Shown piece by piece: positions 1 through 64,000 of a DNA stretch of 64,000 bases. The DNA is taken from the NCBI GenBank assembly GCA_039794085.1, contig JBDIWC010000018.1:1-64000 (forward strand), read 5' to 3'. Within the stretch, counting starts at the first letter, position 1. Each line of letters opens with the position of its first letter. Both the position numbers and the translations under genes were made by a program. Below the pieces are notes generated by a model. It saw only the letters and a list, made by a program, of their open reading frames with translations, did not search any database and had not been told where the DNA came from. The stretch is from Gemmatimonadales bacterium (lineage in GTDB: Bacteria > Gemmatimonadota > Gemmatimonadetes > Gemmatimonadales > GWC2-71-9).

Positions 1-10
1 CCCCCCCTGG

Positions 11-290
11 CAGAGGGGCGTGCCTCTTGTGACTTCTGTGCTTTTTGTGGCCATTCCCCTCGCCCGCCTGACCATCCGAATCCCCAGGGCGGGTCCCCGG
101 AATCCGGGGCGTCCCCTCGCACCGTGCGGACAACGCCCGATCGACGTGTCTCTCACCCACGCGAAACCCTGAAGAGCCCCAAGTGGGATGCCGTCACAGA
201 CGCCGTCACACGCACGGCCGGAGCGGGTGTCCGGGGGGCGCCCCAAATATTGTTGCCGTTTTGTGTTCAATCTTGTCCGTAAGGGACTAT
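11..290. repeat. ~230-280 bp dispersed intergenic repeat, copy 1 (copy 2 at 32633-32857)
   Basis: Shared blocks TTGTGACTTCTGTGCTTTTTGTGGCC, CCCGATCGACGTGTCTCTCACCC, TGAAGAGCCCCAA, AATATTGTTGCCGTTT and TTGTCCGTnAGGGACTAT in the same order; copy 1 has an extra ~60 bp internal segment. Confidence 0.9.
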
Positions 291-439
291 GTCCTATGTC
301 CTATGTCCTATGTCCTATGATTGGGTACTGGGTACTGGGCCCTGCGTACTGGGCCCTGCTCCGCAGTTCCCAACACCCAACACCCAGCACCCGCCCCAGC
401 ACGCGCCCTTCAAACTTCGAACTTCGAACTTCGAACTTC
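287..439. repeat. Composite heptamer tandem arrays (CTATGTC)n, (TGGGTAC)n/(CCCAACA)n inverted pair, (TTCGAAC)n
   Basis: Directly visible; the 321-391 module is homologous to the reverse complement of 41705-41795. Confidence 0.9.
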
Positions 440-552
440 CCCCGCCCTGCCCTCAACCCCGAGGAGGGGCTATTTTGCTTCCGTTGGCTCTGGGGACGTC
501 AACGGGACTCCCCGGTGTGCACGATCATGGACATTCAGGGTCGAGAGGTGCC

Positions 553-981
553 GTGGCACGTCGTTCCCGCAGTCGTTCGTCAACTTCCTCGTCATCGTCA
601 TCACCACCCGCCTCCGGGGGGACCGGACGCTCATCCGCCCTGCGGCGCTCCCCCGGTCGCTCGTATCACGCCCACCGAGAGTGGCTCCTGGAGCACCACG
701 GATCGGTCTGTGCGTATTGCGGCCAGACAACGCCGCCCGACCTGATCACCCTGGATCACGTGCGCCCCCGCCGGGGACAGTCGGCCTACGACCGCCCCGA
801 CAACCTGGTCCTGGCGTGTGGTCCCTGCAACGCGGCCAAGGCGGACATGCCCCTGCTGGCGTTTCTCCTGGCTCGCCGGTCCCGGGGGGTGTTCCTGCTG
901 CACTACGGAGATCATCTGTCGGAGCCGCTCAAGGAACTGGCGCGGCAGGCCTCGGAGCGTCCGCTCCTCCCGGCCGATTGA
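553..981 (+). CDS. HNH endonuclease family protein
   Basis: CAYCG..TLDHVRP..NLVLACGPCNAAK HNH/zinc motifs; GTG at 553 after GAGAGG SD; the longer ORF upstream translates repeats. Confidence 0.85.
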   Translation: MARRSRSRSSTSSSSSSPPASGGTGRSSALRRSPGRSYHAHREWLLEHHGSVCAYCGQTTPPDLITLDHVRPRRGQSAYDRPDNLVLACGPCNAAKADMPLLAFLLARRSRGVFLLHYGDHLSEPLKELARQASERPLLPAD

Positions 982-1003
982 CCGGAAGGAGTCCCCCGCG
1001 GAG

Positions 1004-4597
<3,594 letters not shown>

Positions 4598-4770
4598 GCG
4601 TGCTCCTCGATGTCGCCGGTCCCGGTGGTGACGGGGGCTTGTCTCCACTCCAATCACGAAAGATAACCCGAACTGGACCTGTGAGGCCCGCGATCCCCCC
4701 GGACTTCCCTCGAGCGGTCACTCTGCAGGATGACTCCCCGAGAGGGCGGAACGGCGAGTGCCCATGGGCC

Positions 4771-4836
4771 GTCATTCCGGCGAACGCCGGAATCCATGTC
4801 CGGGTGGGAATGGACCCCGGCATTCGCCGGGGTGAC
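4771..4836. repeat. REP-like inverted doublet GTCATTCCGGCGAACGCCGGAATCCA...TGGACCCCGGCATTCGCCGGGGTGAC
   Basis: Two hairpin units in inverted orientation; related units at 39570-39641, 51868, 52760, 53549, 58874. Confidence 0.85.
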
Positions 4837-4899
4837 GCTCCGATGTGGACTCGGGACTGTTCGTCCTTCCCGCATTCCTCCTTCAGAGTTCCCCCTCCA

Positions 4900-4930
4900 T
4901 TCGAACTTCAAACTTCAAACTTCAAACTTC
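4900..4930. repeat. (TTCRAAC)n heptamer array at the glpD 3' end
   Basis: ttcgaacttcaaacttcaaacttcaaacttc. Confidence 0.9.
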
Positions 4931-4933
4931 TTG

Positions 4934-6556
4934 TCAGGGCGCGTCGGATGATCCAATCAGGCGATGGTACCGTTCGACCTCCTCCTGGCGTCTCGTGTCA
5001 CTCCAGCCCAGTGCCGTCCCCAGCAGGGCCGCAACCGGCTCCGCCGCCGCCGCACCGCGGTCTGCAGTGTCAAAAAAGAGATCCATGCGCCGAACCAGCA
5101 CATCATCGAGACGGCGGACCATTTCTCGCTCAGCCAGAAAGAGAACCTCCGCGGCGAGCGTCGGGTGATCGGGGTGAACCCGGGCGGCCAGGGACCGGTC
5201 TCCCTGGGCCATCCGCGCGATGGCCACCGCCTCGCTTCCGTACAACTCCACCAGATGGGCGGCGGTGGCGGGGTCCTGGCCGAGTGCCACGACCTCGTCC
5301 CGGAAAAGCCCCAGGGCGGGGCTCTCACCCCCCGGCAAGGGCTCCCGGTCGGTCGGCGGGCGCTTCCGCCACGCCCGCTCGGGCCAGGGGCGAACCACGG
5401 TGTCCACCACCTCTGCGGCCATCCGGCGATAGGTGGTAAGCTTCCCGCCCGCCACGGTCACCATTCCGCCCGGACCCCGGAGGATCCTGTGCTCGCGGGA
5501 CACCGAGGACGCCGAGGCCCCGGGCTCTCCGGCAATCAACGGGCGGAGTCCCGCCCAGGTCGACCTGACATCCTCCTCGGCCAGGTGCGCGGAGGGGAAG
5601 AGGGCATTCACCGATCGCAGGAGATAGTGCACATCCTCCGTCGTGGTGCTGAGCGGGGCGTCGACGTCCCGAACGTCTGTGTCGGTGGTCCCCACATAGG
5701 AGAATCGCCGGGCAGGGATGATGAACATCACCCTCCCATCGATCGGGCTGGTGAACGTGATGGCGTGACGATGCCCTATCCGATCCCGGGGTACCACGAT
5801 GTGGACCCCCTTGGTCGGTCGAAGGATCGGGGCCGCCTCGGGATCCTCCATCCGGCGGAGCCGATCGGACCAGGGGCCGGTGGCGTTCACCACCGCCCGG
5901 GCGGTGAGGTCGGCGCGCGCCCCGGTGATCTGGTCGGCGCAACGCGCGCCCGTGATCTGACCACCGGGACCCCGGATCAGTTCCTGGACCGCCACGTACG
6001 GCGCCACCCGGGCGCCATGCGCCACGGCGGACCGCAAGGTGGCTGTTACCAGCCGTGCATCGTCGCACTGCGCATCCCAGTACAGAGCGCCTCCCCGGAG
6101 CCCTTCGGACCGGATCGCCGGCTCCTGGCGCAGAAACCCCCGCTTGCCGAACAGCCGATGACGCTCCACATTGCCTCGCAGCGCCAACAGATCGTACAGC
6201 AGGAGACCGGCGCCCAGTTTCCAGAGGGGCACCCGGTCGGTGCGGTGGTTCGGAAAGGCGAAGGCGAGGGGGCGCACGAGGTGGGGGGCGATCCTCAACA
6301 GAACCCGCCGCTCCGCCAGGGCTTCGAAAACGAGCCCGAAGTGGTATTGTTCGAGGTAGCGCAGGCCACCATGGATGAGACGGCTCGAGCGGGAACTGGT
6401 GCCGGCGGCACAATCCCCCCGGTCCACCACGACCACCGTCATTCCGCGCATCGCGGCATCCCGGGCAACTCCGGCGCCGGTGATTCCCGCTCCGACGACC
6501 AGCAGGTCCGGACGGGAGCCGGCCAATTCAGGCAACGAAGCAGAGAGCGAGGCCAT
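4934..6556 (-). CDS. glpD: FAD-dependent glycerol-3-phosphate dehydrogenase
   Basis: VVGAGITGAGVARDAAMRG, GTSSRSSRLIHGGLRYL, VNATGPW, GGKLTTYRRMA. Confidence 0.93.
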   Translation of the reverse strand: MASLSASLPELAGSRPDLLVVGAGITGAGVARDAAMRGMTVVVVDRGDCAAGTSSRSSRLIHGGLRYLEQYHFGLVFEALAERRVLLRIAPHLVRPLAFAFPNHRTDRVPLWKLGAGLLLYDLLALRGNVERHRLFGKRGFLRQEPAIRSEGLRGGALYWDAQCDDARLVTATLRSAVAHGARVAPYVAVQELIRGPGGQITGARCADQITGARADLTARAVVNATGPWSDRLRRMEDPEAAPILRPTKGVHIVVPRDRIGHRHAITFTSPIDGRVMFIIPARRFSYVGTTDTDVRDVDAPLSTTTEDVHYLLRSVNALFPSAHLAEEDVRSTWAGLRPLIAGEPGASASSVSREHRILRGPGGMVTVAGGKLTTYRRMAAEVVDTVVRPWPERAWRKRPPTDREPLPGGESPALGLFRDEVVALGQDPATAAHLVELYGSEAVAIARMAQGDRSLAARVHPDHPTLAAEVLFLAEREMVRRLDDVLVRRMDLFFDTADRGAAAAEPVAALLGTALGWSDTRRQEEVERYHRLIGSSDAP

Positions 6557-7117
6557 CTGAGTCTGTCGCACGAGCACGCTTCCGTTGGGGCGACCATCGA
6601 TCGCCCGAGTACGTGGTTCCTCTGGCACGCGACCCTCATTCCCTCCGGGGCACGGGTGCTCGATCTGGCGTGTGGCACCGGCCGCCACAGCCTGGCCGCG
6701 GCCGAACTCGGCGCCCGCGTGACCGCCATTGATCGCGACCCCGCCCGGCTCGAGACCGGAAAACAGGAAGCCGCCCGCCGCCAGCTCGACATTACCTGGG
6801 TGGAGCATAATCTGGAACACCCTCTCCCCGTGACCGGACCCTTCGATCTGATCCTCTGCTTCAATTATCTCGACCGGGCCCGCCTGCCGGGTATTCTCGA
6901 ACTCCTCGCCCCCGGCGGCCTCCTGATCATGGAAACCTTTCTCGAGGCGCAGCGCCGCCTCGGATGGGGACCGGAGAATCCCGAGCACCTCCTGGCGTCG
7001 GGGGAACTGGTCCGGCTGGTCAGTCCCCTGGTTCCGGTCTACGGGCGCGAGGTGCTGGAACCCCTGCCGGGGGAACGGTGGCGAGCCGTCAGCAGCATCG
7101 TCGCCCGGCGGCTGTGA
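6557..7117 (+). CDS. Class I SAM-dependent methyltransferase (start uncertain)
   Basis: VLDLACGTGRH motif I, FDLILCFNYL, LAPGGLL; stop overlaps the fadI GTG (GTGA); no ATG/GTG/TTG between the glpD start and motif I. Confidence 0.8.
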   Translation: MSLSHEHASVGATIDRPSTWFLWHATLIPSGARVLDLACGTGRHSLAAAELGARVTAIDRDPARLETGKQEAARRQLDITWVEHNLEHPLPVTGPFDLILCFNYLDRARLPGILELLAPGGLLIMETFLEAQRRLGWGPENPEHLLASGELVRLVSPLVPVYGREVLEPLPGERWRAVSSIVARRL

Positions 7118-8433
7118 CCCGGATGCCGTCCGCCGCTCCCCTGTCCGATCGAACTCCCGTGGTGGTGGCGGGACTCCGGACTCCCTTCGCCAAGGCGGGG
7201 ACACTGTTCCGGGACGCCAACGGGTACGACCTCGCACGGACAGTCACCCGGGAGCTGATCTATCGGACCGAGATCCCTCCCGGCGAAGTGGATGAGGTCA
7301 TCTTTGGTCAGGTAGTTCCGTCGCCTCTGGTGCCCAATGTGGCACGCGAGGTGAGTCTGCTCCCGCAGCTCCCCCGCACGATTCCCGCGTACTCCTTGAA
7401 CCGGGCCTGTGCCTCCGCCGCCCAGGCCGTCGCCAACGCATCGGATCAGATTCGCTTCGGCCATGCCGACGTGATCCTCGCCGGCGGGGTCGAACTGCTG
7501 TCCGACGTGCCCATCCTCCACACCCGCCGCATGAGCCGCACCCTGGTCGCCCTGAGCCGGGCCCGCAGCCTGGGGGAGCGACTCCGGCTCATCGCCTCGA
7601 TCCGGCCCCGGGATCTGGTCCCCGTCTCCCCCGCCATCGCCGAGCCCTCGACCGGAGAGACCATGGGACAGTCGGCGGAGAAGATGGCAAAGGAGAATGC
7701 CATCAGCCGCGAGGCCCAGGATCGGATCGCCCTGATGAGCCACCAACGGGCCGCCGCCGCCACCGCCAGTGGCCGGCTCGGCGAGGAGATTGCGCCCTGG
7801 TTCGCCGGACCGGCCCTGGACGAGGTCGTGACGAGCGACAACGGCATCCGGTCGGATACCTCGCTTGAGGCGCTCGCCGCGCTGCGCCCCGTCTTCGATC
7901 GCCGCTACGGCTCGGTCACCGCCGGAAACTCGTCGCCCCTCACCGACGGGGCGGCCGTGACCCTCGTCATGTCCCTCGGCAAGGCCCGGGCGCTCGGGTA
8001 CCGTCCCCTGGCCGCCATCCGCAGCTATGCGGTGGCCGCCGTGGATCCCGGGTGGCAGCTCCTGATGGGGCCGGTGTATGCCGTGGCCCAGGCGCTCGAC
8101 CGGGCCGGCCTGGTCTGGAGCGACCTGGGGTTGGTGGAGATCCATGAGGCCTTCGCCTCCCAGGTCCTTTCCAACACCGAGGCGTGGGCCTCCCGCGCCT
8201 GGGCGGAGCGCCTCGGACGGTCGCAGCCGGTGGGGGAGGTCGACTGGGATCGCACCAATGTGCTGGGCGGATCGATCGCCATCGGACACCCGTTCGGCGC
8301 CACGGGAGCGAGACTGGTCACCACTCTCTCGAACGAGTTGGTTCGCCGCAACCAGCAGTTCGGGCTCATCTCCATCTGTGCTCAGGGCGGAATGGGATTC
8401 GCGATGGTGCTCGAACAGGTCGGAGGCGGGTGA
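7114..8433 (+). CDS. fadI: Acetyl-CoA C-acyltransferase (thiolase); alternative ATG at 7123
   Basis: NRACASA active-site Cys, EIHEAF, GHPFGATG, CAQGGMG; adjacent to fadJ. Confidence 0.9.
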   Translation: MTRMPSAAPLSDRTPVVVAGLRTPFAKAGTLFRDANGYDLARTVTRELIYRTEIPPGEVDEVIFGQVVPSPLVPNVAREVSLLPQLPRTIPAYSLNRACASAAQAVANASDQIRFGHADVILAGGVELLSDVPILHTRRMSRTLVALSRARSLGERLRLIASIRPRDLVPVSPAIAEPSTGETMGQSAEKMAKENAISREAQDRIALMSHQRAAAATASGRLGEEIAPWFAGPALDEVVTSDNGIRSDTSLEALAALRPVFDRRYGSVTAGNSSPLTDGAAVTLVMSLGKARALGYRPLAAIRSYAVAAVDPGWQLLMGPVYAVAQALDRAGLVWSDLGLVEIHEAFASQVLSNTEAWASRAWAERLGRSQPVGEVDWDRTNVLGGSIAIGHPFGATGARLVTTLSNELVRRNQQFGLISICAQGGMGFAMVLEQVGGG

Positions 8434-8434
8434 C

Positions 8435-10579
8435 ATGACCGGCGCACCCTCACCGGCGTTTCACCTCGTGATCGAGGACGGCATCGCCGTGCTCACTCTC
8501 GATCTCCCCGGCTCCCCGGTCAACACCCTGGGCCGGGCCACGGCCGCCGAGTTTGCCGGACACCTGGAGGCGTTGGCCGCCGATCCCGCCGTCCGCGCGA
8601 TCGTGCTCCGCTCCGGCAAGGAGGACACCTTCGTGGCCGGGGCGGACATCGAGGAGTTCACCCTGTTGCGCACCGCGGCCGAGGCGGAGGCCATGAGCCG
8701 TGAGGGTCAGGCGATGATCGACCGGGTGGCGGCCTGCCCCAAGCCGGTCGTGGTCGCGATCCACGGCCCCTGTCTCGGGGCCGGTCTCGAACTCTCGCTC
8801 GCCTGTACCTGGCGTCTCGCCACCGATCACCCGAAAACCGTCCTCGGCCTTCCCGAGGTCCAGATCGGCCTTCTGCCGGGAGCCGGTGGATGCCAGCGCC
8901 TGCCCCGGCTGATCGGGGTGCGCGCCGCCCTCGACCTGATCCTCGCCGGGAAGAGCGAACGCGCCGCCAAGGCATTTCGGATCGGTCTCGTGGACGAGCT
9001 GGTCCACCCGGCCCAGCTTCGGGACCTGGCGGTTCGGGCCGCCGACCGCCTGGCCCGCTCGGGTCCCGTCCGGCGGGGGGGACGAGGGGGCGTGGCCGGC
9101 TGGTTTCTCGACCGGACTCGCCTGGGCCGGTGGATCGTCTACCGGCAGGCGGAACGGCAGGTGCGGCGCCGGACCGGCGGCCACTACCCCGCGCCTCTCG
9201 CGGCGATCACCGCAATCCGAACCGGGATGGAACGGGGCATGCGGGACGGACTCCGGGTCGAGGCACGGGAGTTCGGACGACTGGCCGTGTCGGAGGTCTC
9301 CCGTGAACTGGTGCGGATCTTCTTCGCCACCACCTCGCTCAAGAAGGACGACGGGGTCCCCCCGGGCACCGGAACACCCCGCACGGTCACGCGTCTCGGC
9401 GTGGTGGGAGCCGGATTCATGGGAGCGGGAATCGCGGGGACGGCGGTGACCACAGCCGGCGTGGAGGTCCGCCTCAAGGATGCCGATCTTTCCCGGGTGG
9501 GGAAGGGGATGCATGCTGCGTTGGAGCAGGTCAACAAGAGAATGGCGCGGCGCCGCATCACCCGTCACGAGCACATGCGGCTCACCGCCCTCGTCAGCGG
9601 GGCGGCGGACTTTGGCGGCTTCGCCAACATGGATCTGGTGATCGAGGCGGTCTTCGAGGATCTCGAGGTCAAACGGGGTGTGGTCGCCGATCTCGAGGCG
9701 GTGCTCGGGACCGGCGCCCTGATCGCCACCAACACGTCCACGATCCCGATCGGCCGCATCGCGGAGGGCGCGCGCCACCCCGAACGCATCCTGGGCATGC
9801 ACTTCTTTTCCCCGGTGGACCGGATGCCGTTGCTGGAGGTGATTCCCGGACCGGACACCGGACCCGATGCGATCGTCACCGCGGTGCGGTTCGGACGCCG
9901 GATGGGAAAGACCGTGATCGTCGTGGCCGACCACCCCGGGTTCTGGGTCAACCGGATCCTGTCGCCCTACCTCAACGAAGCGGGGCACCTGCTCGCCGAG
10001 GGAGTGCGCATCGAGCAGATGGACCGGGTGATGACCGCGTGGGGGTTTCCGGTCGGGCCGATGACGCTGCTGGACGAGGTGGGATTCGATGTGGGGCTGA
10101 AGGCGGGAGCCGTGATGCACGACGCGTTCGGGGCGCGCCTGGCTCCGTCTCCGATTCTGGAGCGGCTGGTGGCCGACGGGAGACTGGGGCGGAAGAATGG
10201 CCGGGGTCTGTATCGCTATTCCCGGGGGAAGAAGGCCGGGGTGGACGATTCGGCCTATCGGGTGCTGGGTGTCTCTCCGCGGGCATCGGCGGACCCGCGG
10301 CGGGTGGAGGAGCGCCTGCTCTATCTGATGCTCAACGAAGCGGCCCTCGCCTGCGCCGAGGGAGTGGTCCGGTCCCCCCGCGACGGAGATGTCGGCGCGA
10401 TCTTCGGGATCGGGTTTCCGCCCTTCCGGGGCGGGCCTCTCCGGCTCATCGACACGCTGGGAGCGGCGCGCATCGTGGAGGCACTCGACCGTCTCGCCGA
10501 GGCGCACGGCCCCCGGTTCACGCCGTGCGATTCGCTCCGGGACATGGCCCGAACCAACACCCGCTTCTACCCGGAGTAG
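8435..10579 (+). CDS. fadJ: Fatty acid oxidation complex alpha subunit (enoyl-CoA hydratase / 3-hydroxyacyl-CoA dehydrogenase)
   Basis: [50 protein letters not shown]. Confidence 0.92.
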
Positions 10580-13500
10580 GACACCTCGATCACGGGAGCC
10601 GGCGCGGTCCGGAGGGAACCGGGAGGTGCCCACCGGTCGAGCAGGCGTCGCAGATCGTCCAGCCGGATCGGTTTGGAGACATAATCATCCATGCCCGCCT
10701 CCAGGCACCTCTCCCGGTCCCCTGTCATGGCGTTGGCGGTCATCGCGATGATCGGGATGCGGGAGTCTTCTCCCTCCTCCCGCTGCCGGATCAAACCGGT
10801 CGCCTCATATCCGTCCATCTCCGGCATCTGGCAGTCCATCACCACGAGGTCATAGGGGAATCCACGCACCATGGAGACGGCCTCGACCCCGTTGGCCGCC
10901 ACGTCGGTATGGCATCCCAGCTTCTGAAACATGCGGACCGCCACCCGCTGGTTGACGATGTTGTCCTCCACCACCAGCACCCGGGCCCCGGGAGAAACTG
11001 GCTCCGCGGGAACCAGGGACGGAGGGGAGGACGGGATCACCGATTCGTCGGGAGGGGTTTCCGCCAGGCTGTGACGGGTGATGAGATCTCCCGTCCGTCC
11101 CGTCCGTCGCCGCAGGCGGATTTCCAGCAACGCATCGACGAGGGTCGAGGTCCGGACCGGACGGCTGAGGTACGCGGAGAACCCCGCCGCATGGAACATG
11201 GCGGCGTCTCCGCGCCGGCCACTCTGGGCCAGCACCACGAGAGAGGGTCTCCCGAAACGGGGGTCGGTGCCGATGGTGCGCGCCAGCCCCCGTGCGTCCA
11301 GATCGGGAAGCGAGGAGGAGAGGAAGGCGATCTGGAACGGCGAGGGACTGCGACAGGCCACCGCGAGCCGGTCGAGAGCGGCCGTGCCGGTGGCCACGGT
11401 GTCGACCTGGAGGCCCCACGACTCGAGCTGCTCCGCCAGCACATCGCGATAGATGGCCCGGTGTTCGACGATGAGCACCCGGGTTCCCGCCAGTGCGTCG
11501 GGGGTGTGCACCGGTGGGGCATCCTGCTGCACCGGCAGGCGGAAGGTGGCCCAGAAGGTCGAACCCTCGCCCACCACGCTCTCCACTCCCATGTCCCCCC
11601 CCATCAGGTGCGTGAGGTTGCGACTGATGGCGAGGCCGAGGCCGGTGCCGCCGAACCGGCGGGTGGTGGAGGAGTCGGCCTGGGTGAAATGGGTGAACAG
11701 GAGCGCCTGCCCCTCCGGGGCGATCCCGATCCCCGTGTCCCGCACCGCCAGCCGGATCAGGGAACCCCGGGAATCGTGCTCCAGCTCCTCGACGTCCACC
11801 AGGACATGCCCCGAGGCGGTGAACTTGATCGCATTGGACAGGAGATTGGTCAGGATCTGGCGGATCCGTCCTGGATCCCCCACCACATGCTGGGGGGTGC
11901 CCGGGGCGTAGCGCAGGGTGCAGGCGAGCCCCTTCTCGTGGGCCTGGACCGCGAGCAGATCGAGCACATCCTCGGCGGCCGACCGCAGATCGAACGGCAG
12001 CACCTCGAAGGAGAGCTTCCCCGCCTCCATCTTGGAAAAGTCGAGGATGTCGTTGAGGATGGTGAGCAGACTCTCCGCCGATTGCTTGATCGTTCCGACA
12101 TACTCCCGCTGGGCCGGCGTCAGGCCCGTGTCCATGAGGAGGCCGGCCATGCCGAGAACCCCGTTCATCGGTGTGCGGATTTCGTGGCTCATGTTGGCCA
12201 GGAACTCGCTCTTGCTGCGGGCGGCTCCCTCGGCCCGCTCCCGGGCCTCCGCGGCCTCGGCCGAGGCGCGCTCGAGTTCCCGTGCCGACTGTTCAAGGGC
12301 GGTTTTTGAGGATTCGAGGGTGTGAAGGTGTTTCCGCCGTTCGGCTTCAAGGCCCACATGGGTCGTGACATCCTCCATCGTGCCGATGAAGCTCGGCGGG
12401 AACCCGGGTCCGGTGAGCGTCCGGGCCCGCACGCGCACATGCATGACGTCACCGGCGGGAAGGACCAGTCGGAAGGTTTCGTCGAAGTTCCCCTGCTGTC
12501 CTGCGGTGAATCGGGACCACGAGTGCAGGACGTCGTGCGCATCGGCGGGATGGACCGCGCGCTGCCAGCCCGACCCGCGCGCCTCGTCCGCCGAGAGTCC
12601 GGTCATCCGGCTCCACTCGGCGTTGGTGTACCGGCAATCGCCGGAGGCATCCGCAACGAAGATCCCGAGGGGAAGCGCCTCCTGGATGGTGAGGAGCCGC
12701 TCCTCGCTTTGCTGTACCGCAAGTTCCGCGCGGCGGCGCTCGCCGATCTCCTCGTGCATCGTGTCCAGGGCCACGTTCATGACCGTGGCGAGACGGGTCA
12801 ATTCGTCGGTGCCGGTCACGGGGAGGCGCAGGTCCCACTCGCCGCGTGCGATCCGCTGAGCCGTCGGCATCAGATCAAAGAGGGATTCCCGCAGGCGGCG
12901 GGCCAGACGGGCAAAAACCCAGACCAGCATCACCAGGAGAGGCCCCACAACCGTCGCAAGGAGGAGGAAGCACCAGCGGACCAGCGTCATGCTCCGGTCA
13001 ATGGCGGCTTCCCCTCGCCGGGTCACCAGATCGTCGAAACGGGTCAACCGGTCGCTGAGCCGCGACTTGAGGAGGGTGAAATCGTCGTCTGCCACGAGGC
13101 TGACGGCACGACCCCTGTCCGGAGGCCCGGTGCGGGTAAAGGCGCCTGTGCTGTCGGGAAAGAGACCCTGGGCGGCCCGCACTGCTTCGGTTTCCGTGCG
13201 GGCCAACTCGGTCGCAGTGGCCCACGTATCCATCAGTACGTGGCGCTCCTCAAGAGGGAGTGCCTTGACCAGAGCGCCTCGGCCTCCGAGATCCCGATCG
13301 CTTCCAGAAAGAAACCCCGCGACCACCGTGTCGAATTCACTGCTCCAGCGTGAATCCTGCGTCCGGATCCAGGCCCGGGTCAACCGGGTTAGTTCCTCCG
13401 ACACGTGGAAGAGATGATCCGACACCCGCAGGGCAGCGGCCATCTCACCGCGCGTCCGGACAATGGTATTCCGGTTGGCGGAGAGAATGGCGAGGCCGCC

Positions 13501-13587
13501 CGCGAGGAGCCCGATGACAACAACCATGCCGGCGATGCCGGCGCGGATGAGCCACCGGACGGTCGGGCGCGGAGAGAGAGCCTTCAT
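10567..13587 (-). CDS. Membrane hybrid sensor histidine kinase (HAMP, PAS, HisKA, HATPase, two receiver domains)
   Basis: Two TM segments; [16 protein letters not shown]-box, NAIKFT, DTGIGI, GGTGLGL; C-terminal [11 protein letters not shown]; 3' end overlaps fadJ by 13 bp. Confidence 0.93.
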
Positions 13588-13753
13588 CGACAACCTCGGT
13601 GCCTGGCCCTCCCGGGGGAGGGCGGAATGGGTGATACCGTCAGTGTCGGCTGGTCTCCGGGGATCTTGAGAAGTTTGAAGTTCGAAGGGAGCTGGTGTCT
13701 GACTGGGGGCATCATAGGGCTATCAGCCGGGGTCAGGTCTTGTTTTCATGTAT

Positions 13754-13771
13754 TTGTGAAATATTTCACAA
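13754..13771. promoter_or_regulatory. Perfect palindrome TTGTGAAATATTTCACAA, Rex-type (also CRP-like) operator
   Basis: Matches TTGTGAA-N4-TTCACAA exactly, in an AT-rich patch ~165 bp upstream of the kinase. Confidence 0.7.
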
Positions 13772-13778
13772 AGTGTCG

Positions 13779-14114
13779 TGCCCTTCAGGGCCTGTCGCGC
13801 GGAGCGCGCCGAGCCCCGCTTTCAAGCGGGGACTACAGGGCTCACGCGAAGACGCGAAGACGCGAAGACGCGAAGAAAAACGGAGATTCATGAAGAAGTT
13901 GCGAGATGGTCAGGGGGGACTGCCCTTCAGGGCCTGTCGCGCGAAGCGCGCCGAGCCCGGCTTTCAAGCCGGGAAATCACTGGGCTCGCGAGATTGCGTC
14001 GTCGGCTGCGCCTCCTCGCAACGACGGCTTCCAGTCACAAACGGTCACCTCCACCCGGAGCTCGGGCGACGCATGCGTCGCCCCTACACCTACTCCCTAC
14101 TCCCTACTCCCTAC
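13779..14114. repeat. Repeat mosaic: 54-bp direct repeats (13779-13832, 13921-13974), (GCGAAGAC)x4, GTCRTTGCGAG-type REP, GTAG-type REP (14064-14087), (CTCCCTA)n
   Basis: All directly visible; the 14050-14114 module recurs at 35555-35650. Confidence 0.88.
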
Positions 14115-15346
14115 CTCAGCCCCCGCGCCACCTCTTCCAGCAAGGCTGGCGTGGACTGCATCACCGGCACATGGGCCAGATCCTTGCGCAAGCTAGCCGC
14201 ACGCTCCAGCTCTTCGGGGGTGAGGAGGAGTTCCTCACGCCGAGTCCCGCTGGCGGCCAGGTCCATGGCGGGGTAGATCCGGCGCTCCGCGAGCCCGCGA
14301 TTGAGCACCACCTCGCTGTTGCCCGTCCCCTTGAACTCCTCGAAGATGACCTGGTCGAGCCGGGAGCCGGTGTCGATCAGCGCCGTGGCGATGATCGTCA
14401 GCGAGCCGCCGCCGGTCTGCGGGTCCACTGCCCGGGCGCTTCCGAAGAACCGCTTGGGCGCCTCCATCGCCTCGGCGTCGAGACCGCCCGACAGGGTGCG
14501 GCCCGATCCCCGTTCCGTGGTGTTGTATGCCCGGGCCAGGCGGGTGAGAGAGTCGAGCACCAGCACCACGTTCCCCCCGCATTCGACCTCGCGGCGCGCC
14601 CTTTCCAGCGTCATTTCCGCCAGCATTGTGTGCTGTTCGGGGGGGGAATCGAAGCTGGACGCGATGACCTCCCCCACGCCGACCGTCTCCATGTCGGTTA
14701 CTTCTTCCGGGCGTTCGTCCACCAGGAGGATGAAGAGGCGGGTGTCGGGGTAGTTGGCGGCCACGCCGGAGGCGATCGACTGGAGGATGGTGGTCTTCCC
14801 CGCCTTGGCCGGTGCCACGATGAGGGTGCGTTGGCCCCAGCCCACCGGCGCAAAGAGATCGATGGCGCGATTGATCATCCGGAAGGGCTTGGGGAGCGAC
14901 TCATGATCTAGGCGCATCCGTTCCCGCGGGGCCACGGCGCGAAGCTTGGTGAAGTCGGGGCGCCTCTCGATGGCGGAGGGGTCCCGCCCGTTCACGGTCA
15001 GCACCTCGGTCACGACCCTCCCCTGCCGCCCTCCTCCCCCGTTTCCACCGCCGTTGGAACGACCCCGTCCCTGTCTTCCCCGCCCGCGGTTCCTCCGTCC
15101 CCGACCCGCCCGGCCGTTGCCGTCCGCACCGCCCGGTTCGGATGGGGAAGGCGGTCCCCCGATCTTCCCGGTCACTTCGTCGCCGGCCCGGAGTCCGAGG
15201 CGCCGGATCAAGGCACCCGGAATGACCGGGTCGGATGGAGTCGGGAGATACCCCGCTTCCCGGGTCCGCAACACACCATCGCCACTGTTTCCCCGCGATC
15301 CGAACGCCAGCCATCCCTGGACTGCATTGCCTTCTTGAGTGGTCAC
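14111..15346 (-). CDS. rho: Transcription termination factor Rho (atypical N-terminus, Gly/Arg-rich insertion)
   Basis: GQRTLIVAPAKAGKT, LLVDERPEEVTDM, LDSLTRLARAYN, EEFKGTGNSE, SGTRREELL; GTG 15346 with AAGGAAG SD. Confidence 0.92.
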   Translation of the reverse strand: MTTQEGNAVQGWLAFGSRGNSGDGVLRTREAGYLPTPSDPVIPGALIRRLGLRAGDEVTGKIGGPPSPSEPGGADGNGRAGRGRRNRGRGRQGRGRSNGGGNGGGGRQGRVVTEVLTVNGRDPSAIERRPDFTKLRAVAPRERMRLDHESLPKPFRMINRAIDLFAPVGWGQRTLIVAPAKAGKTTILQSIASGVAANYPDTRLFILLVDERPEEVTDMETVGVGEVIASSFDSPPEQHTMLAEMTLERARREVECGGNVVLVLDSLTRLARAYNTTERGSGRTLSGGLDAEAMEAPKRFFGSARAVDPQTGGGSLTIIATALIDTGSRLDQVIFEEFKGTGNSEVVLNRGLAERRIYPAMDLAASGTRREELLLTPEELERAASLRKDLAHVPVMQSTPALLEEVARGLR

Positions 15347-15427
15347 CGACAGACTTCCTTTCTCCGTTGTTTCACGATGGGGCGCGCAGTGCGCCCGGTT
15401 CCCATCCCGTACCGTGGAGGATGTTTG

Positions 15428-16993
15428 ATGCGCTCTCTGGTTCCGCTCTGTGCCCTCGTGGCCGGCCTCGCACCCGCCCCCGCCGTGGCCCAGACTCTCC
15501 CGGTCGAGAGTCCGGTCCTGCGCCGGATCTGGGAGGTGGGAATGCAATCCTCCCAGGTCGACCCCCTGATCCAGACCCTCACCGATTCGATCGGTCCCCG
15601 GCTCACCGGCACGCCGGGGATGGAACGGGGCCAGGCCTGGCTTCAAGCCATGTACCGCCAGTGGGGCATCCCCGCCCGGGTCGAGCAGTATGGCACCTGG
15701 CTGGGCTGGCGACGCGGCACGACCCATGTGGACCTGATCGCTCCCCGAGTCCGCTCCCTGGAGGGCATGATGCTCGCCTGGAGCGCCGGCACCGGGGGCC
15801 GTCCGGTTCAGGGGGCCGTGGTGCTCCTCCCCGATCTTCCCGACTCGGCGGCCTACGCTGCATGGCTCCCGACGGTTCGCGGCAAGTTCGTGGCCCTCAG
15901 TGCTCCCGAGCCCACCTGCCGCCCCGAGGGAAATCTCCGGGAGTTCGGGCGACCGGAAACGGTAACGGCTCTCCTCGACCAGCGGACCCGCATCCGGAAC
16001 GACTGGACCGGCCGCGCCACCCGCACCGGATTCAACGCACGCACCCTCCCGGTCCGCCTGGAAACCGCCGGTGCGGCGGGGGTGATCACGTCGCTCTGGT
16101 CCGGAGGATGGGGTACCACGCGCATCTTCCAGGCCCGGACCACCCGGGTTCCCACCGTGGAGCTCAGCTGTGAGGACTACGGCCTGGTGACGCGACTCGC
16201 CGATCGGGGCCAGGCCCCCACGATCCGGGTCACCGCCGATGCCGAGTTTCTGGGGGACGTCCCCGTCTACAACGTCATCGGGGAGATCCGCGGTTCCGAG
16301 CGTCCCGACGAGTATGTCATGCTCTCGGCCCACTTCGATTCGTGGGATGGCTCCAGTGGCGCCACGGACAACGGAACCGGCACGGTGACGATGCTCGAAG
16401 CGATGCGTATCCTCCGAGAGGTCTACCCAGCGCCCCGACGGACCATTCTGGTCGGGCACTGGAGTGGAGAAGAGCAGGGGCTCAACGGCTCACGAGCCTT
16501 CGCCGAGGACCACCCCGAGGTGGTGCGCGGACTCCAGGCGCTCTTCAATCAGGACAACGGGACCGGTCGCGTCGTCAACATGTCGGCGTCCGGTTTGGCC
16601 GGCGCCGCGCCCCGGATTGCCGGGTGGGTCAGCCGACTGCCCACAGAACTCTCGCAGCAGATCAATCTGTCCCTGCCCGGCGGGCCCGCGGGAGGAGGAT
16701 CGGACCACGCGGCGTTCGTCTGCCACGGTGCCCCAGGGTTTTCGCTCGGTGCGCTGGGCTGGGACTATGGAAGTTACACCTGGCACACCAATCGCGACAC
16801 CTACGACAAGGTGATCCTGGATGAATTGAAATCGAATGCCACCCTGACCGCAATGCTTGTCTACATGGCGAGCGAGGAGCCGGGGGAGACCTCCCGGGTC
16901 CAGCGCGTGGTGCCACCCACCCGTTCGGGGGCCCCCGGGACATGGCCCGCCTGCCAGAAACCGGCCCGGTCCTTCGCCGAATCGACCCGCTGA
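15428..16993 (+). CDS. Secreted M28-family metallopeptidase (carboxypeptidase Q-like)
   Basis: Signal peptide; SAHFDSW, GATDNGTG, GEEQGLNGS, SDH, WHTNRDTYD. Confidence 0.9.
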   Translation: MRSLVPLCALVAGLAPAPAVAQTLPVESPVLRRIWEVGMQSSQVDPLIQTLTDSIGPRLTGTPGMERGQAWLQAMYRQWGIPARVEQYGTWLGWRRGTTHVDLIAPRVRSLEGMMLAWSAGTGGRPVQGAVVLLPDLPDSAAYAAWLPTVRGKFVALSAPEPTCRPEGNLREFGRPETVTALLDQRTRIRNDWTGRATRTGFNARTLPVRLETAGAAGVITSLWSGGWGTTRIFQARTTRVPTVELSCEDYGLVTRLADRGQAPTIRVTADAEFLGDVPVYNVIGEIRGSERPDEYVMLSAHFDSWDGSSGATDNGTGTVTMLEAMRILREVYPAPRRTILVGHWSGEEQGLNGSRAFAEDHPEVVRGLQALFNQDNGTGRVVNMSASGLAGAAPRIAGWVSRLPTELSQQINLSLPGGPAGGGSDHAAFVCHGAPGFSLGALGWDYGSYTWHTNRDTYDKVILDELKSNATLTAMLVYMASEEPGETSRVQRVVPPTRSGAPGTWPACQKPARSFAESTR

Positions 16994-16995
16994 TG

Positions 16996-17059
16996 GGAGG
17001 AGCAAGGAGCAGGGAGGAGGGAGTGGGGAGAAGGGAGTAGGGAGAAGGGAGTAGGGGAG
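16996..17059. repeat. Degenerate (TAGGGAG)n heptamer array after the peptidase stop
   Basis: gggaggagcaaggagcagggaggagggagtggggagaagggagtaggggagaagggagtaggggag. Confidence 0.75.
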
Positions 17060-17363
17060 CGTTTCCCTTGCGTCGTTCCCTTGGCTGTAATTCTGTGGTT
17101 CCCGGAGCGTGGGCGAGTGGGGCATCCTGGTGGGTGCCCCGCTTCGCCCGCAACCCTGCCGATTGTTCCACCGTCAAACATACCGGTTCTTCCGAGTTTC
17201 ATGCGGGCCGTGCCATGCGGCGATCGTCACTGAGCCGGGACCCAGAAATGGGTCACGCGGAGACGCGGAGGCGCGGAGATTGAGTCGATGAGATCTACCC
17301 TATGGCGTCGGGAGCAGTGCCGATTGGTGCTGGTGGTGGGTGGGGCCACCTCATTTTTTGGTT

Positions 17364-17440
17364 CTTCAGGAATTGGCACGGGTTCATGTCCAGCCGGAGT
17401 GCCTCACCTCCCCCAGAGCCAACCAGAAGAAGCAGAAGAA
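17364..17440. repeat. ~85 bp dispersed repeat, copy 1 (others at 32516-32600 and inverted at 49920-50007)
   Basis: Conserved TTCATG..CCGGAG.RCCTC..AGCCAACCASAAGAAGCA. Confidence 0.8.
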
Positions 17441-17491
17441 ATGGGGGCACTCCCCGCTTGTGCGGCGAGGTGCTCCGGTCGTCCGGCGGGT

Positions 17492-17608
17492 GGGGAAATG
17501 GCCACAAGAGGCACAGAAGACACAAGAGGTACGAGACCCTGCGGAGGAGTGACGAACCGACGGATATCCGCGTCGTACCTTTTGTGGTTTTTGTGCTTTT
17601 TGTGGTTG
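17492..17608. repeat. Inverted pair of 9-mer triplets (CCACAAGAGG CACAGAAGA CACAAGAG / CTTTTGTG..TTTGTGGTT)
   Basis: Directly visible; the left arm is close to the reverse complement of 23-59. Confidence 0.8.
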
Positions 17609-17917
17609 ACCCTCGGGTGAGGCGGGGTGCTACGCCGGTCAAACGGTTTCAAACGGTGCATTCTGGACAGTGGTTCTCTCGGTGCCACGAGGGCGCACAG
17701 AGGTGGTCCCACGGACTCGTCATCGTTGGCGCCACCAGACTGTTCGGTCTTGGGACGACGAATCCCAGATACGCACACTTTTTCCCCGACACGCACCCAT
17801 CACCTGTACGTCCAAGGTGTTCATTGACAACAGCTTGTGGCGCTGAGTGGCGCGCGGCACGCAACTTCCTTTATCGGCCCGGTGGCACGGATAGTCTGAA
17901 CCATCGAGGAGTGAGCA

Positions 17918-19165
17918 TTGGACATACAGCGCGACCCGCCAAAGAAGACCAAACGCTGGGTCTATCTGGGGGCCGGCATCGGGGTTGTGGTGATCGGGAC
18001 AGTGATGCTCGCCCGCCTCGAACCGGCCGCGCCCTCCGTTGACCGTGGCATCCTTTTCGTCGATTCCGTCATGCGGGGGGAGATGGTGCGCGAGGTGCGC
18101 GGCCCCGGCACTCTCGTCCCCGAAAATCTCCGCTTCATCTCGGCGGTCACCGCCGGACGGGTGGAACGGATCCAGCTCCTCCCGGGTGCGGAGGTGGAGG
18201 AGAACACCGTGCTGATGGAACTCAGCAATCCGGATGTCCAGATCCAGGCTCTCAATGCGGAGCGCCAGCTCACCGACGCCCAGGCGGCGGTGGTGACGCT
18301 CCGAACCAATCTGGAGAATGGCCGACTCAGCCAGGCCTCCCTGGTGGCGGACCTGAAGCAGCAGGCGGCCGATGCCAAGCGCCGGGCTGAAGCGGGGGCG
18401 GAGTTGCTGAAAAAGGGATTAATCATTCCCCTGGACCAGATGCAGGCCCAGGACAAGGCGGAGGCCTTGGAGAGTCGGCTGCGCATCGAGAAGGAGCGAC
18501 TGGAACTCCTGTCGTCCACGATCGACAGCCAGCTCAGTGTGCAGCAGGAACAGGTGGAGCGACTCAAGGCAATCACGCGCTTCCAGCAGCAGCAGGTGGT
18601 GTCGATGGTGGTGCGGGCCGGGGCATCGGGTGTGCTGCAGGAGGTCCCGTTGCAGGTGGGGCAGTGGGCCAATCCGGGAGTGGTGCTGGCGCGGATTGTC
18701 CCCGTGCCCCAGCGGCTCAAGGCGGTGTTGCGCATTCCCGAAGTCCAGGCCAAGGACATTCAGATCGGCCAGTCCGCCACCATTGACACCCGCAACGGAC
18801 TCGCGCCGGGTCATGTGACCCGGGTGGATCCCTCGGTGATCAATGGAACGGTGACGGTGGACGTGGCGCTCGACGGGGAACCTCCGAGTGGCGCCCGCCC
18901 CGATCTGAGCGTGGACGGGGTGATCGAGATCGAGCGCCTGACGGATGTGTTGTACACCGGTCGTCCCGCGTACGGACAGGCCAACGCCACCGTGGGGATC
19001 TTCCGCATCGAGCCGGATGGGTCGCACGCCGTGCGCGTCCCGGTGCAGCTCGGCCGGACCTCGGTCAACCACGTCGAGATCCAGAGCGGATTGTCCGTGG
19101 GAGACAAGGTGATTCTCTCCGACATGTCCCGGTGGGATGCCGTGGACCGGGTCCGTCTCAAGTGA
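17918..19165 (+). CDS. HlyD/MacA-family periplasmic adaptor subunit
   Basis: N-terminal TM, VRGPGTLVP, coiled coil, ARPDLSVDG; first gene of the ABC operon; TTG start. Confidence 0.88.
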   Translation: MDIQRDPPKKTKRWVYLGAGIGVVVIGTVMLARLEPAAPSVDRGILFVDSVMRGEMVREVRGPGTLVPENLRFISAVTAGRVERIQLLPGAEVEENTVLMELSNPDVQIQALNAERQLTDAQAAVVTLRTNLENGRLSQASLVADLKQQAADAKRRAEAGAELLKKGLIIPLDQMQAQDKAEALESRLRIEKERLELLSSTIDSQLSVQQEQVERLKAITRFQQQQVVSMVVRAGASGVLQEVPLQVGQWANPGVVLARIVPVPQRLKAVLRIPEVQAKDIQIGQSATIDTRNGLAPGHVTRVDPSVINGTVTVDVALDGEPPSGARPDLSVDGVIEIERLTDVLYTGRPAYGQANATVGIFRIEPDGSHAVRVPVQLGRTSVNHVEIQSGLSVGDKVILSDMSRWDAVDRVRLK

Positions 19166-19231
19166 CCCAACACCCAATACCCAACACCCAGGACCTAGGA
19201 CCTAGGACCTAGGACCCAGGACCCAGCACCC
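19166..19231. repeat. Heptamer array grading from CCCAAYA to CCYAGGA, inside the operon
   Basis: cccaacacccaatacccaacacccaggacctaggacctaggacctaggacccaggacccagcaccc. Confidence 0.9.
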
Positions 19232-19260
19232 GTCATTTGCCACCCCACCCGGAGCTCCCT

Positions 19261-19971
19261 ATGACCACCCCGGACACCCTGATCCGCCTCGAGAGCATGA
19301 AGAAGGTGTTTTACACCGACGAACTGGAAACCCATGCCCTCGCGGACATCCATCTGGAGATCCGGAAAGGGGAGTACATCGCGATCAGCGGTCCCTCGGG
19401 CTGCGGCAAGACCACCCTGCTCTCCATTCTCGGCCTGCTCGACGCGCCGACGAGCGGGACGTACATGCTCGCGGGCCAGCCGGTGTCGAGCCTGACGCCG
19501 AGCGAACGGGCCCGGGTCCGGAACCGGCAGATCGGGTTCATCTTCCAGGCCTTCAACCTGATCGGTGATCTCACGGTGTACGAGAACGTGGAGCTCCCGC
19601 TCACCTATCGTGGGATGCCCTCGGCGGAACGCGCCCAGCGGGTGCAGAGCGCGCTGGAGAGGGTGGGAATGGCCCACCGGATGAAGCACTATCCCTCCCA
19701 GTTGAGCGGGGGCCAGCAGCAGCGCGTGGCCGTGGCCCGGGCCGTGGCGGGCGATCCCGCCATTCTCCTGGCCGACGAGCCGACCGGAAACCTCGACTCC
19801 CAGAACGGCGAAGCGGTGATGGAGCTGCTGCGCGAGCTGCACCGCGGCGGCGCCACCATCTGCATGGTGACCCACGATCCCCGCTACGCCCGCCACGCCG
19901 ACCGGGAGGTCCACCTCTTCGACGGCAAGGTGGTGGAGGAGGATCACCTGGTGGAGGCCCTCGCGAACTGA
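19261..19971 (+). CDS. ABC transporter ATP-binding protein (LolD/MacB-like)
   Basis: GPSGCGKT, LSGGQQQR, LADEPTGNLD, VTHD. Confidence 0.95.
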   Translation: MTTPDTLIRLESMKKVFYTDELETHALADIHLEIRKGEYIAISGPSGCGKTTLLSILGLLDAPTSGTYMLAGQPVSSLTPSERARVRNRQIGFIFQAFNLIGDLTVYENVELPLTYRGMPSAERAQRVQSALERVGMAHRMKHYPSQLSGGQQQRVAVARAVAGDPAILLADEPTGNLDSQNGEAVMELLRELHRGGATICMVTHDPRYARHADREVHLFDGKVVEEDHLVEALAN

Positions 19972-20013
19972 GTTCCCGGGGCGTCGACCCCTTCCTGAAC
20001 GACGGAGGACAGC

Positions 20014-22428
20014 ATGCTCGGTTCGTGGGCCACTGACCTGCGGCACGCCGCGAGGAACCTCGGACGTTCCCCCAGCCTTGCCCTGGTCATCATCCTCTCG
20101 GTGGGTCTCGGCATCGGCGCCAACACCCTGGTGTTCACCTGGATGGACGCGCTGGTGCTCCGGCCTCTCCCGGGGGTCGCCGAGGCCGACCGCCTGGTGA
20201 GGGTCAATACTCTGGGTACTGGAGGAGCGGTCTGGTCGATTTCCTGGCCGGCCTATCGCGACTGGCGGGTCGAGAACACGGGTCTCGATGGACTCGCGGT
20301 GTACGACATGACTCAGTTCGGCCTGCGTACCGACGCCGGGATCGAACGGGTCTGGGGAAACTACGTGTCGGGGAACATCTTCGACGTGCTCCGTGTTCCC
20401 ATGCGTATGGGGCGGGGGTTCCACCCAGAAGAGGAGGATCAGGGGGCACCGGTGGCCGTCATCTCCCATGCCTTCTGGCGGCGACACTTCCGTTCCGATC
20501 CCGGTGTTCTGGGGCAATACCTGGTTCTGAACGGACTCTCGGTTGCGGTGGTTGGCGTCACGGAACCTCGTTTCAACGGACCCGAAGTGGGGCTGGGTTT
20601 CGACCTGTACGTCCCGGCCACGCTGCGGGCCCGGTTTGGGAACCCCGAGATATTCGAGCGGCGCGGCAGCCAGTGGCTCTCCGGCATTGCGCGGCTCATG
20701 CCCGGCGTGACGACCGAGCAGGCCAACGCCAACCTCGATGCCGTTGCCCGTCGAATCGCCGAGGCCAACGGCCGGGTGGATGAAGGGGCCCTGGTGCAAC
20801 CGCTTGGAGACGTCGGCGCCGCGGCCACCCTCAAGCCTGTCTTCCTCGCTCTGCTCGGCGTGACGGCCCTCGTCCTCCTCATCGCCTGCGCCAATGTGGC
20901 CAACCTGCTTCTGGCCCGCGCCTCGGGGCGACAGCGGGAAATCGGAATTCGCCTCGCCATCGGTGCGGGACGAGGGCGCATCATCCGGCAACTTCTGGCC
21001 GAGAGCACGGTTCTCGCCGTGTTGGGCGGAGCGGTGGCCCTGCTGTTGGTGGCCTGGGGACGGGACCTGCTCGCTGCACTGATCCCGGCGGGTCCTTTCC
21101 CTCTCAACCTCGACGTGCGGGTGGACGGTCCCATTCTCGCCTTCGCCGCGGCAGTCACCGGGGCCACGATTCTGCTGTTTGGGCTGGTGCCCGCCCTGCG
21201 GGCGTCGCGCCCCGACCTGGTCCCGGTGCTGAAGGATGAGATGGGAGGCCCGCTCGGACGGTCCCGGCTCCGCAACGCCATGGTGATCGGTCAGGTGGCG
21301 CTGGCCTCGGTGACCCTGGTCGCCGCGGGTCTCTTTCTGCGGGGGCTCTCCCGGGCCAGCGAGGTGAACCTCGGGTTCACCGATCCCGATCGGGTGCTTC
21401 TGGTCTCCACCGATCTCTCGCTCGCGGGGATGAACGACTCGGTGGCCATGATCACCATGACCCAGGCGCTGGAACGGGTGCGGCAGGTGCCCGGTGTGGT
21501 GTCCGCCGCCTGGTCCACCTTCACGCCGCTCGGGTTCGGCGGCTCCAGTTCCAGCACGATCGAGGTCGCCGGCCATGAAGCGGCTCCGGGGGAAAACATG
21601 TCGATCCAGTACGCCATCGTTTCCGACGGCTACATGGAGACGATGGGGATGACACTGCGTGAGGGAAGAGCCCTCGGCGAGGAAGATCGCCTCGGGGCCG
21701 AGCCGGTGGCGGTGGTGAACGAGACCTTCGCCCGGCGCTTCTTCAAGGGACAGGCGCTGGGACAGGTCTTCAACCAGGGTGGTCCGGACCTGCGCATTGT
21801 CGGGGTCGTGGAGGACGTCAAGGTTGGATCCCTGACGGAGGCACCGCTCCCCTTCCTCTACAGGGTGCTGGCGCAATCCCCTCGCAGGCAGGCCACGCTG
21901 CATGTGCGCGGCACGGCCGACAACGCGATGGCCCTTGCCGAGCCCCTGCGCCGGGAACTGGCCCAGGTCACACCCGACCTCCCTTTCCTCGATCCGCGGA
22001 CCATGGCAGAGCAGATCGAGCCGGCCACCATTGGGCAGCGGATCGGGTCGCGCATGCTCGGCGTCTTCGGGTTTCTCTCCCTCCTGCTCGCCGGGATCGG
22101 CATCTATGCCGTGATGGCGCAGTCGGTGACCCAGCGAACCCGGGAGATCGGGGTGCGAGTGGCCCTGGGCGCCAACCGGCAAGCCCTCCTTCGGATGGTG
22201 GTGGGACAGGCGATGCGGCTGACCGCCATCGGCCTCGTGGTGGGAGGCATCCTGGGAGCCGGCGCGGGAGTCCTGCTTCGAAGCCTGATCTTCGGGGTGA
22301 GCCCCCTCGATCCGGTGACCTTCGGCGTGATGATCGTGACCTTCGGGGTGGTCGCGGTCGCGGCCAGCGCCCTCCCCGCCCGGCGCGCGGCATCGATCGA
22401 TCCGGTGGAGGCCCTGCGGGCGCAGTAG
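20014..22428 (+). CDS. Duplicated MacB/FtsX-type ABC permease
   Basis: LLIACANVANLLLAR..REIGIRLAIGA and QRTREIGVRVALGA repeats; PARRAASIDPVEALR C-terminus. Confidence 0.93.
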   Translation: MLGSWATDLRHAARNLGRSPSLALVIILSVGLGIGANTLVFTWMDALVLRPLPGVAEADRLVRVNTLGTGGAVWSISWPAYRDWRVENTGLDGLAVYDMTQFGLRTDAGIERVWGNYVSGNIFDVLRVPMRMGRGFHPEEEDQGAPVAVISHAFWRRHFRSDPGVLGQYLVLNGLSVAVVGVTEPRFNGPEVGLGFDLYVPATLRARFGNPEIFERRGSQWLSGIARLMPGVTTEQANANLDAVARRIAEANGRVDEGALVQPLGDVGAAATLKPVFLALLGVTALVLLIACANVANLLLARASGRQREIGIRLAIGAGRGRIIRQLLAESTVLAVLGGAVALLLVAWGRDLLAALIPAGPFPLNLDVRVDGPILAFAAAVTGATILLFGLVPALRASRPDLVPVLKDEMGGPLGRSRLRNAMVIGQVALASVTLVAAGLFLRGLSRASEVNLGFTDPDRVLLVSTDLSLAGMNDSVAMITMTQALERVRQVPGVVSAAWSTFTPLGFGGSSSSTIEVAGHEAAPGENMSIQYAIVSDGYMETMGMTLREGRALGEEDRLGAEPVAVVNETFARRFFKGQALGQVFNQGGPDLRIVGVVEDVKVGSLTEAPLPFLYRVLAQSPRRQATLHVRGTADNAMALAEPLRRELAQVTPDLPFLDPRTMAEQIEPATIGQRIGSRMLGVFGFLSLLLAGIGIYAVMAQSVTQRTREIGVRVALGANRQALLRMVVGQAMRLTAIGLVVGGILGAGAGVLLRSLIFGVSPLDPVTFGVMIVTFGVVAVAASALPARRAASIDPVEALRAQ

Positions 22429-22504
22429 ATTCCTCCCCGGGACGCCGCCGGTGCCGCAACGGGCCCGACGGTGTCCCCCGGGGCCTCCAACGGAAACGCA
22501 CACC

Positions 22505-23167
22505 ATGATCCGCCTGGTCAACATCGAAAAGTCCTATCCCACCGGACCCTCCCGGACCTGGGTGCTCCGGCAGGTCTCGATCGAGATCGCCGCAGGGGAG
22601 TTCGTCACCATCATGGGTCCCTCGGGTGCCGGCAAGTCCACCCTGCTCGGAATCCTCGGGATGCTCGATGCCGAGTGGAGCGGGGAGTATCACCTGGATG
22701 ATCACCCCGTGCATGCGATGAAGCAGCGTCAGCGAGCGGAGCTGAACAAGGCGATGATCGGATTCGTCTTCCAGCAGTATCACCTCCTCGACAGCCTCAC
22801 CGTCTACGAAAACCTCGAGACTCCCCTCTCCTACCGCAACTACACCCGGTCCGAGCGGCAGTCCCGCGTGGCGGACGTACTCGATCGTTTCCGGATCGTC
22901 GGAAAGAAGGATCTTTTTCCCTCGCAGCTCTCCGGCGGGCAGCAACAGCTCGTGGGGGTGGCCCGGGCCGTCATGGCGGAGCCGAAGATCATCCTGGCGG
23001 ACGAACCGACCGGCAACCTGCACTCCACGCAGGCCCGGGAGATCATGGAACTCTTCCGAGAGCTCAACCAGGGCGGCACCACGATCGTGCAGGTGACCCA
23101 CAGCGAGGAAAACGCCCGGTACGGCAACCGGGTGGTTCAGTTGAAGGATGGTTGGGTGGTAGCGTAG
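22505..23167 (+). CDS. Second ABC transporter ATP-binding protein
   Basis: GPSGAGKST, LSGGQQQL, LADEPTGNLH, VTHS. Confidence 0.95.
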   Translation: MIRLVNIEKSYPTGPSRTWVLRQVSIEIAAGEFVTIMGPSGAGKSTLLGILGMLDAEWSGEYHLDDHPVHAMKQRQRAELNKAMIGFVFQQYHLLDSLTVYENLETPLSYRNYTRSERQSRVADVLDRFRIVGKKDLFPSQLSGGQQQLVGVARAVMAEPKIILADEPTGNLHSTQAREIMELFRELNQGGTTIVQVTHSEENARYGNRVVQLKDGWVVA

Positions 23168-23330
23168 GCGGTAGGCGATAGGCGGTGGGCGGTAGGGAAC
23201 GTAGGCGGTAGGTGATAAGGCGGTAGGCAGTAGGGGAACATAGGCGGTAGGCGATAAGGTGGTAAACGATAGGCGGTAGGCGATAGGCGGTAGGAGGTAG
23301 CAGGTAGGGAACGTAGGCCGTAGGCGACGG
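23160..23330. repeat. (TAGGCGG)n heptamer array, ~170 bp
   Basis: Starts at the ATPase TAG stop; inverse arrays at 23860-23915 and 26680-26730. Confidence 0.95.
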
Positions 23331-23417
23331 GTGGGAGGCACAGGGGCTGCGATAAGATGATTGTGGTCGCGCGATTGTGGTCCTTCCACGAAGGGCCGGC
23401 GGTGATAGCATTCCCTG

Positions 23418-23809
23418 ATGGGGAATCAGGCGACGTCCTTCCGGGACCTGTTGGTGTGGCAGCGTGCCATGGATGCATCGGTGGAGGTGCTCCGGCTCGC
23501 CCGGATCCTCCCACGGGAGCTCCGGGATAGTCTCGGGGGCCAGATGCGCGGGCGGCGATCTCGGTCGTGAGCAATATTGCCGAGGGGCACGGCAGGCGGC
23601 ACCGGAAGGAGTATATTCATCATGTTGCCATTGCCAGCGGCTCGCTGAAGGAGATGGAAACGCAGTTGCTGTTGCTGCGGAGACATGACTCGCGATTCGC
23701 GGAGGATGTCGATCGGATTCTGGCCATCACCGACGAAACGGGCAGGATGCTGACAGGACTGTATCGGGCGCTCAAAAGCCCACGGTCGACTCCTGACACC
23801 CGTGGATGA
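23418..23809 (+). pseudogene. Four-helix-bundle protein (23S rRNA IVP / bAvd-like family), 1-nt frameshift near 23550
   Basis: Frame 1 gives MGNQATSFRDLLVWQRAM..LGGQMR; the shifted frame gives AAISVVSNIAEGHGR..SGSLKEMETQL; together they rebuild the QxRRAAxSxxxNIAEG family motif. Confidence 0.85.
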
Positions 23810-23859
23810 TCAGGCCATCCTGTGGTTGACCCCGTCGCCTCTCGCGTCCTCTATGGCCC

Positions 23860-23915
23860 ACCGCCAGCCGCCTTCTCTATCGCCTACCGCCTACCGCCTA
23901 CCGTCTACCGCCTAT
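23860..23915. repeat. (CCGCCTA)n array, inverse of 23160-23330
   Basis: ctatcgcctaccgcctaccgcctaccgtctaccgcctatc. Confidence 0.92.
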
Positions 23916-23919
23916 CTCT

Positions 23920-25278
23920 ATGCTCCCCACGATCTTGATTGCTGATGACCAGCCCGACGTCCTCGAGGCCCTCCGGCTCCTCCTCAAGTCGGAGGGGTAC
24001 CGGACCGTCACGGCGCATGTGCCCGAGGGGGTCTTGGCCCTCCTCGAACGGGAGCAGGTGGACGCGGCCCTGATCGATCTCAACTACACCCGGGACACCA
24101 CCTCGGGCCGGGAGGGTCTCGACCTTCTGTCCCGGATTCGGGCCGCCGATGCGACCCTTCCGGTCATCGTCATGACGGCGTGGGGCAGCGTGGACAAGGC
24201 GGTGCAGGCCATGCAACTCGGCGCCCGCGACTTCGTCGAGAAACCGTGGGACAACGCGCGTCTCCTCGCCACCGTGCGCACCCAGGTCGAGCTCTCCCGG
24301 GCCCTTCGGCTCGGCCAGCGGCTGGCCTCCGAGAACCAGATGCTGCGACAGGAGGGGCTTCCCGATCTGGTCGCTGAGTCGGGTGCCATGCGCCCGGTCG
24401 TGGAGATCATGAGGCAGGTGGCGCCGAGTGACGCGAACGTGCTCATCACCGGGGAGCATGGGACCGGGAAGGAAGTGGTGGCCCGCTGGCTCCACGCCAC
24501 GAGCGGACGCGCCGAGAAGCCCCTGGTGATCGTGAACGCCGGAGGACTCTCCGAGGGGGTGTTCGAGAGCGAACTGTTCGGGCATGTGAAGGGCGCCTTC
24601 ACCGATGCCAAGACCGACCGGATCGGTCGCTTCGAAATGGCCGACGGGGGAACCCTCTTCCTCGACGAGATCGCGAATATCGGCCTGGCGCAGCAGGCCC
24701 GGCTCCTCCGGGTGCTCCAGGAGGGGGAGCTGGAGCGGGTCGGGTCGTCCCGGACCCGTCATGTGGACGTGCGGGTGATCGCGGCGACCAACGCCGATCT
24801 CCCTGCCGAGGTGGCATCGGGCCGGTTCCGGGAAGATCTCCTCTTCCGGCTGAACACGATCGAGATTGCCCTCCCTCCGCTCCGGGATCGTGGAGCCGAC
24901 CTCCTGCCCCTGGCCGAGTGGTTCCTGGCGCGGTTCCGCCGGAAGTACGGCAAGGGCCTGACCGGGTTTGCCGAGGATGCGGTGGCATCGCTCCGCCGCC
25001 ACCCCTGGCCCGGCAACGTGCGCGAACTCGAGCATGCCGTGGAACGAGGAGTGCTGATGGCGCGGGGGACGACGATGACCGCATCCGACCTGGCCCTTCC
25101 CGGTGCTCCGCAGGAGGAAGTGTCGTCTCCCTCCGGCGGACGGACCCTGGAAGAAACCGAGCGCGAGGTGATCCGCGCGGCCCTCACCCGGCATGACGGG
25201 AACGTGAGCGCCGCCGCCGCCGAGCTCGGCCTGAGCCGGAGTGCGCTCTACCGACGATTGCAACGCCTCGGCCTGTGA
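23920..25278 (+). CDS. Sigma-54-dependent response regulator (NtrC family)
   Basis: Receiver domain, GEHGTGKE, ESELFGHVKGAFTDA, WPGNVREL, Fis-type HTH. Confidence 0.95.
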   Translation: MLPTILIADDQPDVLEALRLLLKSEGYRTVTAHVPEGVLALLEREQVDAALIDLNYTRDTTSGREGLDLLSRIRAADATLPVIVMTAWGSVDKAVQAMQLGARDFVEKPWDNARLLATVRTQVELSRALRLGQRLASENQMLRQEGLPDLVAESGAMRPVVEIMRQVAPSDANVLITGEHGTGKEVVARWLHATSGRAEKPLVIVNAGGLSEGVFESELFGHVKGAFTDAKTDRIGRFEMADGGTLFLDEIANIGLAQQARLLRVLQEGELERVGSSRTRHVDVRVIAATNADLPAEVASGRFREDLLFRLNTIEIALPPLRDRGADLLPLAEWFLARFRRKYGKGLTGFAEDAVASLRRHPWPGNVRELEHAVERGVLMARGTTMTASDLALPGAPQEEVSSPSGGRTLEETEREVIRAALTRHDGNVSAAAAELGLSRSALYRRLQRLGL

Positions 25279-25285
25279 TCTCCCC

Positions 25286-26626
25286 GTGACGGCCCGATTC
25301 GATCGGCGGCTGCTCGGGCTCGTCCTGCTGGCGGGGGCACCGGCTCTCGTGGCCGTGGCCGTTCTGCTGTGGGTTGCGTCGTACAGCGTCCTCCTCACGT
25401 TCACCGTCCTCCTCTTTCTGGTGCTGGGGTGGCTCTGGGTCGCCTTCGCCGCGCGTCGTCTCGTGGTGCGGCCCCTCCGAACCATCGGCAACCTGCTCGC
25501 GGGGCTGCGAGAGGGGCACTTCACCCTCCGGGCCCGCGGGACAACCGACGGGGATCCCCTCTCCGATGTGTTCCGCGAGGTCAATGCCCTCGGTGGCATG
25601 CTGCAGGAGCAGCGACTCGGCGCGGTCGAGGCCGACGCCCTCTTGCGGCGGGTGATGGAGGAGATCGACGTCGCGGTGTTTGCCTTTGCCGGCGATCACA
25701 CCCTGCAGCTCGCCAATCGGGCCGGTCAACAACTCCTCGGGCAACCTGTGGAACGCCTGCTCGGGCGAACGGCGGAATACCTGGGCCTCGATGGGTGCCT
25801 GACGGGAAACACTCCCCGCATGATGGAGCAGTCGTTCCTGGGAGGGATCGGTCGCTGGGAAGTCCGGCGGCGGAGCTTCCGTCAGGGGGGGCTCCCGATG
25901 GAGATGGTCGTGCTGGCCGATGTGAGCCGCGTGGTGCGAGAGGAGGAACGCCAGGCATGGCGCCGGTTGATCCGGGTGCTGAGCCACGAGATCAACAACT
26001 CGCTGGCCCCGATCAAGTCGCTGGCTGGCACCCTGGCCGCGTTGCTGGAGCGCTCCCCTCGTCCCGACGATTGCGAAGAGGATCTGGCCCGCGGGCTCGA
26101 GGTCATCGCGGCGCGCGCCGAGTCGCTCGATCGGTTCATGGCGGCGTATGCCCGGCTCGCCAAGCTGCCGGCCCCGGTGGTGGGACAGGTGGAGGTGGAG
26201 ACGTGGGTGCGGCGGGTCGCGGCCCTGGAGGCCCGGATTCCGGTGAGGGTCGAACCGGGACCGCCGATGACGATTCGGGCCGATGGGGATCAGCTCGACC
26301 AGGTGCTCATCAACCTGGTCAAGAACGCCGCCGACGCCGCCCTCGAAACCGGCGGTGACGTGACGATCGGATGGAGCGGGGGTGGGGACGCACCGGAGGT
26401 GGAGGTATGGGTCCGGGACTCGGGGCCCGGCATCGCGTCTCCCACCAACATCTTCGTCCCGTTCTTTACCACGAAGCGGAACGGATCGGGCATCGGGTTG
26501 ACCCTGAGCCGCCAGGTGGCCGAGGCACATGGGGGAACGCTGATGCTGCAGAACCGTCCCGCCGAGGAGGGGAGGGGATGCATCGCGAGCCTCCGACTGC
26601 CCTCCGGAGCCACCTCGGACGGGTAG
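25286..26626 (+). CDS. Sensor histidine kinase (NtrY-like)
   Basis: Two TM, LSHEINNSLAPI, NLVKNA, DSGPG, FFTTKRNGSGIGL. Confidence 0.92.
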   Translation: MTARFDRRLLGLVLLAGAPALVAVAVLLWVASYSVLLTFTVLLFLVLGWLWVAFAARRLVVRPLRTIGNLLAGLREGHFTLRARGTTDGDPLSDVFREVNALGGMLQEQRLGAVEADALLRRVMEEIDVAVFAFAGDHTLQLANRAGQQLLGQPVERLLGRTAEYLGLDGCLTGNTPRMMEQSFLGGIGRWEVRRRSFRQGGLPMEMVVLADVSRVVREEERQAWRRLIRVLSHEINNSLAPIKSLAGTLAALLERSPRPDDCEEDLARGLEVIAARAESLDRFMAAYARLAKLPAPVVGQVEVETWVRRVAALEARIPVRVEPGPPMTIRADGDQLDQVLINLVKNAADAALETGGDVTIGWSGGGDAPEVEVWVRDSGPGIASPTNIFVPFFTTKRNGSGIGLTLSRQVAEAHGGTLMLQNRPAEEGRGCIASLRLPSGATSDG

Positions 26627-26657
26627 GGCGGGAGGTGGTGAGGTGGTTTGGGGCTCG

Positions 26658-26730
26658 AGGGCGCCCCACGGGGCGCCCCTACTACCGCCTACGTTCCACC
26701 TACCGCCCACCGCCTACCGCCTACCGCCTA
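26658..26730. repeat. GTAG-type REP hairpin plus (CCGCCTA)n array
   Basis: agggcgccccacggggcgcccctac followed by CCGCCTA units. Confidence 0.85.
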
Positions 26731-26739
26731 GATTTGTTC

Positions 26740-28158
26740 ATGCTCCCCTCCCTCTGGGCCTACCTTCTCGGTGTTGGGTCGCTCGCCCTGAGCCTCGGCG
26801 TCAGCGTCCACGTGCTCCTGCACAAGCGGGAGCCGAGCGTGGCTCTCGGATGGATGGGGCTGGTGTGGCTGGTGCCGTTTCTCGGGGCGTTCCTCTACGT
26901 GGGGTTTGGCGTCAACCGGATCAAACGCCTGGCCAGGATACTTCGGGAGACGGGAGAACGTCCGATCCCCTCGGTACCGGGCGGCGCTCAGGACGTACCC
27001 GGCGTTCCCCCGGAGCACCACTGGCAAGGCCTCAAGGAGGTGCTCGATCGCGTCACCGGAGTTCCCCTGATTCCGGGCAACGCGGTTGCCCCCCTGCGGG
27101 ATGGAAACGTCGCCTATCCCGTCATGCTGGACGCAATCGAGGGAGCCACCCGCACGGTGGGGCTCTGTACTTTCATTCTCGGCAATGATCTCTGGGGCCG
27201 CCAGTTTGTGGATGCCCTGCAGAGAGCGGTGGGCCGAGGGGTCGAGGTGCGGCTGCTGATCGACGGGGCGGGGCAGTACTACACCTGGCCTCCGATTCTG
27301 AAGGTTCTGCAGGATAGTGGTCTTCCCTTCGCCCGGTTCCTCCACTCCTTCGTTCCCTGGCGGATGCCGTACATCAATCTGCGGAACCACCGGAAGATCC
27401 TGGTGGTGGATGGTCACATCGGCTTCACCGGGGGGATGAACCTGCGGGCCTCCCACGCGGGGCACCCGCCGGAGGCGGCCGACCTTCACTTCCGCATCGA
27501 GGGGCCGGTAGTGCGCCAGATGACCCGCACCTTCGCCGACGACTGGCAGTACACCACCCAGGAGCGGCTCGGCGGGGAGGGGTGGTTTCCCGACATCGCG
27601 CCGAGTGGAGCGGCTCCGGCCCGCGGCATCGTGGACGGGCCCGATGAGGATCACGAGAAGTGTCGCTGGGCCTTCTTGGCGGGACTGGGCCAGGCGCGGC
27701 GCCGGGTGCTGGTGGCGACTCCGTATTTCCTGCCCGATCAGGGACTCGTGACGGCGCTCAGCCACGCGGCGCTGCGTGGCGTGGAGGTGGACATCCTGCT
27801 CCCGGCGACCAACAACTGGCCCTTCGTGCAGTGGGCCGCGAACCCTGTGGTGCTGCAGGTGGTACAGGAGGGGTGCCGGGTCTGGATGACGCCGGGGCCC
27901 TTCGACCACAGCAAGTACCTGGTGGTGGATGATCTCTGGTGCCTGGTCGGGAGTGCCAACTGGGATCCGCGGAGCTTGCAACTCAACTTCGAGTTCAACC
28001 TCGAGGCATGGGATCCGGCGCTTGCGGCGTCGCTGAGCGCGGTGGCGGCCGAACGCATGGCCGGGGCGCGAACCCTCACGGCGCATGCCCTGGAGCGCCG
28101 TCCCCTGCCGCTCAAGCTGCGGGACGGCGCCGCTCGGCTCCTCGCGCCCTACATGTGA
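26740..28158 (+). CDS. cls: Cardiolipin synthase (phospholipase D family)
   Basis: Two N-terminal TM; HKD motifs NHRKILVVDG and HSKYLVVDD; TPYFLPD. Confidence 0.92.
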   Translation: MLPSLWAYLLGVGSLALSLGVSVHVLLHKREPSVALGWMGLVWLVPFLGAFLYVGFGVNRIKRLARILRETGERPIPSVPGGAQDVPGVPPEHHWQGLKEVLDRVTGVPLIPGNAVAPLRDGNVAYPVMLDAIEGATRTVGLCTFILGNDLWGRQFVDALQRAVGRGVEVRLLIDGAGQYYTWPPILKVLQDSGLPFARFLHSFVPWRMPYINLRNHRKILVVDGHIGFTGGMNLRASHAGHPPEAADLHFRIEGPVVRQMTRTFADDWQYTTQERLGGEGWFPDIAPSGAAPARGIVDGPDEDHEKCRWAFLAGLGQARRRVLVATPYFLPDQGLVTALSHAALRGVEVDILLPATNNWPFVQWAANPVVLQVVQEGCRVWMTPGPFDHSKYLVVDDLWCLVGSANWDPRSLQLNFEFNLEAWDPALAASLSAVAAERMAGARTLTAHALERRPLPLKLRDGAARLLAPYM

Positions 28159-28172
28159 TGACCCTTCCCACC

Positions 28173-28212
28173 CGTACCCCCGTACACATACTTGTACACG
28201 TACTCGTACTCG
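28173..28212. repeat. Hexamer array (CGTACW)n; sister array at 49686-49717
   Basis: cgtacacatacttgtacacgtactcgtactcg. Confidence 0.75.
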
Positions 28213-28328
28213 ACCAGGAAGCGAGGGTCACGCGAAGACGCGAAGGCGCGAAAGGAACGAGCGGCTCTGAGCGTCACCCCGGCGGTGTGAAGGAGAAAGG
28301 TGGACAGGAAGCGTGAGGTCGGGAGGAA

Positions 28329-28540
28329 CTCACACGAAGACACGAAGACACGAAAGGAAGTGTGAAGGAGGAAGTGTGAAGTTTGAAGGAAGAGGCGTCA
28401 GATGGTGATGTTCACTCTCATTGGATTGGTGTGCCCCCTCCCCCGGGAAAGGATGGGTGGGGTGGCTTGGCAGTCTTCGCGGCTTCGTGTGAATCCTTCC
28501 ACACGATGCCCGCCCGCGCTTCGTACCCACCACGGACTCG
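28329..28540. repeat. Direct repeat A flanking the M28 peptidase (copy B at 29917-30074)
   Basis: Shared CTCACACGAAGACACGAAGACACGAA and AAGGATGGGTGGGGTGGCTTGGCAGTCTTCGCG..GTGAATCCTTCCACACGATGC. Confidence 0.9.
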
Positions 28541-28706
28541 GACAAGACGGAGGAGAGGCGGCTTGACTCCATCCCGGTGCCAACGCGATAGTTGGCGGTC
28601 ACGCGGTAGAGCCGTCTCGGGACAGGGTGTCAACCAGATGGATGCGATTGACGGGGCGTGGGAGGCGCGGGAGGCGCGTCCGGCCACCGGAAACGAGAGA
28701 GGTGTC

Positions 28707-29744
28707 ATGAAGCGGCGACACATCGCACACCTGTGCGGGGCACGGGGCCGGGCTTCACTCGCCCTGGTCCTCACGGTGTCTGGAAGCACCGATGTCCGTG
28801 CCCAGATGGCCGTGCCGGACACGGCGCGTTATCGCCAGGAGATCGCCTGGCTGGCGAGCCCCGACCTCGGGGGAAGAGCTGCCGGGACGGCGGGAAGCGA
28901 CAGCGCCGCCGTCTACATCGGCCGTGAGTTCCAAGCCCTGGGCCTCCTGCCGCCTTTCGTGCTCTGCGGCGACGCCGGCTGCAGCCGGAGCCATTATCAG
29001 CCGTTCCGGTTTCCCGGAGAGGATGCCGCGCGATTGAGCGCCTTCGACTCCACCCTCACCCAGAATGTGGCGGGACTGGCGGTGGGGGTCGATCCCGTGC
29101 TGCGGCGCCAGATCATTGTGGTTGGCGCCCACTACGACCATCTGGGCCGGTCGGCCGCCTGGGCTCGCGACTGGAACAACCGGGGGGCCATCCGTCCCGG
29201 CGCCGACGACAATGCCTCCGGAACCGTGGCGATCCTCGAGCTCGCGCGACGCTTTGCGCTCAACCCTCCCTCCCGGACCATCCTCTTCGTGGCATTCGGC
29301 GCCGAGGAGGTTGGACTGGTGGGGTCGAAGGTCTTCCTGGAGGCGAGTCCAGTGGCCACCGATTCAATCCTGTCCATGCTGAACTTCGACATGGTCGGGC
29401 GGTTCCGGGACAAGCTGGAAGTCTCCGGCACCGGGACGGCGCCCTGGTGGGACGAGATCCTGACCGCCGCCGACACGGTCTTCGGGGAACGGATGGTGCG
29501 CCAGCCCAAGAGTTCGCTGAACTCGGACAACGCCTCGTTCGCGGTGCTTGGCATCCCCGTGCTCCACTTTTTCACCGGCAAACACGGCGACTATCACACG
29601 GCCTCGGATGTGGCTGACCGGATCAATGTCGCGGGGCTCGATGATGTCATTCAGCTGGGGGAGAAGGTGCTGCGAGCCCTGACGGAAGGAGACCTGGTCG
29701 GACGCCCTCCCCGGAACGGGAAGCAGGCGGTACGACCCCGGTGA
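28707..29744 (+). CDS. M28-family peptidase
   Basis: GAHYDHLG, GADDNASG, FGAEEVGLVGS, NFDMVGR, YHTASD. Confidence 0.9.
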   Translation: MKRRHIAHLCGARGRASLALVLTVSGSTDVRAQMAVPDTARYRQEIAWLASPDLGGRAAGTAGSDSAAVYIGREFQALGLLPPFVLCGDAGCSRSHYQPFRFPGEDAARLSAFDSTLTQNVAGLAVGVDPVLRRQIIVVGAHYDHLGRSAAWARDWNNRGAIRPGADDNASGTVAILELARRFALNPPSRTILFVAFGAEEVGLVGSKVFLEASPVATDSILSMLNFDMVGRFRDKLEVSGTGTAPWWDEILTAADTVFGERMVRQPKSSLNSDNASFAVLGIPVLHFFTGKHGDYHTASDVADRINVAGLDDVIQLGEKVLRALTEGDLVGRPPRNGKQAVRPR

Positions 29745-29916
29745 CAGTCAGGGAGCTGGTCCGACGTGGCCGAGAAGGGTCTCACGCGAAGCCGCGAAGC
29801 CGACCCCCATCCCCCCGTGGGCGTCATCCCGAGCGGGAGGCGAGGGATCTGAGGAGGGTGCGGGTGTACTTCCCGCCGTCCGGATCTCCCATCCGTGCCT
29901 TGCCGCACGGACGTGT

Positions 29917-30074
29917 CTCACACGAAGACACGAAGACACGAAGAACATCGGAGCGAGAATGTGGATGGGTGTGCCCCCCAGGAAGGATGGGTGGGGTGGC
30001 TTGGCAGTCTTCGCGTCTTCGCGTGAATCCTTCCACACGATGCTCGCCCACGCTTCGCACTCGCCACGGCCTCG
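29917..30074. repeat. Direct repeat B
   Basis: Same blocks as 28329-28540, without the internal heptamer tract. Confidence 0.9.
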
Positions 30075-30196
30075 AGGCATGGGATCCGTGTAATCTCGTT
30101 CACGTCCGATTATCGCTCCCCCCTCCACCCCGACGCGGCGTGAGGAGTCCCCGACTATTCCTCTGAAGAGGGGCCGTCGTCGACGCCGGGATAGGA

Positions 30197-30748
30197 CTAC
30201 GGTTGGAGCGTGACCGTGAAGGTGGGAGACAGTCCCGCATCCTCGATGGGACATGCCCCGTCGCCGGGGCAGCTCTGCACCCGGTAGGAGAGGCGCATTT
30301 CGCCGCTGAGGGCGCCGAGTGGTTCCTTCGTGGCGCCATCTCGGGCATTCGGCCCGAGGAGGAGGAGGGTGTCGGTGCGGGTACTCCCGGGCGGCACCAG
30401 GATCTGCTGGTCATGACCCACACAGGCCCAGAACGGACTGTAAGCGGAACCGAACGGATCCGAGGAGTCAACCAACCGGATGCCGTAGATCGGAACGGGA
30501 GTGTCCGGAAAACAACGCGCGAGATACACCGGCTCTCCCCCCTGATTGGCGAACGTCGCAATCACGGTGAATCCGTGCTCTTCGAATGTCCCGGACTCTC
30601 CGACGAGGACGGCGGTGTAGGCTGCCCGATCAGTGGAAAGCAGCAGATTCCCGGAGTCCGGTCCGGTCGGACTTCCGGACCCGGATGTGCATCCCGCCAG
30701 GGCCAGGATACTCGCGGCAAACAACACCTCATGCCACTGGAATGTCAT
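30197..30748 (-). CDS. Hypothetical lipoprotein
   Basis: Lipobox LAGC; GGAGG SD. Confidence 0.75.
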   Translation of the reverse strand: MTFQWHEVLFAASILALAGCTSGSGSPTGPDSGNLLLSTDRAAYTAVLVGESGTFEEHGFTVIATFANQGGEPVYLARCFPDTPVPIYGIRLVDSSDPFGSAYSPFWACVGHDQQILVPPGSTRTDTLLLLGPNARDGATKEPLGALSGEMRLSYRVQSCPGDGACPIEDAGLSPTFTVTLQP

Positions 30749-30784
30749 GGACACCTCCAAGTGTTCCCATTCCCTGGGGACCGC

Positions 30785-31207
30785 TCACTCCTCCTCCAGG
30801 GTGACGACCTCGCTGACGCGCAACTTCAGGGCGTCAGCCACCGCCTGCAGGCGCTCGATCGATACACCGGCGTAGCGTGTAGCCTCGTAGCGCTGGATCT
30901 GCTGCTCCGCCACTGCCATTCTCTCGGCCAGGGCCCTCTGTGTCAATTTACGGATGATCCGCGCCTTCACAAGCGCGTCACCGATCCCCGTGATCGAGTC
31001 CACCGTGAAGGACTCGATCGGGCCACTGCGCAAAGCCTCGTACTGAGCCAGCTGCTCTTCGAGTTCCGCGAGCTGACTCTGGGCTCCATCACGCATCGCC
31101 TGGAGCGCTTTCGGGTGCAAGCCCTCGGCGGGCGCCGCGGACAATGCCTCACGGAACTTCGCCGCCTGGGCCTGCGTGATCTGATACTGCCTCTCGTTGG
31201 TGATCAT
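30785..31207 (-). CDS. XRE/HigA-like helix-turn-helix protein (putative antitoxin)
   Basis: MITNERQY N-terminus; KARIIRKLTQRALAERMAVAEQQIQRYEA HTH; start overlaps the upstream stop (ATGA). Confidence 0.85.
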   Translation of the reverse strand: MITNERQYQITQAQAAKFREALSAAPAEGLHPKALQAMRDGAQSQLAELEEQLAQYEALRSGPIESFTVDSITGIGDALVKARIIRKLTQRALAERMAVAEQQIQRYEATRYAGVSIERLQAVADALKLRVSEVVTLEEE

Positions 31208-31659
31208 GTCATGTCCTTGAGGTCGAGCTGCACGATTCCCTTCGGTCTTCCATCCCGGTCGTGTTGAAAGAAGTCGAGGAACCGAGTCCCCAGCCCGTCG
31301 GCGACAGTCGTCGCGAGGAAGAACTCGCCATGGAACCTGGCTTTCTGGGCTTCGCGGTGGCCCTGGAAGTTGAGCAGCACCGGGTCCAACGCTTCGAAAT
31401 CCACGCCATCAGGATCCCAGCACCCATCGAAATCGCCGGGGATCTCCTTGGATGTGACGAAGCTGCCGTCGATGAACACGCGCCGACACCCCGCCGCCCG
31501 GAGTGCTTGCAGTGCCCGCTGCAAGCCCGCAAGGATTTCGCGTCGCCGCTCGTTGGTTCCAAACCGCTCCACCACCTCCGGCCACGTGCTCCGGTGGATT
31601 CCCGGCGGAAGCTGGTGGTGACCATTCTCACCAGGGGTACTCTCCAGAGACGGAATCAC
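31204..31659 (-). CDS. Nucleotidyltransferase-like protein (DUF6932-like), putative toxin partner
   Basis: LPPGIH, FIDGSFVTSKEIPGDFD (GS..DxD type), PKGIV. Confidence 0.8.
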   Translation of the reverse strand: MIPSLESTPGENGHHQLPPGIHRSTWPEVVERFGTNERRREILAGLQRALQALRAAGCRRVFIDGSFVTSKEIPGDFDGCWDPDGVDFEALDPVLLNFQGHREAQKARFHGEFFLATTVADGLGTRFLDFFQHDRDGRPKGIVQLDLKDMT

Positions 31660-31683
31660 GACACAACATTATCGTTGTGTCGT
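31658..31683 (-). promoter_or_regulatory. Perfect 10-bp inverted repeat enclosing a GATAAT -10 box (probable autoregulatory operator)
   Basis: ACGACACAAC-ATTATC-GTTGTGTCGT, overlapping the GTG start. Confidence 0.75.
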
Positions 31684-31823
31684 TCCGAAAGCAATACCCA
31701 AGCTGCCCGCGACATCGCCTGGCTCAAGAGGTTCAGTGTGCAACATCGACGAGGCCCGCCCTTGCCCGGCAGAACGACCCCCAATTCGATCCCCACCGCT
31801 CGAACCCTCATCCGCAGGACGGC

Positions 31824-31841
31824 TTGTGAAATATCTCACAA
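31824..31841. promoter_or_regulatory. Second Rex/CRP-type box TTGTGAAATATCTCACAA
   Basis: One mismatch from the 13754 palindrome. Confidence 0.55.
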
Positions 31842-32077
31842 ATGTCCGCGGGAACCTTGCGCGATTCGAGATCCCCAGGTGATTATGGAAGCGTGCCCCT
31901 GAGTGGGGGTCACCGCGGCGATTTGAGGCGATTGCATCCGCGATACCAACCTGCTAAAACCGCTCCTGAGTCTCCGACGATCACCGTCGGCGCTCTTTCG
32001 GTTGTGCCGGTCGGGTGGTCGTGGTTCCAGCGTTCTCCGCGTCGCGTTCCGTTCCCATCCGACCGGAGGACCGTCCC

Positions 32078-32479
32078 ATGGACCGCGCCACCTTCATTCG
32101 TCAGACCGTGTCATCCCTCCTCATCCTTTCTGCCGTGCCCACGGTGGCCCCGGCGGCGGTCGCCGAGCCGCAGGAAACCGGGCTCCGGCGCTGTGCCCGC
32201 TGTGGATGGCGCCGGGGCCAGGTGCGATCCGACAGGCCCGACCGATCCCTGGTGCGGGTCGGGTGCCCCTGCGAGCGGGCCATCGTCTGCCTGGGCTGCG
32301 GGGAGATGGACCTCGAGCACTGGCTCGGCCCCTATTACTTCGATGAATCGAGGGGGCGGGTCATGCACAAGATGTTCATGTTTCCGGCATTGCACCGCTG
32401 CCCCGGTGGGAGGCGCTCCCCGGGACAGCGGAGGGCCGCGCCGGGCGAGCCGATTCCGGGGCCGGCTGCCGGAGGCTGA
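32078..32479 (+). CDS. Hypothetical Cys-rich protein with a Tat-like signal
   Basis: GGAGGA SD; MDRATFIRQ plus hydrophobic stretch; CxxC, CPC, CxxC, HRC. Confidence 0.6.
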   Translation: MDRATFIRQTVSSLLILSAVPTVAPAAVAEPQETGLRRCARCGWRRGQVRSDRPDRSLVRVGCPCERAIVCLGCGEMDLEHWLGPYYFDESRGRVMHKMFMFPALHRCPGGRRSPGQRRAAPGEPIPGPAAGG

Positions 32480-32515
32480 CCCGTTTGAGTTCACCAGACG
32501 TTTCACCGTTGAGTT

Positions 32516-32857
32516 CTTCCGGCCTCGGCATGTATTCATGTCCCGCCGGAGCACCTCTCCCCATTCCCAGAGCCAACCACAAGAAGCACAAAAGGCACGA
32601 ACGTCTCTCGAACCCTGGTGGGCCGCTCCGCACAGAGGGTGTGCCCTTTGTGACTTCTGTGCTTTTTGTGGCCAGGCCATTTCCCCTCGCACGGCGCGGT
32701 CAATGCCCGATCGACGTGTCTCTCACCCGCGCGACACGTTGAAGAGCCCCAAATGGCCGGCCGTCACAAACGCCGTGCCTCACACGGCCGACGAGGTTCC
32801 GGGCGTCGCCCCCAATATTGTTGCCGTTTGTGTCCAATGTTGTCCGTCAGGGACTAT
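32516..32857. repeat. Composite of the 85-bp repeat (32516-32600) and the ~230-bp repeat copy 2 (32633-32857)
   Basis: Aligned by eye to 17364-17440, 49920-50007 and 11-290. Confidence 0.88.
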
Positions 32858-33252
32858 CTGGACCTATGCGCCTCCAGTTCGATTTCGATCATGAACTCCG
32901 GCAAAGCGAGCCCCTTGACCTCCAGCCAGGTGCCAGTGGGAAAGTGCCTGGTATAGATCGTATTCCGATATGACGCGACCTCAAGAAACGTCGCCATGTT
33001 CGTCGTAAAAACGTCTTCGACGATCACGTCGTCGAAGGTACAGCCGTAGTGCTTCAATACCGTGTCCAGGTCGGCGTAGGCATTCTTCATCTGCTGCTCC
33101 AGATTGCCCACGGCCGTCGGTGTGCCTTCGGCGTCCATGCTCACCGCACCGGAGATCTTGATGTGATTCCCGATCCGTACGGCATGCGTGTAGCCGTAGG
33201 CCTTTTCGACCTCCGGCCGCAACTGGAAGTACTCGGGCGCGTCAGCCATCAT
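32854..33252 (-). CDS. RidA/YjgF family protein
   Basis: GYTHAVRIG..ISGAVS, EVKGLALPEFMIEIELEA; AAGGAG SD. Confidence 0.88.
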   Translation of the reverse strand: MMADAPEYFQLRPEVEKAYGYTHAVRIGNHIKISGAVSMDAEGTPTAVGNLEQQMKNAYADLDTVLKHYGCTFDDVIVEDVFTTNMATFLEVASYRNTIYTRHFPTGTWLEVKGLALPEFMIEIELEAHRSR

Positions 33253-33318
33253 CGTGGTTCTCCTTAATGGTCACGGTGGAGTCCCTTCGGTTTCCGGGCG
33301 TCGAGCGCCCGCCCGGGT

Positions 33319-34137
33319 TCAGACCTCTTCTCGCACCTGCGCATAGGTAAGGACGGCAAACATCCCGGTACCTCCCAGGGCATTGCCGAGAAAGGCCGGC
33401 AGGATTCCCTTGCCCACGGCCGCGAACGGATCGAGGTCGCCGTGCAGGACCAACACAAAAAGCTCGGTGGAACCGGCGACCACGTGGGACAGACCACCGA
33501 GCCCGATCATGTAGGTCAGGATCAGGATCGTCAGCACCTCTCCACCCGCATCCATCCGCGGGAGGATCCACACGAGGGAGGCGATCAGAAACCCGGCCGG
33601 CATGCCCCAGGTCAGATGGTGGCCGGCGCTGGCGCTCCCATAGTGTCGCGCGATCGTCAGGATGCTCTCCAGATGTGGCGCGGGGACAATATCCCCAAAG
33701 ACAAGCAAGGCAGCGGCCAGCAGGCAGCCCGTCATGTTCGCGCTGAAGACGATCCCCCAGAGGCGCGCTGTCCGGAGGAAGATTGTGCGAGTTGGCCGGT
33801 GGAACAGTGAGAGAATCGGCGTCACGGTGTTTTCCGTGAACAGTTGCATCCGACCGAGGATGACGATGAGAAATCCGACGGGATACCCGAGGCTCACCAC
33901 GGCGGGGGTCCAGGGCGCGTCGGGCAGCACGGTTCGGAGAAAGCCCATGGACACCACGGACACGCTGATGGCGACCCCGGCGGTGACGCCTGACCACCAG
34001 AGCGCGCCAAACGAGCGGGACAGCTCATGGTCTCCCTCCGCGCGGATGGCTTCGTAGATGATGGAGGTCTTGACCCCCGTCATCTCCTCGGCCTGTGCGC
34101 GCTCCCCCTTATCGAGCCCCGATCGCTTCTGCGACAT
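33319..34137 (-). CDS. Formate/nitrite transporter family protein
   Basis: QLFTENT, HVVAGS, LGNALGG; multiple TM. Confidence 0.88.
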   Translation of the reverse strand: MSQKRSGLDKGERAQAEEMTGVKTSIIYEAIRAEGDHELSRSFGALWWSGVTAGVAISVSVVSMGFLRTVLPDAPWTPAVVSLGYPVGFLIVILGRMQLFTENTVTPILSLFHRPTRTIFLRTARLWGIVFSANMTGCLLAAALLVFGDIVPAPHLESILTIARHYGSASAGHHLTWGMPAGFLIASLVWILPRMDAGGEVLTILILTYMIGLGGLSHVVAGSTELFVLVLHGDLDPFAAVGKGILPAFLGNALGGTGMFAVLTYAQVREEV

Positions 34138-34241
34138 CACAGAACCCCTTTCCGGAACAATCCAGCGCCCCCCGGCTCGACGCCGGGCCAGGCGAGTCAG
34201 CGGGTGTGTGGCTGTGTGGTGTGGGACGAGTCCATGGTGCA

Positions 34242-34373
34242 GCCTAACGATCCTGTGCTGAGCGTCGAGTGCCTATTGGGTGGACGTTCGGGCGGCGCAA
34301 AGGAAACAATCCAGACGCGCGCCCGGTCATTCCGCCATCCATCGCGCTCACGAACTCCAGCGCGTGGTAAGAC
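34242..34373 (-). mobile_element. Degenerate integron attC site of the mrr cassette
   Basis: Minus strand: stop, then GTCTTAC (R'', one change from GTCTAAC), cacgcgctggag ... gctcagcacaggatc, GTTAGGC (R'). Confidence 0.75.
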
Positions 34374-34377
34374 CGCG

Positions 34378-35238
34378 TCACGACCGATACTCGTCAAAGA
34401 AAGTCTGATTCACGTCGTATGTGGTACGCGGGTGGAGGCCGAGCTCCAGGTGCTCGAGGAGATCTACGAGTGCTTCGCCATCGACGAGTTCAATGGGCGG
34501 GACTCCGTCCCGCACTGCCTCACGTTTGGCATCCGCGGAGAACGACGCGGTTGTAAGAATGAGTCCCTTGTCGGTCCTCCCCATCATGGCGCCACGAAAG
34601 TCACGCACGACTCCCGGCCCCACGGTGCTGGAGTATCTCTTGCACTGAAACAGAACCTTAAAGCTGACGAAGGGATTCAGCTGAAGTATCCCGATCCCAT
34701 CGATACCGCCGTCGCCCGATTGTCCCGTGACTGTAACCTGCTCGAATCCAGCTTCCCTAAGGAGCCGCTGGCAAAGGCGCTCGAATCCGTTGGCCGGCAA
34801 ACCCTGCAAGGTGGCCAGTACTCGGGTACGATAGTCGCCATCGGCTTCGTCCGGCGGTCGCTCTGCGGCCTGCCCAGCTTCGGCTTCGTCATCCGACCCA
34901 CCCTTCCGGCCCCATTCCGCAATGACACCCCTGACCAGATGGTCGATCTCGGGGCCCGACAGACGATCGGTCGCACGCCCTTTCGCCGTGAGCGCCCAGA
35001 CGCCACGTCGTGACGCATCGATATAGCCAGCCCGGACGAGATAATAGCGAGCCCATCCCACCTGATTGTCGAACCTGGATTGGCCGTTCTCAAGACGCTC
35101 CTCCAACACGGCATCATCGACTTTCAGGTATTCGGCTACTGCTGCCCTGGTTTCCGAAGCTTTTGCGGACCCCCCAAGCTCGCGAAGGACTGCCAAGAGG
35201 GGATTGATGTACTGGGCGAACTGAGATCCGATGGCCAT
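34378..35238 (-). CDS. mrr: Mrr-family (type IV) restriction endonuclease, integron cassette
   Basis: Mrr N-terminal RFDNQVGWARYYL..SRRGVWALT; FERLC, GDGGIDG, QCKRY, IELVDG. Confidence 0.92.
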   Translation of the reverse strand: MAIGSQFAQYINPLLAVLRELGGSAKASETRAAVAEYLKVDDAVLEERLENGQSRFDNQVGWARYYLVRAGYIDASRRGVWALTAKGRATDRLSGPEIDHLVRGVIAEWGRKGGSDDEAEAGQAAERPPDEADGDYRTRVLATLQGLPANGFERLCQRLLREAGFEQVTVTGQSGDGGIDGIGILQLNPFVSFKVLFQCKRYSSTVGPGVVRDFRGAMMGRTDKGLILTTASFSADAKREAVRDGVPPIELVDGEALVDLLEHLELGLHPRTTYDVNQTFFDEYRS

Positions 35239-35255
35239 TCGATCCGATCGCTGTC

Positions 35256-35320
35256 TGACGCGGTCTAACTTGTTAATCGGTGGATGGGGACGTTACCACC
35301 GTCCAGATATGCCCGCAAGA
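35256..35320 (-). mobile_element. attI-like site and cassette start (G/TTAGACCGCGTCA)
   Basis: 13 of 14 bases form an inverted match with the cassette end TGACGCGGTCTTAC; CTTGCGG..TCTGG..ACCGAT shared with 58575-58650. Confidence 0.65.
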
Positions 35321-35352
35321 CAGGCCTCCGGTCCTTCCTCGGTGCCCGGAAC

Positions 35353-35430
35353 GTCCACCGGGCTTCGGACCACCAACCCACCCCGGTTGAGAACGGCGGT
35401 GGAGATCAGCGTGGTGCTCAGGTCGCTCCA
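35353..35430 (-). pseudogene. intI: Integron integrase C-terminal stub 2 (degenerate)
   Basis: WSDLSTTLISTAVLNRGGLVVRSPVD versus the IntI-type end HSDVSTTMIYTHVLNRGGxGVRSPLD; catalytic Tyr lost. Confidence 0.78.
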
Positions 35431-35554
35431 AGCGATCACAGATCGCCTCAGAGGGTGCGCCGCAAGCAGCGCACCCACGGGTTGACACCGTCACCTTGTA
35501 CGGGCCGTCTGCGAACCCCTCCCGCCCACCGCCCACCGCTGACCGCCTTTCGTT

Positions 35555-35654
35555 GCCACCTGGCGCTCGGGCGACGCGACCGCGTCGCCCCAAGGACGAC
35601 GCATGCGTCGCCCCTACACCTACTCCCTATTCCCTACTCCCTACTCCCTTTACT
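35555..35654. repeat. Two GTAG-type REP hairpins plus (CTCCCTA)n
   Basis: gggcgacgcgaccgcgtcgccc and gacgacgcatgcgtcgcccctac; homologous to 14050-14114. Confidence 0.85.
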
Positions 35655-35664
35655 TTCCCAACCC

Positions 35665-36144
35665 ATGCTCGATGCCATCATGACCTTCTTCCGGGGACAC
35701 CTCGCCGGGCCCGACACCCCCACGGCCGACCCCGACGACCCCACTCGCCTGCGGCAGGCCGCCTGTGCCCTCCTGGTCGAGCTGGCCTGGGCCGACGGCG
35801 GCTTTTCCGACACCGAACGGAGTCAGCTCACCCGGTCCCTCGAAACCCGCATGGGGCTCGACCCCGACACCGCGTCCGAGCTCATCGCCCTCGCCGAGGC
35901 CGAACGGCACACCGCGCACGATTACTACCAGTTCACCTCGCTCGTCGCCCAGCATTTCAGTGCCCGGGAAAAGCACCTCCTCCTCGAGGTGATGTGGGAA
36001 CTGATCCTCGCCGACGGCACCATCAGCCGCGCCGAGGATCATCTGATTCGCCGGGTGGCTCCCCTGCTCGGCCTCGAGACCCGCAGCGTGGCCGACGCCA
36101 AGGCCCGTGTGCTCCAACGCACTCCATCCCCTCCGGGAGAATGA
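35665..36144 (+). CDS. TerB-family protein
   Basis: ALLVELAWADG, YQFTSLV, MWELILADG..EDHLIRRVAPLLG. Confidence 0.85.
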   Translation: MLDAIMTFFRGHLAGPDTPTADPDDPTRLRQAACALLVELAWADGGFSDTERSQLTRSLETRMGLDPDTASELIALAEAERHTAHDYYQFTSLVAQHFSAREKHLLLEVMWELILADGTISRAEDHLIRRVAPLLGLETRSVADAKARVLQRTPSPPGE

Positions 36145-39100
36145 CCATGCTCCGTCCGCTCTTCGCCGTCTCCCTCCTGCTGTGCAGCACGACGGGACCG
36201 CTTGTGGCCCAGGATGAGGCGCCCGCCAGCCGGGGGGGACGAGCCCGGGAAAAGCCCCTCCCGCTGGAGGCGGCTCGATCGGCGCGCATCACCACCGATC
36301 AGGTCTCCTGGATGTCCCTCGACCTGAGCCCCGACGGCCAGACCCTCGTGTTCGACGCTCTCGGCGATCTCTACACCCTCCCCGTCACCGGTGACACCCC
36401 GACCCGCCTCACCTCCGGCCTCGCCTTCGACGGGCAGCCCCGGTTCAGCCCCGACGGAAAGCGGATCGTCTTCGTGTCCGACCGGAGCGGCGGGGACAAT
36501 GTCTGGATCATGTCCCTGGATGGCAAAGACACGGTGCAGGTCACCAAGGGGAACACCAACCAGTACCACTCCCCCGAGTGGACCCCCGATGGGGAATACA
36601 TCGTCGTCTCCCGCTCCGGCCAGGGGGGTGCCAAGCTCTATCTCTACCATGCCACCGGCGGATCGGGCGCCCGGCTCGGCGGGCAACCCGACAATGCCCG
36701 CAGCATCGGCGCGGCCTTCGGGCCCGATCCCCGGTACATCTGGTATGCCACCCGTACCGGCGACCATACCTACAACGCCGTGCTCCCCACCTATCAGCTT
36801 GGGCTTTACGACCGGGAAACCGGCACCCGCACCGCGATGACCTCGCGGCAGGGAGGGGGATTCCGGCCCGCGCTCTCGCCGGATGGGAAATGGCTCGCCT
36901 ACGGAAGCCGCCACGACTCCAACACCGGTCTCCGGCTCCGCGATCTCGCCACCGGCGACGAACGGTGGCTCGCCTTTCCCATTCAGCGGGATGACATCGA
37001 GTCCCGTGCCACCCAGGATGCCCTCCCCGGCTACACCTTCACACCCGACAGCCGGACCGTGATCATGAGCTACCATGGGCAGATCTGGCGGGTGCCGGTG
37101 GACGGTGCCGCCGCGACGCGCATCCCGTTCACGCTGGAGACGGAGGTGGCGATCGGGCCCGAGGTCCGCTTCGACTATCCGGTGGAGGACAGCGCCCAGT
37201 TCACCGTGCGCCAGATCCGCGATGCCGTGCCCTCGCCCGATGGCCGCCGGCTCGCCTTCTCCGCGCTGGGCAAGCTCTACGTGATGGACTGGCCTGCCGG
37301 TACCCCGCGGCGGCTCACCACTCTCCCCTACGAGGAGCACTACCCGGCCTGGTCGCCCGATGGCCGGGAGATCGCCTTCGTGACCTGGGCCGATTCCTCG
37401 GGCGGGCATCTCTACAAGGTGGCCTCCATCGGGAGTGCCCGTTCCACGCGACTCACCCGCACCGCGGGAGCATACGTCGAGACCGCGTGGTCGCCCGACG
37501 GCGCCCGGATCGTGTCGATCAAGTCCCCGGCGCGGGAGATGCGCGAGGAGCTGCAGCGCTTCTCGCCGGGACAGGGGGCCGAGTTCGTGTGGGTCCCCGC
37601 GGCCGGTGGCGAGCTGACGGTGATTGCCCAGACCCGCGGTCGGCGGGTGCCACATTTTACAAGGGATTCCACCCGGCTCTGGGCCTACAGCGGAGGGGGC
37701 GGGCTGGTGTCGATGCGATGGGATGGCACCGATGTGAAGGAGCATCTCAAGGTGACCGGTCAGTCCCAGCCCGGGTCCACCCAGGCGCCCCCCGCCGCGC
37801 TGATCCGCATGGCTCCCGTGGGTAATCAGGCGCTGGCTCAGGTCGGGATGGACATCTTTGTGGTGACGGTGCCGCTGGTCGGCGGGACGGTGCCGACGGT
37901 GTCGGTGGCCAACCCCGACAACGCGGCCTTCCCGGTGAAGAAGCTGACGGAGATCGGAGGCGAGTTCGCCCACTGGAGCGCCGACGGCCGGAAGGTGCAC
38001 TGGTCGATCGGGAACGCGCACCTGGTGTACGATCTCGACCGGGCGAAGGCGGTGGAGGACAGCGTGCGCGCCGCTCGGGCCACCCGCCCGGCCAACGACA
38101 GCACCGCCCGCCCGGCCAACGACACGACACGCGCCGGAGGGTACCAACCCGAGGAACGGCGCATCATCATCCGCGCGGCCCGCGACATTCCCCGCGGAAC
38201 GGTCGTGCTCCGGGGAGGTCGGGCCATCACGATGCGGGGGCGGGAGATCATTGAGAACGCCGACATCGTCGTCACCGACAATCGGATCGTGGCGGTCGGA
38301 GCCCGCGGCCAGGTGACCATTCCCGCCGGCGCCCGGGAGATCGACGTGACCGGAAAGATCATCCTCCCCGGCTTCGTCGACACCCATTCCCACCTGCGGC
38401 ACACGCCGGGCGTGCACAAGGATGCGCTCTGGGCGTATCTCGCCAACCTCGCCTATGGCGTCACCACCATGCGGGACCCCCAGACCGCCACCACCGACGT
38501 GCTCACCTACGCCGACCGGGTGGACGCCGGTACCCTCCTCGGTCCCCGGGTCTACTCGACGGGCCCCGGCGTCTTTGCCGGCGAGAACATCGAGAGTCTC
38601 GACCACGCGCGGAACGTGCTCAAGCGCTACAGCCAATACTACGACACCAAGACGCTGAAGATGTACATGACGGGGAATCGCCAGCAGCGGCAATGGGTGA
38701 TCATGGCGGCCCGCGAGCTCCAACTGATGCCCACCACCGAGGGGGGAATCGACTTCAAGCTGGAACTCACCCACGCGATGGACGGGTATGCGGGGCTGGA
38801 GCATTCGCTCCCCGTGGCCCCACTCTATCGCGACGTGGTGGAGCTGTTCAAGACGTCCAAGACGGCGTACACTCCGACCCTGCTCGTGTCGTACGGCGGG
38901 CCCTGGGCGGAGAACTACTACTATGCCACCGAGCAGCCGCACAATGATGCGAAGCTCCGGCGCTTCACTCCGGGGGACGAACTTGACGGGAAGACCCGCC
39001 GTCGCGGCGGGGGAACCTCCGCGGGGTGGTTCATGCCCGACGAGCATGTCTTCAACCGCCATGCCAACTTCGTGCGGGACCTGGTGGAAGTGGGGGGATG

Positions 39101-39470
39101 GGCCGGGGTCGGGAGCCACGGCCAGCTCCAGGGCTTGGGCTACCACTGGGAACTCTGGTCGGTGCAGTCCGGCGGAGCCACCCAATTCGACGCCCTTCGC
39201 ATGGCCACCATTCTCGGCGCCCAGGCACTCGGCTTCGGGAATGATCTGGGAAGTCTGGAACCGGGCAAGCTCGCCGACCTCCTGGTGCTCGACCGGGACC
39301 CAACCGAGAACATCCGGAACTCCAACTCGGTGCGGATGGTGATGAAGAATGGCCGCCTCTACGACGCGGACACCCTGAACCAGGTCTGGCCCACGGCGGT
39401 GCCCCTGCCGCCCCTCGGCTGGGGGCACGATGATCCGGATGTGAAGGCCGGGGTGGGCAGGCGGCCGTAG
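36141..39470 (+). CDS. Secreted amidohydrolase with N-terminal TolB/PD40 beta-propeller repeats
   Basis: Signal peptide; repeated SPDG motifs; PGFVDTHSH metal motif; GSLEPGKLADL. Confidence 0.9.
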   Translation: MTMLRPLFAVSLLLCSTTGPLVAQDEAPASRGGRAREKPLPLEAARSARITTDQVSWMSLDLSPDGQTLVFDALGDLYTLPVTGDTPTRLTSGLAFDGQPRFSPDGKRIVFVSDRSGGDNVWIMSLDGKDTVQVTKGNTNQYHSPEWTPDGEYIVVSRSGQGGAKLYLYHATGGSGARLGGQPDNARSIGAAFGPDPRYIWYATRTGDHTYNAVLPTYQLGLYDRETGTRTAMTSRQGGGFRPALSPDGKWLAYGSRHDSNTGLRLRDLATGDERWLAFPIQRDDIESRATQDALPGYTFTPDSRTVIMSYHGQIWRVPVDGAAATRIPFTLETEVAIGPEVRFDYPVEDSAQFTVRQIRDAVPSPDGRRLAFSALGKLYVMDWPAGTPRRLTTLPYEEHYPAWSPDGREIAFVTWADSSGGHLYKVASIGSARSTRLTRTAGAYVETAWSPDGARIVSIKSPAREMREELQRFSPGQGAEFVWVPAAGGELTVIAQTRGRRVPHFTRDSTRLWAYSGGGGLVSMRWDGTDVKEHLKVTGQSQPGSTQAPPAALIRMAPVGNQALAQVGMDIFVVTVPLVGGTVPTVSVANPDNAAFPVKKLTEIGGEFAHWSADGRKVHWSIGNAHLVYDLDRAKAVEDSVRAARATRPANDSTARPANDTTRAGGYQPEERRIIIRAARDIPRGTVVLRGGRAITMRGREIIENADIVVTDNRIVAVGARGQVTIPAGAREIDVTGKIILPGFVDTHSHLRHTPGVHKDALWAYLANLAYGVTTMRDPQTATTDVLTYADRVDAGTLLGPRVYSTGPGVFAGENIESLDHARNVLKRYSQYYDTKTLKMYMTGNRQQRQWVIMAARELQLMPTTEGGIDFKLELTHAMDGYAGLEHSLPVAPLYRDVVELFKTSKTAYTPTLLVSYGGPWAENYYYATEQPHNDAKLRRFTPGDELDGKTRRRGGGTSAGWFMPDEHVFNRHANFVRDLVEVGGWAGVGSHGQLQGLGYHWELWSVQSGGATQFDALRMATILGAQALGFGNDLGSLEPGKLADLLVLDRDPTENIRNSNSVRMVMKNGRLYDADTLNQVWPTAVPLPPLGWGHDDPDVKAGVGRRP

Positions 39471-39748
39471 TAGGGGCGGCCCGTGGCCGGGTGATCACCG
39501 GTCGTGACAGTGCAGGAATAGGGAGTAGGGAGTAGGGAAGGGGAGAGGGGGCGTGGAAGGGATCGGAACGTCACCCCGGCGAACGCCGGGGTCCATCGTG
39601 CGGGAGGTCGGGAATGACACTGGATTCATGGCCGGAATGACGGCCTCCCCGTCGTCTGTCCTCTGTCCTCTGTCCTCTGTCCTGGGTGTCGGAGCGGCAG
39701 GCGAGAGGGGCCCGATACCAATCACCCATTACCCATCACCCATTACCC
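39468..39748. repeat. Repeat mosaic: (TAGGGAG)n, REP doublet 39570-39641, (TGTCCTC)n, (CCCATYA)n
   Basis: Directly visible. Confidence 0.85.
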
Positions 39749-39758
39749 GAAACCCATC

Positions 39759-41672
39759 ATGACATCCCTCGGACGCAATCAGCCTTGTCCCTGCGGGTCA
39801 GGGAAGAAGTTCAAGAACTGTCACGGGCGGGAGGGGAATGCGAACCGGGGAGGGCTCTCCCTCATGCATGGGGGCGCAGCGTTGGACCGTCCGGGAGCTG
39901 ACCGGAGCAGCATTCCCTCCCCTGACCCCGATTCCCGGTGGGAGGTGGACCTCCTGCCCGCCCCCATCTCCATCGGAACCGCTCCCCACTCACGCGTCGC
40001 CTGTGTGTTGGTGATGGGTGACGGATTCATCCTCTTCAGTGATTTTCTCACCGACCCGCCCAGCGAGTCGGACGACGTGGCCCGGGTGTTGATTGAGGCG
40101 GTGGAAAAGGCATCGACACGAGTGGGACGGTGGCCACGTACGATCGCGGTCCGCCGTGAGGTGATCGCCCGGGAGTTGCGGCCACTCCTCGGGGAGCGAC
40201 ACACGAGCGTGACCACCACGCGGTTGCCGGAGGTGGACGAGGCGGGCCGTTCGCTGATGGCACACATGAACCCCGGATCTCCGGAACGCCCCTTGGGGCT
40301 CTCCATTCCCGACAGGTGGGGGTCCTGGGGTCTTCCGACGGCGTTGGTGGGGGAATTGTTTGCCGCCTCCGCCGCGTTCTTTCGGGATCGGCCGTGGGAG
40401 CGTCTGGTCAATGCCGATCTCATGATGGCGACGACCCCGGGGGGAACCTCCTGGACCATGATCGTGCTGGGAGGAGCCGGCATGGAGTACGGCGTGGCGC
40501 TGTACGCCGATCTGGCGGACCTGGAGAGCCAGCTGACCACCGAGAGCGCGGATCCCGGATGGGAGGATGTCGTCCTCTCCCTCACCTTCCTGCGCCGGAG
40601 CGATGTGTCCCCCGCCATGCGCAAGGAGGTCCTCGCCGCCGGATGGGAGGTGGCCGGGACCGATGCGTGGCCCTTCCTCATCACGGCCAACACCCCGGGC
40701 GGCGGAATCACCCGCGCCCAGGCAACCGACCTTCGGGACATCCTCCGCGCCCTGCCGGAGTTCTCCCGGTTTCTGGCGTCCGCCCGTGCCGAAGGAGCCG
40801 TCCCTCCCATTGTCTGGACCGACCCGGAGATGGGGGTCTCCCTGGTGCTGGAATCGGACGGGGAGGAACCGTCTCTCTGGCCTCCCCCGGTGGCACTCGA
40901 ACCGGCGCTCCCGACCGGATTGGGAGCCAACCCCGCCTCGGCGCTGCTGGTGCCGGAGGAAGGGACGTTGTCTCGGGATACGGAGGAACTCGTTGACCGA
41001 TTCCAGGAGTCGCTCAGCCTCCGGTTTTCGGCGGCGACGGCGTTCCGCCATGCGGACAACGCCGATCTCTTTCTCACCTATCTGTCGGATGCGGCGGGGA
41101 TTCCGGTCGAGGCGGTGACCGAATGCGACCTCATCATCTTTCTCTTCGACTGGGTGCATCGCACAGTGGTCTATCCCCCGGGAGAGATGCGGGCGATTCC
41201 CGTGTCCCTCAAACGCTTCTTCCATTTTCTGGAGACGGAACAGGAACTGCTGCTTCCCTGGGCGTGGAAGATCCTGGAGGATCGCGAGGCATTCGATATC
41301 CGGGCGGAGAGTTGCCCGGGCGGCGGGTTCGCTTTCCTGAACCCCGACCTGCAGGAATGGGTTGCGGACCTCGGAGTCGATTTGGCGGCGCGCGTCTTCC
41401 TGCCGAATCCCGCCATGGCGGATGGCGGGGTCTGGGGCGAGATGATGGAAGTGGAGGAAGCCACCCTGTTCCACGAGCTGAGACGCCGGTGGTTGATCTG
41501 GCGGGACGAGGTCATCGCCTCGGGTGTCACCAGTCCGGGGGAGGTGCGGGAGGAACTGGCCCGGCGCCAGGCAGCGTGGGAGCGGTCGCCCCATCCGCGG
41601 CACAAGGGCAGGACCCCCCTCCAGGTCGTGCACCGCGAGCGAAAGAGGTTGGGTGGTGAAGACAGATGGTAG
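39759..41672 (+). CDS. SEC-C motif protein with a C-terminal helical domain resembling recombinase core-binding domains
   Basis: GRNQPCPCGSGKKFKNCHG; ..SAATAFRHADNADLFLTYL..SLKRFFHFLE. Confidence 0.8.
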   Translation: MTSLGRNQPCPCGSGKKFKNCHGREGNANRGGLSLMHGGAALDRPGADRSSIPSPDPDSRWEVDLLPAPISIGTAPHSRVACVLVMGDGFILFSDFLTDPPSESDDVARVLIEAVEKASTRVGRWPRTIAVRREVIARELRPLLGERHTSVTTTRLPEVDEAGRSLMAHMNPGSPERPLGLSIPDRWGSWGLPTALVGELFAASAAFFRDRPWERLVNADLMMATTPGGTSWTMIVLGGAGMEYGVALYADLADLESQLTTESADPGWEDVVLSLTFLRRSDVSPAMRKEVLAAGWEVAGTDAWPFLITANTPGGGITRAQATDLRDILRALPEFSRFLASARAEGAVPPIVWTDPEMGVSLVLESDGEEPSLWPPPVALEPALPTGLGANPASALLVPEEGTLSRDTEELVDRFQESLSLRFSAATAFRHADNADLFLTYLSDAAGIPVEAVTECDLIIFLFDWVHRTVVYPPGEMRAIPVSLKRFFHFLETEQELLLPWAWKILEDREAFDIRAESCPGGGFAFLNPDLQEWVADLGVDLAARVFLPNPAMADGGVWGEMMEVEEATLFHELRRRWLIWRDEVIASGVTSPGEVREELARRQAAWERSPHPRHKGRTPLQVVHRERKRLGGEDRW

Positions 41673-41704
41673 GGGATAGGACTCCCTGCCCCGCCCCCCC
41701 CCGC

Positions 41705-41795
41705 GGGTGTTGGGTATCGGGTGTTGGGTATTGGGAACTACGGTGTGGGGCCCAATACCCAGTCCCCAGTCCCCAACACCCAGTCTCCAGCACCC
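41705..41795. repeat. Inverted heptamer array pair (TGGGTRT)n / (CCCARYM)n between convergent genes
   Basis: Can form a long imperfect hairpin; homologous to 321-391. Confidence 0.85.
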
Positions 41796-41801
41796 GGGAC
41801 C

Positions 41802-43541
41802 TCAGGGCACGAACAGCAGTCGATGCCCGAGCATCAGCCCGCCGAGCACCAGGGCCACCACGAGGGCCAGGGTGCCCAGTTCCCGACCAAGACCGGTCAG
41901 CCCCCGGACCACGCTGCGCCCGGGCCAGATCCCGGGTGCGTCCACGGTGCGGGCAAACTCCTCGGCGTGGGCTCGATTGGCTCCGGGTCCGAGAGCGATC
42001 GCGGCCAGGGTGACGAGGAGGCTTCCGGAAGCGATCCAGACGAGTTGCCGTTCGTAGGTCACGTCGAGCGCCGCCGTCACCGCGGCAAGGGTGAGGCCGG
42101 TCACCGCCCCCGTGAGTTCGGCAAAGGCGGTGACGCGCCACCAGAGCCACCGCAGGAGGGTCGGGGCGCCGAGGGCCGCGCCCAGAGCCGCCACCCAGGT
42201 CCACGCCTGTTCAATGGTCTCGATCTGCATCGCCACCAGCAGGGCAAGCACCGCGAATGCCACCACTGTCGCCCGGCCGAGGGTCACCTGGGTCCTCGGG
42301 GAGAGGCCGGGCCGGAGGCGCAGGAACACGTCGCTCACGGCGTAGGAGGCACCCCAGTTGAAGTGGGTGTCGATGGTGCTCATGAACGCGGCGAGGATAG
42401 AGACCACCAGGAGTCCGAGCACTCCTGGTGGGAGGAGTGCGATCATGAGGGCGGGCCAGGCCGCTTCCCGGTCGGCACGCACCGTGGCCGTGAGGTCCGG
42501 GGAGAGCTGGCTCACCGTGCCGTCCCCCAGGGGGATCAGGACCAGGGCGGCGACACCCACCACGAACCAGGGCCACACCCTCACCATATATTGCAGCGCG
42601 ACGAAGAGCCAGGCGGCACGCACTGCGTCGGTCTCGCTGCGGGAGGCGCTGAGGCGTTGCTGGAGATACCCCCCGCCATCCGCCGGGATGTTGGCGAATC
42701 CCTGCACCAGGAGGTACGCCCCGAGCGTGAACGCGCCGAGCCCGAGCGCGCCGGCCCAGCCGCCGTCCAGGGTGGGAAAGAGGCGGAGGAAGTCGGTGGA
42801 CTCCGGGCCGTAGAGAGTCCGCAGTTGGGTGTGGAGCGCGGTCCGTCCCCCCACCGCGCGCCAGGCGGCCACCGCGAGCCAGATGCCCCCCACCATCCCG
42901 AGCGCGAACTGGACCAGGTCGGTGCGGACGACGCCCCGGATGCCGCCCAGGGAGGAGTAGAGGGTGACGATGAGAACCAGCGCCAGGATGGTCAGGAATT
43001 CGCCGGGTCCGCCGAGAGCGCTCCCTTCGGGCACGAAGCGGGCGGCTGCGTGGGTCAGCCCGGGTGCCCACTGCTCCCAGGGCACCAGCGCGTGCGCGAT
43101 CTTTCCCATGGCCCGGAGCACCCACCCCAGGATGATCACGTTGTACACCAGGCCGTAGAGCCCCGCGCGGAATGTCCGCAGCGTCCCCGCCGCGGCATCG
43201 TCGTAGCGGCGGCTGATGAACTCGGCGTCGGTCACCACGTCGCTCCGCCACCAGCGCCGGGCAAAGACCGCCACCACCCCGGCATGCACCAGGATCCAGC
43301 TCAGCCAGAGCCAGTTGCCCGAGATGCCACGGGAGGCAATGATCCCTGCCACCACCAGGGGGGTGTCGGCGGCGAAGGTGGTGGCGGCGATCGACACCCC
43401 GGCCCACCACCAGGGGAGCGAGCGATCGGCGAGGAAGTAGCTCCGACGTCCGGTGGAACTCCCACCCCGCATCGCGACGCCCACGCCGAGGGCAAGGAAG
43501 AGATAGGCGCCGATGATCGCCCAGTCGACCGGATGCAGCAC
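41802..43541 (-). CDS. Sodium:solute symporter family protein
   Basis: YFLADRSLPWW, AATTFAADTPL, GGIRGVVRTD, AAFMST; many TM. Confidence 0.92.
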   Translation of the reverse strand: MLHPVDWAIIGAYLFLALGVGVAMRGGSSTGRRSYFLADRSLPWWWAGVSIAATTFAADTPLVVAGIIASRGISGNWLWLSWILVHAGVVAVFARRWWRSDVVTDAEFISRRYDDAAAGTLRTFRAGLYGLVYNVIILGWVLRAMGKIAHALVPWEQWAPGLTHAAARFVPEGSALGGPGEFLTILALVLIVTLYSSLGGIRGVVRTDLVQFALGMVGGIWLAVAAWRAVGGRTALHTQLRTLYGPESTDFLRLFPTLDGGWAGALGLGAFTLGAYLLVQGFANIPADGGGYLQQRLSASRSETDAVRAAWLFVALQYMVRVWPWFVVGVAALVLIPLGDGTVSQLSPDLTATVRADREAAWPALMIALLPPGVLGLLVVSILAAFMSTIDTHFNWGASYAVSDVFLRLRPGLSPRTQVTLGRATVVAFAVLALLVAMQIETIEQAWTWVAALGAALGAPTLLRWLWWRVTAFAELTGAVTGLTLAAVTAALDVTYERQLVWIASGSLLVTLAAIALGPGANRAHAEEFARTVDAPGIWPGRSVVRGLTGLGRELGTLALVVALVLGGLMLGHRLLFVP

Positions 43542-43544
43542 CGG

Positions 43545-45770
43545 TCAGGGTCCGAGGGGGTCGAGCGTCTCCAGAAAGTCGCGGCTCCAGTCGTCCACGT
43601 CGTACCCCGACACGATCTTGGCCAGCCGCCGCATCCGCTGCCGCCTCTCGGGTTCCGGCAACCCCAGGGCGTCATGTAGATCCTTGCCCATCCCGTTGAT
43701 GTCATACGGATTGGTCAGCAGGGCCCCGTGCAACTCCACCGCCGCACCCGCGAACTCGCTCAGGAGCAGGACGCCGGCCCCGTCCACCGTGGTCTGAGCC
43801 GTGATGAACTCCTTGGCCACCAGGTTGAGCCCGTCGCGCAGCGGTGTGATCCAGGCCACGTCCGCGGCCGCGCCGTACACGATCACGTCCTCGAAGGGCA
43901 ACGCCCGGAAGAGATAGTGGATGGGTGTCCAGGTCAGCGACCCGAACCGGCCGTTGATGCGGCCCACCGCTTCGTCCACCGCGGTGCGCACCTCCTCGTA
44001 CACTTCCATGCCCGGGGCGGGTGGGGTCGTCACGAACACCAGCGACACCCGGTCCCGGTGTTCGGGGTGCCGTTCGAGCAGACGCTCGAAGGCTTCGAGT
44101 TTCTGGAGCGGACCCTTCACGTAGTCGAGTCGCTCAACTGACAGGATCAGGCGCATGTCGCGGAACTGGGCGGTGATGTCGGCCAGGGCCTTCTGGTGGT
44201 CATCGCCCGCCAGGATCTCCCGGATGGCCGGCACGTTCACCCCGGCGGGATGGGCACCGAGCGTCACCACCCGGTCGCCCGCCCGCACTCGCACCGGCAT
44301 CTGCGGAACCGCGAGGGCGGTGCCCCGGATCCGGAACCGCGGGGCACACGGCATCGTCTCCAGCACGTCGACCGGGAGGTGGGATTGGAGTACGTCGAGA
44401 AAGTTCACGGCGTATCGAGGCACATGGAAGCCGATATGGTCACATTGCGCCAGCGATCCAATGATCTGGTCTGCCCAGGGGATGACGTTGAACACCCCCG
44501 CCGGGGGGAAGGAAGTGTGGTGGAAGAAGCCGATCCGGAGATCCGGGCGGATCTGCCGCAGGAAGGCCGGCACCATCCAGAGGTTGTAGTCGTGGATCCA
44601 GACCAGGGCCCCCTCGTCCGCCTCCCCCGCGGCGGCCTCGGCGAAGCGGCGATTCACCTGGCAGAAGTGCTCCCAGTCGTCCGCGTTGAGCTGCGCGCGG
44701 TCCACGAAGGAGAAGATGACGGGCCAGAACGCCTCCTTGGAGAAGCGCTTGTAGAACCGATCCACATCCTCCGGAGTGAGGGGGACCCGGGCAGCCACCA
44801 GATTGGGATACTGGCCTTCATCCACCAAGGCGTGGGTCACCTCGCGGGAATCCCCACGGGCATGTGTTGTCCACGCCACCCAGGAGCCGGGACGACCCGA
44901 CTGAAAGCAGCCGAGGAGGGTGGGAATGATTCCGTTGGGTGACTGAGGCCGCTGACGCCGCACCTCTCCGTCGACAACCCGTTCCTCGAAGGGAAGCCGG
45001 TGATAGACCACCACGAGCTGAGCGTCGCCCGCGGGGGTGAAGTCGTCACCGGGGGGCACCTCCCGTTCCGGATTGAGATCCAGCAGGGCTTCGAGAACGG
45101 CCCCGGCGCCCGGTGTGCCATGCTGCCGCACCCGGGTCATGGTGGAAGTGGCCTCGAAGAGTGCGGGCTCGGCATGGCCTACCACGACACCATGGAATCC
45201 TCTCCGGTACAGGGAGAGATCGTTGAGCGTGTCGCCCGCCACGAGCACCCGGTCCATCGGAATGCCGAGATGGTGCACGAGACGCTCCACCGTCTCCCCC
45301 TTGCTCACCCCCTCGGGCAGGACGTCGAGATACCGGCCCGCCGAGTGGAGGATGTCCACCGGAAGACCCTCGAGACGCTCCCGCACCGCGGCGATCACCT
45401 CCTCCGACTCCACGAAGAAGGAGACCCGGCGCTCCTGTGGCACCGCCTGACGGGTCAGGCCGGGAAGAGCCCCGATCGCATCCAGCACGGCGTCCACCCC
45501 GACCCACCGCTGGTCGATCTCCAGTTGGAGCGGCATGACAGGACGGAGACCCTCGGTGGCCACGATCGTGGCTCCGACATCGGCAATGATGTACTCCGGG
45601 TCGGGGATCAGCGGGTCGGCGAGGAGCGGCAGGACGCTCTCGATTCCTCGCCCGGTGACGAAGACGAGACGCGGAGCGTCGGGGGAGCGGAGGAACCGGT
45701 AGAGGGCGAGGCGATCGGCTTGGCGACCCCCGAGAAAGGTGCCGTCGAGGTCGGTGGCCAGCAGCTGAAT
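43545..45770 (-). CDS. ggpS: Glucosylglycerol-phosphate synthase with fused N-terminal HAD phosphatase; probable ATT start
   Basis: ATDLDGT HAD motif in frame upstream of the listed ORF; GDTLND; GT20 motifs WIHDYNLW, ERLDYVKG, DGLNLVAKE. Confidence 0.88.
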   Translation of the reverse strand: MQLLATDLDGTFLGGRQADRLALYRFLRSPDAPRLVFVTGRGIESVLPLLADPLIPDPEYIIADVGATIVATEGLRPVMPLQLEIDQRWVGVDAVLDAIGALPGLTRQAVPQERRVSFFVESEEVIAAVRERLEGLPVDILHSAGRYLDVLPEGVSKGETVERLVHHLGIPMDRVLVAGDTLNDLSLYRRGFHGVVVGHAEPALFEATSTMTRVRQHGTPGAGAVLEALLDLNPEREVPPGDDFTPAGDAQLVVVYHRLPFEERVVDGEVRRQRPQSPNGIIPTLLGCFQSGRPGSWVAWTTHARGDSREVTHALVDEGQYPNLVAARVPLTPEDVDRFYKRFSKEAFWPVIFSFVDRAQLNADDWEHFCQVNRRFAEAAAGEADEGALVWIHDYNLWMVPAFLRQIRPDLRIGFFHHTSFPPAGVFNVIPWADQIIGSLAQCDHIGFHVPRYAVNFLDVLQSHLPVDVLETMPCAPRFRIRGTALAVPQMPVRVRAGDRVVTLGAHPAGVNVPAIREILAGDDHQKALADITAQFRDMRLILSVERLDYVKGPLQKLEAFERLLERHPEHRDRVSLVFVTTPPAPGMEVYEEVRTAVDEAVGRINGRFGSLTWTPIHYLFRALPFEDVIVYGAAADVAWITPLRDGLNLVAKEFITAQTTVDGAGVLLLSEFAGAAVELHGALLTNPYDINGMGKDLHDALGLPEPERRQRMRRLAKIVSGYDVDDWSRDFLETLDPLGP

Positions 45771-45927
45771 GGTGACTACTCCGTCGAGGGATCAGAGGCA
45801 GGGCGAACCTTGGGAACCTACTCCGATCGACTCTTGAAGCAACCCAAGCGCCTTGGAGCCACCATCGGCATACGGGAGTTATCCGGGGAATCGGTAGGTG
45901 GGAAAGAATTGAATTGAACAGAGATTG

Positions 45928-46055
45928 AACCACGAAAAGCACGAAAAAGCACGAAATAGCATGCAGGACTGTCGCGAAGCCTCAGGGAGCAAGGGGGGTT
46001 CGTGTTTGAACTGCGGGTGTGCTCCCTTTCGTGTCATTTCGTGTATTTCGTGGTT
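45928..46055. repeat. Inverted 9-10-mer triplet pair AACCACGAAA.. / ..TTTCGTGGTT
   Basis: Directly visible; sister pair at 62634-63118. Confidence 0.88.
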
Positions 46056-46072
46056 GAAGTCTGGGAGGGGGC

Positions 46073-46618
46073 TCACCCGTGACTTACCAGTAGTAGCCAG
46101 AACTGATCCCAGGCCTCCTGGACCCGATTCTCACTGACCCCGCCGATGCGCTGCATCTGCAGGCCACTGATCGCCGCCTCCAGCAACACCGGCGGGATGG
46201 CCCGGTGGGGGAGGTCCAGGGCGTGGGCCGCGGCATGGGCCAGAGCCACCCGGTCGCCCGGTGATGAGGCCGCCGCGTCCCGGATCTCCCGATCGGTGCT
46301 GGTCGTCAGGGCAAAAAGTGCCGGTGCCTCGGAGCGCTGGACTTCTCCCTCGATCACTTCGCGGAGCGTATCGAGCGCAGCGGTCCCCTTCAGGCTCAGC
46401 GCCTCCAGCCTCCGCCGGTTCACCTCGGTCCGGAGCCGAGAGGCCACCTCTCCCAGGAGGTTCCGCCTGGTATGGAAGTAGTAGATGACGAGTCCCTTGG
46501 CGACACCAGCTCGGGCAGCGACCTGCGAAATTGACCAATCGGTCAAATTGGATTCCAGGATCAGTGAAATCGCCGAGTCGAGAATGGCAATTCTCCTTTC
46601 CATTGGTACGACTTCCAT
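46073..46618 (-). CDS. TetR/AcrR-family transcriptional regulator (alternative ATG at 46603)
   Basis: RIAILDSA..SISQVAARAGVAKGLVIYYFHTRRNLL HTH. Confidence 0.88.
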   Translation of the reverse strand: MEVVPMERRIAILDSAISLILESNLTDWSISQVAARAGVAKGLVIYYFHTRRNLLGEVASRLRTEVNRRRLEALSLKGTAALDTLREVIEGEVQRSEAPALFALTTSTDREIRDAAASSPGDRVALAHAAAHALDLPHRAIPPVLLEAAISGLQMQRIGGVSENRVQEAWDQFWLLLVSHG

Positions 46619-46649
46619 CCGATTCTCTCTTTCAGGGGTGCTTTTCAGC

Positions 46650-46665
46650 CTGACCGTACGGTCAG
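46650..46665. promoter_or_regulatory. Perfect 16-bp palindrome CTGACCGTACGGTCAG, probable TetR operator
   Basis: ~30 bp upstream of tetR; a second TGACC-N4-GGTCA at 46531-46546. Confidence 0.7.
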
Positions 46666-46750
46666 ACAAAGATCGCCAGAAGACCCATCGATCGGCAAGC
46701 TGATTGGATGATTGGATGATTCGACACTGCCCCGATGTCGGGCGTTGGGC

Positions 46751-46829
46751 CCCAATACCCAATACCCAACACCCAATACCCAATACCCAACAATACCCAA
46801 CACCCAAAACCCAACTAAACCCAATACCC
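46751..46829. repeat. (CCCAATA)n heptamer array
   Basis: About 11 degenerate units. Confidence 0.92.
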
Positions 46830-46968
46830 GACCCGAGAGCGTCGTCGCAGGTGCCGAGCACGGGGTCTTGACAGAGGAACGTCACCATGTGAAACCTTAG
46901 GACGACCTGTGTCGTACCCTTGTGGGTGCAGCACCGACCCGAGACCCTTCTTCTCCGGAAGAGACCCA

Positions 46969-47400
46969 ATGGCGTCCGTATTCTCTCCGCTGGCCAAGAG
47001 TATTCTCGATGCGTTCAACGAGGGCGTGATCGTCTTCGATGCGCAGGGACAGGTCATCTATGTCAATGAGCCGGCCCGGGCCTCTCTCGGCGACACTCTG
47101 GACCTCACCCTCTCGGCCGATGAGCTCCAACCCCAGCTTGCGGAACTCGGGGGCCGGCTGCGACCCCTCCGGGTGGCCCAGCTCGAGCTCGGCGAAGCGA
47201 TGTTCCTTCCCCCGGCACAAGGGACCACCACCCTCGCCGCGCGCGAACGGGACGCCATCGTGAAAACCCTCGATGCACACGAATGGCGCCTGGCTGAAAC
47301 CGCCACGGCGCTCGGCATCAGCCGCACCACACTCTGGCGTCGGCTCAAGGCGTACGGCCTGCATCGGGACGGGCGCAGCAAGTGGGCCAACGCCTCCTGA
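46969..47400 (+). CDS. Small PAS-like plus Fis-type HTH protein
   Basis: ILDAFNEGVIVFDAQGQVIYVN; ETATALGISRTTLWRRLKAYGL. Confidence 0.85.
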   Translation: MASVFSPLAKSILDAFNEGVIVFDAQGQVIYVNEPARASLGDTLDLTLSADELQPQLAELGGRLRPLRVAQLELGEAMFLPPAQGTTTLAARERDAIVKTLDAHEWRLAETATALGISRTTLWRRLKAYGLHRDGRSKWANAS

Positions 47401-49658
47401 AGGTTCCCGCCTCCACAATCCGCTGTTCCCGCACGTCTCTCCTCACCAGTGTCAGAGCGGGGATACTTTCTGTCCTGACGGTGACCTCCCCGGTGCTCCA
47501 AGCCCAGGATGCTCCCGACCGGCCGCCCCTCGACACCGTGATCTACGCGACCGAGGAGACCCGGGCCCTCGTGGCCCGGGCGATGTCCCGTCACGCCGCT
47601 GCCGATTCCCTGGTCGCCGATTATCAGGCCCGACTGCGGTATCGGGCCTCCTTCGCCTTTGGACGCAGGCGCTGGGCCGACCCCGCCAGTGCGGCAGTGG
47701 AGGAACAGATCGGCACCGTTTCCTGGTCCCGCCCCAACGATCTGCGGGTGGACATTGCGGGGCGGCGGGAGGAGTCGAAACTGCCGGGGATCAGCCTCAA
47801 CTCGACCTTCGACGAACCGTGGTTTGTTCCCCGCCAACTGGGGGACTCGGTGCGGCTCCTCTCCAGCGAGGTGCCCGAGCGGGCCGCACTCCACCCTCTT
47901 GCCTCGGACGGTCCGCAGTTCTACCACTACGAGGCGGTGGCGGATCAGGTCACCCTCACCCGGGCCGACGGACGGGCGGTGACGATCCAATCCGTCCGCG
48001 TCACCCCTCGTCGCGATGCCGCGTCGGTGGTGGTGGGCCGGCTCTGGGTCGACCGGGAGACGGGCGAGGTGGTCCGCTTCACCTTCCGGTTTGTCGGAAC
48101 CAGTCCGTGGGACGCCCCCCGCCGGGCCACCGCGCGGGATTCCGCCCGGGCTCGGCGCAACAGCCAGCGGATCGGGCGGATTCTGACCCTCGACGTGGAC
48201 CTGGAGTATGCCCTGCAGGACGGAGGGTACTGGATGCCGTACCGGCAGATCCTCGCGGGGACGGTTCAGGTGCCGGTGGTGGCGGACATCGTGGTGCCCT
48301 TCGAGGTGATCAGCACCTTCGACGAGTATCGGATCAACCAGGGCCGGGCGGTCACCTTTCTTCTCCCGGTGACGGAACGGGACACCAGCCGGGCGGGACG
48401 TGCCGCCCTCCGGGATTCGCTCCGCCGGATCCGCCGAGGCCAGCTCGAGCCGCCCGACAGCATCCGGTGGTGGAGCCGGGCGGGACGGTTGGCCGGGGGA
48501 GGGCGCTACGAAATCCACCGGGCCCCGGACGATTCCCTGCGCCAGTTCAACGCCTGGGAGGACCAGCTCGACTTTGCTCCCCGGGTGGCCGACGACGCGC
48601 GGCTCCGGGAGCTGCGGGCCGAGCTGGCGGTGCGGGCGGATGAGCTTCCGGGGAGCCTCACCGGACGGCGCTCCCACGGCTTTGGCTATGAGCGGCTCGG
48701 CGGCGCCGTCCGCTTCAACCGGGTGCAAGGGTCTGCGATCGGGCTGGGGTACCGGGTTCGGGTGCCGGGGGTGCCCTTCACCACCGCCTACGGCATGGTG
48801 CGCTACGGGACCAGCGATGAGCGGGTCGTGGGCCGGCTCACCGCCGTGCGGGATGCCCCCGATGGACTCCTCCGCGTGGCCCTCTACCGGGACCTCATCG
48901 ATCTCGATCCGTTCTCCCGCGGTCTCACCCTGGCCAACTCGGTCCGGGCCCTCATCTCGGGCCGCGACGAGGCCGACTACGCCCTCGCCACCGGCGGGTC
49001 GATCGGATATACCCGCACCATCGGACGGGGGCTGGAACTCACCACGACGGCTCGGCTCGAGCGCCAGCGGAGCGTGGCCGGCGGGGCGGTATCCCGGCTC
49101 AACGACCTGTTCGGAGGGAGCGGGCGCTTCCGCGAGAATCCTCCGATCCGGAACGGAACCTTCGTCGGGGGACTCGTCTCGCTCGATCAGAGCACCTTTT
49201 CCAGCGGGTGGCAGCTCAACGCCGATGTACTGGCGGGGGACGGCACTGCCACGGCTCGGGTCTTCGGGACCAGCCGGTTTGCGTTCGGTGTGGACGACGG
49301 GGTCACGGTGCGGGCCCATGGAGGCGTGGCCACCCGGCCTCTCCTCCCCCAGATGGAGTTTCGGGCCGGAGGGATCGGGAGCGTGCGGGGATTCAACCAC
49401 GGGACCCAGAGGGGCCAGGCCTTCTGGGCGCTCCAGGCCGACTGGGCCCTCATCCCGGCCGCCGTCCGTCCCGTGCTCTTTCTCGATGCCGGCCAGGCGG
49501 GCACTCTCCGGGATCTGGATCAACAGAAGGTGCTGGTCGGCGGAGGGGCCGGTCTCTCCATCCTGCGAGGTCTGCTCCGGTTCGATCTGAGCCATCCGAT
49601 CACCCCCGACCGGGGCGAGGGTCTCCGCCTCGATGTCCTGATCGGGGTCCTTCGCTGA
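47382..49658 (+). CDS. Putative outer-membrane beta-barrel protein (start uncertain)
   Basis: Signal-like VLQA/QD; RFNRVQG, SVRGF, FLDAG, LRFDL motifs resembling Omp85-like barrels. Confidence 0.7.
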   Translation: MGQRLLKVPASTIRCSRTSLLTSVRAGILSVLTVTSPVLQAQDAPDRPPLDTVIYATEETRALVARAMSRHAAADSLVADYQARLRYRASFAFGRRRWADPASAAVEEQIGTVSWSRPNDLRVDIAGRREESKLPGISLNSTFDEPWFVPRQLGDSVRLLSSEVPERAALHPLASDGPQFYHYEAVADQVTLTRADGRAVTIQSVRVTPRRDAASVVVGRLWVDRETGEVVRFTFRFVGTSPWDAPRRATARDSARARRNSQRIGRILTLDVDLEYALQDGGYWMPYRQILAGTVQVPVVADIVVPFEVISTFDEYRINQGRAVTFLLPVTERDTSRAGRAALRDSLRRIRRGQLEPPDSIRWWSRAGRLAGGGRYEIHRAPDDSLRQFNAWEDQLDFAPRVADDARLRELRAELAVRADELPGSLTGRRSHGFGYERLGGAVRFNRVQGSAIGLGYRVRVPGVPFTTAYGMVRYGTSDERVVGRLTAVRDAPDGLLRVALYRDLIDLDPFSRGLTLANSVRALISGRDEADYALATGGSIGYTRTIGRGLELTTTARLERQRSVAGGAVSRLNDLFGGSGRFRENPPIRNGTFVGGLVSLDQSTFSSGWQLNADVLAGDGTATARVFGTSRFAFGVDDGVTVRAHGGVATRPLLPQMEFRAGGIGSVRGFNHGTQRGQAFWALQADWALIPAAVRPVLFLDAGQAGTLRDLDQQKVLVGGGAGLSILRGLLRFDLSHPITPDRGEGLRLDVLIGVLR

Positions 49659-49919
49659 GGCGGGTTCCGCGACCGTCCCTTTTGCCGTACACGTACTCGT
49701 ACACGTACTCGTACACGAGTGGGCCGTGCTCTGCCGCAATCGTCACGGGGCCGGGATCCAGGATGGGCTCACGCGCCCCTTCGCGGCTTCGCGCCTTCGC
49801 GTGAGCAGCTGTTCTCTCGCGGGCCCCGGGGTGGGCTGTTCGTGGTGTGCCAACGACCCACACTTTTCCCCGAAGAGAAGAGATCCGAATTCACTCTGCG
49901 TTATCGGTGTCATCAGCGG

Positions 49920-50007
49920 CTCTTGTGCCTTTTGTGCTTCTTGTGGTTGGCTTTCGGGGTGAGGGGAGGCGCTCCGGTTGGGCATGAACCGATGCGAAGG
50001 CCTGAAG
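49920..50007. repeat. 85-bp dispersed repeat, inverted copy
   Basis: Reverse complement aligns with 32516-32600. Confidence 0.85.
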
Positions 50008-50068
50008 TGCGCCGTGATGTTGTCCCCGGACACTTGGACCCGGGGTCCCTCCCCTCTACCTTCCCACC

Positions 50069-50590
50069 ATGCGCTCGGTGGCCCTTCTTCTGCTCCACGT
50101 GCTGGCGGTGGCGGCCTGCACCGGGTCCCCTCCGGACCGGGAGGGAGGCTCGGAGGGATCGGGACGGTTTCAGGTGACCTGGGACGGCTGGGCCAAGGGC
50201 CGCATACGGGTGGACCTGACGGGGAGCGTGTGTACCGATGACCGGCTGGTGGAAATGCTGGCGTACAAGGGTGATGCCGGGGCCGGGGTCTCGCTCTACT
50301 TCCTGGATGAGGTGATCCCGGCCCGGTATCCGATCTTCGATCCGCTCCTCCTCGACCCTCCGCGACCGGGATCGGCGATGGCACTTCGCTGGTTTGCCGA
50401 AACGACCCTGGTCGGGCTGGAAGGATTTGAAGGATGGGTGGACGTGGAATCGGTGGCGGGAGACACGATCTCGGGCCGGTTCGAGGTTCAGCTCCGGAAC
50501 CTGGAACACACCGACACCGTGCGGGCGACGGGAACCTTTCGAAACGTACCCTTGGCCGTGGAGTCGACGTGTCACGTGCGACGCAACTGA
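50069..50590 (+). CDS. Hypothetical lipoprotein
   Basis: Lipobox VAAC; 10 bp upstream of ispH. Confidence 0.75.
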   Translation: MRSVALLLLHVLAVAACTGSPPDREGGSEGSGRFQVTWDGWAKGRIRVDLTGSVCTDDRLVEMLAYKGDAGAGVSLYFLDEVIPARYPIFDPLLLDPPRPGSAMALRWFAETTLVGLEGFEGWVDVESVAGDTISGRFEVQLRNLEHTDTVRATGTFRNVPLAVESTCHVRRN

Positions 50591-50600
50591 GGATTCGGCG

Positions 50601-51824
50601 ATGACCAGCTCCACCTACTTCCGCAAGGGCTTCGGCCTCAAGAGCGCCATCGAAGGCCAGCGCAGCGCTGACTATCACAGTGCGGTGGTCGAGGCGATCC
50701 GGGCGGGGGGGTACCGCCTCACGGTGGGACACCTCACCTTCCATCTTGCCCGGGAGTTCGGGTTCTGCTACGGGGTGGACCGGGCGGTGGACTACGCCTA
50801 CGAGGCCCGGGCCCGCTTCCCCGACAAGCGGCTCTTTCTGGTCGGCGAGATCATCCACAACCCCCATGTGAACCGCAAGATGGAGGAGATGGGGATCGCC
50901 TTCCTGGCCCGCGGGGAGGAGGGCAGTTTCGATTTCAGCGAGGTCACCGCCGACGACGTGGTGATCCTCCCCGCCTTCGGGGTCACGATCCAGGACTTCA
51001 ATCTTCTCCGGTCGGTGGGGTGTGTTCTGGTCGACACCACCTGCGGCTCGGTGCTCAACGTGTGGAAGCGGGTCGAGCGCTACGCGCGGGATGGCTACAC
51101 CTCGATCATCCACGGCAAGTGGTATCACGAGGAGACCCGCGCCACCGCCAGCCAGGTGTCGAAATATCCCGAAGGGCACTACCTCGTGGTGCGCAACATG
51201 GAGGAAACCCGGCTGGTGTGCGACTACATCGAGCACGGAGGAGATGCCCCAGCCCTGGCCTCTCGATTCGTGAACGCCACCTCACCCGGCTTCGACTTCA
51301 CCCGGCACCTCGAGCGGGTCGGGCTGGCCAATCAGACCACGATGCTTTCGGGGGAGTCCCTCGCCATCGCCGAGGAGGTGCGGCTCGCGATGATCCGCCG
51401 GTACGGCGCCGACCAGGAGGGGGATCGGGTGCGGACCTTCGACACGATCTGTTCCGCCACCCAGGAGCGACAGGACGCGGTGGAGCAGCTCCTCCGGGAA
51501 TCACCCCCGGATCTCATGTTCGTGGTGGGTGGCTACAACTCCAGCAACACCTGTCACCTCGCGGCCCTCTCGCAGAAGCTTGGCATCCGCACCTTCCATC
51601 TGGAGGACGCCGCCTGCGTGGACCTCACCACCGGTGCCATTCGCCATCAGCCGGTGGGCGCCACCGCCGAGGAGGTCACCGCCGACTGGCTGGGTGAGGC
51701 CCGGGTGCTCGGCATCACAGCCGGGGCGTCCACCCCCAACAACAAGGTCGGGGAAACGGTGATACGGATCGCCGCGGTGGCGGGGCTGGACCTGGACTCT
51801 CTCATCTCCCTGGGGGAGGGCTGA
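50601..51824 (+). CDS. ispH: 4-hydroxy-3-methylbut-2-enyl diphosphate reductase
   Basis: FGFCYGVDRA, EIIHNP, DTTC, NQTTM, TICSATQERQ, SSNT, GITAGASTP. Confidence 0.95.
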   Translation: MTSSTYFRKGFGLKSAIEGQRSADYHSAVVEAIRAGGYRLTVGHLTFHLAREFGFCYGVDRAVDYAYEARARFPDKRLFLVGEIIHNPHVNRKMEEMGIAFLARGEEGSFDFSEVTADDVVILPAFGVTIQDFNLLRSVGCVLVDTTCGSVLNVWKRVERYARDGYTSIIHGKWYHEETRATASQVSKYPEGHYLVVRNMEETRLVCDYIEHGGDAPALASRFVNATSPGFDFTRHLERVGLANQTTMLSGESLAIAEEVRLAMIRRYGADQEGDRVRTFDTICSATQERQDAVEQLLRESPPDLMFVVGGYNSSNTCHLAALSQKLGIRTFHLEDAACVDLTTGAIRHQPVGATAEEVTADWLGEARVLGITAGASTPNNKVGETVIRIAAVAGLDLDSLISLGEG

Positions 51825-51840
51825 TCCGGCTCGACCCCAC

Positions 51841-51937
51841 GGAGCGAGGTTTGGATGCTCTCAGGGCGTCACCCCGGCGGACGCCGGGGTCCATTCGCTT
51901 CAATCCTCACCCGTGGAAAGGTGTCCCCGCGAAGCGG
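51841..51937. repeat. ~100-bp REP-containing unit (related copies at 52755-52850, 53549-53655, 58849-58903)
   Basis: GGATGCTCTC.GGGCGTCACCCCGGCGGACGCCGGGGTCCATTC.CTTCAATCCTCACCCG.GGAAAGGTGTCCCCGC. Confidence 0.88.
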
Positions 51938-51942
51938 GAAGC

Positions 51943-52036
51943 GACCTTCAGTATCGTGGCGAACTCCGGATTGCCATCCGGCGAGAGGGCCTTGGGGAGG
52001 CTCCCGTCCCAGTCCGCTCTTCCGGGCGATCTCCGT
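51943..52036 (-). pseudogene. Remnant of an HI1420-type addiction-module antidote gene
   Basis: TEIARKSGLGRE / (frameshift) LPKALSPDGNPEFATILKV; both ends missing. Confidence 0.78.
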
Positions 52037-52094
52037 GTCGATGATCCAGGTACACGAAGGGCTGGAGGAGGAAAACAGATTCCGGCGCACGCCG

Positions 52095-52664
52095 TCAGTC
52101 TGCCGGGCGCAGAATCGACGGGTCCCCGGGCCGCAACTCGGTACAGGCGTCGGACTCTACCGTCCACATCGCGTTGGACACGCGCCATCGTCCGTCGATC
52201 TTGACGAAGTCGAACACATCGACACCGCAATGGGTTGTCTCGCCGTCGACCCAGAACTCATACGGCGCCCACACCACGGCGATGCCACCACGGATCATCA
52301 CGGTCGGCGACCAGTACCGCTCCCGAAGGACGCGCCCATCGTCCCGGGAGGGATCTGTCCAAAAGGAGTTCGGGCGTGCCACGATCTCCATCCCGCCGCC
52401 TTCGGCCGGGCGCCAGATGCCGCTCTGGGAGTCCACCTCGAAAACCGGGCGCCACACGTAGGTCATTCCGTCCGGGGTCATCATCGCCGCCTGGGCTTCG
52501 CGATCGGACTCGGAGATCGCCGTGACGTAGCGGTCCAGTGCCTCGAGAACGGCCGCCTCCTCGCCCGGTTGGTGCCCTTCGGCGATGTGCGGCGTGGGGG
52601 GAGCGGAGGCTCCGCAGGCGGACAGGAAGGTCATCATTGCGATCAGGAACATGCTTCGCGTCAT
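52095..52664 (-). CDS. NTF2/SnoaL-like lipoprotein
   Basis: Lipobox LSAC; IAVVWAPYEFWVDG..HCGVDVFDFVKIDGRWRV; AGGAGG SD. Confidence 0.82.
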   Translation of the reverse strand: MTRSMFLIAMMTFLSACGASAPPTPHIAEGHQPGEEAAVLEALDRYVTAISESDREAQAAMMTPDGMTYVWRPVFEVDSQSGIWRPAEGGGMEIVARPNSFWTDPSRDDGRVLRERYWSPTVMIRGGIAVVWAPYEFWVDGETTHCGVDVFDFVKIDGRWRVSNAMWTVESDACTELRPGDPSILRPAD

Positions 52665-52869
52665 GTCATCCTCCTGGGTATCACAAGGGTGTCCTCGCTC
52701 GCCTGACGTCTCGCCATTCTGCTGCGCACACGTGTCGTGACCCACGATCTCCTTCAGGCGTCACCCCGGCGGACGCCGGGGTCCATCCCCGTCAATTTCA
52801 ATTTCAATTCAATCCTCGCCCCGGCGAGGTGTGGACCCCGGCCAAGTGGGAACCAGGGGCATTATCTCG

Positions 52870-53241
52870 CTAGCGAGCGTCACTCTCCCGTCTTGGAGAT
52901 AACGGATCCCGCGTCAGGACGAGAAGGGCGGATTCGGTGTTCGCTGCGAATGAAGACACTTCCTCCACTTTCGCGCGCAAGACAACCTCGACGTCAGCTG
53001 TCCGGCAATTCCCCAGGCGCACCCAGATCACTTTGGGTGGGGATCCGCGAAGGAAGCTGAACTGGCGAAAGTCATCATCCTTCGTGACGATCATGAATTC
53101 TCCCGTTCGGGCGTACTGCCACACGAGTTCGTCGTCACCCACGGCAAGTCCGAGATCGCGCACGTGCGCGGAGTCCGGATACAGGTCGCCCAGTCGACGG
53201 ACGAGCGTCGGCGAGAGATTTTGATCGAAGAGGAGCTTCAG
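52870..53241 (-). CDS. DUF5615 PIN-like toxin; CTG start
   Basis: (M)KLLFDQNLS..SAHVRDLGL..IVTKDDDF..PPKVIWVRLGN; in-frame stop 7 codons upstream. Confidence 0.85.
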   Translation of the reverse strand: MKLLFDQNLSPTLVRRLGDLYPDSAHVRDLGLAVGDDELVWQYARTGEFMIVTKDDDFRQFSFLRGSPPKVIWVRLGNCRTADVEVVLRAKVEEVSSFAANTESALLVLTRDPLSPRRESDAR

Positions 53242-53262
53242 GTTGGGCCGCCTTGAGCCTCG

Positions 53263-53487
53263 TTACGCCGCCGGACCCACGAGTCGTCGCTCACGGTCCG
53301 CAGCAAAGGCAAGCGCCGCGTGTATGTCCTCGCGCTCCAGATCCGGGAAGTCGGCCAGGATCTCGTCCGTGCTCATGCCTCCGGCCAGGTAGTCGAGAAT
53401 GTCATACACCGTGATACGCAGGCCACGGATGCAAGGCTTGCCGCTGCGCTTGCCAGGTTCGATGGTGATCCGGTCGCGGTAGTCCAT
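53263..53487 (-). CDS. DUF433 antitoxin
   Basis: ITIEPGKRSGKPCIRGLRITVYDILDYLAGG..EILADFPDL. Confidence 0.92.
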   Translation of the reverse strand: MDYRDRITIEPGKRSGKPCIRGLRITVYDILDYLAGGMSTDEILADFPDLEREDIHAALAFAADRERRLVGPAA

Positions 53488-53687
53488 ACTTTCAGCATAG
53501 TCTCTGAAGGGGTGAGCCGCAAGCTGCCGGCTCCGAGACCCCCTGGGTGTCACCCCCGCGCACGCCGCCGGAGTCCATTCCCTTCAATCCTCACCCGAGG
53601 AAAAGGTGTCCCCGCAAAGCGAGGTGTGGCTCGGATGCTCTCCGGGCGTCCCCCCTGCCAAGCTTGTCCCTGGAAAGGCGGGGAGAG

Positions 53688-54833
53688 TTAACGGCCGATC
53701 CGCCCGCGCACGATGTATGGGATACCGTCCCGGTCGCGTGCTGCCAGCCATACCACGTTATCCCGAGTGACCGGACGCACCCAGGAGATGATCGCATGCG
53801 GGATGCGCACTTCGGCGATCGCCTCGCCGCCGGCCGAATAGATCTCGAAGAGAGAGGTTTCGTCGGCGGTGCCGCGCCGGACCCAGAGACGAGTGTCATC
53901 ATCGACGAAGGCGCTCTGGATCACCGGTTTGACGGTCGGGATCCGGCTCCAGTCCGGGTCCGGTTCGTTCAGGGACGCCAGGAACTTGCGTATGCCTGCG
54001 ATCGCGGAATCGCGTTCCGCCGGGGTGACGGGGAAGGGGGTGGTCCCGCGGTGGATGCGCGCCCCCGTATCGTGCTGCTCGATGCCGAGCTTGAACAGCC
54101 GGTACTCGGCCCCGGTCGGCGCGCACCAGACGGCGCCGCTGGTCCAGTCGAAGGCGAGGACAGGTCCCGGATAGAAGGGAATATTCACGGAGTACCGGGC
54201 TCCACCGCGGCCACCTTCCAGGGGCTTCCAGTAGCTGCCGTCTCCGGTTGTCCACCCAGGAGGCCGGCACGCGGGGAGCGAGACCGTATCGATACGGCTC
54301 CAGTCCGGCTCTGCTCGCCGAAGGGTGCGTTTCGGCTCGTCGCCCTCTATGCGCCCGAAGACCTCGTCCCAGATTCGGCCGGTCCGGTCTATTCCTCCGG
54401 TCCAGACCCAGCCATAACCCTGGGCTGGAGCGATCTGCTGCGTGAGGAAGTCGCCCGTCTCGCTGAAAAGGGAGAATCGGCCGTTTTGCGGATCATGCAC
54501 CCAGACCACACCATCGGGCGCCAAAGCCATCCCGTCAGGCCAGAGAAACTCTCCGGGTCCCTGACCTCGCCGTCCGATTGTGCGCAGCGGTTTTCCGAGA
54601 GAGTCAAACACCCGAATGTTCTGGGTCGAAGCCTCCAGCGCCCAGATGTTGCCGCTCCGCGTGACGAGAACCCCTTTGAGATCGCTGAGTCCGTCGGGAT
54701 CGTCTGCGCCGCCCCCAATTCGGAAGTCCTCGACGAAGTGCCACTCCCCAAGGACAGCCGGGTCCGCAGGGGAGGTGCAGGCGGGGAAGGTGGCGAGGAT
54801 CGAAAGCAGTGCCAACTTGTTCGTGGTGGCCAT
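53688..54833 (-). CDS. 6-bladed beta-propeller (NHL-like) exported protein
   Basis: IRVFDSLGKPLRTIGRRGQGPGEF repeat motif; N-terminal signal ending in Cys. Confidence 0.82.
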   Translation of the reverse strand: MATTNKLALLSILATFPACTSPADPAVLGEWHFVEDFRIGGGADDPDGLSDLKGVLVTRSGNIWALEASTQNIRVFDSLGKPLRTIGRRGQGPGEFLWPDGMALAPDGVVWVHDPQNGRFSLFSETGDFLTQQIAPAQGYGWVWTGGIDRTGRIWDEVFGRIEGDEPKRTLRRAEPDWSRIDTVSLPACRPPGWTTGDGSYWKPLEGGRGGARYSVNIPFYPGPVLAFDWTSGAVWCAPTGAEYRLFKLGIEQHDTGARIHRGTTPFPVTPAERDSAIAGIRKFLASLNEPDPDWSRIPTVKPVIQSAFVDDDTRLWVRRGTADETSLFEIYSAGGEAIAEVRIPHAIISWVRPVTRDNVVWLAARDRDGIPYIVRGRIGR

Positions 54834-54902
54834 GGAACCTGCTGGATTTGGGGTTCCGCCAGTGCAGAGGGGTAGCCAAAGGATGGTCCCCTCAGGGGCA
54901 CA

Positions 54903-54975
54903 ACCGAACACCTCGGTGCCCACTATTCTGCAGGTCGATCACACCTTCCGCAAGATTACCCGGAACAGTGCCCGA
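54903..54975 (-). mobile_element. Third attI-like segment
   Basis: + strand TATwCTGCA-N14-TCCGCAAG..CCC.GAACA.TGC collinear with 58598-58648; minus-strand ACCGA-N3-GTTCGGT core. Confidence 0.5.
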
Positions 54976-55029
54976 ACTCCGCCACCACCCTGCGCGTCTC
55001 TCCAGCCCATCCCCCCGGACTCCGGGCTC

Positions 55030-55470
55030 TCAATCCCCTCGCTCGGTCGCTGCGCGATGCCAACGCTCCACGCGCAGGCCGTGAAAGGGCTCGAAGTCTC
55101 GAACGTTGTCCGTGACCAGGATGAGGCCATTGACCGCGGCGACAGCGGCGATCTGGCCGTCGGCGAACGCGGGTGTCTGTCCGGCCTTGGTGAGCCGGGC
55201 GCGCTGCGCAGCATGCCATTCCGCAGCGACCGCGTCATAAGGCAGGATCGGGAGTGCAGCGGAGACGACCTCGGCCAGGTATCGCTCAATCGCCGCGCGC
55301 TTTCGAGAGGGGCGGAGCAGCCCGACGCCGAAAGCCAGCTCGTGCCAGACGATGGAGGCTGTGGCGAGTTCACCGCCGCGCTCCCGCAGCTTGTTGACGA
55401 CCGCCTCGTCCGGCTCCTTGCGCACCGGCTCGGAGAGGACATTGGTGTCGACCAAATAGCGAGGCGTCAC
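55030..55470 (-). CDS. vapC: VapC (PIN) toxin
   Basis: YLVDTNVLSE, ELAFG, DGQIAAVA, LVTDNVRDF; GTGA overlap with the antitoxin. Confidence 0.92.
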   Translation of the reverse strand: MTPRYLVDTNVLSEPVRKEPDEAVVNKLRERGGELATASIVWHELAFGVGLLRPSRKRAAIERYLAEVVSAALPILPYDAVAAEWHAAQRARLTKAGQTPAFADGQIAAVAAVNGLILVTDNVRDFEPFHGLRVERWHRAATERGD

Positions 55471-55748
55471 CACCGAGGTTCCCGCCCGGTCCCGCGGTCA
55501 CGCAGATTCTCAAGCTCACCCTGATCGAGCTGAATCTCAGGCATCTCCACCTGCTCGAGGAGGGCGTCAAGCGCCACCCCGAATGAAGGGCGCCCGTGCG
55601 CCAACTGCTGGTAGCGCGCCGCCGAGACCAGGACTGCCACGGGTGTCCCCCACCGCGTGATCTGGACGGCCGCGCCCTCCTCGGCTTCCTTCACCAGACC
55701 GGGTAGCCTTGCCCGAGCTTCGGCGATCGATACGCTATGTTCCGCCAT
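55467..55748 (-). CDS. Phd/YefM-family antitoxin
   Basis: SIAEARARLPGLVKEAEEG..ITRWGTPVAVLVS; GGAGG SD. Confidence 0.9.
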   Translation of the reverse strand: MAEHSVSIAEARARLPGLVKEAEEGAAVQITRWGTPVAVLVSAARYQQLAHGRPSFGVALDALLEQVEMPEIQLDQGELENLRDRGTGREPRW

Positions 55749-55757
55749 GTTACCTCC

Positions 55758-55806
55758 ATGTACATCTTTATGTACATAGAATAGCATTACCGGTGCTCAC
55801 GCGCAA
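55758..55806 (-). promoter_or_regulatory. Sigma70-type promoter (TTGCGC-17-TATTCT) with tandem ATGTACAT operators
   Basis: ATGTACAT at 55758-55765 and 55770-55777; TGTACA is the known core of Phd/YefM operators. Confidence 0.8.
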
Positions 55807-55875
55807 GTCCTCGGATCCGCTTCCGGGCGGTAATGCCCTCCGGGCAGGGGTTCAGGACGCCTATCGCGTCCAGCC

Positions 55876-55978
55876 ACATAACGTCTCGCGTTTCGGTGGC
55901 GCGACAAGGGTGTCCCCCGAGCGCCGCCGGCGCGAGCCCACTCGCTCAGATCGCGGCAACAGCACACGCATGTTGGGC
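55876..55978 (-). mobile_element. Integron attC site
   Basis: Minus strand GCCCAAC atgcgtgtgctg ... ccgaaacgcgagac GTTATGT. Confidence 0.75.
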
Positions 55979-56007
55979 AGCACCGTTGTCGGGAATCGAG
56001 CGAACGG

Positions 56008-56508
56008 TCAATGACCGCCACGTCGTGGGATGTAGCTCCCGTTCTCATCGAATGGCTGCGCATCACGGTGGAACCTGATCTGGCGCCACCACTCGCGTCT
56101 CGTCGCAGCACGGTCGTGAAGCGGACGGAGACTCGCTCCGGCTCCTCGCCTTTCAGCTGGAACTCTCCGGTGAAGAAGCCCCAGGCAAGCCCCACTCCGA
56201 TGTCCACGGATGACTCAATCTCATCAATCGTGATTCGGTAGTACTCGACAGCAGCCAGAAAGCGGTTGATGATCTTCAGCTCCTCGGCTCTCGACTGAAA
56301 CGCCCGATGAGGCTTGGTCCGCTGCCACCACGGTGGCGGCGACCGCCCCGCTGGGGCGCGCGGCGTACAGCGCCTGTTGGGCAGCGCTCATCCGTGCAAC
56401 ATCTTCGGGCGTGGCGGTCACGTCGCTCAGATAGGCAAGGCAGCCGAGCAGATTCCAAAGGAGGGCCACGATGGTAACCGGCAGGTACCACCGCGGCACT
56501 GTCTCCAC
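56008..56508 (-). pseudogene. Chimeric remnant: 5' part of a membrane protein joined to the frameshifted 3' part of a SnoaL/NTF2-like gene
   Basis: VETVPRWYLPVTIVALLWNLLG.. breaks near 56330; another frame reads ..GLAWGFFTGEF..VRFTTVLRRDASG/WRQIRFHRD with 1 nt missing near 56088. Confidence 0.65.
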
Positions 56509-56629
56509 AGCCCACTCCTTCGTTCCGGTGATGGCACCCGAGCCGCTCCACTCCGCCGATCGCAGCACCGCTCATCGAGCGCAACCCCCGAACGGGCGTG
56601 AACCATTCGATTGCCCCACACGATCTCCA

Positions 56630-57367
56630 TCAGCGTCCTCGAATGAGAAACAACAGCCCTGCCGCCGTCATCGTCAACTCGATGAGGAACACGAACACAT
56701 GTTCCGGAAGCCGATCGACGATCCGCTTCCCTGTCCAAGACCCGACAATCATTAGTGGACCGATTGCGAGACCCGCAAGAATGCTCTCCATCGGGAGCAC
56801 GGCCGCGCCGCGGTAGGCGACAAGCTTCGTAACGTGCATCACGACTGTGGAGAGCGCCTCGGTGCCGATATATGCACACTTCACCAACCCGTAGGCGAGG
56901 AAGAACGGTGCCATGAGCGGTCCCACGCTTCCCAACAGCGCCGAGAGGAAGCTTCCGCCGGCCCCGATGAGCGCGAATGATCGCAGGGTGGGTCGTACGG
57001 TCGTTCGGGGTCCCAGCCTCCGCCAAGCCACGATGAGCAAGAGAAAAAGGCCAAGCAGGCGCGTCAGACCCTCAAGTGGTGCCCGTGCAAAGAGCAGACC
57101 GCCAAGCAGTGCCAGGGGAACGCCGCCCACTGCAAACCAGCCCACCACTCGATAGTCAAGCTCGTGCCGGTTGAACCATACGCGGCTGGCGTTACCGGTG
57201 AGTTGCGCGACTGTCAGTATCGGCACCGCGTCGCGTACGCCGAAGGCGATGACAAGCACGGGGAGCAGCACGACCGCCTCACCGAAGCCTGTCACTGCGG
57301 CGAGCGTGGACGCAAGCAGGGCAACGGCGCCGACAAGTAGTGAAGCTCCGAGGTCAATATGCGGCAT
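56630..57367 (-). CDS. Sulfite exporter TauE/SafE family protein (cassette)
   Basis: AVTGFG, GSVGPL, multiple TM; the ATG lies within the attC R' (GTTATGC). Confidence 0.88.
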   Translation of the reverse strand: MPHIDLGASLLVGAVALLASTLAAVTGFGEAVVLLPVLVIAFGVRDAVPILTVAQLTGNASRVWFNRHELDYRVVGWFAVGGVPLALLGGLLFARAPLEGLTRLLGLFLLLIVAWRRLGPRTTVRPTLRSFALIGAGGSFLSALLGSVGPLMAPFFLAYGLVKCAYIGTEALSTVVMHVTKLVAYRGAAVLPMESILAGLAIGPLMIVGSWTGKRIVDRLPEHVFVFLIELTMTAAGLLFLIRGR

Positions 57368-57439
57368 AACCGCGTATGAGTTCAGCGGCAACACAGGCGC
57401 GAATGCGCCTGTGTTGTCATCTGCAATGAGGGGTTAGGC
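57364..57439 (-). mobile_element. Integron attC site
   Basis: GCCTAAC ccctcattgcag..caacacaggcgcattcgcgcctgtgttg..ctgaactcatacgcg GTTATGC. Confidence 0.9.
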
Positions 57440-57487
57440 GGTCAGTCACGAATGCAGGTGGGAAGAAGAGTTGGCCACATGCTCGTG

Positions 57488-57934
57488 TCACACACCAAAC
57501 TGTACGAGGTGGTGGTCGAGGTGCTTCCAGCAAAGCTGCCCCCACTCCTGCGGTGAGAGCGGGCCGAAGGTGGGGTGTACAGCACTGGCGGTGCCGCGGC
57601 CGACGCGCTCAGTGAGTTCAATGCACGCCGAGAGGTCGGCGTCCCAATCCGTTGGTTGCGAGACCAGCATCTCCGGTGCGGTCATGATCTTGCCACGAGG
57701 AGGCCTGATGCCCGTGTTGACCACGAGGAACTTGAGGAAGGTGCGTGAAGCCAGCGTGTGAGCCGGTGCTGTCGGAACGTCGCCCAGCGCAACGCGCAGT
57801 TGATCCGCGACGTGGCAGAGCATGCGTGGTGCGTTGAGGGTGCCCCACGCCGCCTGTGCGTCAGGAGTGAGACGTCGCAGTCGCTCGAGGATGAGTGCGC
57901 GGTCTTCTTCTGCCAACAGGGTGCGGAGTGCCAC
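57488..57934 (-). CDS. DinB-like / DUF1569 protein (cassette)
   Basis: RLTPDAQAAWG..MLCH..HPTFGPLS..W..KHLDHHLVQFGV. Confidence 0.88.
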   Translation of the reverse strand: MALRTLLAEEDRALILERLRRLTPDAQAAWGTLNAPRMLCHVADQLRVALGDVPTAPAHTLASRTFLKFLVVNTGIRPPRGKIMTAPEMLVSQPTDWDADLSACIELTERVGRGTASAVHPTFGPLSPQEWGQLCWKHLDHHLVQFGV

Positions 57935-57950
57935 GAGGTTCTCCCTGGAC

Positions 57951-58010
57951 GCCTAGCTTTCCGATTCATCGGCGGCGCGTAGCGTCGTCCGCTGCAACAG
58001 GTTGTTAGCT
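57951..58010 (-). mobile_element. Integron attC site (R' reads GCTAGGC)
   Basis: AGCTAAC aacctgttgcagcggacgacgctacgcgccgccgatgaatcggaaa GCTAGGC. Confidence 0.88.
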
Positions 58011-58021
58011 GGCCGTTCCCT

Positions 58022-58504
58022 TCATTTGCCGGCCACGACGATATCAGCCTTAGTCGAACCAACGATGTCAAGAAGCTCCTGAGTCTCCTTCGCTGGGACG
58101 CGATGCTTCGCGAGCACCTCTTTGAAGATGGTCACCATCCGCTCCCACTCCCGTTCCGCGATGTTCAAGTGGGTGTGAGCCTCCTTCATCCCGCGACCCT
58201 GGTACTGGCAAGGGCCGCCAGTGGCTTGGCACACCATGGCCGTCACGTGGTACTTCAGATAGGGCGCTGGCACACGCTTCCTCGTGGCATCGATCGCAGG
58301 ATTCGCATTGAGGACGGCGTCCGGCACAAGGGCATCGATAAAATCGCTCACCACGACCGAAAGCGGCGCAAGGCCACCAAGCCGGTCGTAGAGGGATTGC
58401 TGTTTCTGCCCTGGCTGGCCCTGCGCGAGTGCCGAGTGGAACCCTCCTACCACAAGGGCGACGACTACAAGACCCATCCAGGGTTTCGTGCTGCGCGTGA
58501 ACAT
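58022..58504 (-). CDS. Group I truncated hemoglobin with a signal peptide (first cassette)
   Basis: SLYDRLGG, ATGGPCQYQGRGMKEAH.LNI; AAGGAGG SD. Confidence 0.9.
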   Translation of the reverse strand: MFTRSTKPWMGLVVVALVVGGFHSALAQGQPGQKQQSLYDRLGGLAPLSVVVSDFIDALVPDAVLNANPAIDATRKRVPAPYLKYHVTAMVCQATGGPCQYQGRGMKEAHTHLNIAEREWERMVTIFKEVLAKHRVPAKETQELLDIVGSTKADIVVAGK

Positions 58505-58574
58505 AGTTGACCTCCTTCTGCCTGTCGGGGGTGTGTCGCCCCCCGTGGCTTCGTTGTCACGTGGCCCCGCCGCA

Positions 58575-58650
58575 GGCCAGCTGAGTTATCGGTTTCAAGT
58601 ATACTGCACCAGAATTGCGCCATCCGCAAGGTAATCCCAGAACACTGCGG
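58575..58650 (-). mobile_element. attI-like region and first-cassette boundary
   Basis: Cassette start CTCAGCTGGCC mirrors its attC end GGCCAGCTAAC (8-bp match); motifs shared with 35256-35320 and 54903-54975. Confidence 0.6.
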
Positions 58651-58677
58651 GGGGGGCATGATCCCCCGGAACCTTCA

Positions 58678-58773
58678 TCACATACCCCCCAGAGCGTCTG
58701 CAGGGCTCCGAACCCCCCGGCCCCCCCGGTTCAGCACGTGCGTGTAGATCATCGTGGTCCGGACATCCGAGTA
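58678..58773 (-). pseudogene. intI: Integron integrase C-terminal stub 1
   Basis: YSDVRTTMIYTHVLNRGGRGVRSPADALGGM*, the characteristic IntI C-terminus; no integrase sequence recognisable upstream. Confidence 0.92.
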
Positions 58774-59057
58774 CCGCCGCAGTGGCGGGTCCCCGCTCTG
58801 GATTACCTCCTCTCTCCTCGGGCGCCCTGGAACCGCCTCAATCCCGGAGGCGAGGATCAGGTGCTCTCTGGGCGTCACCCCGGCGGCGGACGCCGGGGTC
58901 CATCTGCCAGCGCGCGCGTGGCGCGACTTATCGATTCTCCAGTCCTCGCCTCCGCATGCCAGCGTAGCCAGCGCGGGGAACCACCGTGTTGAGAGAACCG
59001 GAAACGGTCTGCTGTTCTGCAGCGGTGCGACCGAGGGAACCGCGAGCCAAAATGGTT

Positions 59058-59504
59058 TCAGTCGCCTTCGTCATAGTAGATGTCGGTGGAGGTCGGGAGC
59101 CTAGCCATGCACTCCTGGAATTGTGGCGTGGCCTCGACGACCGCGGCCCACTCTTCAAGCGCGGGAAAATCGTAGGTCCAGACCTCGAGCGGGCCCAATT
59201 CCTGGAACTGCGCGATGGGATAACAGAGCTCCATCACAATACGACCCACAAGCGTATCTTCGCCATCCCAATCGGCTTGCTCGCTGAACTGGCGCACCAG
59301 CAGGAGGGAGCCTTCGTCCCCGGCGAGTACGTTGTTCGGGAAGGCACCCCACTGGACCGACGCCGAGTCATGGCTCCCCTCCACTTCGCGATGGAGGAAA
59401 GCCTTGAAAACTCGCCAAGATTGCCACGGGTCCAAGTGCGACCGGTCAAGGCCCGCCGCTTCAACCATGCGCAACAGTTCGGGATATGCTCTTGAGTCGC
59501 GCAT
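59058..59504 (-). CDS. Hypothetical protein
   Basis: AAGGAG SD, globular-protein composition, LVRQF motif. Confidence 0.7.
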   Translation of the reverse strand: MRDSRAYPELLRMVEAAGLDRSHLDPWQSWRVFKAFLHREVEGSHDSASVQWGAFPNNVLAGDEGSLLLVRQFSEQADWDGEDTLVGRIVMELCYPIAQFQELGPLEVWTYDFPALEEWAAVVEATPQFQECMARLPTSTDIYYDEGD

Positions 59505-59568
59505 GGTCTCCTTGCTGGATGACGGCCAAGGGGAGGGGCCTCGTCCTGGAAGTTGGGGATCCTTCTCC

Positions 59569-59596
59569 TGTCCTATGTCCTATGTCCTACGTCCTA
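59569..59596. repeat. (TGTCCTA)n array containing the DUF72 stop codon
   Basis: tgtcctatgtcctatgtcctacgtccta. Confidence 0.9.
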
Positions 59597-60544
59597 CCCC
59601 TCCTCCGCCAACGTCCGCGTCACCGCCGCGATGGTCCTTGGAGCGCTCCCTTCGGCCCGGTTGTTGACCAGGATCCAGGCGGGGATGCGGAGTTCTCTCG
59701 CCGTCCGCGCCAGCCGGACCAGATCGCGCCGGAGCGCCGGCTGGGGCTCCCGGATCGTGTCATAGGGCGCAAACGCGTCCACCGCCTCATTGTAGGTGCG
59801 CCCCGGACGGAGCAACGCCCGGGCAATGACGAACCCGGCGGTGATCACATCGGGGAGGTCGAGCTGTGCCCCGATCGGCGGCATCCGGGTCCAGGAGTTG
59901 ACCAGGTGGGCCACGCCATGCTCCCGCAGCACGGCGAAGTAGGCCGGATGCAGGAACTCCGGGTTCCGGATCTCCACCGCGTAGGCCACGTCATGCGGAA
60001 TGTGGCTGAAGAAGTGGTCGAGGCGCCCGGCAAACCGCTCAGGCGTCATGCCGTCATCCGCGATCTGCTGGAACTCGAAGATGAACACCGCCTGATGGTC
60101 CCGGAAATGGGCCATCGCCGGACCGTGAACATCCTCCAGAAACCGCTCGACCGAGAGAAAATCGGGATTGGGCTCCCCCTTCGGTTCGTGGCTCCCCCCC
60201 CGTTTGCCGCTCCAGGTGTGCACCGTGACCCTGTCCCACACCTTGCTGATGCAGGGGAACCCGGGAGGGAGGTGCTTCGCGTAGGAGGTGAAGGTCGCCG
60301 TCGAGGGAGGGCGGTAGAAGGTCGAGTCGATGCCAACCGTGGTGAAGAGGGGGAAACGGGCGTACTCGTCGAGCAACAGAGCAGCGGCGCTGCGCGTGGG
60401 ATAGGGCCGGTGATAGACCAGGCCCTCCCATCCCGGATAGGTCCACGACGAGGTGCCGAAACGGATGGAGTCCGGAATGGCCGCTCTCCAGGCGGCCAGT
60501 TGAGCGAGGTCGAGCGGCCCCCGGGCCAGATCGGACTCGGTCAC
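59594..60544 (-). CDS. DUF72 domain protein
   Basis: FGTSSWTYPGW, VGIDSTFYRPP, YAVEIRN, VNNRAEGSAP. Confidence 0.9.
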   Translation of the reverse strand: MTESDLARGPLDLAQLAAWRAAIPDSIRFGTSSWTYPGWEGLVYHRPYPTRSAAALLLDEYARFPLFTTVGIDSTFYRPPSTATFTSYAKHLPPGFPCISKVWDRVTVHTWSGKRGGSHEPKGEPNPDFLSVERFLEDVHGPAMAHFRDHQAVFIFEFQQIADDGMTPERFAGRLDHFFSHIPHDVAYAVEIRNPEFLHPAYFAVLREHGVAHLVNSWTRMPPIGAQLDLPDVITAGFVIARALLRPGRTYNEAVDAFAPYDTIREPQPALRRDLVRLARTARELRIPAWILVNNRAEGSAPRTIAAVTRTLAEEG

Positions 60545-61743
60545 GGGGCTCTGACCATGCGGAACAGTTGGCCGCTCCCTCCGCTCACCACCAGCAGATG
60601 CAGCTCTCCAGCGGCATCGAGACCGAAGCTGGTGAGGTTGCCGGGCACGTCGAGGTCGGAACGGTCCCGAATCTCGACCGCCCCCCCTCCGCTCCCCTGC
60701 AGGCGAAAGCTCCGGACCTGGCCGGTGCAGAAGTCTCCGTAGAAATAGACTCCGACCTCCTCTGGGAGCGCGCTTCCGCGATACACGTGCCCGCCGGTGA
60801 CGGAACAGCCGCGGGAGTGGTCGTACTCCAGCACCGGCTCCACGAGTCCTGCCCGGTTGCAGTTGGTCGAGGGGCTGAAACAGAGCGTCCCCTCCATCAC
60901 GTTCCAGCCGTAGTTGGCCCCCCGGCCCCCGCCGTCTGCTGCCCGGGCCACGTTGATCTCCTCCCGCCGGTTCTGCCCCACGTCGGCGATGTAGAGATCG
61001 CCGGTGCCGCGATCAAAGCTGAAGCGCCACGGATTGCGGAGGCCGATGGCCCAGATCTCGGGCCGGCCACCGGCTTGTCCCGCGAAGGGGTTGCCGGGCG
61101 CGGGCTGCATGGTGCCGGTGGAGGGATCCACGGCGAGTCGCAGCAACGCACCCAGGAGGGTCTCGGCCCGTTGGCCGTTGTTCTCGGGGTCCCCCGCGCC
61201 ACCGCCATCTCCGAGGCCCGCATAGAGGAAGCCGTCGGGCCCGAAGGCCAGGTCGCCCCCGTTGTGATTGCTGAACGGTTGATTCACCGTGAGGCCCACC
61301 ACCTCGGTGGCGGGATCGGCGCGATCGGGGTCGGCGACGGAGACCCGCATGGTGGAGAGCACGGTGCGGCCCGTGGGATCGGTATAATCGAGAACGAAGA
61401 GCCCGTTGGTCGCAAACTCCGGATGGAAGGCGAGGCCGAGGAGTCCGCGCTCCCCCGCGGTGGACACCGACGCGCGGTGGTCCAGAAAGAGTGTGGAGAG
61501 GAGCGTTCCGTTCCGGACGATGCGGATGCGCCCGTCCTTCTCGACCACGAAGAGACGGGGATCGCCGGGCGGGCTCACCAGGCCGAGGGGGAAGTCCAGG
61601 CCCCCGGTGACAAGCTCGATCGTGAGTTGGGGTGGGGGTTCCGGAGGTGGAGGGAACGGTGGTGTCGGGCCCGGATTTCCGTCCTCACCCCCGCCACAGG
61701 CGGTGACCCAGATCAGGAAGGAGAAACCGAGTGTGATCCGCAT
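60541..61743 (-). CDS. PQQ-dependent sugar dehydrogenase (glucose/sorbosone family) lipoprotein
   Basis: Lipobox VTAC; ERGLLGLAFHP, NHNGGDLAFGPDG, GLRNPWRFSFD, NYGW. Confidence 0.9.
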   Translation of the reverse strand: MRITLGFSFLIWVTACGGGEDGNPGPTPPFPPPPEPPPQLTIELVTGGLDFPLGLVSPPGDPRLFVVEKDGRIRIVRNGTLLSTLFLDHRASVSTAGERGLLGLAFHPEFATNGLFVLDYTDPTGRTVLSTMRVSVADPDRADPATEVVGLTVNQPFSNHNGGDLAFGPDGFLYAGLGDGGGAGDPENNGQRAETLLGALLRLAVDPSTGTMQPAPGNPFAGQAGGRPEIWAIGLRNPWRFSFDRGTGDLYIADVGQNRREEINVARAADGGGRGANYGWNVMEGTLCFSPSTNCNRAGLVEPVLEYDHSRGCSVTGGHVYRGSALPEEVGVYFYGDFCTGQVRSFRLQGSGGGAVEIRDRSDLDVPGNLTSFGLDAAGELHLLVVSGGSGQLFRMVRAP

Positions 61744-61760
61744 CGACACTCTCGCGCAGG

Positions 61761-62528
61761 TCAGGGTTGGAGCGCCGCGATCACCTCGGCGTGCAGCTGC
61801 GTCGAGGCAGCGGCGATGGCGGAGGTCCCGCGGGCGGGATCCCGGCCCTGCCAGTCGGTGATGACACCTCCGGCTCCGCGGATCACCGGAATGAGAGCCG
61901 CCAGGTCCCACCGGTTCATCACCGGATCGAGCATGAGGTCGGCGCCGCCGCCCGCCACCAGCGTGTAGCCGAAGCAGTCGCCCCAGGTGCGCACCTGCCG
62001 CACCGAACGGAGCAACCGATCGAAGGCCGCTCCATCCTGGTGTTCTGCGACGCTCAGGGTGTCGGTGCAGAGCAGGGTGGACTCGGCGAGTGACTCCGAG
62101 GGCCGGGTGCGGATGGGAGTCCCGTTGCGGGTGGAGACGGTGCCGTCCCCCTGGTAGAGGTCGCCCAGGGCAGGGAGGTGGATGGCGCCGAAGCGGGGCT
62201 CACCTCCCTGCAGAAGTCCGATGAGCGTTCCGAAGAGGGGGCATCCCGCGGCGAATGCGCGGGTCCCGTCGATCGGGTCGAGCACCCAGACCCATTCCGC
62301 GTCGGGACGGTCCTCACCGAATTCTTCCCCGATGATCCCGTGGCCCGGCCACCGGGTGCGGATCGCGTCGCGCATGAGTTCCTCGGCCCGGGTGTCGGCC
62401 CAGGTGACCGGGGACTGGTCCCCCTTCCACGACACCGCGAGGGCGGGTGAGCGGTAGACCGACATGATCGTCGGGCCGGTCACGTCGACCAGGCTCGTGA
62501 CGAAGCGGATGAAATCGTCGTGGTCCAT
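61761..62528 (-). CDS. Inositol monophosphatase family protein, probable histidinol-phosphatase (HisN-like)
   Basis: SPVTWAD, IIGEE, WVLDPIDGT, WGDCFGY, WDLAA. Confidence 0.85.
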   Translation of the reverse strand: MDHDDFIRFVTSLVDVTGPTIMSVYRSPALAVSWKGDQSPVTWADTRAEELMRDAIRTRWPGHGIIGEEFGEDRPDAEWVWVLDPIDGTRAFAAGCPLFGTLIGLLQGGEPRFGAIHLPALGDLYQGDGTVSTRNGTPIRTRPSESLAESTLLCTDTLSVAEHQDGAAFDRLLRSVRQVRTWGDCFGYTLVAGGGADLMLDPVMNRWDLAALIPVIRGAGGVITDWQGRDPARGTSAIAAASTQLHAEVIAALQP

Positions 62529-62557
62529 GCCGAAAGGTAAGGGCAGGCGAAAGCAAA

Positions 62558-63118
62558 CCACAAAAAGCACAAGAGGCACAAGACCGCGCCACGGGGCAGG
62601 CCACTCCGCCATGGGCCTGACCTGGAACGGACGGGAACCACGAAATACACGAAAACACACGAAAAGAGTCCCTCCCTATCTCCGTTCGTGTCCTTTCCAG
62701 GTTGGGCTCTTCTCCAATTCCCGTGCGAACGGCATGGCCGAAGCGCGGAGATGCCCCCGCACCAGGGATCGAAACGGCTCCACCCCCGTACGCATCGGAT
62801 TGGGATCCCTTCGTGGGCTCCAGGCACCGGTGCGCCCCTGCGTCCTGGCGCCTTTGCGTTGAGGCCGTTCCATGTGCTCAAGACCCGGCGGCAGGCTTCT
62901 CGCTCCACTCGGGATGACGACTGAACAGAGATCACCTGAACTGGAGAAGAACCCCAGGTTGAATCTTCTCCCCTCCGCGGCCCTGCGCCTCCGCGTGACC
63001 CGCTGTCCTCTCGTGGGCCACGCCAGGCCCGACCCACGCAGGACCCGGAAGAGCCGACTCTGGATGAGCTGAAGGGGACGGCAGTTGTTCGTGCTTTTTC
63101 GTGCCTTTTCGTGGTTCC
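62558..63118. repeat. Repeat mosaic bounded by inverted GGAACCACGAAA / TTTCGTGGTTCC triplets, with REP and octamer modules inside
   Basis: 62634-62665 and 63088-63118 are inverted; ctcgggatgacg near 62910; ctccgcggccctgcgcctccgcgtga near 62975. Confidence 0.82.
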
Positions 63119-63203
63119 GAAAAGACCCGAAACTCGCCCGCACACAGAACCCCATCCGTCCCATGCTGGCACGGCCTCGCCGATCCCGGGTAGGTTTCGG
63201 TGC

Positions 63204-63977
63204 ATGATGCGCGTCGTTTCCCTTGCCTGCTCGAACACCGAGATCGTCCATGCACTCGGGTGTGCCCACCTCCTGGTGGGTGTGGATGACCACTCCGATT
63301 GGCCTCTGGAGGTTGTGGAGTCGCTCCCCCGGGTCGGTCCCGATCTGCAGATCGACGTGGAGAAGGTGACCGCCTTGAAGCCCGACCTGGTCCTCGCCTC
63401 CCTCACCGTCCCGGGCCATGAGAAGGTCGTGGAGGGTCTGGTGGCGGCGGGTCTTCCCTATCTGGCACCGGAGCCGGTCAGCCTCGAAGATGTCTATCGG
63501 GACATCCAGGAGATCGGGAAGCTGCTCGATGTGCCGGACCGGGCGGACGCGGTGGTGCTCTCGATGCGTGATGCTCTCGACGCGCCGCCACTGCCGCCGG
63601 ATGCACCCACTCTCCTTGTGCAGTGGTGGCCCAAACCGGTCATCACCCCCGGTCGGCTCTCCTGGGCCACCGATGTGCTCGCCGCCGCCGGTGCCCGGGC
63701 CACACTCGGGCACGAGGAGGTGAAGAGCCGACCGATGAGCGACGACGAGGTGGTCGCGGCGGCGCCCGACGCCGTGATCGTCTCCTGGTGTGGGGTCGAT
63801 CCGGCCAAGTACCGACCCGAGGTGGTGCTCCGGAATCCGGCGTGGCAGGCGCTCGGCTTCGTGCAACACCGGCAGGTGCATTGTATTGGCGAGCCGTTCC
63901 TGGGCCGGCCGGGGCCCCGCCTGGTCGAGGGGGTGCGGGCGGTGCGCCGCGTGGTGGAGGGGCTGCGGGAAGTTTGA
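63204..63977 (+). CDS. BtuF-like (helical backbone) cobalamin/metal-binding protein
   Basis: RVVSLACSNTEIVHALG..VGVDDHSDWP, EKVTALKPDLVL, RPGPRLVEG. Confidence 0.88.
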   Translation: MMRVVSLACSNTEIVHALGCAHLLVGVDDHSDWPLEVVESLPRVGPDLQIDVEKVTALKPDLVLASLTVPGHEKVVEGLVAAGLPYLAPEPVSLEDVYRDIQEIGKLLDVPDRADAVVLSMRDALDAPPLPPDAPTLLVQWWPKPVITPGRLSWATDVLAAAGARATLGHEEVKSRPMSDDEVVAAAPDAVIVSWCGVDPAKYRPEVVLRNPAWQALGFVQHRQVHCIGEPFLGRPGPRLVEGVRAVRRVVEGLREV

Positions 63978-64000
63978 AGTTCGAAGTGTGAAGTTCGAAG
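63969..64000. repeat. (GAAGTTY)n heptamer array supplying the stop codon
   Basis: gaagtttgaagttcgaagtgtgaagttcgaag; runs off the window edge. Confidence 0.85.

What the first reader, a model, noticed from the sequence alone, without database searches (positions are those of the whole stretch)
35256..58773. Multi-copy 'intI tail + attI' modules: a possible dispersed, non-autonomous cassette-capture system
Seen: two loci 23 kb apart each keep only the IntI C-terminus, breaking at the same position (the residue before SDV/SDL), co-oriented with downstream cassettes. Each is followed by a related segment (CTTGCGG..TCTGG..ACCGAT) and then a cassette start, and each has a REP module within ~100-140 bp upstream. 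A third copy of the segment lies at 54903-54975. Established: most integrons have intI divergent from the array; co-oriented arrangements and integrase-free attC clusters are known. Inference: the shared breakpoint suggests that a ~200-bp tail+attI unit is itself propagated and loaded in trans by an integrase elsewhere. This is the best candidate for an undescribed system in the window.
Basis: partly seen in the sequence, partly recalled or inferred. Interest (0 to 1): 0.85.

Follow-up and report, generated by a model that had tools for sequence, protein, structure and literature searches.

The report
Eroded integrons keep promoter and attI
These are leftovers of two different chromosomal gene-capture devices (integrons) whose recombinase genes are mostly deleted, with the attachment site and a predicted promoter left behind; they are not copies of one mobile module, although about 20 such leftovers in one genome is a lot.

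Summary
The stubs are real, but they are not copies of one module. Stub B is 95% identical to the tail of an intact intI at the orthologous position in a congener, so it decayed in place. The A and B spacers are unrelated (z=0.2) and come from different integron lineages. The third copy is related to B only. What they share is a sigma70-like promoter (TTGCGG-N17-[T/C]AnnnT) plus an attI core. The genome, probably Gemmatimonadota, holds 20 such sites in four families, with staggered 5' ends and no intact intI in the assembly. B's core is mutated (GTT to CTC). Best reading: co-oriented integrons multiplied, then intI eroded from the 5' side. The predicted promoter lies downstream of intI, so the cassettes would stay expressed. 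Remnants are common across the family, with no nucleotide-precise shared end among 37. One relative has a duplicated truncated unit ending at the core with different downstream genes, so limited spread and loading in trans are not excluded. The scan noted a similar decayed co-oriented remnant in another genome (e1-3563976). Mostly known decay; modest interest.

The parts
35353..35427 (-). Stub A: degenerate 3' end of intI (family F3), catalytic Tyr codon changed to Ser
   Evidence: orthologous stub already degenerate in congener G001:C230
35290..35318 (-). Predicted cassette promoter of site A (-35 TTGCGG, 17-nt spacer, -10 TAACGT)
   Evidence: not found by the stricter E. coli consensus scan
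35263..35281 (-). attI simple site of A (L box, 5-nt spacer, intact core GTTAGAC)
34378..35238 (-). First cassette gene at A: Mrr-type restriction endonuclease (60% GC)
   Evidence: Pfam Mrr_N and Mrr_cat, PADLOC mREase_IV, GC; no match in G001 or G002
34242..34373 (-). attC of the Mrr cassette, decayed (R'' GTCTTAC; fold z=-1.3)
35453..35617 (.). REP-like repeats upstream of A (24-bp palindrome and GTAG-type repeat)
   Evidence: the palindrome is also upstream of the orthologous stub in G001
58678..58783 (-). Stub B: 3' end of intI (family F4), 95% identical to the tail of the intact orthologous intI of G001:C149
58601..58629 (-). Predicted cassette promoter of site B (-35 TTGCGG, 17-nt spacer, -10 CAGTAT)
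   Evidence: not found by the stricter consensus scan
58579..58593 (-). attI simple site of B; core reads CTCAGCT where the congener has GTTAGGC (predicted impaired)
   Evidence: first-base matching rule from the abstract of PMC2811028
58022..58504 (-). Cassette 1 gene: bacterial-like globin; its attC 57951-58010 is decayed (R' GCTAGGC)
57488..57934 (-). Cassette 2 gene: DUF1569; its attC 57364-57439 folds well (z=-4.5)
56630..57394 (-). Cassette 3 gene: TauE/SafE exporter; no clear attC behind it
55876..55978 (-). attC after a broken, unassigned ORF region (about 56011-56568)
55030..55806 (-). Phd/YefM-PIN toxin-antitoxin cassette with its own promoter-like site; attC cut after the left arm; the same cassette lies in another array in G001 (C8)
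54903..55024 (-). Third site (family F4): a few codons of intI tail (55003-55024), promoter-like site 54925-54953, core GTTCGGT 54903-54909; orthologous in G001 with the same downstream gene
53688..54923 (-). Beta-propeller gene behind the third site (ORF call; the true start is probably later); no attC found; 92% identical in G001
58872..58903 (.). CGTC-type REP upstream of B (same family at 51864, 52760, 53549)
59058..59504 (-). Orphan 148-aa ORF lying where the congener has intI and its upstream region
   Evidence: no Pfam or PADLOC match
59594..60544 (-). DUF72 gene, conserved flank; adjacent to ispH in the distant congener G002, where the island is missing

Best explanation
A and B are remnants of two different co-oriented chromosomal integrons whose intI genes are deleted except for the 3' end, and they likely persist because the predicted cassette promoter and attI lie downstream of intI, so erosion from the 5' side would leave the cassettes expressed. 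Steps. (1) Shown: intI is co-oriented with its cassettes in this lineage. (2) Shown by pattern, function predicted: a sigma70-type promoter sits between the intI stop and the attI core. (3) Inferred: whole intI-promoter-attI platforms multiplied, by repeated acquisition of four lineages and by local tandem duplication inside arrays. (4) Shown at B and C22: intI was then deleted in place; the staggered, piecemeal ends elsewhere fit the same process. (5) Inferred: selection keeps the promoter, often in front of toxin-antitoxin or restriction genes, while attI cores and attC sites decay. The arrays are probably frozen unless an IntI arrives in trans.
For: Intact intI (TIGR02249 positions 1-315, 447 bits) at the position orthologous to B in G001:C149, with an 88% identical tail-plus-attI stretch. 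G001:C154 is the intact ortholog of the C22 copy, which has a 73-bp deletion with 4-bp microhomology. Tail-block 5' ends in G000 lie at model positions 242, 569, 657, 672, 693, 785, 836 and 859, and several sites have almost no tail. N-terminal intI pieces survive at six G000 loci (C22, C8a, C8c, C14a, C14b, C11c) and at 9 of 37 family remnants, so those sites once held a whole gene. 23 of 29 sites (G000 plus congeners) fit the strict promoter pattern against 0.088 per kb genome-wide, and the -10 T is invariant across four families that otherwise do not align. 9 of 20 intact relatives have the pattern downstream of intI, against 2 of 60 windows inside intI (p=3e-5). In family F4 the boxes are 85% identical and the spacer 64%. 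By eye, the core GTT is lost at 9 of 20 G000 sites, and 7 of those 9 keep the strict promoter pattern. attC left arms lie downstream on the same strand in 12 of 20 relatives and upstream on the opposite strand in 0 of 20. Tandem copies in the C14, C33 and window-B clusters, and three of the four in C8, are of one family.
Against: Promoter function is untested. I picked the -35 anchors by eye, and the strict E. coli consensus scan found none at A or B. For sites with no upstream intI trace (C2, C29, C33, C38) descent from a whole integron is not shown, and the C38, C29, C33b-d and C2 sites are missing at the orthologous place in G001. 22 of 37 family remnants end within model positions 839-894, a cluster that erosion plus detection bias explains only by argument. 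G061 holds two copies with the same 5' end, a shared ~80-bp non-intI leader, different flanks and different genes after the core. 11 of 20 G000 cores are intact. The assembly is 94.7% complete and could hide an intact intI.
Confidence: 0.72

Rival explanations
1. Satellite entry sites: promoter-attI units without intI are duplicated or carried as attI-type composite cassettes, and are loaded in trans by an IntI encoded elsewhere (a weaker form of the first reader's idea, without a fixed breakpoint).
For: G061 C57 and C178 share a ~376-bp unit at 85% identity, with the same 5' end, homology stopping at the core, and different flanks and payloads. G000 C33a and C33c share 217 bp ending about 3 nt before the core and carry different toxin-antitoxin pairs. 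G001 has an intI-less F4 site with an intact core and a precisely joined first cassette. Promoter-attI directly follows an attC core in G002:C210 and G001:C149. The same cassette lies in different arrays in the two congeners (Phd-PIN, and the C14b first cassette). The C8 duplicate arrays end in the same flank at the attC crossover but hold different cassettes. In class 1 and 2 integrons, delta-attI cassettes are mobile and IntI1 acts on attI2 fragments (PMC12901181, abstract and first part of Discussion).
Against: A and B are unrelated and B decayed in place. No intact intI was found in the G000 or G061 assemblies. The different payload at orthologous C33a looks like a plain deletion with no attC. 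The third window site has the same downstream gene in G001. B's core is mutated. No family breakpoint occurs more than twice in 37. Every payload difference could predate the loss of intI.
Confidence: 0.22
2. REP-driven mobility: REP repeats and a RAYT-type transposase move or delimit the stubs.
For: REPs lie within 200 bp upstream of 4 of 21 sites against a 4.8% intergenic background (p=0.016). The genome has 6 Y1_Tnp matches and a RAYT-like ORF upstream of the C22 intI (family assigned by eye). A partial CGTC repeat that the pattern missed lies upstream of C29.
Against: The patterns were built from A and B. Without them it is 2 of 19 (p=0.23). A and B have different REP families, 17 of 21 sites have none, and the CGTC pattern alone has 197 matches against about 25 in shuffled sequence.
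Confidence: 0.04
3. Assembly artefact: repeated intI copies collapsed or were mis-joined in a metagenome assembly, which created false stubs.
For: G000 is a 115-contig assembly; one contig of run X1 breaks at 58723-58781.
Against: A contig of run X4 spans 58649-58880, across the B junction (low depth, and possibly the source sample). Stub A is degenerate and present in a second species. Remnants differ by 5-35% and carry their own internal deletions.
Confidence: 0.02

Closest known systems
Reverse (co-oriented, 'inverted-integrase') chromosomal integrons, e.g. Treponema denticola (PMC7691350, passages; PMC4889954, passages)
   Same: intI is transcribed in the same direction as the array; attI and a putative Pc lie downstream of intI; cassettes have R''/R' cores.
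   Different: Here intI is reduced to fragments, and there are 20 sites of four lineages in one genome instead of one integron.
intI pseudogenes ('pseudo-integrons', PMC2426708, passages) and inactivated Xanthomonas integrons (bioRxiv 10.1101/2025.06.18.660453, passages)
   Same: intI is lost by deletion or frameshift; some pseudogenes arise by duplication within the genome; arrays are left frozen.
   Different: Higher copy number; polar erosion down to a few codons or none; retained promoter-like boxes.
CALINs (PMC4889954, passages) and SALINs/attG insertions (bioRxiv 10.1101/2022.09.11.507474, abstract and section headings)
   Same: attC arrays or single cassettes without an intact integrase; mobilisation in trans has been proposed.
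   Different: These keep a recognisable attI, a promoter-like site and often an intI stub. Only 15 of 279 CALINs had a nearby intI pseudogene in that survey, which could not search for unknown attI sites.
delta-attI-type unusual cassettes of class 1 and 2 integrons (PMC12901181, abstract and Discussion part 1 of 2); class 2 integrons with truncated intI2* and Pc2 in attI2 (PMC8876359, figure-legend passage)
   Same: attI pieces up to 238 bp lie inside arrays in place of attC; a dead integrase can sit beside a promoter-bearing attI.
   Different: Those are mobile resistance integrons with tested activity. Here the internal copies carry an intI tail and a whole promoter-attI, and nothing is tested.

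Membership tests
Complete integron | Intact intI next to the array | tested here: not met
   Only stubs at A and B; no full-length IntI in the assembly
Complete integron | attI with GTT core at the first-cassette junction | tested here: inconclusive
   A: core intact, 11 of 12 match to R''. B: homologous to the attI of an intact integron but core CTC. No recombination assay.
Complete integron | Cassettes bounded by attC | tested here: met
   Four attC sites with R''/L''/R' in the window; only 1 of 4 folds better than shuffles
Complete integron | Pc promoter driving cassettes | tested here: inconclusive
   Pattern conserved at 23 of 29 sites; strict consensus scan empty at A and B; no RNA data
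Reverse (co-oriented) integron lineage | intI co-oriented with cassettes, attI at its 3' side | tested here: met
   A, B, the G000 remnants and the congeners; 12 of 20 relatives downstream vs 0 of 20 canonical
Reverse (co-oriented) integron lineage | Parent gene is a true IntI | tested here: met
   Orthologous G001:C149 gene matches TIGR02249 over positions 1-315, above the cut-off; B tail 95% identical to it. A's parent is inferred only (71% to G002:C210).
CALIN | [quoted passage not shown] | tested here: met
   B array has three attC sites; A has one only, which is SALIN-like
   A vs B tail 67%, spacers z=0.2
   Staggered ends in G000; 37 family remnants span 441-894, none more than twice; one exception pair in G061
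   None in the 94.7%-complete assembly; congeners have one or two
   Needs an attI x attC assay
delta-attI-type cassette | attI piece in place of attC downstream of an ORF inside an array | tested here: inconclusive
   The third site follows the Phd-PIN cassette, whose attC is cut after the left arm (p=0.015); mobility untested

The most novel reading that the evidence does not exclude
In lineages with co-oriented integrons, promoter-attI units that have lost intI act as satellite cassette-entry sites. They are copied to new places, sometimes as attI-bounded composite cassettes, and are loaded by any visiting or resident IntI. A genome would then run a distributed integron of about 20 entry points that integron finders cannot see.
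Probability: 0.22. Interest if true: 0.65.

Novelty: new member of a known kind. Interest (0 to 1): 0.3.

Why it matters
As decay, it is a clear case of how co-oriented integrons lose their engine but keep their cargo expressed. It also supplies four attI families with promoter-like sites that can be tested, and attI is unknown for most integrons. Surveys that look for intI or attC would miss most of these sites. If loading in trans were shown, the unit of integron biology in these phyla would be a genome-wide set of entry sites, not one locus.

Tried and rejected
Rfam scan of the window: three chance-level matches. Idea that remnants generally start right after an attC left arm: 1 clear and 2 borderline (p=0.015; one of these probably chance) of 33 junctions, so not general. 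Idea that A's homology extends to the FATHLLE box: rejected, that stretch is a palindromic repeat. Two home-made attC finders were too strict or too noisy and were replaced by hand-anchored sites and a left-arm matrix. Idea of a secondary GTT site in the intI tail as a common breakpoint: two remnants start at model position 841, but by eye one is an internal deletion. Weak attI-family hits on C104 and C26 (E 0.19, 0.14) were dropped; the weak C22:60986 hit (E 0.033) was kept. Metagenome scan with a 20-base A motif: two hits, both by eye inside unrelated coding sequence. The orthologous C33a site looked like a trans-insertion but resolves as a deletion. F2 attI was not found in G001 or G002. 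The protein atlas did not give the lineage. No look-alike earlier findings for 53.3-60.5 kb. Rows dropped from the family count: of 45 loci, 5 near-intact genes, 2 at contig edges and 1 rearranged.
Full report
OBSERVATION. Both stubs are in the sequence, on the minus strand, upstream of same-strand cassettes. B keeps a near-perfect IntI C-terminus. A is degenerate, with Ser at the position of the catalytic Tyr (role of the residue recalled). At A the core GTTAGAC matches the R'' of an Mrr cassette at 11 of 12 bases. At B the globin cassette start matches its R'' at 9 of 12, but the triplet reads CTC. The abstract of PMC2811028 says the first base must match between partner sites, so B is predicted to be impaired with G-type attC. 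Only 1 of 4 window attC sites folds better than shuffles.

NOT ONE MODULE. The segments behind A and B do not align better than shuffles (z=0.2). B and the third copy do (z=7-8). The tails are 67% identical to each other, while B is 95% identical to an intact congener gene. Profiles built from 14 seed sites found 6 more, giving 20 sites in four families: F1 (C22, C8 x3), F2 (C11, C14 x2, C8, C45, and a weak one on C22), F3 (A, C2, C29) and F4 (B, third copy, C38, C33 x4). The 5' ends of the tail blocks are staggered (model nt 242, 569, 657, 672, 693, 785, 836, 859). Several sites keep only a few codons or none (read by eye). Six loci also keep N-terminal pieces. No intact intI was found. The best copy (C22) has a 73-bp frameshifting deletion with 4-bp microhomology and a 1-nt insertion near the end. 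The assembly is 94.7% complete, so absence is not proven.

SYNTENY. Congener G001 (about 90% identical DNA) has an intact intI (TIGR02249 1-315) exactly where B lies. Its flank matches window 59569-63991, and its tail plus attI match 58586-58783 at 88%, with the core GTTAGGC and a different first cassette, by eye a restriction-modification pair. In G000 about 790 bp of other DNA (an orphan ORF and a REP) stands in place of the gene. G001:C154 is likewise the intact ortholog of C22. Stub A is already degenerate at the orthologous site in G001, with the same upstream palindrome. G001 has a second, longer tail behind it, and both of its attI sites look broken. The third site is orthologous in G001 with the same downstream gene. 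In G002, ispH adjoins DUF72 and the 51.8-59.6 kb island is missing. Against a purely in-place story, the C38, C29, C33b-d and C2 sites are missing at the matching places in G001; gain or loss cannot be told apart.

WHAT IS RETAINED. 23 of 29 sites fit a strict pattern whose genome-wide rate is 0.088 per kb. Between families the -10 A and T are 85% and 100% identical while most spacer positions are 15-42% (I chose the -35 anchors by eye, so their conservation is partly built in). In 20 relatives with intact intI the pattern lies downstream of the gene in 9, and in 2 of 60 windows inside it. The stricter E. coli consensus scan finds nothing at A or B. By eye, the core GTT is intact at 11 of 20 G000 sites and lost at 9, and 7 of those 9 keep the strict promoter pattern. 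First cassettes are often toxin-antitoxin or restriction genes (mostly named by eye outside the window). In a co-oriented integron the promoter lies after intI, so deleting intI would cost the cassettes nothing (inference).

BREADTH. The best host-gene matches among 80 named loci are Gemmatimonadales and Gemmatimonadaceae records at 63-81% amino-acid identity, with one unnamed record on top, so the genome is probably Gemmatimonadota. Co-orientation is the rule: attC arms lie downstream in 12 of 20 relatives and in the canonical place in 0 of 20. An IntI-tail profile gave 8 matches in G000, the most of 121 genomes, then 7 and 6 (counts include weak Xer-type hits, and only 68 of 129 candidates were scored for G000). 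I examined 45 loci chosen for short frames or partial hits. 37 were internal remnants with 5' ends from 441 to 894, 22 of them in 839-894, no value more than twice, and 9 with upstream intI pieces. The cluster is expected if erosion runs towards the retained part and shorter stubs escape the profile, but that is argument. Paralogues in one genome mostly end at different places (10 sets compared).

EVIDENCE FOR THE BOLDER READING. In G061 two of seven copies share a 376-bp unit, including about 80 bp of non-intI leader, at unrelated flanks. Homology stops at the core and the downstream genes differ; G061 also shows no intact intI. G000 C33a and C33c share 217 bp up to the core and differ after it. 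In G002:C210 and G001:C149 a promoter-attI unit directly follows an attC core. Two cassettes lie in different arrays in the two congeners, and duplicated C8 arrays share a flank from the crossover on but hold different cassettes. None of this dates the loading to after intI loss, and the one orthologous test that looked decisive resolved as a deletion.

REP. 4 of 21 sites have a REP within 200 bp against 4.8% background. Without A and B, from which the patterns were built, it is 2 of 19 (p=0.23).

KNOWN CONTEXT. Reverse integrons with attI and Pc after intI are described in Treponema (PMC7691350, passages). About a third of intI genes are pseudogenes, some from duplication (PMC2426708, passages). 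CALINs, their origin by intI loss and their possible use in trans are described (PMC4889954, PMC8618304 and bioRxiv 10.1101/2025.06.18.660453; passages). attI fragments inside arrays are known and mobile in class 1 and 2 integrons (PMC12901181, abstract and first part of Discussion). The crossover position and GNT secondary sites are from PMC3518468 (passages); attG insertion from bioRxiv 10.1101/2022.09.11.507474 (abstract). Nine full-text searches showed no paper on many dispersed promoter-attI remnants in Gemmatimonadota. The library lacks most subscription papers, one search returned mostly unrelated papers, and I read no supplements.

VERDICT. These are decayed co-oriented integrons at unusually high copy number, with promoter-like sites retained (confidence 0.72). 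Limited spread and loading in trans of truncated units remain open (0.22). Interest 0.3.

Noticed in passing
G000:C8:35903-36338 and 39537-39974: About 430 bp of an AMP-binding ligase-like 3' end is duplicated (about 91% identical). Both copies start exactly at an attC crossover and close two arrays with different cassettes.
   Followed up: partly
L052:2925-3700 (G002:C210): A toxin-antitoxin cassette sits between an intact intI stop and the F3 promoter-attI, with the same 7-mer on both sides. This may be an insertion at a secondary site that separates intI from its attI.
   Followed up: partly
L214 and L217 (G061:C57, C178): Two 376-bp stub-spacer-core units share their 5' end and a non-intI leader at unrelated flanks; five more copies of the family are in that genome. 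This is the best lead for real propagation.
   Followed up: partly
L001:496-1035 (G000:C22:55074-55613): A RAYT-like tyrosine transposase ORF (named by eye) with tandem GTAG-type repeats lies upstream of the C22 intI, followed by a further degenerate recombinase tail with no attI.
   Followed up: no
window 53517-53522, 55778-55806: Toxin-antitoxin operons carry the same TTGCG-N17-TAnnnT promoter pattern, which suggests it is the housekeeping promoter of this organism.
   Followed up: partly
window 59058-59504: Orphan 148-aa ORF with no Pfam or PADLOC match, standing where the congener has intI.
   Followed up: no
window 30785-31659: DUF6932 gene followed by an HTH gene, a toxin-antitoxin-like pair conserved in G001.
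   Followed up: no
window 35580-35660 and 59570-59600: Short tandem heptamer runs next to the REP modules; similar runs recur at many places in G001.
   Followed up: no
G140:C338, C399, C152; G061:C108: 290-316-aa recombinases match TIGR02249 in two blocks with a gap near the IntI-specific insertion; possibly the insertion-less relatives noted in other findings.
   Followed up: no
G000:C11:39839 and G001:C215: intI remnants are interrupted by insertion-sequence-like DNA (read by eye).
   Followed up: no
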